A stretch of DNA of 64,000 nt from Antedon mediterranea (lineage: Eukaryota; Animalia; Echinodermata). Both the position numbers and the translations under genes were made by a program. Position 1 is the first letter of the stretch; every line of letters begins with the position of its first letter. The notes beneath the pieces are model-generated. The model had not been told where the DNA came from. It worked only from the letters and a program-made list of their open reading frames with translations, and made no database searches. The stretch lies in the NCBI RefSeq assembly GCF_964355755.1, contig NC_092676.1, positions 1,927,788-1,991,787 of the forward strand, given 5' to 3'. Positions 1-64,000 of this stretch are shown here, in pieces.

Positions 1-36
1 TGATATAATATTGTGCTGTTTATTTTGTTGTTTTAG

Positions 37-3000
37 GAATGCTTGTACAAATTGTGGTTGTATGCGGGAAGACCACGATTTAATACATGATAACCTAGTG
101 ACAGTGTGTGAAAGGTTAGGCCTAGAACTCAAAGATCACAATGAAACAGAACGAACAAAAGAGGGAGCTATATCACTTGGATATTCATGGACACCAGTCG
201 GTCTTTCAGCTTCAAAGGTTTCGATATTTTATTCAATTATATGATAATAAAAATAGTTCATTCTTATATAGCGCATATAAGCAAGCTGTCAATGCGCTGT
301 AGATCATAGTAAATAATGATGCGTAGATCATAATCATAATAATTTGTTCTTGATTTTATGCATTATCCTTTGTGCTTTACATAAATAAAAAATAATAAAA
401 ATTAATCAAACTGTAAAAGAATTCATCAATAAAACTTGCTTGAACAATAAAGGCTAAGTTCACCCAAATTTCAATCCCTGGAACTATACTAGTCATATAT
501 ATAAGAGTAGATATATTTCAAGGATCATTAATAGTTTACTGCAATATCTTTTTTTTTTCTCTTATTTCAGGTAGAAGAATTTATGAACTCGCTACCTAGT
601 CCTATTATACCAAAGTTACACTCAGCCGGAGAAAAATACCGAGATCGTCAACTCATTTTACAGATACCAAAGCAGGACTTAGCGCCCGAATACTGTCGTC
701 ATTTGAACGACTCTGTTGCCAGAGAGAATTTTTATCAGTTTTTGGATATCAGAGATGAGACAGCGTTTGGATTAGGACAAGTTGAAGATTATCTTACAGA
801 TGACAAGGTTTGTATATTACAAAGGGATTAACAATATTTGATATTGTCATTTTAATACCAAATATGGTATCCATATAAGTTCAGTGTTTTTTTAATTTAG
901 AAATAAATTTTGGACAATTAAATCAAGGTTTTAGAGTGGGTTTTAAATAGTAGACTACTTAACTGTGGGTTGAGCTTATACCAAAAGGTAGACGAATATG
1001 CTGGGCTGGGCTTATACCAAAAGGTGGAAAGGCTTCTAAGTTACTATTAATAAACTCTCATGATTGTTTACAGCCTTGTTCTAGATGTGGTAAAGATGTG
1101 GAAGCAGGTGAGATTGGGTTGTATGTTGATGGGAAGCAGGAGGAGGAGTGTTGGCATCCGGCCTGCTTCACCTGTACAACCTGTGAAGAGATTCTAGTTG
1201 ATCTCGCTCACTTTGTGAAGGATTCACAAATATACTGTGAACGCCATTATGCTGAGCTAATAATGCCACGATGTGCTGGCTGTGATGAGGTAAATATTAT
1301 TATTTATTCTTTATACTGGGTAGCCTCTTCAGTCAAAGACTGTTCTCCTAGAGGGCCCAGTGTATATACATATATATGAGTGGCTGTGTGTGAACTAGTA
1401 CACTAGGACAACCCCCTACTCATTTTGAAAGATGTACTAGATTCTTTAAAGTCCACATGAGCCAGATGTACACTGGACCTACGGTTTATAGTCCTTATCC
1501 GAGAAAATATAAACTACAGTCAACTCTCCCAATACCGGACATCTTTGGGCTGCCTGGCCTATTATGTCTGGTTTTCTAGAAAGTCTGGTGTGTTTTTAAT
1601 TATAAAAATGAATTTTGGACCTTTTAGATCTCAAGAAAAGTCCAGTATTAGGAGTGTTGACTGAAAACAAAAGTTTCCTTCTTTGTAATGTTCTTTAATA
1701 ATAAAAAAAGTGGGTCATATATTTGAGGTCAATGACCCAAAACAAACACTTCTTTATTGTCTGTGTTGGCAATGATTCCAGGTAAACCACATCCGTTTTA
1801 GCCTATGAGTGTGGGTGTATTGGCACCCCAAGGGCTAGCAGGAATCATTACTCTACCAGATGACCTACACAGTGGTCTCAGTATATACATGGATTTGAGC
1901 CTAGAATTGAAATACCAATATATGCATTTTTTAGCCATATAAATGATATTTATCTAAATAGAAAATATAATTTATTTACTCCTTCCATACAATAAAAACC
2001 GTTAAATAAAACCTTCGAAAAGATAAAGAAAATTAAACACTTAATAGTAATACGAATAAAACTAAACATAACATGATATAAAGTGTTTTGTTGAGTAGCC
2101 TTAAATTATTATTGAAATTGTTTGTGAACTTCATTTGGTATTGCAGATTATTCTATCTTTTTTATTTGAATCACATCAATTGTCCTTAGATTATGATTGA
2201 CATTATATTACAAATGTATAATTCAAGTTCTCTTTTCTAATACATTCTGTATTCCATTTATGGTAGCGAAAACATTATTGAATTTATACTGTATACAGAG
2301 ATCCCAGTGTGGAGGCACTGCCGTGGGCCTGTAGTGTCATTTATGTCACAGAAATTGTGATTATTGAATGTCCATGACCTTATCAGACTAGTCTATCCTA
2401 GCATGCAACCGATATTCCATACACATCATTTATTTAGTTGATTTAATCAAATATATAGTAACAAATGATGCTCCTATAAATGTACATTTACATTTACTCT
2501 CATTTTTAGGCTGATTCCAGAAGGGCCAACCCAGCCCAGCCCCCACAATTCTGAATGTCTAATACAAAGCAACATATTTCTCCATGGTAACATTAATTTA
2601 AGTTTAGTTCAACACTTAGTTTTACAACTTTTAGGCCCTGGATCTACCACTGATCATAATTGACTTTCTGCCAATTATTTTGGTTAGTTAAAGATCTGTC
2701 TACACTATCAGACTTTATGTGACAAAAAAATGTGATGTGCCCATATATGGACATGATGATGTCATACCACTACCATATTTTTTGTCAAACTAGTTTGATA
2801 GTGTAGACAAAGCTTTCGAAACACTTTGTGTAAACAACATATCAAAGCATTCTAATGACAACTTGAAATTTGTTAATTTCACATGTCATATTCTGTCATT
2901 CAATTGAAAAGCTATATACTGCCCTCAATTTCGAAGACTTTCAATGATACATCCCAAATATGGAATTTATTTAAAGACAGCTCCATTTTTTGTGGGGAAT

Positions 3001-6000
3001 TAATTGTCTACACATGACTAAATCCATAAATAATATGATAAATTAAGCTATTACAGGTAATGCTCTTAGTACACTCCTCATAGAAATGATTTACTTGTCT
3101 GATATGAAGGAGTTGGATAATACATTAATGTAAGTGGGCGCAAGTGGTTGCTTCCAGTTTCATATTACTATTAAGTGATGCTTACTTGTGGTGGTGCTGG
3201 TATATTGTCATTTATGCTGTATCCATTGACAACCCTAGGCAGCTAGACAATTTACATTTTTAGCATCAGGACTTGTTATTAATATCACAGGTATGTTAGT
3301 ATAGTATTTTGTGAAGTTTTCGGAATTTAAGATGGGTTTCAACAATATTTATAAGACTCGGTTAGGTGGTCTTTCCATTCAGTATGGTTTGTTTGTGAAA
3401 AAAATAATGCTCAAATCCTGCTTAGTTTATTTAAATAACGATGGGTTTGGTATGGGTTGAATAGAAGAAAAATGTAGCATAAACTCTGTCTACACTATCA
3501 AATTTTTTTAATGTAAAACAAAATGTGATGTGCCCATATATGGACATGGTGATGTCATATCACTACCTAATTTGGGTATATCACTACCATATTTGGGTAC
3601 ATCACACATTTTTTGTTTTTAGTTTGACAGTGTAGATAGAGCTTGATAAATGGAGAAGAAGTTTATTGTATGCAAGCCAAAAAGTATATACCATCAGATA
3701 GAAGCCAGATGAAATTATTACTGGATACTGTAAAGTCATATACAGTTTATTAATATTAACATTATGTAGGCCTAATGCATATCTAGTATATATAAATACA
3801 TAGAGATATACAGAGTCTATTTGACAGTTTGCTGTTTGTAAATCATTTTTATTAATATATTAATTGCTCTTCCTCCTCCACAATGAATTACATAATTTTG
3901 ACATTGCCCCAGTTTGAGAGAATCTAGATATAAGAAACATTCAATGTTATGTTAAATAACTAGATGTGATGATGATGAGAGTGTCTTGTTGTAAACAGCA
4001 TTTACCTCTAATCTTGGCAGATTCATAACAAAGTTTTTCTTATTTCAACAAATAAGTCTCGATGGAACTAGACCTTTTTAAAAACAAATCAGCAAGAAAC
4101 GGACAGTTACATCATACTTGTAAAGTTTTGCATTTAAGACTTGGAATGAAGAAAAAGTTGCGAGTTATAACCTCGACACTCTGTCAGGATCGAACCCTTG
4201 GGATTGGAAGGCAGGCATGTTAACCACCAAGTTACAGAGAGGGAAAATTCAAGTTACAGTGAGGGAAAATTTAAAATGAAATTAGTCAAATATTGATTTT
4301 TCTGAAATTTAGAGAGGGGACCACCTATGAGCCGGTCACAACTCTCATAATCAGATTTTTTAAATTAGCGTGGACTCTGGCAAAAATAAAGTAAGAATAG
4401 ATTTTCATCAATAATGAATCTAATTTGATATAACTATCTGGCAATGTTGATGTGGGTGACAGCAAGTACAGTTGTATATTCTGTTGTGTGATATGTCAAC
4501 TTGATAGCCTTTCGGATTATTAAATCTAAAAACAGAACACACAACAATAAATTATACTACAAATGTCATGAGAGTAAATAACAGAAATATGACACTGTAG
4601 AAACAGTAATTGAAAGTTTATCCAAAATTCAAATTAACTTTAAAATGATTTGTGTTTAAAGTTTCTTAGCTTTGCCTGTTGTGAGTTAACTCAAAATAAG
4701 CTATTTAAAGCGCTCATATGTCTGATCTCCACTCAAACACACTCTCCTAATTAAATTAAATGAAAGTATAGGCGGAAAGGCCCAAATGTAGAATAATATG
4801 CATTTAAACACATGTTTGTGAAGTTTATTGAACAGCCCTCAACTGGCTCTAGTCAAATTTGATCTACCTATGATTTTGTATTAAAATATTAATAAATTAA
4901 ACTGGTATTTCATTTTATACCAGTATTTCATTTTCAATTAAAATAATTTTCAACAATTTGGAGGAAATTTAAAATTTAACCACATCAAAAAGTGGCGTGC
5001 CGAAGCTGTCATTTATTCAAGCAATAGAGATATCTTAGTTTTAAATAAAGATATCTGAGTTTTAAATAGAGATATCTTAGTTTTAAATTGAGATACGTAT
5101 CTTAGTTTTTAAATAGAGATATCTCTATTAATAGAGATATCTTAGTTATAGTAAAGCTATTAATAAAGATACCTTTATTTCCAAATAAATGGAAGGATCC
5201 AAGTAAGTGTTCAATATTTGAGCTTTAGAAAACAAAACAAGTGTCCTATATTGGACACAAATGCTGCATAAACTTGAAATGGAACACGGCCAGTAAATGC
5301 ATTGTAGAGATTGCCATAAAAGAAGCTAGCAAGGTAGCCTAGGAATTAGTGAGATTCCATAGACTTTACACATCAATGAAACAAGCATCTAGTCTCAATG
5401 ATATTTGGATAGACTGCTTAGAAATCACAAATCTGTAGGCCTACTGAATGAACTTGAAATGTCAATGATATGTATGACCCCTTAGAGGACGACTTGCGTT
5501 TGATAATTTACTATCTGCATGCTGCTCAAATGTTGGCTTTATTAAAAATAGAAGCAAAAAAAGAATTTCTTAATTCTATGCTTGAGTATAAACCACCCTA
5601 AATTTAGTCTAAATTCAGACACAAGACTTTTAATATTCTAATTAATTGTTAAAGTGTGATCAGGACATAATTCCACGCTCCCCTAATTAAGTCTAATTCG
5701 TAACTATGTTCCCTGGATCTACACTCAGTCATATATGGTATAATTTAGATATTATTGAAAATGCATATGATGTGCCATAAACATAAATCTACAATCTTAT
5801 TAAATATTTAAACATTTGGTAACATTAACAATATATTAACTTTTAATTATGTATTCAATTTATCAATTAACCCAGCATATGGTGGTATAATTATGAAATA
5901 AATGAAAAATATGTAATCGTTAAACCATGGTTTGTTTAGTACTAGTAATACTTAAGCCTATTGCAGGTTTTCAAATTTATTAATAATTTAAAAGTTCAGA

Positions 6001-9000
6001 TTATCCCAGTTGGCTAGTGATCTTATCAATGTCTCGTGAAGAGTTGGAAATGACAATTTGATCACTATTAATATGATTTGAACATCCTTGGCATTCTTGC
6101 AGCATAGTTTGTGGTACAGCAGACATTTGCTTTAGGACGAAAATGTTATGATGAAGGTACAATAGTATTTTGTTGAAGCCTCATTTTTAATTGACAAATT
6201 TATACACAGTAGGTAAGAGTATGTTGGGCCTAACATCATCGTTATTTACCAATTATCAGTAGTGGTATAATAGAGATTTACTCTAGGACAAAAAAGTTAT
6301 GATGAAGTGAAGGTACAATTGTATTTTGTTAAGCCTCATTTAATTGACAAATTGAATTTCTAAACAGTAGGTAAGGTATTCTAGGCCTGTTAGGAAAACT
6401 AACATCATAGTTAGTTAGCAACCATTCCTGCTTTGTACCCCATAGCTTTTGGAGGCGTGCCTTTTATATTACTATGCCTTTTGTTTGTTAACATCTTTGA
6501 TTGGCTGATTTGTTTTATTATGTAATTTTGTGACTTATATATGTTATCCTTTGTTACAATTCTTTTCACCTGATGATGGGCTATGCCCGAAACATGTCGT
6601 TAAAATAAATCTATATTGAGGCAGTTTTAACTTATTTGATCTTGATTTTTTTCTATATCCTGCCTATGCAGCTCTTTGATTAACATCATAGTTAGATACC
6701 AATCATCTACCAATGGGTACAAAGTATAACAGAGGGTTGAAAACTGTTCAAAAGTACTGCTTTTAAATAGTATGTAAAGCGAATTCAGGGGTGGGGGGAG
6801 TGGAGGGCCCCCACCAAATTTCACAAATTTTAATGCAAAAGATAGGACATTAAGTTCAGCAGTTCATTTCACTTGTTTTAGGGCCCCCCCCCCCCCCTTT
6901 ATTTCAAAATCCTGGATCTGCCACTGGTATGTTTTAATGTATAGACAGCTGGCATGATATCAGTTTATAAACTGCATAATGTAGTTTATGTGTGGGGGCT
7001 GTGAAAATGTCACTTAATAGTTCAACTCCGTGTAAACTTTGAAAGGCATGGTTGCCAGGTTACTCGTTGGTTTTTAACCTTTTAGAAGCAGACATTAAAG
7101 CATGGATATGTTTTATGCTATAACTCGTTTTCAATATTATAATCGTCTATGTTAAAAAATTAAGTACCCTTTTTTGATTTTCTTTAATTTGTTTATACAT
7201 TTATTTATAAACCATCATTTGAATGAAAACAAACAAATCAATTACTAATTTACAGGTATTTTTCTATGAGTCTACAATGACATCAAACAATTTGTTTTTG
7301 CGTTAATCTGTGATCCGTCAGGTAACTTGTTAACCCATGCAACTAAAATGTACAATTGCATATTTTATGCCCGTTGCAATTTAACAATGCCATCATACTC
7401 ATGTTTAACTTTTGCCTATTCACGTACATGGAGTAGCAGCCTAGGCTGTCACAGCTATTTGAACTCCATACAGTTTTTTTTACCAGGCACGTTAAATTCA
7501 GCCTAATCGTGTGTAGAATAGGGAAGGAGTTTATTTATTTATTTAAAACCTGAACAAAATGGCAAAAGACAAAAATGCCATTGTTTAAAAATTTGACACG
7601 GTTTTCATTTCTGACAGTTTCTGTAATGTCATAATCAAGATTTTGGAAATTTTTATTTATTTCACCATATTTCAAGAGTGACCCAGTGAGTGTGAGCTGA
7701 TTTTAAAAGGCCTTCAACAAGACAAACAACAAATAATTAAAAAGTTAAGATACAGGTATAGTTATATACAATTAAAACTCAAAAAGCAATAAAAATATTT
7801 TTTTAAAGATTAAAATATAAAAACAAAAAGAAAGAAAACATTTCTTAAGTTTAGTTTTAAACTTCAAAACAGTACTAGAGTTTCCAAAAAAAAACATCAA
7901 GCTAGTTTATTTTTTGGCTCCTTTAAATTAAATGTAAGTAAAAGTAATTAACCAATTAATTTAAAGTCGAGTGCAAATATATTTTTTCAAAATAGAATAT
8001 AAATAAATGTCCCTTTAACAGCATTGCTCCACAAATGAATACTGATGAATGCATCTTCTAATTAATAGGCCTATTAATTAGTGTATCCTACCAATTAGAT
8101 TAATCTTGAATCAGTACCTGGTATACGTTTTAAAATTGCATTACATAAACAGCCTGAAGACATTTGTCATTTTTGACGGAGTAAATATTCTCAATTAAGA
8201 ACGTTATTGCGTATAGAGCAGCCTTGAAATGAATGTCTTTTCCTGTTCTGGTATAAACTACCTGTACTATTACCTATTGTTGATCAAATATATTTTGAAG
8301 TGGAATTAATTGAAGCTTATGTAATTCTTATTTTCCTGTCCAAAGTCATTGCCAAATCTTTCCCATGGATTTCAAATGCTTCTTGCCACTTGCCATAATT
8401 ATTTACCTGAAATTTTTGTAGTTGAATTTAAATGTTTATTTTGTCTTTTTACAAGTGAAAACATTAATTTTTCAGGTTAACTTTAATAAAACTACAAAAT
8501 TGCCTATTCAAAGTTTGGTTTTAATAATCTTCATTTTTTATGTTTTTGGGAGATAATACATATAAAACATTCGAGAAACCTTACGATTTTTTATATTTCT
8601 TCTATAGCCAACAAAACAGAAATATCGTTGAACTTGTACAGCCAAACCCTAGTTTTTTTAACAGGCAAATCCCACACTAAAAACCACTCAAGATGCTAAT
8701 CTATGCACTTCAGCCCAATCAGTTGTTTTCTCTACAACAATTAGAAATTTAATGGTCCATATAAATTGTGATATACTTCCTGACAGGGTTTGCGTTCTTC
8801 CTTTATTATTGTCAATATTATTATGGAGGCTGAGATCAAAGAAGTCAATGGTATTATATAGGCTGACATCAAAGATGAGAGATAGGTAGGTTGGTAATAA
8901 AACAGCCTGTCGAGTTGAAGTCGTTGTAGTGTTGGATTCTCTGCTAAACAATGTAGTATTTTGTGGTTGTGATGATGATTATAATTTAAATCTGAATTAA

Positions 9001-12000
9001 AATCATGCGGTAAACTTTCATAGTGACTTTTGACTTGTAAAAATCGATAGGGCATTGTAGATGAAGGTTAAATTGTTTGGTTGGGCAAGCCTTGTTTTCA
9101 ATGGAGAAGAGGCAATTAAAAATAAAATACATTTACAAGTATTGCTTCAAAATTTGGTTAATTTTCATTGCAGAAAAGAAAAAACTTTGTGAAAAAAACG
9201 ATAAGAAAGATTTTACTGTCCGAGTTTGAATATCAAAATATTATCTGAGAATGGCAAGAATGTAGTAGATAACTTATCTATGTTGAATGTTGATGATTGA
9301 AGAAGTTATTATACATTAATAGTCAAATATTAATTTATATCTCCAGATTAGTGGATTAAAATGTCATTGTATTACATTATTATTTGTTTGATCCAAAAAA
9401 TGACCGGGGTAATAATGTGCAGTGCATTGAGAGATTGTAAATATGCGCTATATAAGAATGAACTAAATATTATTATTATTGGTTCTCCTGGCTTTTGGTA
9501 CGAGAAATATTAAATTTACAAATTCTTTTTTGTATGTATCTATATTTGTATATGTCAAATTTCTAATATTGTAGTTTTGTATATATATATTAATATATAT
9601 AATATTCAAAGTTCAGCAGATGTTGTTATATACAGACATATTATAGAAACCTGTTATTTACATTTGAAGTAATTAGTATAATACTCTTATATGTTTATGT
9701 CAGTGATTGTCAGCACATCAATATTTGATGCTGGAGTCCGATGTTCTTTGAGATGAAAGCTTTTCAATCCCCTTTATCCACGCTGGCGGCAAAGTTTTGG
9801 GATAATATTAAATAATAATCATATAACTATATCATATTTATGAAATTTAGAGAAAACATATTAGATAAGGAAAAAATTTTTTATTATTATATGAAGGTTT
9901 TGTTTTTTTGGAGTTCTTAATTTTGTAATATTATTTATATTTTTTTATTTTATTTTGAGGAGCCTATTCACTACAAACTATGTTTTTAAGGCTCCTCTAC
10001 TTTATATATGTTATTAGTAAAGTGAAATGAAATAAAAAAGTTGCTGTATATTCCTAATATGTAAAGCTTTGTCTACACTATCAAACTAGTTTGACAAAAT
10101 AAGTGTGATATGCCTAAATATGGTAGTGATATGTTTAAATATGGTAGTGATATGACATCATCATGTCCATATATGGGCACATCACATTTTTTTGTCACAT
10201 AAAGTTTGATAGTGTAGACAGAGCTTTAGTTCCAACTTCGACTTTATCAAATTTAACATATTCTTATTATGAAAGGTAATAAGGTATCTTGTCAAAATTA
10301 TTCTACTGAAGTTACTGTGTATTACTATATTACTGCAATAATGGTTCACATAGAATTTTATGAGGCAGTCACTGCAATAGAAAGTGTCTGTACAAAAAAA
10401 AGATTTTCAAAATTACATAAACAGCTTAATGAGTAAAGAATGTAATTACTGCAGTAACTGCAGTGGAATAATTTTGACATGGTCTATAGTCATGCATCTT
10501 TACACGTATTCATTGTTTCTTTTGGTTGTGAACTTTACCTAAAGTTGTAAAAATGAAGTGTGGTCATAGTTATTTATTTATTTAAGCAGGATACAACACT
10601 TATCTTGTTTCAAACACTGTTGAAATATCTACTATTAAATTTGTCAATATTTGCTTGACCGCTTCGTGTCTAGGAATGACCTTTTTGAGTTTTATTTACT
10701 AATTGAAGTGAGCAATTGTCCATTTGAGGGTGTATTAACCTTTCTGTTATTATACATTACTGGATACCATAAGCATGACCCTTTAGTAAACTTACAGTAA
10801 AGCTATGTCTACACTATAAACCTTTATGTGACCAAAAAAAAAATGTGATGTGCCCATATATGACCATGATGATGTCATATCACTACCATATTTAGGAATA
10901 TCACTACCATATTTGGGCACATCACCCTTTTTTGTCAAACTAGTTTGATAGTGTAGACAGAGCTTTAGTAAAGTATAATGCAGGTTTGTGACTGAAATGG
11001 CAGATTTACTGTCAACTAAGCTCACTCTGCAGACAGATGAATTCTACTGTAATATTAAACACCCTTGGTCTGTCTACTACAATTAGCAAAACTTGATTAC
11101 GGTAATAACAACAATATATCCTTTAAAGTGCATACATTTCGTCAGGCAAGTGATCTGGAGGTTGTGGGTTCGAATCCCACCCGTAAATTACTTGAACATT
11201 TTTTCTCAAGTATTCTGAATGTACTTAGTAATAGTATAAAGTACAAATTACGTCAGAGTAGGGCAAAACATTTGAAAAATTATATACATTTTCTCAAATT
11301 TAATAAAAATGAAGCCCATTGCGTTGTGTATTGTGTACACAGCAAGCAAAGCTACATAACAAAGCATGTTTAAAGCTCTGTCTACACTATCAAACTTTAT
11401 GTGACAAAAATATGTGATATACCCATATATCAACATGATGATGTCATATCACTACCATATTTGGGCACATAACACTTTTTGGATAGTGTAGACAGAGCTT
11501 TAGATTGCCTTCAAACTAATAAACATTTTTATTGCAGTTCTCAATCAAAGTTCATTTCTTGTAGTAGTTTGTGACTAGACACCTGAAACTAGTATGATGT
11601 TTCCAACATACTATGTCTTACCATGTTATATCCTGGTTTACTTGTGATACAAAACTCCCAAATTGAAAGAAGATCTAACACCTACTGTGCAATATGCTTC
11701 TTACAATGTTGTTGTTTGTAACCATACACAGTTGGTTGGGTTCCATCTAGGATGTGGGATACGTCATCATTTTGAGTAATATTTCTAGACAACTTTCACA
11801 AGGTTACTGACTTGATATTCTGTGGTTTCTATCAATAAAAACCATTTGTTTTCTTAAATTAATTTCAATTTTCTTGTTAATTTTCAGTTAAATTTTTCTC
11901 AATTTAACAGGTTACCTTTATATAAAGAGGATAAATAAATGAAACTGGGCTTACGTTGTTTAATAATTTATCAAAATAGGTTGTAGAATGGAAAGTAATT

Positions 12001-15000
12001 GAAATATCTTCCAGATAGTATGTCCAAATAATCATTTTACTTTTACTTTTTATGAAGATGCAAAGATGTGTATTTAGAAAATATTATTTAGAAAACAATT
12101 GGATATTGTTTGTGTATTAGCGCAATATACTGAAAACATAATTAGGTACAGTTAGATATTTATTTTACAATCAAATGCGTAGACAGATTAAATGGTATAC
12201 ATACATTCAACTTTCTCAGTACCCTTGGGCTGGGCTAATAAGTATGTCTGTTTTCTGTAAAGTCTTATAATCAGATTCAGAATGTGTTTTTAATGATAAC
12301 AAATGAATTTGGGATCTTTTTTTTTTACCTCAAGAAAAGTTTTATTTTGGGAAAGTTTCTGGTTTTTAGAGAGTCTGATATTTGGGGAGTTCACTGCACA
12401 AGTAAATTTTAATAATCTGTCTCGAAAATAAATTATTAAAAAAAATCAAAGCAAAACAATTTTTTTGACCACAAATAGTGTATGATTTGTATATATTATA
12501 ATACGTGCAGTTGTACATTGTTGTCACTTGAAAAAGTGCAAAACAATTGGGGAAAAAAATATATTTTATTTTGTCTTTCAATTTATTTTGTTTGTTTGAC
12601 CACAAATGGTGTATGATTTCAAAATGATTTGTTAGAATTGTCTATAATAGTGTAGTTGTACATTGTTGTCACTAGGTCTGTCATAACCAATGACTGAACG
12701 TTGTTGACCCATAATGTTTGTTGTTATAAGGCCACACATGACTATATATACAGACATCCTGATAATACAGTCAACAAACATTCATTCATCATTTCTTATT
12801 CATCATTGCTAGCTGAAAGGATATTAAAGCTTCACATTATATAAAGAACGTTGGAAATATAATTTTATAGATTGGTATGTTGTGTTTATAATTGTTATGG
12901 TAAATCAATAATTGTTGATAAATTACTGTGATCTCAGTACATTTGCATTGCAGGGAAGACTGACGACCACTCTACAGTATATATCTTTCTTTTTTATAGT
13001 GTTATTTAAAGCTTTTTATCTTTATAGTATCATACGGCATCATTCAACAAGATTTCAAACAGATTGCCCTGACGAAGGAATAACGTTTTCCCGAAAGCTT
13101 GTCTATTTTTTTCTGGCTGTTTTACTTTATCATTTTGATTAGATTTTTGCTTTTTTTTCCCCAGAGATGCAGCTACTGATACCAATAGCATTGTCATTTT
13201 TTCAGTTGATTTTAAATGAATGTTAAATTTTATTGTTTCATTTTAACATTTTTTGAGTAATAGCATATTCTTAAGATATTTTTATTTAGTAAAATGTCTG
13301 TATATGTCTGTATATTGCATGTCACTACAAAATTCTTAAATATTAACATTTTATCTTTCGTTTACAGTTGATCTTTTCAGGAGAATACATCCGAGCGATG
13401 AACGAAAACTATCACAGCGGTCATTTCTGTTGTCACAATTGTGACAAGACGTTGAGCGGTCATCGTTACATTTTGAGAGAGGAAAATCCATATTGTATTG
13501 GGTGTTACGAAGATGTGTTTGCCAATATCTGTGATGAGTGTGGAGACAAAATTGGAACCGACTCAAAGGTAGGTAGTTCTCTCTACACTATCAAACTTTA
13601 TGTGACAAAAAAAAATGTGATGTGCACATATATAGACATGATGATGTCATATCACTACCATATTTGGGTATATCACTACCATATATATATATAAATCCAA
13701 AGGCAAATTACTGAAAAAAATGACAATGCTGTGGGTATATATAGAAGTGGTTAAGTGAAAAACTTAGGTTTATCAGACCAGTAAAGGTTGTGATTTTTCT
13801 TATTGTTTTATTGTTAAGTCATGATATACTATGTTGTAAATATTGCACAGCGAACTCCAAAATAAAATTGCAGTTTGATTTATAACATTTTCTGATCTTT
13901 ACTGAAATCTTGAAATGCATGAACTCATATCTCAAGTAGATACTCCACTCCAAAATGTCACATAACATTAAGGTGTGAACTGATAAAACTGATGACTCAA
14001 TGGTCTTAAAATAGAGCCTGCTTCAAGTATTTTCATTCAAGACAAGAATGTTTGTTTCCCTAATGCCAAAATTCTAATTGACAGCTAGATGCCTGGAATT
14101 TCTTGAGTGTTTTCCATGTTTTGAGGTGTTTAGTTACCACATGTTAATACCATTCATTAGTCATATTGGTTTCATCATAAAGTTCACATTGTGTCAATAA
14201 TGAACATGTATATTAATTATTAAATTAAATTTTTTTTTCTAATTAAAGACTAATTAGTTAATTTATTGTTTTTCATATCAGTAGAATTACTGCATTCATT
14301 TATTTCAGGATCTATCTTGCATGGATTGTGTTCTATTATTAATTTGTGTAGAATTACCCAGTGGGCAAAAATTGGTTGAATTAACGTTAATTCAACGTTA
14401 TCTGCAAACGTTGAAATAACGTTGAAAAAGTGGTTGAAAATGAAAGTTTGCCTCAACGTAAATGTCAACGTTGAATCAACATAGAAATTATCAACGTTGA
14501 AACAACGTTAAAATAAGTAACGTTGAAATAACGTTGAAAAGATGGTTGAAAATGAAAGTTTGCCTCAACGTAAATGTCAACGTTGAATCAACATAGAAAT
14601 TATCAACGTTGAAACAACGTTAAAATAAGTAACGTTGAAATAACGTTGAAAAAATGGTTGAAAATGAAAGTTTGCCTCAACTTAAATGTCAACGTTGAAT
14701 CAACATAGAAATTATCAACGTTGAAACAACGTTAAAACAGGTAACGTTGAAATAACGTTGAAAAAATGGTTGAAAATGAAAGTTTGCCTCAACGTAAATG
14801 TCAACGTTGAATCAACATAGAAATTATCAACGTTGAAACAACGTTAAAATAGGTAACGTTGAAATAACGTTGAAAAAATGGTTGAAAATGAAAGTTTGCC
14901 TCAACGTAAATGTCAACGTTGAATCAACATAGAAATTATCAACGTTGAAACAACGGTAAAATAAGTAACGTTGAAATAACGTTGAAAAAATGGTTGAAAA

Positions 15001-18000
15001 TGAAAGTTTGCCTCAACAAAAATGTCAACGTTGATTCAACATAGATTATCAACGTTGAAACAACGTAAAAATGTCTACGTTGAAATTATCAATGTTGATT
15101 CAATGTTGAAATTATTAACGTTGAAACAACGTAATAATTAAGTTGAAATGAAAATTTGCATCAACGTAAATTTAAACATAGATTTAAAATTTGATTTGTT
15201 GAATTACTATATCCAATTTGAATCAACGGTTTTAAAGTAGTTAGTAGTAAAGTTACTGTTACGTCGCAGAATCCATCAATAGAGACATTTTATAAATACT
15301 GTATATCTTACTAATCTTTAATTTCTATAAAAACATAAAATAACATTTAATCAGGTGTTATCAAATCATCAGGCAAAATCCAAGCAACAATCAAATAATG
15401 TACATCCTCACTGACAGTTCTCAGGTACCAATGTTAAGTATAAAAAATATACAAATAACCAGTTTGTAATATGTTTGCCAACTAACATGATTGAATAACT
15501 ATAAATATTGGCTGATTACAGTAAAACACAATAAATACAACACACGTCACAGGTGCCTTGTGCTAATGTTGCAGAAGTCCAAATGATGGCAATAACACAA
15601 TACTGTACTGTAATTGCATTGTTCCGATTAGTCAATAAACAGTTGCCTCGATTCCTGTGTTGACATTGTCCTATGCTTTCCAAAAGTGTGGCAATATTAT
15701 TTTTCCAAACCTGAAACAAATTCAATCAAGTTACTGTAGTTTTAAACAAAAATAATACAGTAAAAAATTAATTGTTGAAAGATTTATTGTCCCCAAAAAA
15801 CATGAACAATGAAGATTAATACAATCATACTTTGAATACCTTGCCATTTTGCAATTTTAACAATTTAGATATTCACTTGCCGTAGAAAATAAATAAAAAA
15901 CAATAAAGATTTCACTTAACAAAAATACAAAATAAACAGTACATTTAACCAAAAACCAATTGTTTGTTTAAATTGTCCCCCTTTTAAGGTACAAATGCAT
16001 TTTAAAAATCTAATTTTTGGTCAAAGTGAACAACTCTATAGTGACGGCATAGTCAACAAAACATTTAAAAAAAAATTGTTCAGTTCAATTATATCTTTAA
16101 CACATTGTTCAAAAATCATACTGTACATAAACAAAAATTCAATTCAGAACATCATTTCACACATACACGTAAACTATGCAATCAATTCAATTTATGTAAA
16201 TAATATTGCAACACTGTATTAATATTTACGCCGTGGTTAGGATTCCGGCACCGAAACTCAACTGCCCAGCGTTAGGGAATCCGACACGCTATTGCGCATG
16301 CCCAGAGCAAGGTAATCGGCGACTCTATTTTTGTCTACAACAGACCAAAGCGTGGTTCCCACTAGGGACGCAACACAAGGACGTAACGCAACGCAAGTAA
16401 ATTGACCAATCACAAGTGATGGCTTATTCGCTTGTGATTGCTAACTGTCTATAACTTCGCTTGTCATTGGTTAAAACGCTTGCGTTGCGTTTACGTCCTT
16501 GCGTTACGTTCTAGTGGGAACCAAGCTTTACAGCGATGGATCATTTTAATAGCTGCGCCACGGCGAACTAGCCGGCCTACATGCCTACTAATACTAGTAG
16601 GCCTACCAGCTAGATGTGACCATTGGGCCTATTTATTTCGTAATTAAATTTGCTTCATTCATATATAAACTTTATATATTTATGAATTATAATTGCATGA
16701 CTAGTTTTATTTTTTATGATTTTTCAAGTACAAAATAAAAGATTTCATATAACGCATTTATACTGTACATAACATCATGCAATAGTATACAAGTTGATTT
16801 GTTGACAGCAGCCGCCGTGCGGATGTGAAAAAAAAAAAACAGAACTGTTCGGGAGAAGTCGGTGTCGCAACGCTACGCTATTCATTTTCGTACATTTCTT
16901 GAAATACGCAAGCTGATTCTTATCAATATCATAATAATTATTTTAACGCGTGGCGTAATTATTAATTCATGTATGGCCTAGGCCAAGTTTCATCCATCGC
17001 TCTCTCCCCCGCGCGCCGACTAACTAGGCCACAGCAAAGATATCTTTGGCTACACAGTACATCCCTAGTTAACACTCCGACTCTCGGGTAATGTGGTGCG
17101 CGGTCTGTGGCACTAGTGCAAGCTATAATTACTTCGCTCTGGGCATGCGCAATAGCGTGTCGGATTCCCTAAACGATGGGAAGTTGAGTTGCGGTGCCGG
17201 AATCCTAACCACGGCGTAATATTTATTCAATTCAATATTAAAGTTAAGAACTATAAATACCAACCTTTTGTATATAAAAATATTGATCATCCATTAGATT
17301 GTTCTCGTTTGATTCACATAGAAAAGATTATAGGCCTACATGTACTTCATTATTTTGTACTCTAGCTAGGCATAGGCCAGGGCCTTAGCTAGGCCTACAA
17401 TCTGAAATAAAGAAAGCGAGTAAGTTTAACAAATAGCCGTCCTAGGCTAGCAGCATGTGTTTGTATATTAACACTAATATTAATAGCATTAGCAGCTACT
17501 GTAGACAGCCTAGCAGAAAGCTAGCTAGGCCAACTAATTATATATTATAATGTTATATTTATGTATACTTTTGGATAAATAAAGAAAGTATTGAACTAAA
17601 TAAAAGGCCTAATACATACCATTTTATAACCATATAAGTACAGTACTGTAGTTATCCTTGGCCAGGCAAATGTTTGCCCTTGACATGCATAATACTAAAT
17701 GCTTCCACTAGGCCTAGTGAGTGAATTCAGTTCATCAGTTTGGCAGCCTGCCTAGCCTACCAGGCTATAGCCTAGCTATGCATGTGTGGCCTACTAGACT
17801 AGAGGCTAGCTATTGATAAGGGTAAAATAGTCAAGCTCAAAGCTTATAAATTAGTAGATTACAAATAAAAAGGATTGTTTTCCTACCTCAAAACATACTT
17901 ATTTGACAATTTCAATGATGAGCCTTTTTTTTCTACACACACACCACTACTGCTGTAGGCCTAGCCTACGTCGAAGTAACTGAAATTACTGACACCAGTT

Positions 18001-21000
18001 TCAAAATTGTATCAAAACGAAACTAAACCAATGACAAGCTCGTATCTTATGAAATTTGATCTTGCATGAAAGGATCATTCAATTTTCAACACAACTTCTA
18101 GAACATTTTTGTATTATACAGAGACAATAATATTTGCCAATCTAAAATTCCTAAATAACCAATAATCATTTGTTTTACAATAAAGGATGATAAAATAAAC
18201 CGCCAACTGAAATCTAATGTTAATTTAACGTTGAAACATCAATGGCAACGCACTTAGTATTAAAAAATGTAAGAGAATTTATCTTTAATTTAACGTTTAA
18301 TTAACATTGAAAAACAAAAATAATAATTGTTTGAAAAAACAACATAATTTCAAGAGTTTTTCAACGTTGAAAACATGTCATTTGAAAATGGCAACTGGAT
18401 TTCAACGTTAAAATAACGTTGGAATAACATTGAAAAACAAAAATAATAATTGTTTGAAAAAAATTATTAGTTAGAAATACAATGTTATTTCAACGTTGGA
18501 TCAACATTGATAAATTAACGTCAATTACTAGTTAGAAAGACAATGTTATTTCAACGTTGGAGCAACATTGATAAATTAACGTAAATTTCTTGTTAAAAAT
18601 ACAATGTTATTTCAACGTTGGATCAACATTGATAAATTAACGTAAATTACTAGTTAAAAATACAATGTTATTTCAACGTTGGATCAACATTGATAAATTA
18701 ACGTAAATTTCTAGTTAGAAATACAATGTTATTTCAACGTTGGATCAACATTGATAAATTAACGTAAATTTCTAGTTAGAAATACAATGTTATTTCAACG
18801 TTGGATCAACATTGATAAATTAACGTAAATTTCTAGTTAAAAATACAATGTTATTGCAACGTTGGATCAACATTGATAAATTAATGTAAATTTCTTGTTA
18901 AAAATACAATGTTATTTCAACGTTGGATCAACATTGATAAATTAACGTAAATTTCTAGATATAAAGACAATGTTATTTCAACGTTGTATCAACATTGATA
19001 AATTAACGTAAATTACTAGTTAGAAAGACAATGTTATTTCAACGTTGGATCAACATTAATAAATTAACGTAAATTTCTAGTTAAAAATACAATGTTATTT
19101 CAACGTTGGATCAACATTGATAAATTAACGTAAATTACTAGTTAGAAATACAATGTTATTTCAACGTTGGATCAACATTGATAAATTAACGTAAATTACT
19201 AGTTAAAAATACAATGTTATTTCAACGTTGGATCAACATTGATAAATTAACGTAAATTTCTAGTTAAAAATACTATGTGATTTTAACGTTGGATCAACAT
19301 TGATAAATTAACGTAAATTACTAGTTAAAAATACAATGTTATTTCAACGTTGGATCAACATTGATAAATTAACGTAAATTTCTAGTTAAAAATACTATGT
19401 GATTTTAACGTTGGATCAACATTGATAAATTAACGTAAATTACTAGTTAGAAAGACAATGTTATTTCAACGTTGGATCAACAATGATAAATTAACTTAAA
19501 TTACTAGTTAAAAAGACAATGTTATTTCAACGTTGGATTAACATTAATAAATTAACGTAAATTTCTAGTTAAAAATACAATGTTATTTCAACGTTGGATC
19601 AACATTAATAAATTAACGTAAATTTCTAGTTAAAAATACATTGTTATTTCAACGTTGGATCAACATTGATAAATTAACGTAAATTACTAGTTAAAAATAC
19701 AATGTTATTTCAACGTTGGATCAACATTGATAATAAAACGAAAATTTCTAGTTAGAAATACAATGTTATTTCAACGTTGGATCAACATTGATAAATTAAC
19801 GTAAATTTCTAGTTAGAAAGACAATGTTATTTCAACGTTAAATCAACATTGATAAATTAACGTAAATTACTAGTTAGAAAGACAATGTTATTTCAACGTT
19901 GGATCAACATTGATAATAAAACGTAAATTTCTAGTTAGAAATACAATGTTATTTCAACGTTGGATCAACATTGATAAATTAACGTAAATTTCTAGTTAAA
20001 AATACAATGTTATTTCAACGTTGGATCAACATTGACAAATTAACGTAAATTACTAGTTAGAAAAACAATGTTATTTCAAAGTTAAATCAACATTGATAAA
20101 TTAACGTAAATTACTAGTTAGAAGGACAATGTTATTTTAACGTTGGATCAACATTGATAAATTAACGTAAATTTCTAGTTAAAAATACAATGTTATTTCA
20201 ACGTTGGATCAACATTGATAATAAAACAAAAATTTCTAGTTAGAAATACAATGTTATTTCAACGTTGGATCAACATTGATAAATTAACGTAAATTTCTAG
20301 TTAAAAATACAATGTTATTTCAACGTTGGATCAACATTGACAAATTAACGTAAATTACTAGTTAGAAAGACAATGTTATTTCAACGTTAAATCAACATTG
20401 ATAAATTAACGTAAATTACTAGTTAGAAGGACAATGTTATTTTAACGTTGGATCAACATTGATAAATTAACGTAAATTTCTAGTTAAAAATACAATGTTA
20501 TTTCAACGTTGAATCAACATTTATAAATTAACGTAAAACATTTGTTTGAAAAACAATGTTTTTTCAACGTTAAATCAACCTTTATTAATTAACATAAATT
20601 ACTAGTTAAAAAGAAAATGTTATTTCAACGTTGATTCAATGTTTAGTACTAAACGTAAAAAAAATAGTTAGGGAAAAAATGTTATTTCAACGTTGATTCA
20701 ACGTTTGAAATACGCTGACAACATGATTTCAACAAATCAACTATATTTCAACGTTGATTCAACGTTGAAATTATGTTCTGTGCCCACTGGGTACTGCAGT
20801 AATCTAGTATTTACGTTTTCATTTCACGATCTATCTTGCATGGATTGTTAATTTTTGTAGAATTACTGCAGTAATAGTAATCTACAGTAGTATTTACGTT
20901 TTCATCTTGCATGGATTGTGGTTTCTGTAGAGTTACTGCAGTAATAGTAATCTTGTATTCACATTTTCATTTCAGGATCTATCGTACATGGATCGTCATT

Positions 21001-23655
21001 GGCACGAGTCGTGTTTCTTTTGCGCAATGTGCAAAAAATCGCTTGTAGATAAATCGTTTGGAACAAGAGACGAGAAGCTGTATTGTAATAAATGTTTTGA
21101 AGATAACTTTGCTACAAAGTGCAATGGATGTGGCCTTTGCTTTAAACCAGGTATTTAACGATTTATTTTTCATAATGCCTAAAATGTTCCAAGGGGCTTT
21201 ATGTGTGAGCTCAATGAATGATCTAAGAGTCACAGTGTCCTCATCCAGAAAATGTATAGCACTCCATTCTAATGCCTGCATCACACAGTGATGTGTCTTA
21301 GTTTCTTCTCCTTCTAATGTTCACAGAAGTTTTAAGTCATAAATGCACTCTACACTTCTTCTCAATGAGGCCATGTCAAAGTTCACACTTAAAAAATTGA
21401 TAGATAAATTATTTTCTCCATTGCTATCAATTGTTTCAGGTACTAAGAAGATGGAGTACAAAGGCAAAGAGTGGCACGATAAATGCTTTAAGTGTAAAAA
21501 TTGTAGCGAACCAATCGGAACTCGCAGTTTTATTCCAAGAGAAGATGTTATATATTGCCTTACATGTTACGAGGATAAGTTTGCAACCAAATGTAAAGGT
21601 TGTAAAAAGGTACGTTAAAGAGTTGTGAGTTTTTTTCAGAGGTCAAGGATCTAGAGTACCACATTTTGATATTTAAACAGTTTTTATAGAATTGATACAC
21701 ATACAATGAGATAATATATATTTGAACAGTACTGCCAACTCCTGTTCAGTGGACACCTCTATTAAGGGGACACTTTGTCATGTCCTCAAGGTTTTCCTGC
21801 AATTCTTGGTTTTTATAGACACACAACACAATATAAGTGATTTGACCAATCACAAGCGATGGATTATTAGAACTGTCGCTTGACATTGGTCAACACGCTT
21901 GCGTTGCGTTTACGTCCTTGCGTTGTGCCCTAGTAGGAACCACGTTTAATAGTGATTCTACCCATTACTGACTACTGATAGAAGCTGAACCCCTTGAACA
22001 TAAAAGCGGATAGGTTCATACTTGAGAACCAAACTGTAACGCTGTCATACTATAACACACACACATATTACCTCCATATAGCGGGGGTGACTTGTATCCC
22101 AGGGTGGGCTTATGTTTGCATCATTGCATTAATCAATCATGAAATAATTGAATGTAACATAAAGAGTGTGAAACGTAGCGGCATAATGTCTAGCACAGCT
22201 CCATAACTCTTCATACTATTCTGTCAGTCAAACATTCTTATAAATTAATCCAGCCACAAAATGTATTTGTATGTATATAGGTACAACAGTCATAAGCACA
22301 ATTTGGAATTTGAACGCATTTACTTACTAAATCTCACACTATAAAGTCATTATAAATAACCTTTATAGAAATGTATTAGTGGATGGTTGAGGGTGTTGAG
22401 TAGGGAGGGAGGGTAGAGTAGAAAGGGAGGAGTTTCAAATAGGGAGGAGTTGTTTCAAATAGAGAGGGAGTCGAGTGGGGAGGGAGGTCGAGTAGGGAGG
22501 GAGGGGGTAAAATAGGGAGAGAGAAAGATTGTATCATATACTGAACCTCTTTCCTCATTTGATACCTTTCATTGTATTGGTTGTATTAAGTATTTTCCAT
22601 TTTTTAGGAAGAGGGCACAGTACAAATAATTTTTTTTTTTTCAATTTTTCAATCTTTCATTTCAATAATACATTACAAAAAAATACTAATACAAAGAGTA
22701 ACAATCAATTCTAATGATTTGTTCCTTTGGTCGCTATTATCAAAGTTAACTTAATATTTTTTTTCTATTAGTTTTCAATATGTTTATTATAAAATCAACC
22801 ATCACTTTGATGACAAAAAAAACTTGAAATGAGACTTCTGAGATGATAAGTTTAGTACTTTATTTGTTTAGGTTATCTCTGACGGTGGTGTGACCTATCG
22901 AAACGAACCTTGGCATCGTGAATGTTTCATCTGCAGCGGGTGCAAGACCTGCCTGGCACGTGAACGATTCACATCCCGCGACGATAAACCTTATTGTACT
23001 AACTGCTATGGTGAACTGTTTGCTAAGAAATGCTGTGGTTGTAAGAAGCCTATTACAGGTAAATACTGTTGTTATATTTGTATTAACCTCTGTTTACACT
23101 GAGCTGAATTCATAACATAAGAAATGGGTTTTTTTGTTTAAAGCTCCGTCTACATTATCAAACTTTATGTGACAACAAATGTGATGTGCCCATATATGGA
23201 CACGATGTATCGTATAACTACCATAATTGGAAATGTCACTACCATATATGAGCACATCACACTTATTTTGTCAAACTAGTTTAATAGTGTAGACAGAGCT
23301 TAAGAAATGGGTGTATTCTTTAAGAATAGAACTGGTCATACTACACTAACTCATTTCAAAACTTATGCGAACAAATCCATTCTCAGTGTGAATGTACCTT
23401 TGCTTAATTTTGTTTATTAGCTCTTGGTTATGTTAAGAACATAAAGTACATATTTTAGAAGCTTTTTGGAAAAACTTTCATGTAAAAATTTTATTTCATC
23501 ATTCAGGTATTGGTGGAACACGATTTGTATCATTTGAAGAGCGCCATTGGCATAACGATTGTTTCAACTGTAAACGATGCGATACGTCGCTAGTCAATCA
23601 AGGCTTCATGACGGAGAATGACGATGTGATTTGTGCTAAATGTGGACAGGACTAA
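37..23655 (+). CDS. Lmpt: PET + six-LIM domain protein (Limpet/LIM-9/FHL2-like), 5' end outside window
   Basis: GT-AG exons with consistent phase: 37-217, 571-807, 1074-1289, 13368-13568, 20976-21150, 21440-21609, 22872-23058, 23507-23655 (TAA). PET domain (YSWTPVGLS..VEEFMNSLP...GEKYRDRQLILQIPKQDL) followed by six LIM domains (WHPACFTC, YHSGHFCC, WHESCFFC, WHDKCFKC, WHRECFIC, WHNDCFNC). The C-terminal 4.5 LIMs resemble FHL2. Confidence 0.92.
1312..1505 (-). mobile_element. SINE-like repeat, same family as 35340-35640
   Basis: Shared core; its end is also found at 33075-33125. Confidence 0.6.
1517..1663. mobile_element. Tc1/mariner (pogo/Tigger-like) MITE
   Basis: TA|CAGTCAACTCTCCCAATACCGGAC...GTCCAGTATTAGGAGTGTTGACTG imperfect TIRs. 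Confidence 0.6.
2691..2815. mobile_element. MITE, same family as 10064
   Basis: Both TIRs present. Confidence 0.8.
3481..3644. mobile_element. MITE, same family as 10064
   Basis: Both TIRs, slightly decayed. Confidence 0.8.
5023..5175. repeat. Minisatellite of about 21 bp
   Basis: AAATAGAGATATCTTAGTTTT units. Confidence 0.75.
6415..6680 (+). mobile_element. 266-bp retrozyme-like or Penelope-derived insertion with 15-bp TSD
   Basis: TAACATCATAGTTAG at 6400-6414 and 6681-6695 flanks a non-coding insert containing a hammerhead core. Confidence 0.72.
6563..6605 (+). ncRNA. Minimal type I hammerhead ribozyme
   Basis: CTGATGA (6570-6576), T, stem II GGGC-TAT-GCCC, GAAA, palindromic ACATGT, GTC cleavage triplet (after 6598); stem I TTTTCAC/GTTAAAA with one mismatch. 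Confidence 0.75.
10064..10226. mobile_element. Abundant MITE family (TIR AAGCTCTGTCTACACTATCAAACT), reference copy
   Basis: TA|AAGCT..AGCTT|TA termini with internal CACTACCATAT and GTGATGTGCCCATAT motifs; at least 11 copies in the window. Confidence 0.88.
10800..10965. mobile_element. MITE, same family as 10064
   Basis: Both TIRs, TA flanks. Confidence 0.85.
11373..11500. mobile_element. MITE, same family as 10064
   Basis: Both TIRs, TA flanks. Confidence 0.85.
13061..13108 (+). ncRNA. Degenerate minimal hammerhead ribozyme motif
   Basis: CTGACGA-A-GGAATAACGTTTTCCC-GAAAGCTT with an AAGCTT palindrome; stems I and II partly mismatched. Confidence 0.5.
13576..13690. mobile_element. MITE fragment, same family, a few bases from the exon 4 donor
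   Basis: Left TIR and internal motifs only. Confidence 0.7.
14400..15170. repeat. 112-bp tandem repeat (about 5-6 copies plus decayed end), left subterminal array
   Basis: Period 14461 to 14573; dense TCAACGTTGA palindromes. Confidence 0.93.
16229..17216. mobile_element. 988-bp non-autonomous Mutator/MULE-like element nested in the EnSpm-like element
   Basis: TIRs of about 90 bp, CGCCGTGGTTAGGATTCCGGCACC...GGTGCCGGAATCCTAACCACGGCG; 9-bp TSD TAATATTTA (16220-16228, 17217-17225). Confidence 0.85.
16348..16528. mobile_element. MITE nested in the MULE-like element
   Basis: TIR AAGCGTGGTTCCCACTAG...CTAGTGGGAACCAAGCTT; partial second copy near 21835-21948. Confidence 0.8.
18470..20770. repeat. 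61-bp tandem repeat (about 36 copies), right subterminal array
   Basis: Unit AATGTTATTTCAACGTTGGATCAACATTGATAAATTAACGTAAATTWCTAGTTARAAAKAC; period 18481 to 18542. Confidence 0.95.
23141..23301. mobile_element. MITE, same family as 10064
   Basis: Both TIRs. Confidence 0.82.
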
Positions 23656-24574
23656 GCATTCATTCACACATGATTTAAAGCTAGATGATCAAATTGCTTA
23701 ATGGTCAAAAGATGAATGTTACTCTGATTGACATTGTTAGTTTCTTTTAATGAACAAGCAGGAATGTTAATTGGTTTGATACAATGGTGAGGCTTGTTGC
23801 ACAAGTTGGGTATTAGACTCTTCTTCGTGTTCACACTTTGAATTATTTTAATACACAATGTATAGAAAGTTTGGCGCACGTAGAGTGTCGATAAGACGCT
23901 TTAGATATTTGACCAAAATGCCAATATTTTACAATTTCATAGTTGGTATTACAAACTGGATACTGAACCTGACGTCGTCGTAAACGCCCTACGGTGATTT
24001 AAGCGCGTCGTTTGTAAAATGTTCGTACCAAGTTTGCAATAGACGAGAAAATTAATTGCTGTAAAATGTGAAAAATGTATATTTATGGAGTGTTTACGTC
24101 AATAGGTGATTTATGAATTAATTTAATATAATGTATATGTACAGGGCATGTATAGATTTCATGTGTGTCCCATGCTTCAGTATTGCCAAATTTAACGCAT
24201 TCATTTTACAGTATTTCAAGTTGTGTGTTTGTAACAATTTTATACGTGTAACTACTAGTTATATAAATCTTAATATTTAAATATTGTGCTACAAAAAAAG
24301 ATCAAATAATTCCACTGTACATACTACATAAAGTGGCTCTTTTACATTCGTTTTTCAATCAATATATTACTGTTAATTACATTTGAAATACTTAATGTTA
24401 AATTTTGTTTACTTAATGAATTTAAAGGTGTAAGATACACTAATAGAAATAGATGCAAATGACAGCATAAAGAAAAAAATGAAAGCAAAGAGTCGTCAGC
24501 ATAGTATGATAAATCATACTAGTAGACACTATCATAAAATGCTGATTTAACAGCCTTTTGAATTAGGAATACCA

Positions 24575-24957
24575 TTCACTACACAATTGCAGGTCCATGC
24601 ACATACTACACAACTGTGTAGTGTGTATTGGGAGTTCCACGCATGTACTACACACAGTAGTATTGTGTAGTGTGAACTGGAGTTCCATACATATACTACA
24701 TACACTTGAGTTCCATGCATGTACTACATCAAAGTAGTATTGTGTAGTGTGAATTGGGAGTTCCACGCATGTACTACACACAGTAGTATTGTGTAGTGTG
24801 AACTGGAGTTCCATACATATACTACACACACTTGAGTTCCATGCATGTACTACACACACTTGAGTTCCATGCATGTACTATATCAAAGTAGTATTGCGTA
24901 GTGTGAATTGGGAGTTCCACGCACGTACTACACACAGTAGTATTGTGTAGTGTGAAC
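24575..24957. repeat. Compound minisatellite (CATGTACTACACAC / GAGTTCCA subunits)
   Basis: Direct repeats with a higher-order unit of roughly 130 bp. Confidence 0.85.
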
Positions 24958-25631
24958 AGGTGACAAGTTATGCGTCATGAACTACAAGATTCATGTCATG
25001 TCTGAACGTAGCCTTGTTTTGTTGCTTTTAGAATAGCTAAGGCAGCAGTGTTTGTTTATTATACAATTTCATAATGCATTATTAATATTTTTATCTAATA
25101 TTTTACAACCCATGTGTTCTTCCAGCAACCAGAGTTTGATGTTTATATACAGGCTATGCTTGTATAGCTGTAGTTTACTTGCGGTCATTTACTATGACAA
25201 TAAAATTAGACAAAATATACGTTTTGTGTTATTTGTCAGTAATGTAATGGTCAATTTTTGTATCATGTCTTGCCTTGAGCCGCTCCACAAAATTGTTCTG
25301 CAAAGTTTAGATCTTTAAAATTATCTAGGTAAGAATGGTATTGTCTGGGCATACAGGTAGCTTTACCCTTTCACATTGCCTGGCAAAACTTTTATTTTAC
25401 ACCATATAGTCATCTTTCATGGCCAAAAAGCAGCACTTTTACAAAAAAACTCAAATCAAGAGTTTTAAAAACCATTTTTTATTTGTACTACCGTTCTTGT
25501 AGACAAACTTCATACGCATCAGACCAGAAACAATTAAATATAACTTGTACAGTACTAGGATATTCAGATTATGGGCTTTCTGTTGTCAAATAAATTGATG
25601 TGAAGGCATTTGTTTCAACATTTTAAGCATT

Positions 25632-26076
25632 AAGTTCTGTCTACACTATCAATCTAGTTTGACAAAAAAAGCGTAATGTGCCCAAATAATAAGTACGGTA
25701 ATATGACATCATCATGTCCACATTTTGTTGTCACAAAGTTTGATAATATAGGCAATTTATGTATTTGCCAGATTAAACAGTGACTTGCATGTACACTATT
25801 AAGCCAAATTAATATCTGGCTACAGTTTTGACTTAGTGTAATAGACAAGGTTTAACCTGAGAATTCTTATATTTGGTCCATGAAAACATTTTTCAATTCA
25901 ATCCTAAACTAAAGCTCTGTCTGCACTATCAAACTATTTTGACCAAAAAAAGTGTTATGTGCCCATATAATATGGTAGTGATATGCCTAAATGTGGTAGT
26001 GATATGACATCATCATGGTCATATATGGGCCCATCACACTTTTTTTCACATAAAGTTTGGTAGTGTAGACAGAGTT
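25632..26076. mobile_element. Two MITE copies, same family (25632-25750 partial; 25912-26076)
   Basis: TIR and internal motifs. Confidence 0.78.
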
Positions 26077-26340
26077 TAACACCTATTTATTATTTTTGTT
26101 TACTATTCCAACACCTATTTTTTATTTATACCTACTTAGAAGTATATTATTTTATATGAAATCATTTTTATCTATCTCTCTAGCACAAAGCTTGAAATTA
26201 TTTTTTTTTTAGTATAGTATATTTTAATAGATTCTTGAAAATGAAAGTCTGTGATCTTAGATTTTGTCTTAAAGCTTAATAAGTTGTTGTGATGTCTGCA
26301 ATTTCTTAAACATCTGTGTTTTTACACAAGTCTTTTCCCA

Positions 26341-29300
26341 TTATTGTTCTTCTTTAATTTCATATTTTTTCCAACTAAATCCTTCCAATTTTTTCAGTTT
26401 TATTTCCACCTTTGTTCCTAACATTTTTACTGAGCTTTTTGCTGGATCAATTGCCTGTTAGAAAAAAATAGGTTATGGTTAATTAACCAATTATGGGGAG
26501 GGAGTTTTTTGGCTGGCTTTACGTATATACATTCATGCGACTACTAAGCTTTATATGTTGAAACACTTTTATATCAAATTTGTTCTCGATAAATACCAAC
26601 ATAATCAAATTATTTATAGAGAGTAACCCTTCCAACTGGACAATATAATTCCAGTTGATATTAGGGTTTCAATTCAATATATAGACACTACTTCATATCC
26701 AGCTATGGTGATCTAGCTATGATTGACCCTAGATTCAACTTTATCCATTTTCAAAACGTAGATTTCTGTGAGCAATTATCTGAAATTTAAAGGTTTTATT
26801 ATGCAGAAAATAAAGATGTTATTACCGCTTCTAAGATGATGTTCCTGTCAAAGGTACTTCGTCCTCCGTCGTACGCTATATGAACTTGTAGGTTCACTTG
26901 GTTCGTTAATATCGTTGAGGTATTTGGATCAGCTACTTTACAGTATACGGTGAGTACGGCGAAGCCAGCCGTTTGATGCCAATCGTGTCTAGTCAAAATA
27001 CATAATAGTGGTAAGCGACTATTTTAAAATCATTTTAATGCAGTAACTACATTTGATTTACTCTGTGTAATCATTCACACTGTTTATTGCAATGACTGAA
27101 TCATATACTATACTAAGATCATTACTGCAGTAAACATAGTAACTGCAGTAGAATAATTGTTCATGATTCAAATCCCTAAATACCTGTGATACCACGGTGT
27201 GTGAAAGGGGGGTTTACTGCAGTAAAGGGGTATATGTTGATTATTGCGTACCTACATACAGTTGCTGTACTCATTTCTTGTTCAGATTTCAGCCACTGAT
27301 GCCTATCTTTGGTACAACCTGCCTGTTTTAGAAAATCATCAAAATTGCTTGTTTTCTTTTTACAACAAGACCAGTATTTCATTCTGTTAAAAAAAAAAAG
27401 AAACATCAATTTTATTTCTCATACGACCCTCCGTTGAGGAGTTACGATCTTTTAATTAACATGGTGTCCCGAAATCCCCTGAAAATGCTATGTTGTTTCT
27501 GTTGGTTACACTTCCCTGTACAGCATTGCTTGTCATCGAATAAAGATGTCTTCCGTTTCGTGAAAAGGTGTATCTATTATTGCAACTACTGTATATTCCT
27601 TTGTGTATTCTTAAAACTGTACTTAGTCCATCAAGAACCTGCACTTTTAGGCCCTCTGAGGCTTAACATATGTATTATCATCTATTTCCTTACCCTTCGT
27701 GAAATATAGCAGTGCCAGCGTGGTACATACATGTTTCATTGTTAGATTCTGGGCCTGTATATGCCTATAAAAAGAATGTTTCAAAGTAAAAATGTACATC
27801 ATCAAATGTAAGGAAATCCAAATTAGGCCCTCTATAAACTTGCTACAACTGTAGAGGGAGACAATCAGCTAATGTATTGTTAGCATAGATGGGCATAGAC
27901 AGAGAGCAGAACAGGAAAACCTTACCACGCCACAACTTGTCCGTTTACAAGCAGTTCCAATTTTTACTTCTTCAGAATCAGCTAGAAACAAATTAAAAAA
28001 TTTTTAAATAATTATAATTTTTAAAACACAGGTAGATTGATCAAATTTACCAATAAATTAAAATGTATTGTAGGGAGCAATGTTGGTATTATGAACTAAC
28101 ATCTGAAGTGTTTGTAACACAATATTTCAAATTGGTTTCCAGGATGTGTATTGTATATCAAGATGTTGTACTTTCTATAACTTTACTATTTATTATTGTG
28201 GATTGAATTTCTTGGTTCTAAGCTCTGTCTACACTATCAAATTTTATGTGACAAAAAAATGTGATGTGCCCATGATATGGTAAAATATGGTAGTGATATG
28301 ACATCATCATGTCCATATATGTGCACATTTTTTGGCGCATAAAGTTTGATAGTGTAGACAAGGTTTTAAACCAGAAAATGTGTAAAATAACCATGAATTA
28401 CCATTATTTTCCAGACTAACTTGCATCTTCTGCATTTTTGCAATAGCATCCTTCAACGTAGCACCAATCGTAACAGGTATTGCAACTAAAGGTTCATCAT
28501 TCCTGTAAAAACAACAAGTTTTTGTTTCTATTCAGTGAACAATATTCCAAGTTCAAGTTTCTTTATATGGTATAAGAAATTTTCCTACACTTCCAAAAGT
28601 GCACTTACGGTAGTTATTTAAAGTGCATACTACACTGGACCTCACTGTTGTATGTCTGAGAAGACTTGTTCTAGTACCAGAACTATATTATGGCTGTTTG
28701 TAGTGCCCCGGTCTTAAACACTCGGCCACTCAACTCAAATGTGTGATAGGAAAGCCTAGAAATTGTGTATGGTAGATGTGTTGTGTTGTCTATCCCATAA
28801 AATTTAAAGGTCATCTCTTTATTCCATATGCACTGCAACTGCTTCAGTATATAGAACTCCAGTTTTCCCAAAAAACAGACATTTTGGTCTAGTTCAAGGG
28901 TGTCTATTTTTGGGAAGACTGGAGTTCTATATACCTGCCCATTTTGATGTTTGGGGTCTTCTTATATATTTGGTTTGCAGTTGACTGTACCAACTGATAT
29001 CTTACCGTGGTCTCTCAACTGGTTTAATCGGGTTTGGTTCACGAGGTGGTTTCGGTTCTTCCTGGAATATAAGAAAAAGTTAAAAACTGGTTATCATCCA
29101 CTCATAGAGTATTTGTACATACTGTGTAACTGGGACATGGTAGACATTTGTTTGGCCAATGGACTGGTATAGAAAACTATAAATAGAAATAAAAAAATAC
29201 ATTTTGATATTCAGTACTGTAGAACAGTATTAGCCAACATATTTCTTTACATTTTTGACGAGACAAAACATAACTTGTTATTAAAGGAAAGGTGAAAGAT

Positions 29301-30410
29301 TATATTCTTCTGTCTTGCAATTCTATGAAACCATGTCTCTTTCAGATTTCATCAATCAGCCATAATTTACCTTTATACTAACTTCATCTTTTTCGGATTG
29401 TGTTGGTTGAGGAACTGGTTTTACAGGATTATGAGGACCCTTCGCACAACCCTAAAAAGAGAAAATTTGACATAATACATTTTTAATATCTGTACAGTAT
29501 TATGGGTAAATAATTATAACATCTAAACATTAACATTATATTTATAAACATAACATGAGTGAGTTACGGTGAGTGAGTTACAAGCTGGTACAGCACCCAT
29601 CATGACTAAAATACCTTAATGTTTAAAAACTCGGTGAAGTCTGTTGTTCTTTTCTTGCAACAGGACCAGCCTTTATAAGCATCATGAAAGATGGGCCCTC
29701 CAAGATGAAACTTGCATGCCTCTATAAAGAAGAAATGTAGGTATTAAAAGTAGGCCTACTTTGTAGTAAAGAGGGGGTGGGGGATGGATGGCTTTTTGTT
29801 TGCTAAATTAAAAACCTCCAAGTCAAGTCAGGGAAAAATTTCATTTTAAAATTTTGTTTAGCAATTATTGCTAATCAAACTGATTTTTAGGCGAGAAACA
29901 TAGTTTTGTATTGTCTTTTTTGCTACACAATTTTAGAAATGTGTAGCAATAAGGTTGTTTTGTATAGCTTTTTGCTATGCTACACTGGCGAAATTATTCC
30001 CTGCAAGTTATTTTTTGTTTTACTTTAATTTTAAAGTCTTTTTAGTTTTTTTATTTTATTTTACTGAAATTCTAAAAATTGATTTGATAAAAAAAAAGAC
30101 TGAGGTGAATGGTCAACAAATAAAATAATAATATTGAAATAAACAAACAATTCTTAATTACATAGCAAAGATCTTACGCTTATCTCCTTCCGCCGGTTGG
30201 AAGATTCTAGAAGCCTGTGGGGAGCCGAGAGTTTCTCTCCCAGCAGGTAAAAATTAATCAGCCAGCCTAGAAGGGTCTAGCTAGGCCTAGCCTTGGTAGA
30301 TTATAAAAATTGCTCTTACCTGGACCATCTTCATCATTATTATACTGTTTCCCACATCCTGTGTTGTAACAAGTTAAACTCCTCATTCCAGAACTTTCTT
30401 GAGTTGTCAT
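26341..30410 (-). CDS. CHORDC1: Cysteine- and histidine-rich domain-containing protein 1 (CHORD-CHORD-CS; Morgana/Chp-1), about 323 aa
   Basis: Ten exons on -, all GT-AG and phase-consistent: 30410-30320, 29721-29615, 29451-29371, 29061-29006, 28502-28402, 27981-27926, 27764-27694, 27383-27252, 26988-26826, 26454-26341. CHORD1 [34 protein letters not shown]; CHORD2 [27 protein letters not shown]; CS domain [21 protein letters not shown]. Confidence 0.95.
28220..28365. mobile_element. MITE, same family as 10064
   Basis: Both TIRs. Confidence 0.8.
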
Positions 30411-31010
30411 TTTTATTCGAAAGAGAGATTTTAAAAACTATTTTTGTCTCAAACTAACCTTCCGGCGTAGAGTGGCGGCGTGTGTTGAATGTTTCCTCCA
30501 CACACACACAACAAAAACAGTAAACTACGGTGACCTAAAAAGAACCTTATACTACGGAGAACCTAAAGTGACCAACATACACATTTTGTAAATTGTCTTG
30601 ATTTTGAAATTTCAATGTCATTTTGGCACTATTCTTTTCATTAGTTATCCTTTTTATTTAATTTTGTGGATTCTGATTTTTATTTTTTTCCGTTTATGAT
30701 TAATCTTTTAAAAAAGACTCATATATCAAAAAGCATGGTGATAACTTTAAATATTTTTTTAATTACGTATACGGTTTTAACTTTTGTTCCAAACGCAGTA
30801 CACACTTTCAATTGGAAATTTCGATATTTTAAATTTTGCAATATCTTGTATGTTTGTATCATATGCTTTAAATGTACTTTATAATTTAAAATGTTTTAAA
30901 ATTATTATTATATAATTATTAGTATTTTCATGAAGAAATAAGTTAATAACGTATTTCTCAGAAATAAGTTAATAACGTATTTCTCCATGGTATTATGTAG
31001 GCCTATTTAA

Positions 31011-31730
31011 AGATGTATTATCCCTTGAAACACAAAAAAATGAAGGTCAAAATATTCTAAATTTAAATTGGCCGTATCAAAGTAATATTAAAGTTATTCA
31101 CTTTAAGTCGGAAATTCGAGCCAAAAACAACAAGTTTACGTAATTAGCAGGTAAATTAATTTGATTACATTTCGTCTGGAAAATCGTCGCGAGCGAAAGT
31201 AAACAAAGATTTCAAACTGCAAGTATTCATTATGCATGATGCTAATTAGGATTTGTTTACAACTCGTCACGGTTGAGAAGGTGTTTTCACACAGATCGCG
31301 ATAGTCTGGGCTCCAGACGGAGTTTTGTCTTAATATTAGTAAAAATATAAATATTTTTGCACATATGGCGTTTCATACGTGTATTACTTGAGTTTGTATT
31401 TTCAGACAAAAATCGCGGTCGAAATAAAAACAAATAAATTTTAAAAAAGACAATAAATACAGACTTGGGGCAAGTCTAAGATCGCGAGGAAGTTTTATTA
31501 TGCATACAGAGTAGCCAAACAAGTGAAGTGCGTTGCATTATGAGATATGTTTTGATCGAAAACTCTTGACTGGAAGTCAAAAAAACGTCTGTATTTCAGT
31601 TAAATGATTTTTTTTTTCGACTAATTTTTGGTGAAAGTTAATAACTACAGTATTATGATACTTCAAAATGACCCACTTTTTTTCGAAATAATTTTTAAAA
31701 TATTTTTTGGGAATTAGGGACAATACATCT
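31011..31730. mobile_element. 720-bp non-autonomous TTAA-targeting element (Kolobok-like)
   Basis: TTAA|AGATGTATTATCCC...GGGACAATACATCT|TTAA; a truncated inverted copy of the left end lies near 40541-40632. Confidence 0.82.
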
Positions 31731-32122
31731 TTAAATATCCTACCTTGCTAAGGAATACAATTTTTAAAAAATGTTGAACAAATAAAGTTTATATCTATGG
31801 AACAAATATTTTTCATATACTAAAATATAGAACTTTTCTGCAAAATGCAGGAGTGTCTCATTCTCTCCAAATTGGAATGATTGTTCATTTTTTAAGTCGG
31901 TATATTTAATGTATTTTTTATGCCGGTTTATATTGTTCACAATAAATTGACTTCATAAAAATCTTCAGAAAGAATAAAGGAAATATATTATTATTATTTC
32001 CTGTTAATAAATCTGGAGAAGCAATGTTTACAGTGGAGTAACAAGATCTTTCACGGTTGAGTGAACTCATGGACCTCAAAACCTCAAAGCAGGTAATTGA
32101 TTGACCCTCCGCGATGTTGTCT

Positions 32123-32136
32123 GTCTCCATGGTAAT
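32123..32136. promoter_or_regulatory. RFX X-box-like motif upstream of the dynein-like gene
   Basis: GTCTCCATGGTAAT, one mismatch from the palindromic X-box pattern GTYNCCATGGNAAC, about 380 bp before the ATG; forkhead-type TGTTTAC near 32025. Confidence 0.5.
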
Positions 32137-32512
32137 GGATTTTCCGGATATCGCCTGCTTACATTTCAAAGTAGTTCGTACTTTCAAATTATGTTTTATA
32201 TATCTAATAATAAATCTAGAATTTGTGTTACAGAAGTGAGACATTATTAAGATTTCATATTATCAAATTATGTGGATATAAAACAAGTTGATCGCGTTTT
32301 ACTACGTTACTGAAGCGTGCAAACGGCGCGCAGTGATTTGTGAGTTTGTGTGCTGTTTAGTTTAGCTAAATAAGTATCGAAAAGATTTATGTCTGGGTTT
32401 ACTTACTGCTGAATTCGTGCAAATAAGTACGAAGTGTTTGCCTTGTTTGATAGATTAAAGCCTGCGAATAAACTGACTAATCTAGGCCTAGCATTTAATC
32501 AATTAGTTAGCT

Positions 32513-35500
32513 ATGGAGGACGGGGAAGGTAAAGGAGAAGATGCTGTGCCCCAGGCTGCACCACCACCTGACGGGAATGCCATTGAAGGGGGACCAGTAA
32601 GTGATAAAGAAGCCAATAAGCCCGACTCTCCTAAACCTGATCAGGACATTGGGCCTCCCCTCATCTCCGTATCAAAAAAACGTAAGTCTTTATTAATTTT
32701 TTTTTGTAAATAATGCCATTTTAATATTGTTGACATACTTATTACTTGCGTTTGCATGTTGTTTCTGTGATCATTTTAATTAATTTAATTAAAAAATAAA
32801 ATTATTTGTTAATGACCATACTCAATATACCATGGAGTATACCTCCATGCTCAATACTGTGTACTGTTTCTGCATATTGATTATTGTATTGTCATTCTGT
32901 CAATCATTTTTCCCTGACACCTGCTTCTTTATTTATAAAAATGGAGATAATTTCCTATCATTGATTTACCTTTATTAATTTCCTTTTCAGAGCATTATCA
33001 AATTATTTTAAAAATCTCATTTATCTTGATATTCTACTCCTTTACTGTATTGAATTGAATTGAAATTTGTATTTATACTGGGTAACCTTTTCAGTCAAAG
33101 ACTGGTCTCCCAGAGGGCCCAGTTAATGAAAAGAATTGAGTATCCATATATTTTATCAGTGTGTAGCGCATGGAACATTTTTCATTGTAGTAAGGAATAG
33201 CATAGCCAAATGCTACACAATACCACCTTATTGTTACACATGAAATAGCCACAACAAAAATATAAAAAATGTTTTAAATGAAATTGTTCCTCGATACGCA
33301 ATATAGGTTACTTTAGTTTTGTATGGAATGCAAAAAAAAAAAAAGAATGTAAATCTAAATAAAAGAAATCATCATCTTCGATAATGTTGTGCGTAACCTT
33401 GTTTGAGTATAGTCGCACATTTTTATTAAAAGAGATGATAATTGATAATACAAAAAGGAAATAAAAAATGTAAAAACCGACAAGAGTCAAGATGGCAAGA
33501 CAACACTAGTATTCTACAATAAAACACTTAAAAGTTGAAATGTTTTGTTATTAATTTCTTTTTTTAGCTGAAAAGAAAGAAGAAAAAGATGAGGGTGTAT
33601 CAAAGGAGAAGAAAAAGATACCAGGAGGAACGGGACACAGAAGAGGACCACCAGCACCGGTAATCAGTGATTGACTTTACCTTAAACAGAGTGGCACCAG
33701 TGATCATCAATAAAGCTCTGTCTACACTATCAAACTTTATGTGACAAAAAAGTGTGATGTGCCTATAGACATGATGATGTCACATCACTACAATATTTGA
33801 GCATCACTACCATACAGTATTTGGGCAATCACACTTTTTTTGTCAAACTACTTTGATAGTGTATACAGAGCTTTATTTTCAAGTTTGAAATCATTCTCTA
33901 AATAAAGATATATTCATCTAAAATAATTAACATATTTAACCAATTTTATAAAATGGAATGATTATCAAATCAAGGTTGAAACATAAATTGTGATTTTTTT
34001 ATCTCATTGTTTAAAAATTATTTTGTTTTTGAATTTAGTCGGTGACAAAAAAAAATGTTGTGATGTCAAGTGAAGCAATGAAGGAGATGGCAAAACAAGC
34101 AAAAGCCAACAGAGATGAAAGAAGAACAATGGTAAGTTGTCTTGTTTTTGTTAATCCACTTAATAATGACAATGGGATTGTGAAGTCCCAATAAATAGTT
34201 TGTAATGTAGCAGCATTAATTCTATAGGCTTTAGGCCTATAAGTCAAAACAATAGGATGTTTGTCAAGTGCATTCAGGATTATACATTTTGTACCTACCC
34301 AGGTAAGTTGGTTAGCCCATCCATCAGTGTCCATGAGGCAAATTAATGGGTAATTTAACTAAGCTGAACGGGCAGATTGTCTTCTACCAGGGATGAATCC
34401 AGGATGTTGAGAAAGAAGGAGGGAGAAAATGAGATCATCTATAAAAAAAAAATACATAAAGACTTTTGCATCTTTTTGAAGAAATAAAAAATGGGAGGTA
34501 GAGGATTCCCTTTAAATCTATGCGTGACTATTTTACTTTTTACAGTATTGTATTTATGACATTATAAAGCACTTTAATATTAAGTCTTTACTTAATACTA
34601 ATAATATACACAAAAATATAAAAAACAGTATATAGTCAATATACAATGTTTGATAATTCAATAAGAACTGACCTTTGTGCTTGGCTACTGAAGAATGTTG
34701 AATGTATGACTTAGTTAAATCGTATGACATGATATGATGAAATCAATCAAGTTGTTTGATGAGGGTTAGTTTGAATTACACAGTAGTTATTTAAATAGAT
34801 GAGGGTTAGTTTGAATTACACAGTAGTTATTTGAATAGATGAGGGTTAGTTTGAATTACACAGTAGTTATTTAAATAGCAAAACAACAAATAATGAATGT
34901 ATGAGTTGAATGGGGAGGATATTGAAAGTTGAACGAGTTTAATATTCTTTTTTGATTCAACATGAAAACTGTTATTGCAATTAATTCACTGTTTCCTTGT
35001 CAAATGCTACAGTAGGCCATTAGAGAATAGGCACCTCTCAGTCAGATTTTCAACATGGAATCAAACAGTTTGTTACAGACAGTGTACATAAAGGTCAACA
35101 ACAGCTTGTGTTGTAAACATTTCTCAAAGTACCATTATATGACAATAAATATAATTTTTCTCATAATAAAAACTAAGTAATACTGAACGGCATGCGATAC
35201 GTAATTGAAGGATACAGTTACATTACATGTGCTAAACTTGTCACTTCTATAGCATGAATATTCAAATTGCAATAATAAATATTAAATGGCTAAATTGCCT
35301 GTCTAACTCTAAATGGAAAACAAAGTATAAAAAAAAACATATTTATTTATTTATTTATTTATTTTATTTATTCGACTTCTCACTAACTCAGTTAGTGAAG
35401 GATCTGGACCAACAGGTGGTAAACACCTCTAAAACGGCCCAGTCCTAATTTGCACAGTGGCTGTGTGTGACAGTGGCTGTGTTTGTGTGGACTAGTACAC

Positions 35501-35818
35501 CGGGGTAACCCCCTACTCGTCTCGAAAGATGTACTAGGTTCTTTAAAGTGCGCATGAGCTATGTGTACACTGGACCTACGGTTTATACAGTAGTCCTTAT
35601 CCGAGAAGACTCGTTCTACCACCAGAACCATGGAGTGAGCTCATAATAGGGACATACAGACAGACATTTTTTAGCCAAAATTGACTAGTATTCTAATAAA
35701 ATGTTACCGTTGTTAAACTGCCATTTCAACTTTACTTAAAGTTGTTTTTTATATAATAAAAATATTTTTGGGTTTGTTTTTTCAGATGGATGCCCGTCAC
35801 CAGTACCTATTTGCAAAG
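32513..35818 (+). CDS. N-terminal exons of a probable axonemal outer-arm dynein heavy chain (DNAH5/DNAH8-like); gene continues beyond this point
   Basis: In-phase exons 32513-32681, 33568-33659, 34039-34131, 35786-35818 give a low-complexity N-terminus then ..AKQAKANRDERRTMMDARHQYLFAK, resembling the recalled human DNAH5 N-terminus (KEAKRALLDARHNYLFA). An X-box-like motif upstream fits a ciliary gene. Identity rests on one short motif. Confidence 0.62.
33713..33873. mobile_element. MITE, same family as 10064
   Basis: Both TIRs, TA flanks. Confidence 0.82.
34758..34878. repeat. 40-bp tandem repeat x3
   Basis: GATGAGGGTTAGTTTGAATTACACAGTAGTTATTTAAATA. Confidence 0.9.
35340..35640 (-). mobile_element. 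SINE-like interspersed repeat (possibly Deu/Nin-domain type)
   Basis: Core GGTTCTTTAAAGTG..GGACCTACGGTTTA..GTCCTTATCCGAGAAGAC shared with 1312-1505 and about 28600-28730. Domain name is from recall only. Confidence 0.62.
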
Positions 35819-36649
35819 GTATGTTGTAAGATCTATTTCGGTCTATAATAGGGTTTCACCTCCAAATTGGAAGTGCTCAGCTACCCGCAGTCATGGGTTC
35901 AAATCCTGTCGGATGCTTACAATAACAAAATATATTCACTCTCTTCTTTGACTTTGTTAATGTAGAGCATCTTGTGAGTACGTTTAATACAGTTACCTGT
36001 ACAATGCTTGTGAAAATTCTTCTTGGTAACTGCTATGCAACCGTACATACAAGGATAGTTTTGGCACATGTAGTCCTGTCTTGTTTGTAATATGTTTTTG
36101 CCCATCTAGCATAATACTTAGATACTATGAGGGCCCCTTGATTGTCACCATATGCTGTTTAGGGTGACCCTCACTAAATAAGGTTTATTAAAAAAAATAC
36201 AATTAATAAAATACTATAAAATAAAGAATACTGAATATTGAAGAAATAACTACACAAGGTGATGCACCATGTTCAATAGCTTTTTTTATTTATTCAATAC
36301 AAAAAATCAATCTCATATTATTGCAAATGAGGTAACACTGGAGTAAATTTTAAAATCAGTAAAAAAGTTACATCAGATAAACTGGAATGTATCTACATTA
36401 TTAGTATTACACAAAACTGTACAGTAAATCAGTATAAAGGGAAATAGTATAAACGACAATTTGAAAAAATATTAATTCCATTTTAAGAAAGACAACACAT
36501 TTAAAAAAAATTGTGGTTTTGTGAGCCTAGGAGTAGAAAAAATGCCCAAAACACATGCTACAACTAGACTAACTTAAATTAGTACGCTAAATAAAGTAGA
36601 AGTTGATAATAATTTAAGAATTTATCTTTTTTAAAAATAAAAATCAATT

Positions 36650-36960
36650 AATAATAATAATAATAGTTTATTCTTATATAGCGCATACAAGCAAGCTCTC
36701 TAAGCGCTGAACATTATTACCCCAGTCATTTTTTGGATCAAACACGTACAGTATGGAAACATACTCCCATAATGCAGCTAGTAATCAGCGCAAAGTTGTG
36801 TCTTGATCTAACTGGGTACCCATTTATACACCTGGGTGGAGAGAGGCAAACGTAAGTAAAGTATCTTGCCTAAGGATACAAGCAATGCAGCGAGAGTTGG
36901 ATTCGAACCTCGGTCTCACGATCAGTAGTCCAACGTCCAACACCCTGCGCCACACGCCCT
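36650..36960 (-). mobile_element. tRNA-derived SINE, apparently full length
   Basis: Minus strand A box TGGCGCAG.., B box GGTTCGAATCC, core CCTCTCTCCACCCAGGTGTATAAATGGGTACC, (TAT)n tail. Tail fragments also near 245-300 and 9390-9480. Confidence 0.8.
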
Positions 36961-37622
36961 CACGCGTTTTTATTAATAATAAAATCATTTTTCATGTAAT
37001 TAATGAAATTCATTCCAAACAAGGCCATATAAATGGCTGCAGTTGCGTAATCAAGTTAGTGTTTACCGACCAACCGACCGACCAAACAACCGACATACCG
37101 TAGTGAGCTGTAGAGTTACGTTGCCCACGACTAAAAAAATTAGGGAATAGGAAATGAAGATAAATTATTTCAGAAATTAGATCTTTTCAAGTAACAAGTC
37201 AAAGAATTAATTGATTATTTAAAAATCGATTAATTAGACAAAACAAAAATGACACGTTTTTATTATATATACTGTATGTAGAAACTTTGCAGTTTCACTA
37301 CGTAGTATTTACATTACACATTTTGATTTAAAAATGAAACTAAACAAACTTTGGAAATACACAGAGCACTTTATGCAGAAGATTAAAATCTAGTTTAAGC
37401 TTTACTTGATTTTCTACATCGGAAGTTGATTCCATAACCCTTACAGTCACTTCTGATGTGATAAAAACAAAAAAAAGCAAATTTGTAAAAAAAGCAGTAC
37501 ATTAACAATAATATTTGTAAGCCAGCAGGCCAGCTTAAAGTTTGTTTTACATCTGAGGTTAATTTTGCATCCAAGTCAAATGCATGTTTAGAATGTTTGC
37601 TGTACTGTAATCAAATGCCAAA

Positions 37623-39191
37623 TTAATCTGATTCCAGAACAAAATACTCAGTTTCAGTAGTATTGATGTTAGCATCTTCTCTGTTCTCATTTCTTGCATT
37701 TTGTAACCCCTTGTTTTCAATCACAGTGTCTGAGCTAACATAGTCAGTCTGTTCTGCTGTCTCTCTCTTCTCATTCCTTGCATTTTGTAACCCCTTGTTT
37801 TCAATCACAGTGTCGGAGTTAACATAGTCAGTCTGTTCTGCTGTCTCTCTGTTCTCATTCCTTGCATTTTGTAACCTCTTGTTTTCAATCACAGTGTCTG
37901 AGTTAACATAGTCAGTCTGTTCTGCTGTCTCTCTGTTCTCATTCCTTGCATTTTGTAACCTCTTGTTTTCAATCACAGTCTCTGAGTTGACATAGTCAGT
38001 CTGTTCTGTTATATTATCATCAATTGTATAGTAAACCTCTTCTGTAATTATTTGTGGAACATCAAAAGTGTTGCACACGCGATTTTCTGTGTTTCTGTGA
38101 AAGTACACAGGTACAGTTACATGTGTGTTGTGATGTTGTCTCTTTTGTTGTTCATAACAACACACAACAGAAACCAATAAAACTATTAGTATAATGTTAC
38201 TTGTTACCAGTATTATGGTAATTGTATTGGGCTTCTGAGTTGTCTTTGTAGCTGTTGGCATATCATAACTGGAGGTTATGTTTTGATAGTTGCCTTGAAG
38301 TGTTGTCATTCTCTCTGTTGTCATGGCATCTTCAATTGTGAAAAATTTCTTATCAGATCTGTTCTGAACATCAGTATTCACCAGACACTTAACAGTGTAG
38401 TTACCAGCTGGTAAATTACCAAAGCATATTTCATTCTTCTTATTTAAATTATAATGAGTCTTGAAGTCCTTTCCTATTAGCCCCCAATTATAAATTGTTT
38501 TATCACCAGATCCACCTTCTGCATAGCACTTGAAACAATTCTGGTTCACATCAACTTCAGATATGTCACATAACCTCATAATCCTTACCTTTAATTTAGG
38601 GTGAACTGGCAATATCAATGTGTAGCACCTGGTGAAATCATTATTTGAAATACAGTAGAAAAATATTCCTTCTCCAGAATAAAAACCTTTAAAAGTCAGA
38701 TTAATTGTTGTAATGTTGGTATTTGTACTATGAGACTGTGTAATGTGGTGCATTCCTTGGATCCAACCAATTGTGATGTCATTGTCATATTGGATGTTGT
38801 ATTCCCTAATCATGTAACATGAAATGTTTACTTCTTCTCCTTCAATGATGTTTTTGATATCATCACAGAAAGCTCTTGCAATGTTTGGTTGACTTCTGCT
38901 CATAGTTACACTTGATGAAGGAACCAAATATTGTAATCTTTCATCATCTTGACATGTGTGTATTCCTGTTTTTTGTTCATCAAAAGAAATGAAAAGCTGG
39001 TATTTCACTATGACGTCTTTGTAGCCAGGTAAATTGACCTCATCCTGATCATTTGATTGTACAATTTTTACATTTAGCTTAATATATGTTGAGTATTGAA
39101 ACTCCCTTTCAAATTGTACAAAATGTTTTGAAGTCCCATTTCTGAATATCAAAAAGCATGTCATCAAAAAGATAATGAATTTCAAAGTCAT
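37623..39191 (-). CDS. Receptor paralogue A: type I membrane protein with Ig-like domains and 4 cytoplasmic Tyr repeats (522 aa)
   Basis: Single ORF: signal peptide; Ig-like domain (EGEEVNISC..IGWIQG..GEGIFFYC); second Ig-like domain (FKCYAEGGSG..YNW..AGNYTVKC); Thr-rich stalk; TM ending VVCC; EEVYYTI; 4 x 28-aa DYV(N/S)S repeat; C-terminal TEYFVL. Confidence 0.88.
   Translation of the reverse strand: MTLKFIIFLMTCFLIFRNGTSKHFVQFEREFQYSTYIKLNVKIVQSNDQDEVNLPGYKDVIVKYQLFISFDEQKTGIHTCQDDERLQYLVPSSSVTMSRSQPNIARAFCDDIKNIIEGEEVNISCYMIREYNIQYDNDITIGWIQGMHHITQSHSTNTNITTINLTFKGFYSGEGIFFYCISNNDFTRCYTLILPVHPKLKVRIMRLCDISEVDVNQNCFKCYAEGGSGDKTIYNWGLIGKDFKTHYNLNKKNEICFGNLPAGNYTVKCLVNTDVQNRSDKKFFTIEDAMTTERMTTLQGNYQNITSSYDMPTATKTTQKPNTITIILVTSNIILIVLLVSVVCCYEQQKRQHHNTHVTVPVYFHRNTENRVCNTFDVPQIITEEVYYTIDDNITEQTDYVNSETVIENKRLQNARNENRETAEQTDYVNSDTVIENKRLQNARNENRETAEQTDYVNSDTVIENKGLQNARNEKRETAEQTDYVSSDTVIENKGLQNARNENREDANINTTETEYFVLESD
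37680..38010 (-). repeat. 84-bp coding tandem repeat x4 (paralogue A tail)
   Basis: Unit encodes TAEQTDYVNSDTVIENKRLQNARNENRE. Confidence 0.95.
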
Positions 39192-40794
39192 CTTTAATCC
39201 TTTCTCTATTGATGCAGAGTTAAAATATGGTATGCATACTATAGGTATTGCAACACATACTTTAACAATAATATTTTTATTTCCTGTGTTTCAGATTTTT
39301 ATGCTAAAATCAAAACTAATTTCTTATTAAATTATAAGTTTGTAATATCACAACAAGGAAGAATATATTTATTTTTAGTTACAGTTTTTGATGTTGAAAT
39401 CAAAACTAATTTTGTGAAATATAAAGAATGATGGCTCTAGATAAAGAAAATAAAATACATAGTATATACTGTATTTGTATAGTATTATAAATTTGTATAA
39501 ATTACAAAGTGTTCTAATTAACACGATAAACACTATTTATTTACCTCTGATTTCAATACTCAACTATATTTATCCAGTGGAATGTTATCTGTTTTTATAA
39601 AATTGCCACACCACAAACAAGTTACGAGGAAGAAAAACTTACTTAAAGTTCAGATGATCCAGAATGTGAAACCATAATAAATAATAATTTCAAAATTATT
39701 GGTATTTAGATTATGAAACTGCGTATTGGGTGGGTTTTCCTTGAATCCAAATAATTGTGGTAATTTCTTCCCGATTATGTAATTGTAACACGATATCCCA
39801 GCGCAAAGAGCTCAATCTGAATCTATGAGAAAAGTGAAGAGACCAAAAGGATGACCCAAAACAACATGGATAAAAATTATAGAAAATGATACGAAATAGA
39901 AATAAATATTAGTCTCTATGCACACTTCAGCCAATAATCGTCAATCATCTTGTCTGTGCTTGTGGTACAGTTGTCTGTGCAATGCTTGTGTATCAGGACA
40001 CACAGAAGAAATTCATAATTGACAATCCTTGGAAACTGCTGTGGACGTGACCAAGCACCAAGTTCAATTATTTTTTAATATTTATTCGGTACAAAAAAAA
40101 TGAATCTTATATTACCACAAATGAGTTAACAGCGTAATTTTAAAAATCAATACAAAAGTTACATCAGATAGTATTAGTATTACATAAACTGTATAGTATA
40201 AAGGACAATTTAAAAAATGTTATATTCCATAATAGAAAAACAACACATTTAAAGACAATTGTGGTGTTGTGAGCCTCAAAGTACAAAAGTTCCCAAAGGA
40301 TATACTACTCCGCCATTAAACAAATACAAACAACAACTAGACTATCAGGACATTTCTTTTTTTAGTTATTCTTTAATTAGTATGCTAAATACAGTAGAAG
40401 TTAATATCAATTTCAGAATTTATCTATTTTTAGATATAAAAAGCAATTACAAATAAAATCATTCTTCATGTAATTTATGCAATTCATTGAGGGAAAAATG
40501 AAGAAATGGGATGTTTTAAAGTTATAAGTTTAAGAATAAGAAAGTGAATAACTTTAATATTACTTTGATATGGCCAATTTAAATTTAGAATATTTTGACC
40601 TTCATTTTTGTGTTTCAAGGGACAATACATCTTTAAAAATTGACTAAGCAGACAAAGCAAAAATAACACGTTTTTATTATATAAACACAATAGGCATAGA
40701 ACATTAATTTTAAACCGCCCGGTGATATACTGAAATTTAAGTAATTAATTTGAAACGATAAAAGATGAGGAAATCTGTGAGAATGAGAAAAAGT

Positions 40795-40866
40795 CGCCTC
40801 TACCAAGATTCGAACACGGACCTTCTGCTTGAAATGCAGATGTCCTAACCATTAGACCACTGGGAC
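40795..40866 (-). pseudogene. tRNA-Glu(TTC)-like sequence inside an insertion of about 260 bp
   Basis: TGGTCTAATGGTTAGGA, perfect TCTGC-ATTTCAA-GCAGA anticodon arm and GTTCGAATC, but the acceptor stem is unpaired. The insertion is absent from the paralogous flank near 37270. Confidence 0.55.
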
Positions 40867-41414
40867 TTTCATGGTATAGTTCAAACCCGATTGGATAGCG
40901 ACTCTTTAACATCCTTGGCGTGGTACGGCACTAGTCCCTTTATTGTACGCACACGCACATGTAGAAACTTTTTGCAGTTTCACTACATAGTATTTACATT
41001 ACAGTGTTACACATTTTGATTTTGATTTAAAAATTAAACTAAAAAAACTTTGGAAATACACAGAGCACTTTACAATTATGCAGAAGATTAAAATTTAGTT
41101 AAAGCTTTACTTGATTTTCTACATCGGAAGTTGATTCCATAAACCCTTACACAGTCACTGCAATAAGTGAAAAGCAAATTTAAAAAAAAGCTCAATCACA
41201 TATTCACATGTGTACATAACAATAATATCTATGAAGCCAGTATGCCAGCTTAATGTTTGTATTTTTACATTACTGAGGTTAATTCTGCCTGTTCAACAAA
41301 ATGAACAGGGAGATTGTGAGCAGTTAAAAGAATGTCAAACCCATGTTTAGAATGTTTGCATCTGATTCCAGAACAAAATAATCTGGTGTTTCAGTAGTAT
41401 TGATGTTATTGTTC

Positions 41415-42380
41415 TTCTCTGTTCTCATTTCTTGCATTTTGTAACCTCTTGTTTTCAAACACAGTTTCAGAGTTTGCATAGCAAGTTTTTCTGCTGTCTC
41501 TCTGTTCTCATTTCTTGCATTTTGTAACCTCTTGTTTTCAAACACAGTTTCAGAGTTGGCATAGCAAGTTTTTTCTGCTGTCTCTCTGTTCTCATTCCTT
41601 GCATTTTGTAACCTCTTGTTTTCAAACACAGTTTCAGAGTTGGCATAGCAAGTTTTTTCTGCTGTCTCTCTCTTCTCATTTCTTGCATTTTGTAACCTCT
41701 TGTTTTCAAACACAGTTTCAGAGTTGGCATAGCAAGTTTTTTCTGCTGTCTCTCTGTTCTCATTCCTTGCATTTTGTAACCTCTTGTTTTCAAACACAGT
41801 TTCAGAGTTGGCATAGCAAGTTTTTTCTGCTGTCTCTCTCTTCTCATTTCTTGCATTTTGTAACCTCTTGTTTTCAAACACAGTTTCAGAGTTGGCATAG
41901 CAAGTTTTTTCTGCTGTCTCTCTCTTCTCATTCCTTGCATTTTGTAACCTCTTGTTTTCAAACACAGTTTCAGAGTTGGCATAGCAAGTTTTTTCTGCTG
42001 TCTCTCTGTTCTCATCCCTTGCATTTTTAACCTCTTGTTTTCAAACACAGTTTCAGAGTTGGCATAGCAAGTTTTTCTGCTGTCTCTCTGTTCTCATTCC
42101 TTGCATTTTGTAACCTCTTGTTTTCAAACACAGTTTCAGAGTTGGCATAGCAAGTTTTTTCTGCTGTCTCTCTCTTCTCATTCCTTGCATTTTGTAACCT
42201 CTTGTTTTCAAACACAGTTTCAGAGTTGGCATAGCAAGTTTTTTCTGCTGTCTCTCTCTTCTCATTCCTTGCATTTTGTAACCTCTTGTTTTCAAACACA
42301 GTTTCAGAGTTGGCATAGTTCTCATTCCTTGCATTTTGTAACCTCTTGTTTTCAATCACAGTGTCAGAGTTAACATAGTC
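41415..42380 (-). repeat. 84-bp tandem repeat, about 12 units (paralogue B tail)
   Basis: Unit variant TAEKTCYANSETVFENKRLQNARNEKRE; period checked at 41544/41628. Confidence 0.95.
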
Positions 42381-43672
42381 CAGTGGCGGATCTAGCGGGG
42401 GCGTATTTTTAAGGGTTTTTTTTTTTTTGAAAAAAATTAAATAGATTTTAAAAACACGTATCGTTTCGACGGTCATCTATCACCGATGGTTTGCACATTT
42501 TTATAGTGAAAATAGTACGTCGGAGCACATCGTCAGCTTGATCGCATTCCACCAAGCATGTATGTCGACATCCTTTGTGTACTATCAATCTCTAGCGTTA
42601 CCAACGATCATTAACAGTTATGTGTAAAAGGAGCAAGTTGATAAAAGCCACGTGGTGAGCTTGGTCGCGTTCCACTAAGCAGGTCGGCATCCTTTGTGAT
42701 CGTCACTCCCGTATTGTAGAGTAGTGGTACCTCCGACGATCAATCACAGTCAATGAATAGAGTTGATGAAGCCACATGGTCAGTGCTACTATACTACGCG
42801 CCCATTTATTAAGTACAATAAAAACAAAGGCTAGGACTGATAGTGCCTATGAAAATTATCCCGTTAGGCCTATATTTTATTAAAACGTATATTACTATTA
42901 AAATATTAACAATGCTGTAGCATTTCATGACCCTTGTTGTTTTATTTGCTTTTCCGTCGATGATTCTCATAAACAAATCGCGATGACAAAAGATGTGTTT
43001 TGTTTTTTTCAAATCACTAAATATAATGTAATCATGATCGAGCCGGACCGCTAATTTTAAAACGATCGTTTAAACCAGGCCGTTGAATATGCCGTGATTT
43101 TAATTGTAAAAAACATGATCGTCAGTCGATGGCTCGGAGTTTCGATAAATCTCGCGTCGCATGTGTTACGTGGTGGTGGAAAACATTCTCAGCAAGTTTG
43201 CTTCATTAATATGCATGAGACTCTGTGACGACCCGCTTCAACGTGACGTCATTTTACTAGCTGCATGCGAAGAAGTAGTCACCGCGATCGACCCGGCGCG
43301 CGTGTAAGAAAATAATACCGGCCTCTAGGCTAGGACAAGTTTATGCTTATATAAAAGCTGAAAAACATCGTCGCGTTGTAAAAATTTAGATGTAAAGTAC
43401 AGGCAAGTTGTTAGCTTGCTTTGGTACCCTAGGTAAGTATCAGCTTAGTTCCACATGTCGTAATTTGCGAGCTTTAGAGTGTTTGGTAATGACAAATATG
43501 AGATGTTTGTAAATCGTTTTAAACGACTTACAATGCGCTAGAACGCCAAAATTTCCAGGGGCCCTCGACCCCGACCGGGGGCCCTTGGCGGCCCCTGGCC
43601 CCCACCCAATGTTTGCTCGCTTCGCTCGCAAACCTACGCCACCCCTATTTTAATATCCTGGATCCGCCCCTG
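42381..43672. mobile_element. 1292-bp non-autonomous hAT-like element with 5-bp TSD, inserted in paralogue B
   Basis: TIR CAGTGGCGGATCTAG...CTGGATCCGCCCCTG; TSD TAGTC at 42376-42380 and 43673-43677; related decayed ends near 2640-2652 and 6910-6926. Confidence 0.87.
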
Positions 43673-45881
43673 TAGTCAATCTGTTCTGGTGTCTCTCTGT
43701 TCTCATTTCTTGCATTTTGTAACCTCTTGTTTTCAATCACAGTGTCTGAGTAGGCATAGTCAGTCTGTTCTGTTATATTATTATCAATTGTGTAGTAAAC
43801 CTCTTCTGAAATTGTTTGTGGAACATCAGAAGTGTTGCACACGCTATTTTCGATGTTTCTTTGATAGTGCACAGGTACAGGTACAGGTGTGTTGTGATGT
43901 TTCCTCTTTTGTCGTTCATAACAACACACAACAAACACAAGTAAAACTATTAAGTATTAGTATGATGTTACTTGTTACCAGTGTTACAGTTATTTTATTG
44001 GGCTTCTGAGTTATATTTGTTACTGTTGGCATGTCATCAGTGGATGTTATGTCTGTTGGCATGTCATCTCTGATTATTAATTCTATCTCATCAGATCTGC
44101 TCTGAACATCAGTACTCACCAGACATTTAACAGTGTAGTTACCAGCTGGTAAATTACCAAAGCATTTTTCATTCATCATATTGTAATTATATTGAGACAT
44201 GCTCCCCTCTCCCCTCAAACTCCAATGATAAATTCTCTTGTTACCAGATCCACCTTCTGCATAGCACTTGAAGCAATTCTGGTTCACATCAACTTCAGGT
44301 GTTTCATACAACCTCTTAACTTCTACCTTTAATTGAGGGTGAACTAGCAATATCAATGTGTAGCACCAAGTTTTTACAGGATTTATACCAAATGAAAGGC
44401 AGTAGAAAAATATTCCTTCTCCAGAGTGAAAACCTTTCAAAGTCAGATTTATTGTAATGTCAGTATCTGCACTATGAAACTGTGTAATGTTGTGTTTTGC
44501 TTGGATCCAACCAATTGTGATGTCATATAGAAAATTGTATTTCCTGATCATATCACATGATATGTTTACTTCTTCACCTTCAATGACATTTTTTATATCG
44601 TCACAATAAGCTTTTACAAGGTCTGGTTGATTCATGCTCCGTGTAACAGCCAATGAAGGAACCAAATATTGTAATCTATTAGTATTATCATCTTGACATG
44701 TGTATATTCCTGTTTGTTTTTGACCAAACAAAATTAAAATTTGGCATTTGATTTTGTTGCCAAACAAATTAACCAGGTAATTTGATGGTATAATTGTCAC
44801 CGGTACCTTATAGTATGTTGAATATTCAAACTTCAAATTTTACCAAACGTGTTGTAGCTCCTCCATGTCTGAATGTTAACAAGCAGGTCACCACCAATAA
44901 AATAATGATTTTCAAAGTCATCTTGCAGTTGTTAAAATGCAACCTCCAAAGTCTGTGGCTAGACTGAAGTATTGTTTGTATTTCGTGTGGTATGTATAGG
45001 TATTAAAATCCGGAAGAATATTTTTTTTTCCTGTTTTTCAGTATTTTTCTGCTGAAATTAAAACTAATTTATTATTATTATTTTTTTACAGGAAATATAA
45101 GTTTGTAATATCACAACAAGGAAGAATATATATATATTTAGTTACAGTTTTTGATTTTAAATTCAAAACTAATTTTGTGAAAATATAAAGAATGATGGCT
45201 CTAAAAAATAAAATACACTGGTAATAGTATACTGTATTTGTATAGTATTATAACCTGCAAATAGTTCATTAACATGATAAACACTATTTCAATACTCAAC
45301 TATATTTATTTATCCAGTGGATTGTTATCTGGCCACAACACAACAAAGGTTAGAGGAAGAAAAAACTGACTTAAAGAAAACCATAATAAATAATAATTTC
45401 AAATTATTGGTATTATTTAGATGATGAAACTGCGTATTGAGCTGGTTTTCCTTGAATCAAAATAATTGTGGTAATTTCTTCCTGATTATGTAATTGTAAC
45501 ATGATATTCCAGCGCAAAGAGCTCTATCTGAATTTGAGTAAAGTCAAAAGACCTAGAGGATAACCCAAAACCACATGGATAAAAATTATAGAAAATGATA
45601 GGAAAAAGAAATAAATAAGTCTATGCACACTTTGGCCAATAATCGCTCTGATTGGAGAAATCGGTATTGTCGCGAGACGTTCAGCGTTTGAGATGATGAT
45701 GAACATAAATACTACTTCTCCTTCAATGATTACCATTATTTTAAATCGTAGGCTTCTTATTGACACTCATGTTGTCAATTTTGCTAGCCTGGCATCATAA
45801 ACCGGTTCATTTATGTTGACCTGTTCTTTAGAATGCTCACTTCCAGATGAGTACGTGTTTCCTTTATAGTATAAATATGTA

Positions 45882-47411
45882 TTACAGTGCTGTCTCTCTG
45901 TTCTCATTTCTTGCATTTTGTAACCTCTTGTTGTCAGAGCTAACATAATATCCATTTTCAGCTTCTTCTGCTATATTATCATCAATTATAGTATAGTAAA
46001 CTTCTTCCTCTGTAATGGTTTGTGGTTTGTAAAAAATGTCATGCACACCACTTGTGTCAATGGTTCTTTGATAGCAGTGCACTACAGGTTCAGGTGTCTT
46101 TGTCTGCTGTTTCCTCTTCTGTCGTTCATAACAACACACAACAAACACAAGTAAAACTATAACTATCAGTATGATGTTACTTGTTACCAGTATTATGGTT
46201 ATTTTATTGGGCTTCTGAGTTATCTTTGTAGCTGTTTGGATGTCATCATTGGATGTTATATCTTGGTGGTGGTTGACTTTGTCTGTTGTCATGTCACCAT
46301 TGGATGTTATGTCTTGGTGGTGGTTGCCTTTGTCAGTTGGCATGTCATCATTGGGTGTTATGTCTTGGTGGTGTTTGCCTTGGAGTGTTGTCATTCTGTC
46401 TGTTGGCATGTCATCATTGGATGTCATGTCTTGGTGGTGTTTGCCTTGGAGTGTTGTCATTCTGTCTGTTGGCATGTCATCATTGGATGTCATGTCTTTG
46501 TGGCGTTTCCCCTGGAGTGTTGTCATTCTGTCTCTTGTCATGGCATCGTCAATTGTGAATTCTATTTCATCAGATCTGTTCTGAACAACATCAGTACTCA
46601 CCAGACACTTAACAGTGTAGTTACTAGCTGGTAGATTACCAAAGCATCTTTCATCAGTTTCATTGTAATATAGATTCTTGAATTCCTCTCCTTTCAAACT
46701 CCAATTATAAATTCTTTTGTCACCAGATCCACCTTCTGCATAGCACTTGAAGCAATTCTGGTTCACATCAATATCAGGTGTTTCATATAACCTTTTGACA
46801 TCTACTAATAATTGAGGGTGAACTAGCAATATCAATGTGTAGCACCTTATGCTCCTATTGGCTGAGTAATAATATGAAATACAGTGGATAAATATTCCCT
46901 CTCCAGAATAAAAACCTTTAAAAGTCAGATTTATTTCAATATCAGTATCTGCACTATGAAACTGTGTAATGTTGTGTTTTCCTTGGATCCAACCAATTGT
47001 TACTTCATATTGGTTGATGTTATATTTCCTGATATCACATGAAATGTTTACTTCTTCTCCTTCAATGATGTCTTTTATATCTTCACAATCAGCTCTTACA
47101 AAGTCTGGTTGAGCTCTTCTCCATTGTACATTATCCGATGAAGGAAGCAAATATTGTAAATTATCATCATCGTAACATGTGTATATTCCTTTTTGTGGTT
47201 GACCAAAGGAAATAAAAAGTGGGCATTTAATTGTGACGTCTCTTCCGTACAAATTATCCAAGTCCTGTAAACTTGATGGTGTAATTATCACAGGTAGCTC
47301 AGTGTATGATAGATAATAAAACTCTCTTTGAAATTGTACAAGATGTTTTGAAGCTCCATGTCTGAATATCAATAAACAAGTCACCAAAAGATTAAGCAAT
47401 TTTAAACTCAT
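45882..47411 (-). CDS. Receptor paralogue C (509 aa) with repeat-expanded extracellular stalk and one tail repeat
   Basis: Intact ORF with the same domain order. Stalk repeats MPTDRMTTLQGKHHQDMTSNDD; tail EEEVYYTI and NGYYVSS. Confidence 0.88.
   Translation of the reverse strand: MSLKLLNLLVTCLLIFRHGASKHLVQFQREFYYLSYTELPVIITPSSLQDLDNLYGRDVTIKCPLFISFGQPQKGIYTCYDDDNLQYLLPSSDNVQWRRAQPDFVRADCEDIKDIIEGEEVNISCDIRKYNINQYEVTIGWIQGKHNITQFHSADTDIEINLTFKGFYSGEGIFIHCISYYYSANRSIRCYTLILLVHPQLLVDVKRLYETPDIDVNQNCFKCYAEGGSGDKRIYNWSLKGEEFKNLYYNETDERCFGNLPASNYTVKCLVSTDVVQNRSDEIEFTIDDAMTRDRMTTLQGKRHKDMTSNDDMPTDRMTTLQGKHHQDMTSNDDMPTDRMTTLQGKHHQDITPNDDMPTDKGNHHQDITSNGDMTTDKVNHHQDITSNDDIQTATKITQKPNKITIILVTSNIILIVIVLLVFVVCCYERQKRKQQTKTPEPVVHCYQRTIDTSGVHDIFYKPQTITEEEVYYTIIDDNIAEEAENGYYVSSDNKRLQNARNENRETAL
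46235..46545 (-). repeat. Coding repeat in the stalk of paralogue C (66-bp x3 plus 48-bp x2)
   Basis: MPTDRMTTLQGKHHQDMTSNDD and shorter MTTDKVNHHQDITSNDD-type units. Confidence 0.85.
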
Positions 47412-48964
47412 CTTGAAAAACCTTTGTAATGATGCAGTTTGTGAAAATCCAACCTTTAAACCGTGATGCTATCAGAGTCTAAGTCTGGTTTGCAATGTCT
47501 TTTTACAGTATGGCAACATAGAAGAATATATTTACTTTATTTGAGTTTGTTTTTTTGCTACAATAACAAAACTAATTTTATGGCGAAACTTATAAAGATT
47601 TAACTTTAATATACGTAGTGGTTGACAAGTTATCTCATAATTGCTTCTGTTATATTATCAAGGAGTTGTGTTTTTGCTACAATAACAAAACTAATTTCAG
47701 TGAAATATTGATACTGATTGACAATAATATTTATTTAGCAAAATTGTTTATTTGTCTTCTGTACTGTAGCTAGTTTTAATCTCTTTCAACTAAATGCTCT
47801 TGTTTTAGCTTTCTAATCTCATCTCATTTTTTTTCAGTTTATTAAATTTTTTAAATAACAGTGGACTTAAATTTAAAAAGTTACCAGAAAACAATATGAA
47901 CTGAAGATTTAACCCAAGAAAGTTTTAAAAGAAAATATTATTTCTATTGAGATCCTCACAGTCTATCCAATTTTACTATCTGCAATCTCAATGTTGTGGA
48001 AGATCAAAGCATACAGATAGAAACGTTGAGGAACTCTTTTCGACTACATACGTCGTGTACCGCAAACTTTCAACGTATTGGTTTTCACCGTACAAACAGT
48101 ACAGTAGGGGCCTATGTTTATGTTATATTATTAGATGTACTGGATTAGAAACATTGTTGGTTTCGGTTTTGAAAATGTTAAACTTTACATTATCTTGACC
48201 TGTATGTAGATTAATAATAATATCATCTATCAAAAGCCCTATACTAATATAGTAAACAATGCAATCTATGTCTTTGAAGAGAAATATTATATTGTATATA
48301 AGCCTGACATTTGTTTATTAAACTATTCATGCAGACAAAAGAAGAAGGTTTCTATTAAAATATTATAGACGGACAATTAAGACATAATAAGTTATCTAAT
48401 GGAACAATAAGTGAATGTACAGTATACATAAGTTATTTACATAAATAGTCTCTTATTGTAAATTACACATAATAATATAATAATAATAAATACTTCATTT
48501 TAACACGGAAAAGCTTGTGTCACCATAAAGGTGTTCTTCTTCAAGGCCGTGATCAACTAACATTAATACAATACACATTTAAAAATAACAAATGAGAGAA
48601 CAAAATATATACAGTAAACAGAAACATTAATTACATTTATGCTAGGAGTACAAAATAAATTACACCAATAATTTTTTTTAAGTATTTAAATTTGTGGCAT
48701 TTTTCTTTACGGGAGCCCGGCACCTGATGATTGAAGAGTGATTTTTATCACCTTCATGTAATAAGTCTGCAGTTTGCAATAACATGTTGACATTTTAACC
48801 GAGTCATTTATTTATCTATATTGTATACAGTGTATTATAACCTTGGCTTTCTTCTAAATAAATTTAATTAAATATCATTTTCCATTGATATTTAATGTTA
48901 TTGATACATATTTTCAAATTATTAGGAATTCAGTGGGCCTACAAATTAATACAGTTTTTCAATA

Positions 48965-50245
48965 TTATTTATGACATCCTCTATCATCATTTCTTGCATT
49001 TTGTAATCTCTTCTTTTCAATCACAGTGTCAGAGCAAACATACAACTGTTCAGCTCGTTCTGCTGTCTGTCTGTTCTCATTTCTTGCATTTTGTAACTTC
49101 TTGTTTTCAATCACAGTGTCCGAGTTAACATACAACTGTTCAGCTTGTTCTGCTGTTCTGTCATCAACTGAACAGGGAACCTCATCTTCTGCATTTATTT
49201 GCAGAACATCAGATGTGTTTCTCGCACTAATTGTGTCAGCGCTTCTTTGAAAGTGCACAACTGGTGCTGGTGTGTTGGGATGTTTTCTCTTTTGTTGTTC
49301 ATAAAAACACACAACACACACAAGTACAGCTATCCATATGATGTTACTTGTTACCATTAGTATTGTTATTTTAGGCTTCTTGGTATTAGTATCTTGAATT
49401 GTGAATGCTCTCTCATTAGATCTGTTCTGAACATCAGTACTCACCAGACACTTCACAGTGTAGTCACCAGCTGGTAAATTACTAAAGCATCTTTCATCTG
49501 TCTCTAGCTGGTCATCATTCTCTGTCAATTCTTCCTTATTCAAACTCCAATTATACATTTTCTTGTCATCAGATCCACCTTCTGCATAGCACTTAAAGCA
49601 ATGCTGGTTCACATCAATTTGAGGTGTTTCAGAGTATAACCTTTTAACATCCACCTTTAATTGAAGGTGAACTGTCAATATCAATGTGTAGCAGTAAATA
49701 TTTCTATTGTTTAAAATACAGTAGAAAAATATCCCTTCTCCAGAATGAAAACCTTTTAAAGTCTGATTAATTGTAACAGTGTTAGTATCTGTAAGATGAA
49801 ACTGTGTAATGTTGTGCTTTCCTTGGATCCAACCAATTGTCACTTCATAATGGATGTTACGATTTCTGTTCATGTTACATGAAATATTTAATTCCTCTCC
49901 TTTAATGATGTCTTTCATGTTGTCACAGTAAAGTTTTACACGTTTTGGTTGAAGTGCAAACCATGTTACCTGTACATTGGACGTCGGAACCAAATACTGT
50001 AATCTATCCTTTTGACATGTGTATATTCCTGTTTGGTGACCAAAAGAAATAAAAAGTGGACATTTAACTGCAACATTTTTTCCAACTATTTTCCATTTAC
50101 TTGATGTCATTTTCACAGTTATTTTGGAGTTTGATGAGTAATTAAAACTTCTTTCAAATTTTACCAACTCTTTTGAAGCTCCATGTCTGAATATCAACAA
50201 CCAGGTCATAAGTACAATGATGATATTAAGGAATTTCAAAGCCAT
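48965..50245 (-). CDS. Receptor paralogue D (about 426 aa), two tail repeats
   Basis: ATG at 50245 (MALKF..) aligns with the other paralogues. Intact ORF, short stalk, tail LYVNSD and LYVCSD; the EVYY motif is lost (EDEVPCSV). Confidence 0.87.
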   Translation of the reverse strand: MALKFLNIIIVLMTWLLIFRHGASKELVKFERSFNYSSNSKITVKMTSSKWKIVGKNVAVKCPLFISFGHQTGIYTCQKDRLQYLVPTSNVQVTWFALQPKRVKLYCDNMKDIIKGEELNISCNMNRNRNIHYEVTIGWIQGKHNITQFHLTDTNTVTINQTLKGFHSGEGIFFYCILNNRNIYCYTLILTVHLQLKVDVKRLYSETPQIDVNQHCFKCYAEGGSDDKKMYNWSLNKEELTENDDQLETDERCFSNLPAGDYTVKCLVSTDVQNRSNERAFTIQDTNTKKPKITILMVTSNIIWIAVLVCVVCFYEQQKRKHPNTPAPVVHFQRSADTISARNTSDVLQINAEDEVPCSVDDRTAEQAEQLYVNSDTVIENKKLQNARNENRQTAERAEQLYVCSDTVIEKKRLQNARNDDRGCHK

Positions 50246-50995
50246 CTTTAAAACCACTCTGTCTTACTACACTTTATAAATAACCAACTCCAAGTCCAAA
50301 TGTGGTAAGAGACTGAATGTGTTTGTAATAGTTTACTATACCAACAAGGAAGAATATACTTCAAGGGTTTGTTAAAGGTTTTTAACAGGAAGTCTTTAAA
50401 GGAAAGTTTATGCCAAGAAGATAGAATATGATTTTTGCTGCTAATATTCAAACTATAAATTTTGTGCAATGAAAAATTAACAAAAACAACTTGCTGATAG
50501 TACTGTACCTATAAAATTTGTGCATTTTGTGAAATGAAAAATTTACAGCTTTACAACAGCTTTACCTAATAATACTAGATGTGTCATCCCACAAACACAA
50601 AATAATCCGTCTTTTAGCAACCACCTACTTTAATTTGATTATCAATATGCCTACTGAGTGTTTGTGTTTTAATAATAGTACATTCGGTAATTTAAGGAAG
50701 TACGTTATTGGATATTATAAGCTCTCCCATTACAATATTTAAAACTAAATTATTTAGATTGAATGCTATACGGATATTTTAATGGGTTTTTTTTTCATTA
50801 TGTGAACTTGTTGGTTTCCTTCTTGTTATATGATCTTGATTTAATCATGTTGTTTGTAGATTTTACCAATTTAGAAAAAAAGCATTACAAGTTTTCTGAT
50901 ATTCTGGTGCTAAATTATATTTATTTTTACTTTTGAAGCAAACAGTAACATTGCTGTTTTTTACATCACAGCATTTTGTTGAATCACATTGTCAA

Positions 50996-51672
50996 CTAGA
51001 AAGCCACTCCGAGAGTGCATACCTCCGCCTACTGTAAAATTCTCGTACATAAGATTTCTCCGGTTAAAAAAAATATATATATATTTGTGTGTGTCTTAAT
51101 GCTGTTTGTGATTTAGGCTAATTTCACTACAAGCATGTGTATGCGAGTTTGGTGTAGTGGTTATGTAACAAGCCTTTCAATTAACAATAGCTTCAGTTGA
51201 CTAACAATAGAACAGCAACGCGAAAATCAAACGAGTGAATTTGAAAAGAAAATAGGTTTTTTAAACTACTGGCATCAATAAACGTGCACATTAAATCAAA
51301 TTATGTTTTAAAATTACAAATCACAAATTATAACTCTTGCCTCTTGTACAAAAATGAAGTTTTTTGGACAAGTAGTTCTCGAGAAAATGCAATTTCAGTA
51401 TACTACTTGTTACTTTAAGACTGCTCGCCGGCTTTCGAAAAATTCTGTCCTACCTTTTAACACTAGCAGGTCTGAAAAGTATACTAAAAAGTGGTCCAGA
51501 ATTTGGACAATGGTCCCAAAATTTAATCGAATGGTCCTTGACCACATATCTATCTGTATATTCATTTTGGTAAAGATCTTGTAATTACTTTTTGAGTAAT
51601 CCTGCTAACAAATAAACAAACAAACAAACAAACACACGCTACCGATTACATATACCTCCTTGGTGGAGGTAA
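50996..51672. mobile_element. Helentron/HINE (DINE-1-like) non-autonomous element
   Basis: Repeated ATACCTCC near both ends, (CAAA)n microsatellite, terminal hairpin ACCTCCTTGGTGGAGGT; absent from the paralogous site near 55655; inserted at AA/TT without a clear TSD. Confidence 0.72.
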
Positions 51673-52589
51673 ATTACTCAAATTTATTATTGTCAAGTGT
51701 ACATAATACATCAAAACCATTTTATAAGCAAACAAAAAATTTAATAATTGAATCACCTTTATTAGACAAATCTGTGTGATGAAGTTTTTTACAGGAAGTC
51801 TTTAAAGGAAAGTTTATGCCAAGAAGATACAGTAGAATATGATTTTTGCTGTTAATATTCAAACTGTAAAATTTGTGCATTTTGTGAAATGAAAAGTTAA
51901 ACAAAAACAGCTTACTGGTATTTACTGTACCTACAGTTAATACTAGAAATGTGTAATCCCACCACCACAAACACAAAATAACCCTGTCGTTTAGCAACCA
52001 CCTACTTTAATTTGATTGTCAAGATGGTTCATAAATGTTTGTGTTATATTATTTATAGTACATTAAGTAATTTAAGGAAGTACATTATAGAGATATAGGT
52101 TTTGCATTATAATATTAAAAACTAAATTGTTCAGATTGAATCCTGTACGGAAGTTTGAAAAATTTTTTTGTTTGCATTATGTGAACTTGTTGGTTTCCTT
52201 CTTGTTATATGATCTTGATTTAATCATGTTGTTTGTAGATTTAAACAATTGAAAAAAACAAAATACAAGTTTTCGATATTCTGTTGCTAAATTATATTTA
52301 TTTGTACAAGACAATTTGCAGGCTTTATACATTTGAAGCATAAAGTAACATTTGTGTTTTTTTACATCACAGCATGGACATATAACATCTATGTTAATTT
52401 GTCGTTCATTGCATAGTAAACCTCATCTTCCGCATTTGTCTGTAGAACATCAGATGAATTCTCACCCACACTTGCACCACTGTTTCTTTGATAGTACACA
52501 GCAGGTTCCACTCTGAATGAGAACGTGTTTTATTCTATTGTATCTATTTTTCCTGTGGAATGTTACCTATAATTTGGTAAAACATTGCC

Positions 52590-53670
52590 TTTTCTGCTGT
52601 CTCTCATTTCTTGCATTTTGTAACCTCTTGTTTTCAATCACAGTGTTTGAGCTAACATAGTCAGTCTGTTCTGGTGTTTCTCTGTCCTCATTTCTTGCAT
52701 TTTGTAATCTCTTCTTTTCAATCACAGTGTTTGAGCTAACATAGTCAGTCTTTTCTGCTGTCTCTCTGTTCTCATTTCTTGCATTTTGTAACCGCTTCTT
52801 TTCAATCACAGCATCAGAGCTAACATAGTCAGTCTGTTCTGCTGTCTCTCTGTTCTTGTTTATTGCATTTTGTAACCTCTTGTTTTGAATCACAGTGTTT
52901 GAGCTAACATAGTCAGTCTGTTCTGATGTCTCTCTGTTCTTTTTTATTGCATTTTGTAACCTCTTCTTTTCAATCACAGTGTTTGAGCTAACATAGTCAT
53001 TCTGTTCTGCTGTCTCTCTGTTCTCGTTTATTGCATTTTGTAACCTCTTGTTTTCAATCACAGTGTTTGGGCTAACATAGTCAGTCTGTTCTGCTGTCTC
53101 TCTGTTCTCATTTATTGCATTTTGTAATCTCTTCTTTTCAATCACAATGTCAGACCTAACATAGTCAGTCTGTTCTGATGTCTCTCTGTTCTCATTCCTT
53201 GCATTTTGTAACCTCTTGTTTTCAATCACAGTGTCAGAGCTAACATAGTCAGTCTGTTCTGGTGTCTCTCTGTTCTCATTTCTTGCATTTTGTAATCTCT
53301 TCTTTTCAATCACAGTGTCAGAGCTAACATAGTCAGTCTGTTCTGCTGTCTCTCTGTTCTCGTTTATTGCATTTTGTAACCGCTTCTTTTCAATCACAGC
53401 ATCAGAGCTAACATAGTCATTCTGTTCTGATGTCTCTCTGTTCTTTTTTATTGCATTTTGTAACCTCTTCTTTTCAATCACAGTGTTTGAGCTAACATAG
53501 TCAGTCTGTTCTGCTGTCTCTTTGTTCTCATTTCTTGCATTTTGTAATCTCTTCTTTTCAATCACAGTGTCAGAGCTAACATAGTCAGTCTGTTCTGCTG
53601 TCTCTCTGTTCTCGTTTATTGCATTTTGTAACTCTTGTTTTCAATCACAGTGTCAGAGTTAACATAGGAA
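52590..53670 (-). repeat. 84-bp tandem repeat, 13 units (downstream of paralogue E stop)
   Basis: DYVSS variant; 332-aa open frame at 52567-53565. Confidence 0.95.
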
Positions 53671-53678
53671 TGTTTGGT

Positions 53679-54797
53679 TTATTCTGCTGTATGATCGTCA
53701 ATTGAACAGTAAAGCTCATTTTTTTCAATGGTTTGCAAGACATTAGAAGTATCACCAACATTAATTGTGTCAATGTTACTTTGATAGTGCACAACAGGTA
53801 CAGGTGTGTTGTGATGTTTTCTCTTTTGTTGTTCATAATAACACACAAACACATTAAGTAAAACTATCAGTAGGCCTATTATAATACAGGTGCTTGTTAC
53901 AAATATTATGGTTATTTGATTAGTTTTCATGCTTTCTGTTGCATCTTCAATTGTGAATGCTATCTCATGAGATCTGTTCTGAACATCAGTACTCACCAGA
54001 CACATAACTGTGTAGTTACCAGCTGGTAAATTACCAAAGCATCTTTCATCTGTCTCTAGCTGGTCATCATTCCCTGTCAATTTTTCCTCATTCAAACTCC
54101 AATCATATATTTTCTTGTCACCAGATCCACCTTCTGCATAGCACTTAAAGCAATTCTGGTTCACATCAACTTCAGGTGTTTCAGAGTATAACCTTTTAAC
54201 ATCCACCTTTAATTGAAGGTGAACTGTCAATATCAATGTGTAGCAGTAAATATATCTATTGTTTAAAATACAATAGAAAAATATCCCTTCTCCAGAATGA
54301 AAACCTTTTAAAGTCTGATTAATTGTAACAGTGTTAGTATCTGTAAGATGAATCTGTGTAATGTTGTGCTTTCCTTGGATCCAACCAATTGTCACTTCAT
54401 AATGGATGTTAAGAAATCTGTTCATGTTACATGAAATATTTAATTCCTCTCCTTCAATGATGTCTTTCATGTTGTCACAATAAAGTTTTACACGTTTTGG
54501 TTGAAGTGCAAACCATATTACCTGTACATTGGACGTCGGAACCAAATACTGTAATCTATCCTTTTGACATGTGTATATTCCTGTTTGGTGACCAAAAGAA
54601 ATAAAAAGTGGACATTTAACTGCAACATTTTTTCCAACTATTTTCCATTTACTTGATGTCATTTTCACAGTTATTTTGGAGTTTGATGAGTAATTAAAAC
54701 TTCTTTCAAATTTTACCAACTCTTTTGAAGCTCCATGTCTGAATATCAACAACCAGGTCACAAGTACAATAATGATATTAAGGAATTTCAAATTCAT
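53679..54797 (-). CDS. Receptor paralogue E (about 372 aa), stops just before its Tyr-repeat array
   Basis: ATG 54797 (MNLKF..). Ectodomain nearly identical to D; TAA after ..YCSIDDHTAE; 13 repeat units follow beyond the stop and a frameshift. Confidence 0.8.
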   Translation of the reverse strand: MNLKFLNIIIVLVTWLLIFRHGASKELVKFERSFNYSSNSKITVKMTSSKWKIVGKNVAVKCPLFISFGHQTGIYTCQKDRLQYLVPTSNVQVIWFALQPKRVKLYCDNMKDIIEGEELNISCNMNRFLNIHYEVTIGWIQGKHNITQIHLTDTNTVTINQTLKGFHSGEGIFFYCILNNRYIYCYTLILTVHLQLKVDVKRLYSETPEVDVNQNCFKCYAEGGSGDKKIYDWSLNEEKLTGNDDQLETDERCFGNLPAGNYTVMCLVSTDVQNRSHEIAFTIEDATESMKTNQITIIFVTSTCIIIGLLIVLLNVFVCYYEQQKRKHHNTPVPVVHYQSNIDTINVGDTSNVLQTIEKNELYCSIDDHTAE

Positions 54798-56544
54798 CTT
54801 TAAAACTTCTCTGTCTTGATGCAGTTTATAAATAACCAACTCCAAGTCCAAATGTGGTAAGAGACTGAGTGTGTTTGTAATAGTTTACTATACCAACAAG
54901 GAAGAATATACTTCAAGGGTTTGTTAAAGGTTTTTAACAGGAAGTCTTTAAAGGGAAGTTTATGCCAAGAAGATAGAATATGATTTTTGCTGCTAATATT
55001 CAAACTATAAAATTTGTGCATTTTGTGAAATGAAAAATTTACAGCTTTACAACAGCTTTACTTAATAATACTAGATGTGTCATCCCACAAACACAAAATA
55101 ATCCGTCTTTTAGCAACCACCTACTTTAATTTGATTATCAATATGCCTACTGAGTGTTTGTGTTTTAATAATAGTACATTCGGTAATTTAAGGAAGTACG
55201 TTATTGGATATTATAAGCTCTGCCATTACAATATTTAAAACTAAATTGTTTAGATTGAACACAAAATAATCCGTCTTTTAGCAACCACCTACTTTAATTT
55301 GATTATCAATATGCCTACTGAATGTTTGTGTTTTATAGTACATTCGGTAATTTAAGGAAGTACGTTATTGGATATTATAAGCTCTCCCATTACAATATTT
55401 AAAACTAAATTGTTTAGATTGAATGCTATACGGATATTTTAACGTGTTTTTTTTTCATTATGTGAACTTGTTGGTTTCCTTCTTGTTATATGATCTTGAT
55501 TTAATCATGTTGTTTGTAGATTTTACCAATTTAGAAAAAAAGCAATACAAGTTTTCTGATATTGTGGTGCTAAATTATATTTATTTTTACATTTGAAGCA
55601 AACAGTAACATTGCTGTTTTTTACATTACAGCATTTTGTTGAATCACATTGTCAATTAGTCAAATTTATTATTGTCAAGTCTACATAATACTTCAAAACC
55701 ATTTTATAAGCAAACAAAAAATTTAATAATTGAATCAGCTTTATTAGACAAATCTGTGTGATGAAGTTTTTTACAGGAAGTCTTTAAAGGAAAGTTTATG
55801 CCAAGAAGATACAGTAGAATATGATTTTTGCTGTTAATATTCAAACTGTAAAATGTGTGCATTTTGTGAAATGAAAAGTTAAACAAAAACAGCTTACTGG
55901 TATTAACTGTACCTACAGTTAATACTAGAAATGCGTTATCCCATCACCACAAACACAAAATAACCCTGTCGTTTAGCAACCACCTACTTTAATTTGATTG
56001 TCAAGATGGTTCATAAATGTTTGTGTTATATTATTTATAGTACATTAAAGTAATTTAAGGAAGTACATTATAGAGATATTATTATAGGTTTCGCATTATA
56101 ATATTTAAAACTAAATTGTTTAGATTGAATCCTGTTCGGAAGTTTGAAAATATTTTTTTATTGCATTATGTGAAGTTATTGGTTTCCTTCTTGTTATATG
56201 ACCTTGATTTAATCATGTTGTTTGTAGATTGAAAAAAACAAAATACAAGTTTTCGATATTCTGTTGCTAAATTATATTTATTTGTACAAGACAATTTGCA
56301 GGCTTTATACATTTGAAGCATAAAGTAACATTTGTGTTTTTTACATCACAGCATGGACATATAACATCTATGTTAATTTGTCGTTAATTGCATAGTAAAC
56401 CTCATCTTCCGCATTTGTCTGTAGAACATCAGATGAATTCTCACCCACATTGGCATCCCTGTTTCTTTGATAGTACACAGCAGGTTCCACTCTGAATGAG
56501 AACATGTTTCATTCTATTGTATCTATTTTTCCTGTGGAATATTA

Positions 56545-58266
56545 CCTATAATTTGGTAAAACATTGCCTTTTCTGCTGTCTCTCATTTCTTGCATTTTGT
56601 AACCTCTTCTTTTCAATCACAGTGTCAGAGCTAACATAGTCAGTCTGTTCTGCTGTCTCTCATTTCTCGCATTTTGTAACCTCTTCTTTTCAATCACAGT
56701 GTCAGAGCTAACATAGTCAGTCTGTTCTGCTGTCTCTCATTTCTTGCATTTTGTAACCTCTTGTTTTCAATCACAGTGTCAGAGCTAACATAGTCAGTCT
56801 GTTCTGCTGTCTCTCTGTTCTCATTTCTTGCATTTTGTAACCTCTTCTTTTCAATCACAGCATCAGAGCTAACATAGTCAGTCTGTTCTGCTGTCTCTCT
56901 GTTCTCGTTTTTTGCATTTTATAACCTCTTGTTTTCAATCACAGTGTCAGAGCTAACATAGTCAGTCTGTTCTGCTGTCTCTCTGTTCTCATTTCTTGCA
57001 TTTTGTAACCTCTTGTTTTCCATCACAGTGTCTGAGCTAACATAGTCAGTCTGTTCTGCTGTCTCTCTGTTCTCATTTCTTGCATTTTGTAACCTCTTCT
57101 TTTCAATCACAGTGTCAGAGCTAACATAGTCAGTCTGTTCTGCTGTCTCTCTGTTGTCATTTCTTGCATTTTGTAACCTCTTCTTTTCAATCACAGTGTC
57201 AGAGCTAACATAGTCAGTCTGTTCTGGTGTCTCTCTGTTCTCATTTCTTGCATTTTGTAACCTCTTCTTTTCAATCACAGTGTCAGAGCTAACATAGTCA
57301 GTCTGTTCTGCTGTCTCTCTGTTCTCATTTCTTGCATTTTGTAACCTCTTCTTTTCAATCACAGTGTCAGAGCTAACATAGTCAGTCTGTTCTGCTGTCT
57401 CTCTGTTCTCATTTCTTGCATTTTGTAACCTCTTCTTTTCAATCACAGTGTCAGAGCTAACATAGTCAGTCTGTTCTGCTGTCTCTCTTTTCTCATTTCT
57501 TGCATTTTGTAACCTCTTCTTTTCAATCACAGTGTCAGAGCTAACATAGTCAGTCTGTTCTGCTGTCTCTCTGTTCTCATTTCTTGCATTTTGTAACCTC
57601 TTCTTTTCAATCACAGCATCAGAGCTAACATAGTCAGTCTGTTCTGCTGTCTCTCTGTTCTCGTTTTTTTTCATTTTGTAACCTCTTGTTTTCAATCACA
57701 GTGTCAGAACTAACATAGTCAGTCTGTTCTGCTGTCTCTCTGTTCTCATTTCTTGCATTTTGTAACCTCTTGTTTTCAATCACAGTGTCAGAGCTAACAT
57801 AGTCAGTCTGTTCTTTCTGCTTTCTGTTGCATCTTCAATTGTGAATGCTATCTCATCAGATCAGTACTCACCAGACACATAACTGTGTAGTTACCAGCTG
57901 GTAAATTACCAAAGCATCTTTCATCTGTCTCTAGCTGGTCATCATTCTCTGTCAATTTTTCCTCATTCAAACTCCAATTATATATTTTCTTGTCACCAGA
58001 TCCACCTTCTGCATAGCACTTAAAGCAATTCTGGTTCACATCAACTTCAGGTGTTTCAGAGTATAACCTTTTAACATCCACCTTTAATTGAAGGTGAACT
58101 GTCTATATCATGTTTACTTGATGATTTAATTATCACTGGTTGCTTTAGTGAATGATTGGTAATAAAACCTCCTTTCAAATTGTACTAACTCTCTTGAAGC
58201 TCCATGTCTAAATATCAACAACCAGGTCACAAGTACAAAGATGATATTAAGAAATTTCAAAGCCAT
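56545..58266 (-). pseudogene. Receptor paralogue F, internally deleted; 15 Tyr repeats
   Basis: Signal peptide from ATG 58266; early frameshift; Ig1 deleted (junction near 58110); Ig2 retained (58081-57848); TM and juxtamembrane deleted near 57815, joining directly to the repeat array. Confidence 0.85.
56570..57815 (-). repeat. 84-bp tandem repeat, 15 units (paralogue F)
   Basis: Highly homogeneous DYVSSDTV variant; the last units are shortened. Confidence 0.95.
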
Positions 58267-59350
58267 CTTTAAACCTCTCTCTGCTGATACAAGTCCAGAT
58301 GTGGTCAGAGACTGATTGTGTTTGTAATAGCTTACAATACTAATAAGGAAGATACTTGGGGGATTTTTTTGTAAACAGTTTTTTACAGGAAGTATTTAAA
58401 GGAAAGTTTATGCCAAGAAGATAGAATATGATTTTGACTACTTACAGTATATTGAAACTATAAAATATTTGCATTTTGTAAAATGAAAAATAGCTTACTG
58501 GTACTATATACTGTACCTATTAATACTACAAATGCGTCATCCCACCACCACAAACACAAAATAACCCCTGTCTTTTAGCAACCACCTACTTTAATTTTAT
58601 TATCAATATGCCTACTGAGTGTTTGTGTTATTATTAGTACATTAAGTAATTTAAGGAAGTACATTATTAGATATTATAAGGTCTCCCATTACAATATTTA
58701 AAACTACATTTTTCAGATTGAATGCTGTGCAGAAGTTTTAACATTTTTTTGGTGCATTATGTGAACTTGTTGGTTTCCTTCTTGTTATATGATCTTGATT
58801 TAATTATGTTGTTTTTTGTTTTTTCTCTCTTCTGTGAGGTTCACTCACCTTTATTTCAAAACATAAATAAACAATTGTATTATGTTTGTATATTATCTTT
58901 TTAAACATATACTATTTTCATCATGTTGTTTGTAGATTTAAACAATTGAAAAAAAACAAAATACAAGTTTTCAATATTATTCTGTTGCTAAATTTTATTT
59001 ATTTGTGCAAGACTATATTTGAAGCATAAGTAACATTTAAGTTTTTTTACATCACAGCGTGGACATATAACATTATGTATTTTCATCATGTTCTGCTGTG
59101 TCATTAATTGCATAGTAAACCTCCTCTTCCGCATTTGTCTGTAGAACATCACATGAATTCTCACCCACACTGACACCATTGTTTCTTTGATAGTACACAG
59201 CAGGTTCCCCTCTGAATGAGAACATATTTATTCTATCTATTTTTCCTGTGGAATGTTACAATCACAGTGTCAGAGCTAACATAGTCTCTCTGTTCTCATT
59301 TCTTTAATCCTCTTCTTTTCAATGACAGTGTCTAACATAGGTTAATTTAA

Positions 59351-60544
59351 TTATTCTGCTGTATGATCATCAATTGAACAGTAAATCTCATTCTTTTCAA
59401 TGGTTTGCGAAACATTCAAAGTGTCACCAACACTAATTGTGTCATTATTACTTTGAAAGTGCACAACAGGTACAGGTGTGTTGCGATAGTTTCTCTTCTG
59501 TTGTTCATAACAACACACAATAAACCCAAGTAAAACTATCAGTAGGCCTATGATAGTGCTTGTTACAAATACTATGGTTATTTGATTAGTGTTCTTGCAT
59601 TTTGTCGGCATGCCAAATTTGATATCTTGAAATGTTGTTATTCTTTCGTTTACATCTTTGATTGTGAATGCTAACTCATCAGATCTGTTCTGAACATCAG
59701 TACTCACCAGACACTTGACAGTGTAGTTACCAGCTGGTAAATTACTAAAGCATCTTTCATCAGGTTCATTGTAATTATATTGAGTCATGATCCCCTCTCC
59801 TCTTAGTCCCAAATTATAAATTGTTTTATTACCAGATCCACCTTCTGCATAGCACTTAAAGCAATTCCGGTTTACATCAACTTCAGGTGTTTCATATAAC
59901 CTTTGAACCTCTACCATTAATTGAGAGTGAACCATCAATATCAATGTGTAGCAGTAAATACTTCTATAGTTTAAAATACAGTAGAAAAATATCCCTTCTC
60001 CAGGTTGAAAACCTTTTAAAGTCTGATTAATTGTAACAGTGTTAGTATCTGTAAGATGAGACTGTGTGATGTGGTGCTTTCCTTGGATCCAAATTATTGT
60101 GACATTAGTTTTGAAGTAAGCTCTGAAGTAATGCCTGTATTCCCTAATCATGTCACATGACATGTTTACTTCCTCTCCTTCAATGATGTCTTTTATTTCA
60201 TCACAATAAAGTTTTACATGCTTTCGTTGACCCTTTCGTTGACCCTTTCTCTGTGTAACATTTGATGAAGGAACCAAATATTGTAAACTATCATCATCTT
60301 GACATGTGTATATTCCTGTTTGGTGACCAAAAGAAATGAAAAGTGAACATTTAACTGCAACATCTTTTCCACCCACATGAACTATGTTCTGTTTACTTGA
60401 CGATGTAATTCTCACAGTTATTTTGGAGTTTGATGAGTAATAAAATATTCTTTCAAATTTTACCCACTCTTTTGAAGCTCCATGTCTAAATATCAACAAG
60501 CAGGTCATCATTACAAAAATAATATTAAGGAATTTCAAAGCCAT
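59351..60544 (-). CDS. Receptor paralogue G (about 397 aa), short-tailed
   Basis: ATG 60544 (MALKF..). Intact ectodomain and TM; same ..YCSIDDHTAE-TAA end as E; only decayed repeat remnants downstream (59260-59345). Confidence 0.83.
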   Translation of the reverse strand: MALKFLNIIFVMMTCLLIFRHGASKEWVKFERIFYYSSNSKITVRITSSSKQNIVHVGGKDVAVKCSLFISFGHQTGIYTCQDDDSLQYLVPSSNVTQRKGQRKGQRKHVKLYCDEIKDIIEGEEVNMSCDMIREYRHYFRAYFKTNVTIIWIQGKHHITQSHLTDTNTVTINQTLKGFQPGEGIFFYCILNYRSIYCYTLILMVHSQLMVEVQRLYETPEVDVNRNCFKCYAEGGSGNKTIYNLGLRGEGIMTQYNYNEPDERCFSNLPAGNYTVKCLVSTDVQNRSDELAFTIKDVNERITTFQDIKFGMPTKCKNTNQITIVFVTSTIIGLLIVLLGFIVCCYEQQKRNYRNTPVPVVHFQSNNDTISVGDTLNVSQTIEKNEIYCSIDDHTAE

Positions 60545-61214
60545 CTTTAAAACCTCTCTGTCTTGATGCAGGTTATAAAAAAAAAACAACTCCTGAAGTC
60601 CAGACGACGTCAGAGACTGAGTGTGTGTGTGTATAGTACTAGTTTACGATATACCAACAAGGAAGAATATACTTGGGAGATTTTGTTTACAGGAAGTTAA
60701 AGGGAAGTTTATGCCAAGAACAGAGAATATAATTTTTTCTACTTATATTGAAACTATAAAATGTGTGCATTTTGTGAAATGAAAAACAGCTTACTGGTAC
60801 TGTACCTACAGTATTAATACTAGATGTGTCATCCCACCACAAACAAAAAAAAACCCAGTCTTTTAGCAACCACCTACTTAATTTGATTATCAATATGCCT
60901 ACTGAGTGTTTGTGTTTTAATAGTATAGTACATTAAAGTAATTTAAGGAAGTACATTATAGAGATATTATAGTTTCGCATTACAATATTTAAAACTAAAT
61001 TGTTTAGATTGAATTCTGTACGGAAGTTTTAACGGTTTTCTTTTATTGCATTATGTGAACTTGTTGGTTTCCTTCTTGTTACATGATCTTGATTTAATTA
61101 TGTTGTTGGTAGATTTTAACAATTTAAAAAAAAAAGCAAAATACAAATTTTCTGATATTCTGTTGCTAAATTATATTTATTTGTACATTTGAAGCATATA
61201 GTACAGTCACATAT

Positions 61215-64000
61215 GTAAGAAAAACTAGCTCCAGCTCGGTATTTGTGCCAAAATAGATTTTATTGGCTAACTTTGTTATTCTTGAGTTGCTGAATTCAAA
61301 AAAGTTAAGTGCCATTTTTTTCGACCACTCCTTCAGCCGCCATTTTGTATTTCAAAATGGCCGACATTCCACACTGAACTTTGTCATCCATGGTATCATC
61401 GGAAAGGGAATATAATACTGATCATAGTTACATAGTTATTTAACAATAAAACAAGTCACGTGACCAAAAAGGTCAAAAGGTCAAAATTTTAATTTTCTCA
61501 AATACTTTACTGTTTGGTATCGTAGGATAGCTTTTTTTATTCTGAATACAGTTTTACTAATATCTATTCGATTTTCCTTTATTTATTGTCATAATTTTCC
61601 AATTATTAAATTGTTTTTAAATTTACAATAAAAAAGGTCTCCTTCGATCGTATTAAAATAAATACGGTTTTTCTTATTGGTTTTTATACCGTAATTCATT
61701 CAAATGTTGGTAACATTTATCTGGTTATAATAACAATTTCAGTGTGAAAATACTTTAGTATAAGTTAAGTTTAACTATCAAGATCCTCGATATGCCAGGT
61801 TTTCGCATTGCAAGTACAGTAAAAAACAACATCAAAACAACCATTGCTTTGCAGGTTGCGACGCAAACATGATCTTGGAGGTAAAGTAATTGATTTTAGT
61901 ACCTTTTATTTGAGCAAGTTCATACAACTACTACAGCAGAAACGTAACTTTGGAAAGTAATTTAGATTTGTCTTAATTCTGCTAGTTAATGCAGTTTTAT
62001 TATATCCAGTGCAATGGCGTCTATGTTGTTTTCAAACATGGTTTTCTGCCAATAGCATGATTGCATGTTGTAAGCCTAGGCCTATATATATAAAGTAAAT
62101 CGATAAAAAGTTGTTTCTTATTTAAATTAATTGATGTACACATTCTTATATTATATATATTGGATATTTGTGTGACCATAAAGGCAGGATAGAAAACAGC
62201 TCATCTATACTGTGTAAGTAGTCGAATAATCTTCTACCGTTCCAGATGATAACATAATTTATTGAATATACAATTAAATTGGTGGCATATGCTCATACAC
62301 ATAAGAATATAAATAATAATAATAATTCAAAACGCATCGATGACTGAAAAGCCAATTCCATCCCCTACCGGTGTGTGGTCACACTTGAAATGCAGTAAAA
62401 GTAACAAAATTAAAATACAAATTTATAAAAAGGAATTCAATAACTGAAATCGTTACATACGGTATATATTTATAAAGTGTCTGTAGTTAAAAGATTTCGT
62501 TTTTCTCAAACTAATTTGAATATTATTGCTGGAAAGCGGATTTTGTTTCCCTTATTTCCGATAAGTTCTTAAAGTTAAGTTACACCACAAACAAGTATAG
62601 TTTGATTAGTTATTCTATGTGACTTTTAATAATAACAACGTATAGTTAGGATTTATATTGCGATAATCACAAACCATACGTAAAAATCAAAGGGAACTTT
62701 TAGACGTTAAAAACACCGAATTCGTTTCTTTACAATATCAATTGGTAGTTTGTAAAGGTAGTAAAGGCAGCAGTAGGACATTGACTTTTCTATATTTCGT
62801 GTAAACTTTATTTGAGGAAAACTAATTGATCTTAATTTTTTTTTTTTTAAATTCTTAAGATTTTTTCACTGTATAATAATATCAAATGAAAACATTCTGT
62901 TTGCTGCTGCACTTCATCTGAGGTTCAAAGGGAAAGGCATGCCAATTAACATTGGCATTGTGCACAGATGGCTTTATATTGTGTGGTACCCGCTTTGACA
63001 AAAATACAAATGATTTTGAACGCTACGCAAATGATACCATGACCCGTAGCATTTTTTTCTTTTTACGAAAAACAGAAATGTAAACTACTAAAAATAAGAT
63101 AGATTCAGAATTTCAATCCAACGAAACAAAACAAAGATGTGACTTGACAACAGTTTATTTCACCTTTGTTCACGGACTATAGTTATTTTGATTTTAAATT
63201 AAATAACTCGGAAACTTGACATTGAAGTTAAGTGTAATCCAGTACCGTACGGTACTTATTTAGTATTAAGATAATATATAATATAATATGAAACATATAA
63301 ATGGACAATAACAAAGTAGAATGAAAATCAAACAAACATTTCAATGAACTGTAAAACCAATAAGAAAAACCGTATTTATCTTAATACAAAGGAGACTACT
63401 TTTTTCATTGTTAAAATGAGTATAGCAAAGCATTTAATGAATAGGCAAACTGCCTTAAAATGTGACATGTTTCGAGAAACTATTCTTGTCATCAGAAGAA
63501 CAGAAAACAACGACTAAAGTATACTTATATACCAATAGGACAGGCTGTATGTAAATAAGAAAGTAATTAGCATGATAAAACAACAAGGATCATTTAAAAA
63601 CAATTTATTTACATAATTGGAAAATTATGACAATAAACAAAGTAAAATAGAATAGATATTAGTAAAACTGTATTCAGAATAAAAAAATATATCCAACGAT
63701 ACCGAACAGTACAGTATTTTGGTGAAATTGCATTTTGACCTTTTGACCTTTATTGGTCACGTGATTTGTTTTATTTCGCAATTACTACGTAACTATGCAT
63801 TTATTGATATGGGTGTAATGGAATAAAATAATCAGTATTACATTCCCTTTCCAATGATACCATGGATGACCAACTTTAGTGTTGAACGTCGGCCATTTTG
63901 AAATACAAAATGGCGGCTGAAGGAGTGGTCGAAAAAAATTGCACCTAATTTTTTTGGATTCAGCATCTCAAGAATAACAAAGTTAGCTGAAAAAATCTAT
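61215..64000. mobile_element. Foldback-type DNA element with inverted arms over 430 bp; right end runs off the window
   Basis: About 61253-61690 is the reverse complement of about 63350-64000 (e.g. GACCACTCCTTCAGCCGCCATTTTGTATTTCAAAATGGCCGAC); no ORF. Left boundary approximate. Confidence 0.8.
63460..63500 (-). ncRNA. Degenerate minimal hammerhead ribozyme motif
   Basis: Minus strand CTGATGA-C-AAGAATAGTTTCTC-GAAACATGTC, inside a roughly 175-bp insert in the right arm of the foldback element. Stem I is poor. Confidence 0.45.

Follow-up and report, generated by a model that had tools for sequence, protein, structure and literature searches.

The stretch of DNA analysed here, referred to as the window, comprises 64,000 nucleotides of the genome of the crinoid Antedon mediterranea (contig NC_092676.1, positions 1,927,788 to 1,991,787 of the forward strand). 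Alignment with tblastn and at the DNA level places seven co-oriented paralogues, designated A to G, on the minus strand between 37.6 and 60.5 kb of the window. Two of the seven, B and F, are pseudogenes, so that the first-pass annotation was correct in both of these counts. The cluster is flanked by a prickle-like LIM gene and a CHORD gene, and the tandem duplication took in the 5' flank of the genes as well. A, C, D, E and G are intact, each possessing an uninterrupted open reading frame (ORF) that runs from signal peptide to tail and encodes a hydrophobic N-terminus, a cysteine-anchored ectodomain, a transmembrane (TM) segment and a tail. These ORFs encode 372-522 aa, while shuffling the region 100 times produced no stop-free stretch longer than 180 codons. 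The earlier description of the genes as intronless holds for the coding frame, to which the statement is limited, and the architecture said to be common to all copies is found in all but F, which has lost most of domains 1-2 and the whole TM/juxtamembrane part. Based on sequence, A-G are predicted to form a cluster of single-ORF genes encoding type I membrane proteins.

The copies, all on the minus strand, differ mainly in their lesions and in the region following the TM segment. The tail of gene A (37623..39191; 522 aa) combines a YxxI motif, four units of 28 aa, three of them with YxN, and a terminal TxYxxL; the four-unit repeat array of this gene spans 37678-38008. Pseudogene B (41324..44921) has a 5-bp loss and a stop after codon 31, together with a +1 frameshift in the TM region, an insertion in its array and more frameshifts among its 13 units. 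The insertion, which is 1.3 kb long (42381..43672, no strand assigned) and has terminal inverted repeats and a 5-bp target-site duplication, sits between the first and second repeat units. Gene C (45882..47411; 509 aa) carries one ITIM-consensus match and one shortened repeat unit, and its Thr/Asp/His-rich stalk is enlarged by a 66-bp repeat (46331-46547). Two sequencing-run contigs over the ectodomain of C differ from the window by 3.6% and 7.4%, and mostly non-coding pieces by 0.8-0.9%. Allorecognition determinants of the Alr1/2 and fuhc type show high allelic polymorphism, predictive of fusion or rejection, and allele-specific binding; the contigs over C are no more than a hint of such polymorphism, as they may represent alleles or unseen paralogues. 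Gene D (48965..50245; 426 aa) has two 90-bp units with one YxN and is a chimera whose 5' flank and ectodomain are E-like and whose TM segment and tail come from another lineage.

Gene E (53679..54797; 372 aa) ends in a stop codon at an aligned position identical to that of G. Downstream of this stop lies an untranslated array of 13 84-bp units (52597..53667), the first of which has a 1-bp loss, and behind the array is a relic juxtamembrane/Tyr segment (52389..52508). Pseudogene F (56573..58266) retains a signal peptide but is frameshifted, such that its frame ends after 46 codons, and most of domains 1-2 and the TM segment are deleted. Domain 3 of F is E-like (95-99%) minus 16 bp, and is followed by a 15-unit array (56576-57814) and a further relic juxtamembrane/Tyr segment (56368..56487). 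Gene G (59351..60544; 397 aa) has a short tail of ~53 aa which ends after one YxxI core motif and includes no translated repeat unit; behind its stop is a relic second juxtamembrane/Tyr segment (59073..59207) with 44 codons open. Derivation of the D tail from such relic segments is not clearly supported, as all six copies show 72-77% DNA identity to the G relic; at the protein level D scores highest. The relic segments were also considered as spliced exons, which inspection by eye argues against since the strong domain-3 donor would join them out of frame.

A recount of the 84-bp unit agrees with the copy numbers given earlier, with 4 units in A, 13 in B, 2 in D (the 90-bp variant), 13 in E and 15 in F; C holds a single shortened unit, and in G no more than a degenerate remnant is left. 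The long arrays (13, 13 and 15 units) are confined to the pseudogenes B and F and to the DNA behind the stop of E, so the tails of the intact proteins contain only 0-4 units (A 4, C 1, D 2, E 0 and G 0). The tails are thus variable in length as had been proposed, but only within this range, and the long arrays are absent from every intact protein. Variant codons in the long arrays look neutral (5 synonymous to 17 non-synonymous in E, 3 to 8 in F), and the units of E and F mostly read YVS rather than YxN. In live genes selection appears to tolerate short arrays only, with arrays growing once they are untranslated. Besides the YxN motifs of A (three) and D (one), YxxI/L motifs occur in the tails of A, C, E and G. 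None of the five intact tails has an ITAM (YxxI/L x6-9 YxxI/L), and the single ITIM-consensus match among them, that of C, could be due to chance; the D and E tails have no ITIM. No K, R, D or E was found within the hydrophobic TM segments of the intact copies. A cysteine at the inner end of the TM segment is a putative palmitoylation site.

The ectodomain of ~260 aa consists of three segments. Ig folds are beta-sandwich domains of ~90-100 residues marked by a B-strand cysteine, a C-strand tryptophan and an F-strand cysteine, and candidate anchors of this kind are C123/W139/C176 and C219/W233/C266 in D. The core cysteines are kept in six of six window copies and in a relative outside the cluster (XP_071950092.1, see below), and each Ig-like domain has an extra cysteine pair. 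The domain-3 tryptophan is replaced by leucine in G, an exception to the two Cys/Trp-anchored domains proposed initially. ESM Atlas features favor the Ig-like assignment (0.93, with the best hits being Ig superfamily families in 10 of 10 cases); for the N-terminal domain alone, in which a GxYxC motif is present, the value is 0.84 (9 of 10 Ig), below the tool threshold of 0.9. AlphaFold returned all-beta models for the ectodomain and for domains 2-3, with low confidence (pLDDT 40.9 and 47.0). The model of domain 2, to which the VIA structural matches are limited, resembles Ig-like sandwiches with Z values of 7-9 and rmsd of 2.4-3.7 over ~90 residues, although such Z values are near the background of the tool. 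Foldseek gave no match at E<=0.001, the top rows being titin, Fab, ICAM and Fn3. None of these results showed the fold to be non-Ig, an outcome that the first-pass annotation had named as refuting.

Sequence-based searches were largely negative. For six receptor sequences no Pfam family reached the cut-off (best V-set_CD47, E 0.001) and no sushi domain appeared at E<=1, and PDB sequences gave no hits at E<=10. In HHalign comparisons, domain 3 matched carp C2-like repeats (80%, 21 columns) and also bacterial SdrD_B repeats (93%, 24 columns), and domain 2 did not score above shuffles against either carp set. The three domains also did not score above column shuffles when compared with one another, and hence are not demonstrated to be internal duplicates. 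The ectodomain is predicted to comprise two atypical Ig-like domains, and a third is probable. Its nearest ESM Atlas neighbors include clusters named for VCAM1, PECAM, iHog and hemicentin, as might be expected if the proteins were non-immune adhesion or guidance molecules (PECAM/VCAM/SYG-like) serving, for example, as homophilic identity tags in nerve, in epithelium or during the regeneration of arms.

A profile search of 1.84 billion representatives yielded 8 hits: two Antedon proteins, one from carp, one unnamed fragment and four repeat proteins whose Ig-like domains are of bacterial type. Only the two Antedon proteins and the unnamed fragment are convincing homologues, and no match to a conserved single-copy family was found. 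A phmmer search with whole A scored 7991 candidates, a set probably crowded by the repeat, and not one of them reached E<=0.001; none of 117 pattern matches in metagenome contigs or 75 in viral contigs was confirmed. One of the Antedon proteins, the uncharacterised XP_071950092.1, is a true homologue: it is 36% identical to A over 362 columns that take in the signal peptide, the ectodomain and the TM segment, and it keeps the core cysteines and tryptophan. Its gene is on another chromosome-sized contig, and the protein differs in having a longer N-domain and a long basic tail without the 28-aa unit. That this sole relative on another chromosome keeps the ectodomain with an unrelated tail would also suit an adhesion molecule. 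Adhesion and guidance genes, however, are usually conserved across phyla, whereas no homologue of A-G was found beyond Antedon and the unnamed fragment, and omega values of 0.5-0.7 with two of seven copies dead are unusual for such genes; an adhesion role is accordingly held to be improbable.

None of the five intact proteins occurs in the protein collection as an exact sequence. The one gene model found for the cluster is truncated: RefSeq model XP_071957072.1 matches residues 46-268 of E (222 of 223 identical). The annotation appears to miss four of the five intact copies and to mis-splice the fifth. Alternatively, the genes could be spliced from a consensus donor in domain 3 to downstream exons, their main products being secreted or differently tailed as in XP_071957072.1, which uses a donor-like GTGAGT site that is present in six of the seven copies. 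The second exon of that model, though, is 19.5 kb away and runs antisense over a plus-strand exon-like segment of a neighboring gene, A does not have the GTGAGT site, and the sequence beyond the donor is in frame, has a dN/dS of ~0.55 and aligns with XP_071950092.1 through the TM segment. Splicing of this kind is very unlikely, and the single ORFs are taken here as the coding units. Among sequencing-run contigs, summed depth over TM-region bins is ~5-17x that of unique intergenic bins, which is not a copy number and gives a weak hint of additional copies. Sequencing run X5 covers intergenic DNA and repeats and behaves as a DNA library.

The family evolves by birth and death, as was suspected at the outset, with two of seven copies dead and others mosaic. 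Sites informative among D, E and G switch at ~+750 to +860 (maximum chi2 111, 0 of 1000 permutations), and identity between D and E is 99%, 95% and 84% in domains 1-3 and 48% in the TM segment. The N-domain, which had been described as variable, is the most divergent (mean identity 57% versus 70-71%). By region dN/dS is 0.30-0.70, and the overall omega of 0.70 differs from 1 at only p=0.012. It is conceivable that the family is decaying, with a mostly silent cluster, arrays that are neutral minisatellites, and E and G truncated on their way to loss; the dead copies, early stops, neutral-looking long arrays, overall omega and almost complete lack of annotation all fit such a scheme. Decay does not agree, though, with the distinct indels among intact copies, 17 of 17 of which are multiples of three compared with 11 of 53 flank gaps in four pairs, or with the 32-40% of ectodomain sites at omega <0.15 in six-gene fits. 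The core cysteines are also retained at a dS of ~0.35-0.47, and E and G, despite their common stop, are still open after diverging to 69% identity. Decay is thus quite unlikely, and A-G are very probably a functional family of Ig-like receptors.

Analysis of dN/dS, which the first-pass annotation had proposed to examine by domain, also detected a class of positively selected sites. Model M2a fits better than M1a (2dl 25.4), with ~12-13% of ectodomain sites at an omega of ~4-5 (4.7), and in 20 null simulations with mosaicism 2dl did not exceed 11.2. The 2dl values for domains 1, 2 and 3 are 16.9, 8.6 and 4.4, the last of which is not significant, and the ectodomain value drops from 25.4 to 15.0 and 7.2 as columns near gaps are removed. 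These site-model tests used 4-6 paralogues and the author's own implementation. Positive selection is likely at ectodomain sites and is strongest in the N-domain. In broadcast-spawning echinoderms, fertilisation typically involves surface proteins that are species-restricted, under positive selection and variable in repeat length (bindin and its receptor), and the lineage restriction, selection and repeat variation of A-G would fit gamete-recognition proteins equally well. The divergence of paralogues within one haplotype, the varied signaling tails and the dead copies nevertheless suggest a repertoire rather than a lock-and-key pair, and a gamete role is doubtful.

The cluster is a crinoid version of the birth-and-death Ig-receptor clusters represented by Hydractinia Alr and Botryllus FcoR while being a member of neither. 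The analogies drawn initially to Alr and to vertebrate paired receptors hold in part, and fail in that there is no ITAM, one ITIM match in five tails and no charged TM residue. Vertebrate paired Ig receptors (KIR, LILR, Siglec and CD300) have an activating form with a charged TM residue and an inhibitory form with ITIMs. They resemble D and E in placing near-identical ectodomains on different tails, and resemble A-G as a whole in their short- and long-tail forms, conversion and gene death. The Antedon genes differ from them in that the short-tail TM segments are uncharged, there is no multi-ITIM form and each gene is a single ORF.

The Hydractinia Alr genes, which serve recognition, likewise lie in a cluster and encode type I membrane proteins whose Ig domains are unusual and devoid of diagnostic motifs; pseudogenes, domain-level shuffling between paralogues and divergent Tyr-motif tails occur there too (bioRxiv 10.1101/2022.03.04.482883). 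Each Ig domain, spacer and TM segment of Alr has its own exon, whereas the Antedon protein is encoded entirely by one ORF. An Fn3-like domain is present in most Alr proteins and ITAMs in several, though not every tail has an ITAM or ITIM (bioRxiv 10.1101/2022.03.04.482883). The Antedon tails have no ITAM and are built from a 28-aa tandem unit, and the profile search of 1.84 billion representatives found no sequence homology to Alr. Crinoids, furthermore, are solitary animals. The Botryllus FcoR cluster also serves recognition, and FcoR, like A-G, is a multigene family of deuterostome invertebrate Ig receptors of similar size that evolves by birth and death (PMC12065747). The resemblance extends to the tails, which in FcoR hold either an ITIM or a YxxI/L/V core motif, the core-motif contexts being likened to LAT/SLP-76 sites (PMC12065747). 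FcoR proteins differ in having V-Ig, sushi and two C2 domains, and their genes are spliced, paired with fester-family genes and located at a mapped histocompatibility locus (PMC12065747). In the Antedon cluster no sushi domain, splicing, fester-family pairing or histocompatibility locus was seen, the flanks being the prickle-like LIM and CHORD genes. The adaptors LAT, LAB and LAX, which are not homologous to A-G, share with them multiple YxN motifs, which would determine Grb2 valence, and a cysteine bordering the inner end of the TM segment (PMC3291652). LAT has a two-residue ectodomain and a valence set by phosphorylation (PMC3291652), whereas in Antedon a full ectodomain is present and minisatellite copy number would cap the valence.

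The recombined copies, the likely positive selection and the differing tails together make A-G likely non-self-recognition receptors, and non-self or immune recognition as the role of the family is rated at slightly better than even. Nothing in the analysis ties the genes to immunity specifically rather than to another kind of recognition; an immune role is likely, by inference. In the proposed mechanism, the N-domain would bind a variable non-self ligand and the receptors would cluster, whereupon a kinase of the Src/Syk type would phosphorylate the YxN repeats and the juxtamembrane tyrosine with its acidic flanks. SH2 adaptors could then dock on the phosphotyrosines, with Grb2-type adaptors on YxN, a motif that is a Grb2 site whose valence matters for signaling (PMC3291652). 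A would be trivalent and D monovalent, and E and G would be short-tailed receptors with one core motif. Unequal crossing-over may reshuffle ectodomains against tails and alter the number of 84-bp units. A more specific scheme, offered tentatively and considered rather unlikely as a whole, is an echinoderm paired-receptor-like Ig cluster in which the count of Grb2-type phosphotyrosine docking sites on a receptor depends on how many copies of a coding 84-bp minisatellite it has, and in which positively selected ectodomains are exchanged by unequal crossing-over among tails of high valence, tails of low valence and short tails. The result would be a heritable, probably polymorphic signaling dial that operates without exon shuffling.

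Alr of a cnidarian and FcoR of a tunicate are known examples of fast-evolving Ig receptors with tyrosine-motif tails, and literature searches, covering listings and passages of one review, turned up nothing of this kind in crinoids. If expressed in coelomocytes or epithelia, the Antedon genes would be an independently built echinoderm example in which the receptor is one ORF and tail valence is set by a minisatellite. As the genes are compact and easily cloned, their ligand, polymorphism and signaling are directly testable.

The cluster of seven minus-strand tandem paralogues at 37623..60544 (genes A to G), proposed in the first-pass annotation, is real and largely unannotated. A (522 aa), C (509 aa), D (426 aa), E (372 aa) and G (397 aa) are single open reading frames of 372-522 aa, compared with a maximum stop-free run of 180 codons in 100 shuffles. 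Each predicted protein opens with a hydrophobic N-terminus, followed by an ectodomain of about 260 aa, a stalk whose length varies (extended by a 66-bp repeat in C), one transmembrane segment (TM) ending near a Cys, and a tail. The annotation had assigned one architecture to all seven genes; it holds for these five and fails for F, which has a frameshift and has lost most of domains 1 and 2 and the whole TM. B and F are indeed pseudogenes by their frameshifts and deletions, with B carrying a 5-bp loss and immediate stop, a frameshift within the TM, and a 1.3-kb insertion that has inverted ends and is accompanied by a 5-bp duplication. Gene E matches 222 of 223 residues of the Antedon mediterranea RefSeq model XP_071957072.1. 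The 5' flanks were copied together with the genes, and a 164-bp tandem duplication in gene E (55090-55423) lies inside this common block.

At lower coordinates than the cluster are, in order, a prickle-like LIM gene (1 to ~23656, plus strand), whose exon for a LIM domain (963-1289) shares 99% identity with XP_071957069.1 of Antedon mediterranea, a CHORD-domain gene (about 26400-30410, minus strand; Pfam E 5e-17), and an apparently small plus-strand gene (32514 to about 34490) whose exons were read by eye. Introns of the prickle-like gene hold two mutually related AACGTT-rich satellites, at 14407-15086 (112-bp x6) and 18461-20633 (61-bp x36). A palindromic MITE-like family of ~170 bp occurs at 3480-3645, 10060-10230, 10797-10970, 23139-23304, 25908-26080, 28219-28378 and 33711-33875.

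A decaying family is one rival reading, to be weighed with the lesions of B and F and with the signs of coding constraint in the intact copies. In a DNA alignment built without codon information, every one of the 17 distinct gaps separating the five intact copies has a length divisible by three ((1/3)^17 is ~8e-9); in four flank pairs this is true of 11 out of 53. M0 omega, from our own GY94 implementation, is 0.70 (p=0.012 versus 1). By region, dN/dS is 0.70 in the N-domain (domain 1; bootstrap 0.43-0.99), 0.55 in domain 2, 0.51 in domain 3 and ~0.55 in the TM/juxtamembrane region. The N-domain is variable, as first described, with a mean amino acid identity of 57% versus 70-71% in domains 2 and 3. 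Site models run with the same implementation favor M2a over M1a (2dl 25.4, 199 codons) and place 13% of sites at omega 4.7. This statistic drops to 15.0 and then 7.2 as trimming around gaps is widened, and it is 13-14 on two alternative topologies. Omitting D gives 17.4, omitting both D and G gives 11.5, and using four intact copies gives 8.8. Taken separately, domains 1, 2 and 3 give 16.9, 8.6 and 4.4, and the value for domain 3 is not significant. In 20 null simulations on mosaic trees the highest value was 11.2. Flagged sites fall near D residues 94-98, 182-184 and 242, and since several adjoin indels, alignment error may add to the selection signal.

The fold of the ectodomain is likely Ig-like, of no assigned set. 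Domains 2 and 3 have Ig-type Cys-Trp-Cys spacing, each with an extra Cys pair. ESM Atlas features scored 0.93 for D residues 24-330, with the ten best hits all in Ig families, on a background in which shuffled proteins attain 0.9 four to ten times per 100; the N-domain of C (0.84, 9/10 Ig) provides a lead only. AlphaFold, given seven sequences, returned models that are all-beta but of poor quality (pLDDT 40.9 and 47.0), and Foldseek searches with these gave no match at E<=0.001. By VIA-align, domain 2 falls among Ig-like sandwiches, with a Z of 7-9 that is close to the tool's background. In HHalign comparisons, domain 3 matched both carp C2-like repeats and bacterial SdrD_B repeats; domain 2 was left unplaced. 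The receptor sequences matched no Pfam family at cut-off and no PDB sequence.

Relatives are few. Searching with the D ectodomain reduced 578 candidates to two proteins. Both are from Antedon: one is the truncated E model, the other XP_071950092.1, which is encoded on another contig and is 36% identical to A from signal peptide through TM. A 133-aa N-domain-like fragment and five weak matches to Ig-like repeat proteins came in addition from a profile search across 1.84 billion representatives. The fragment, from a 658-bp ENA contig, is an N-domain homologue with a longer loop, as in XP_071950092.1, and, alone among the relatives, does not carry the name Antedon. No match was found among the annotated proteins of Anneissia, which were in the searched collection, or in viral and metagenome contigs. 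In the tree the window copies form G/D/E and A/B/C, with XP_071950092.1 on a long branch and strong support for D+E alone.

Over the 5' flank and the greater part of the ectodomain, D and E are 93-100% identical; in the TM/juxtamembrane region their identity is only 76-77%, and E instead follows G (87%). Therefore, one ectodomain type is carried on two different tails. The similarity switch among D, E and G lies at about +750 to +860 (0/1000 permutations). D sits at the boundary between the two groups, a position expected from unequal crossing-over. The E-D spacer contains an insertion (50994-51690) of a very high-copy element, which in each of the four sequencing runs is covered hundreds of times more deeply than unique sequence.

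A recount of the 84-bp (28-aa) tail repeat reproduced the unit numbers reported earlier. Variable-length tyrosine-repeat tails do occur in intact proteins (four units in A, one shortened unit in C, two in D, none in E or G), but the long arrays do not, lying in B (13 units), behind the stop of E (13) and in F (15). Variant codons in the long arrays run at ~1 synonymous to 3 non-synonymous (5:17 in E, 3:8 in F; counts small), as expected without constraint. By the consensus definitions available from the Alr paper (bioRxiv 10.1101/2022.03.04.482883), none of the five intact tails has an ITAM and one, that of C, matches an ITIM. An acidic-flanked YxxI motif is present in A, C, E and G. The A tail combines three YxN units with a TxYxxL at its end. 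In D, where the juxtamembrane Tyr has been lost, there is one YxN, and G has one further YxN adjoining the membrane. None of the TMs contains a charged residue. In LAT, according to PMC3291652, the SH2 domain of Grb2 binds YxN motifs, and their valence controls aggregation. The tail tyrosines here are predicted to be phosphorylated. A second, still-open juxtamembrane copy with an acidic Tyr motif follows the stop or array of G (59073-59207), F (56368-56487) and E (52389-52508), all on the minus strand, which suggests that the ancestral tail had a pair of these segments. Behind G, F and E, no route that would reach these copies in frame was found.

Alternative splicing of the cluster genes, yielding spliced products, is a rival account favored by a GTGAGT donor-like site in six of the seven copies. 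XP_071957072.1 starts at Met46 and joins this site in E to an exon at 34355-34438, which is antisense over an exon-like segment of the plus-strand gene starting at 32514; this splice is probably spurious. The four runs compared with the window are contig sets, one of which (X5) is probably DNA because it covers intergenic DNA and repeats. Two contigs covering the ectodomain of C diverge from the window by 3.6% (X5) and 7.4% (X1) versus 0.8-0.9% in mostly non-coding pieces, figures picked from 32 of >14,000 pieces; other coding pieces differ little. The two divergent contigs may be alleles or unseen paralogues, and their divergence is no more than a hint.

The cluster very probably encodes functional Ig-like receptors, whatever their role. 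That it is a recognition-receptor cluster under birth-and-death evolution, in which a variable N-domain and reshuffled tails would be coupled to phosphotyrosine output, can be considered only marginally probable; gamete recognition and non-immune adhesion are rival roles. On this reading the cluster would work in the manner of Hydractinia Alr and Botryllus FcoR (PMC12065747), but their defining features are absent from it, namely exon-per-domain structure, the sushi domain and homology. Among the papers listed by the literature searches, none described such a family in a crinoid or another echinoderm; an earlier mention may exist, for instance in the sea urchin immune-repertoire literature. 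The cluster stands out for its signs of selection, for the chimera that sets one ectodomain type on a different tail, and for a tail built from a minisatellite.
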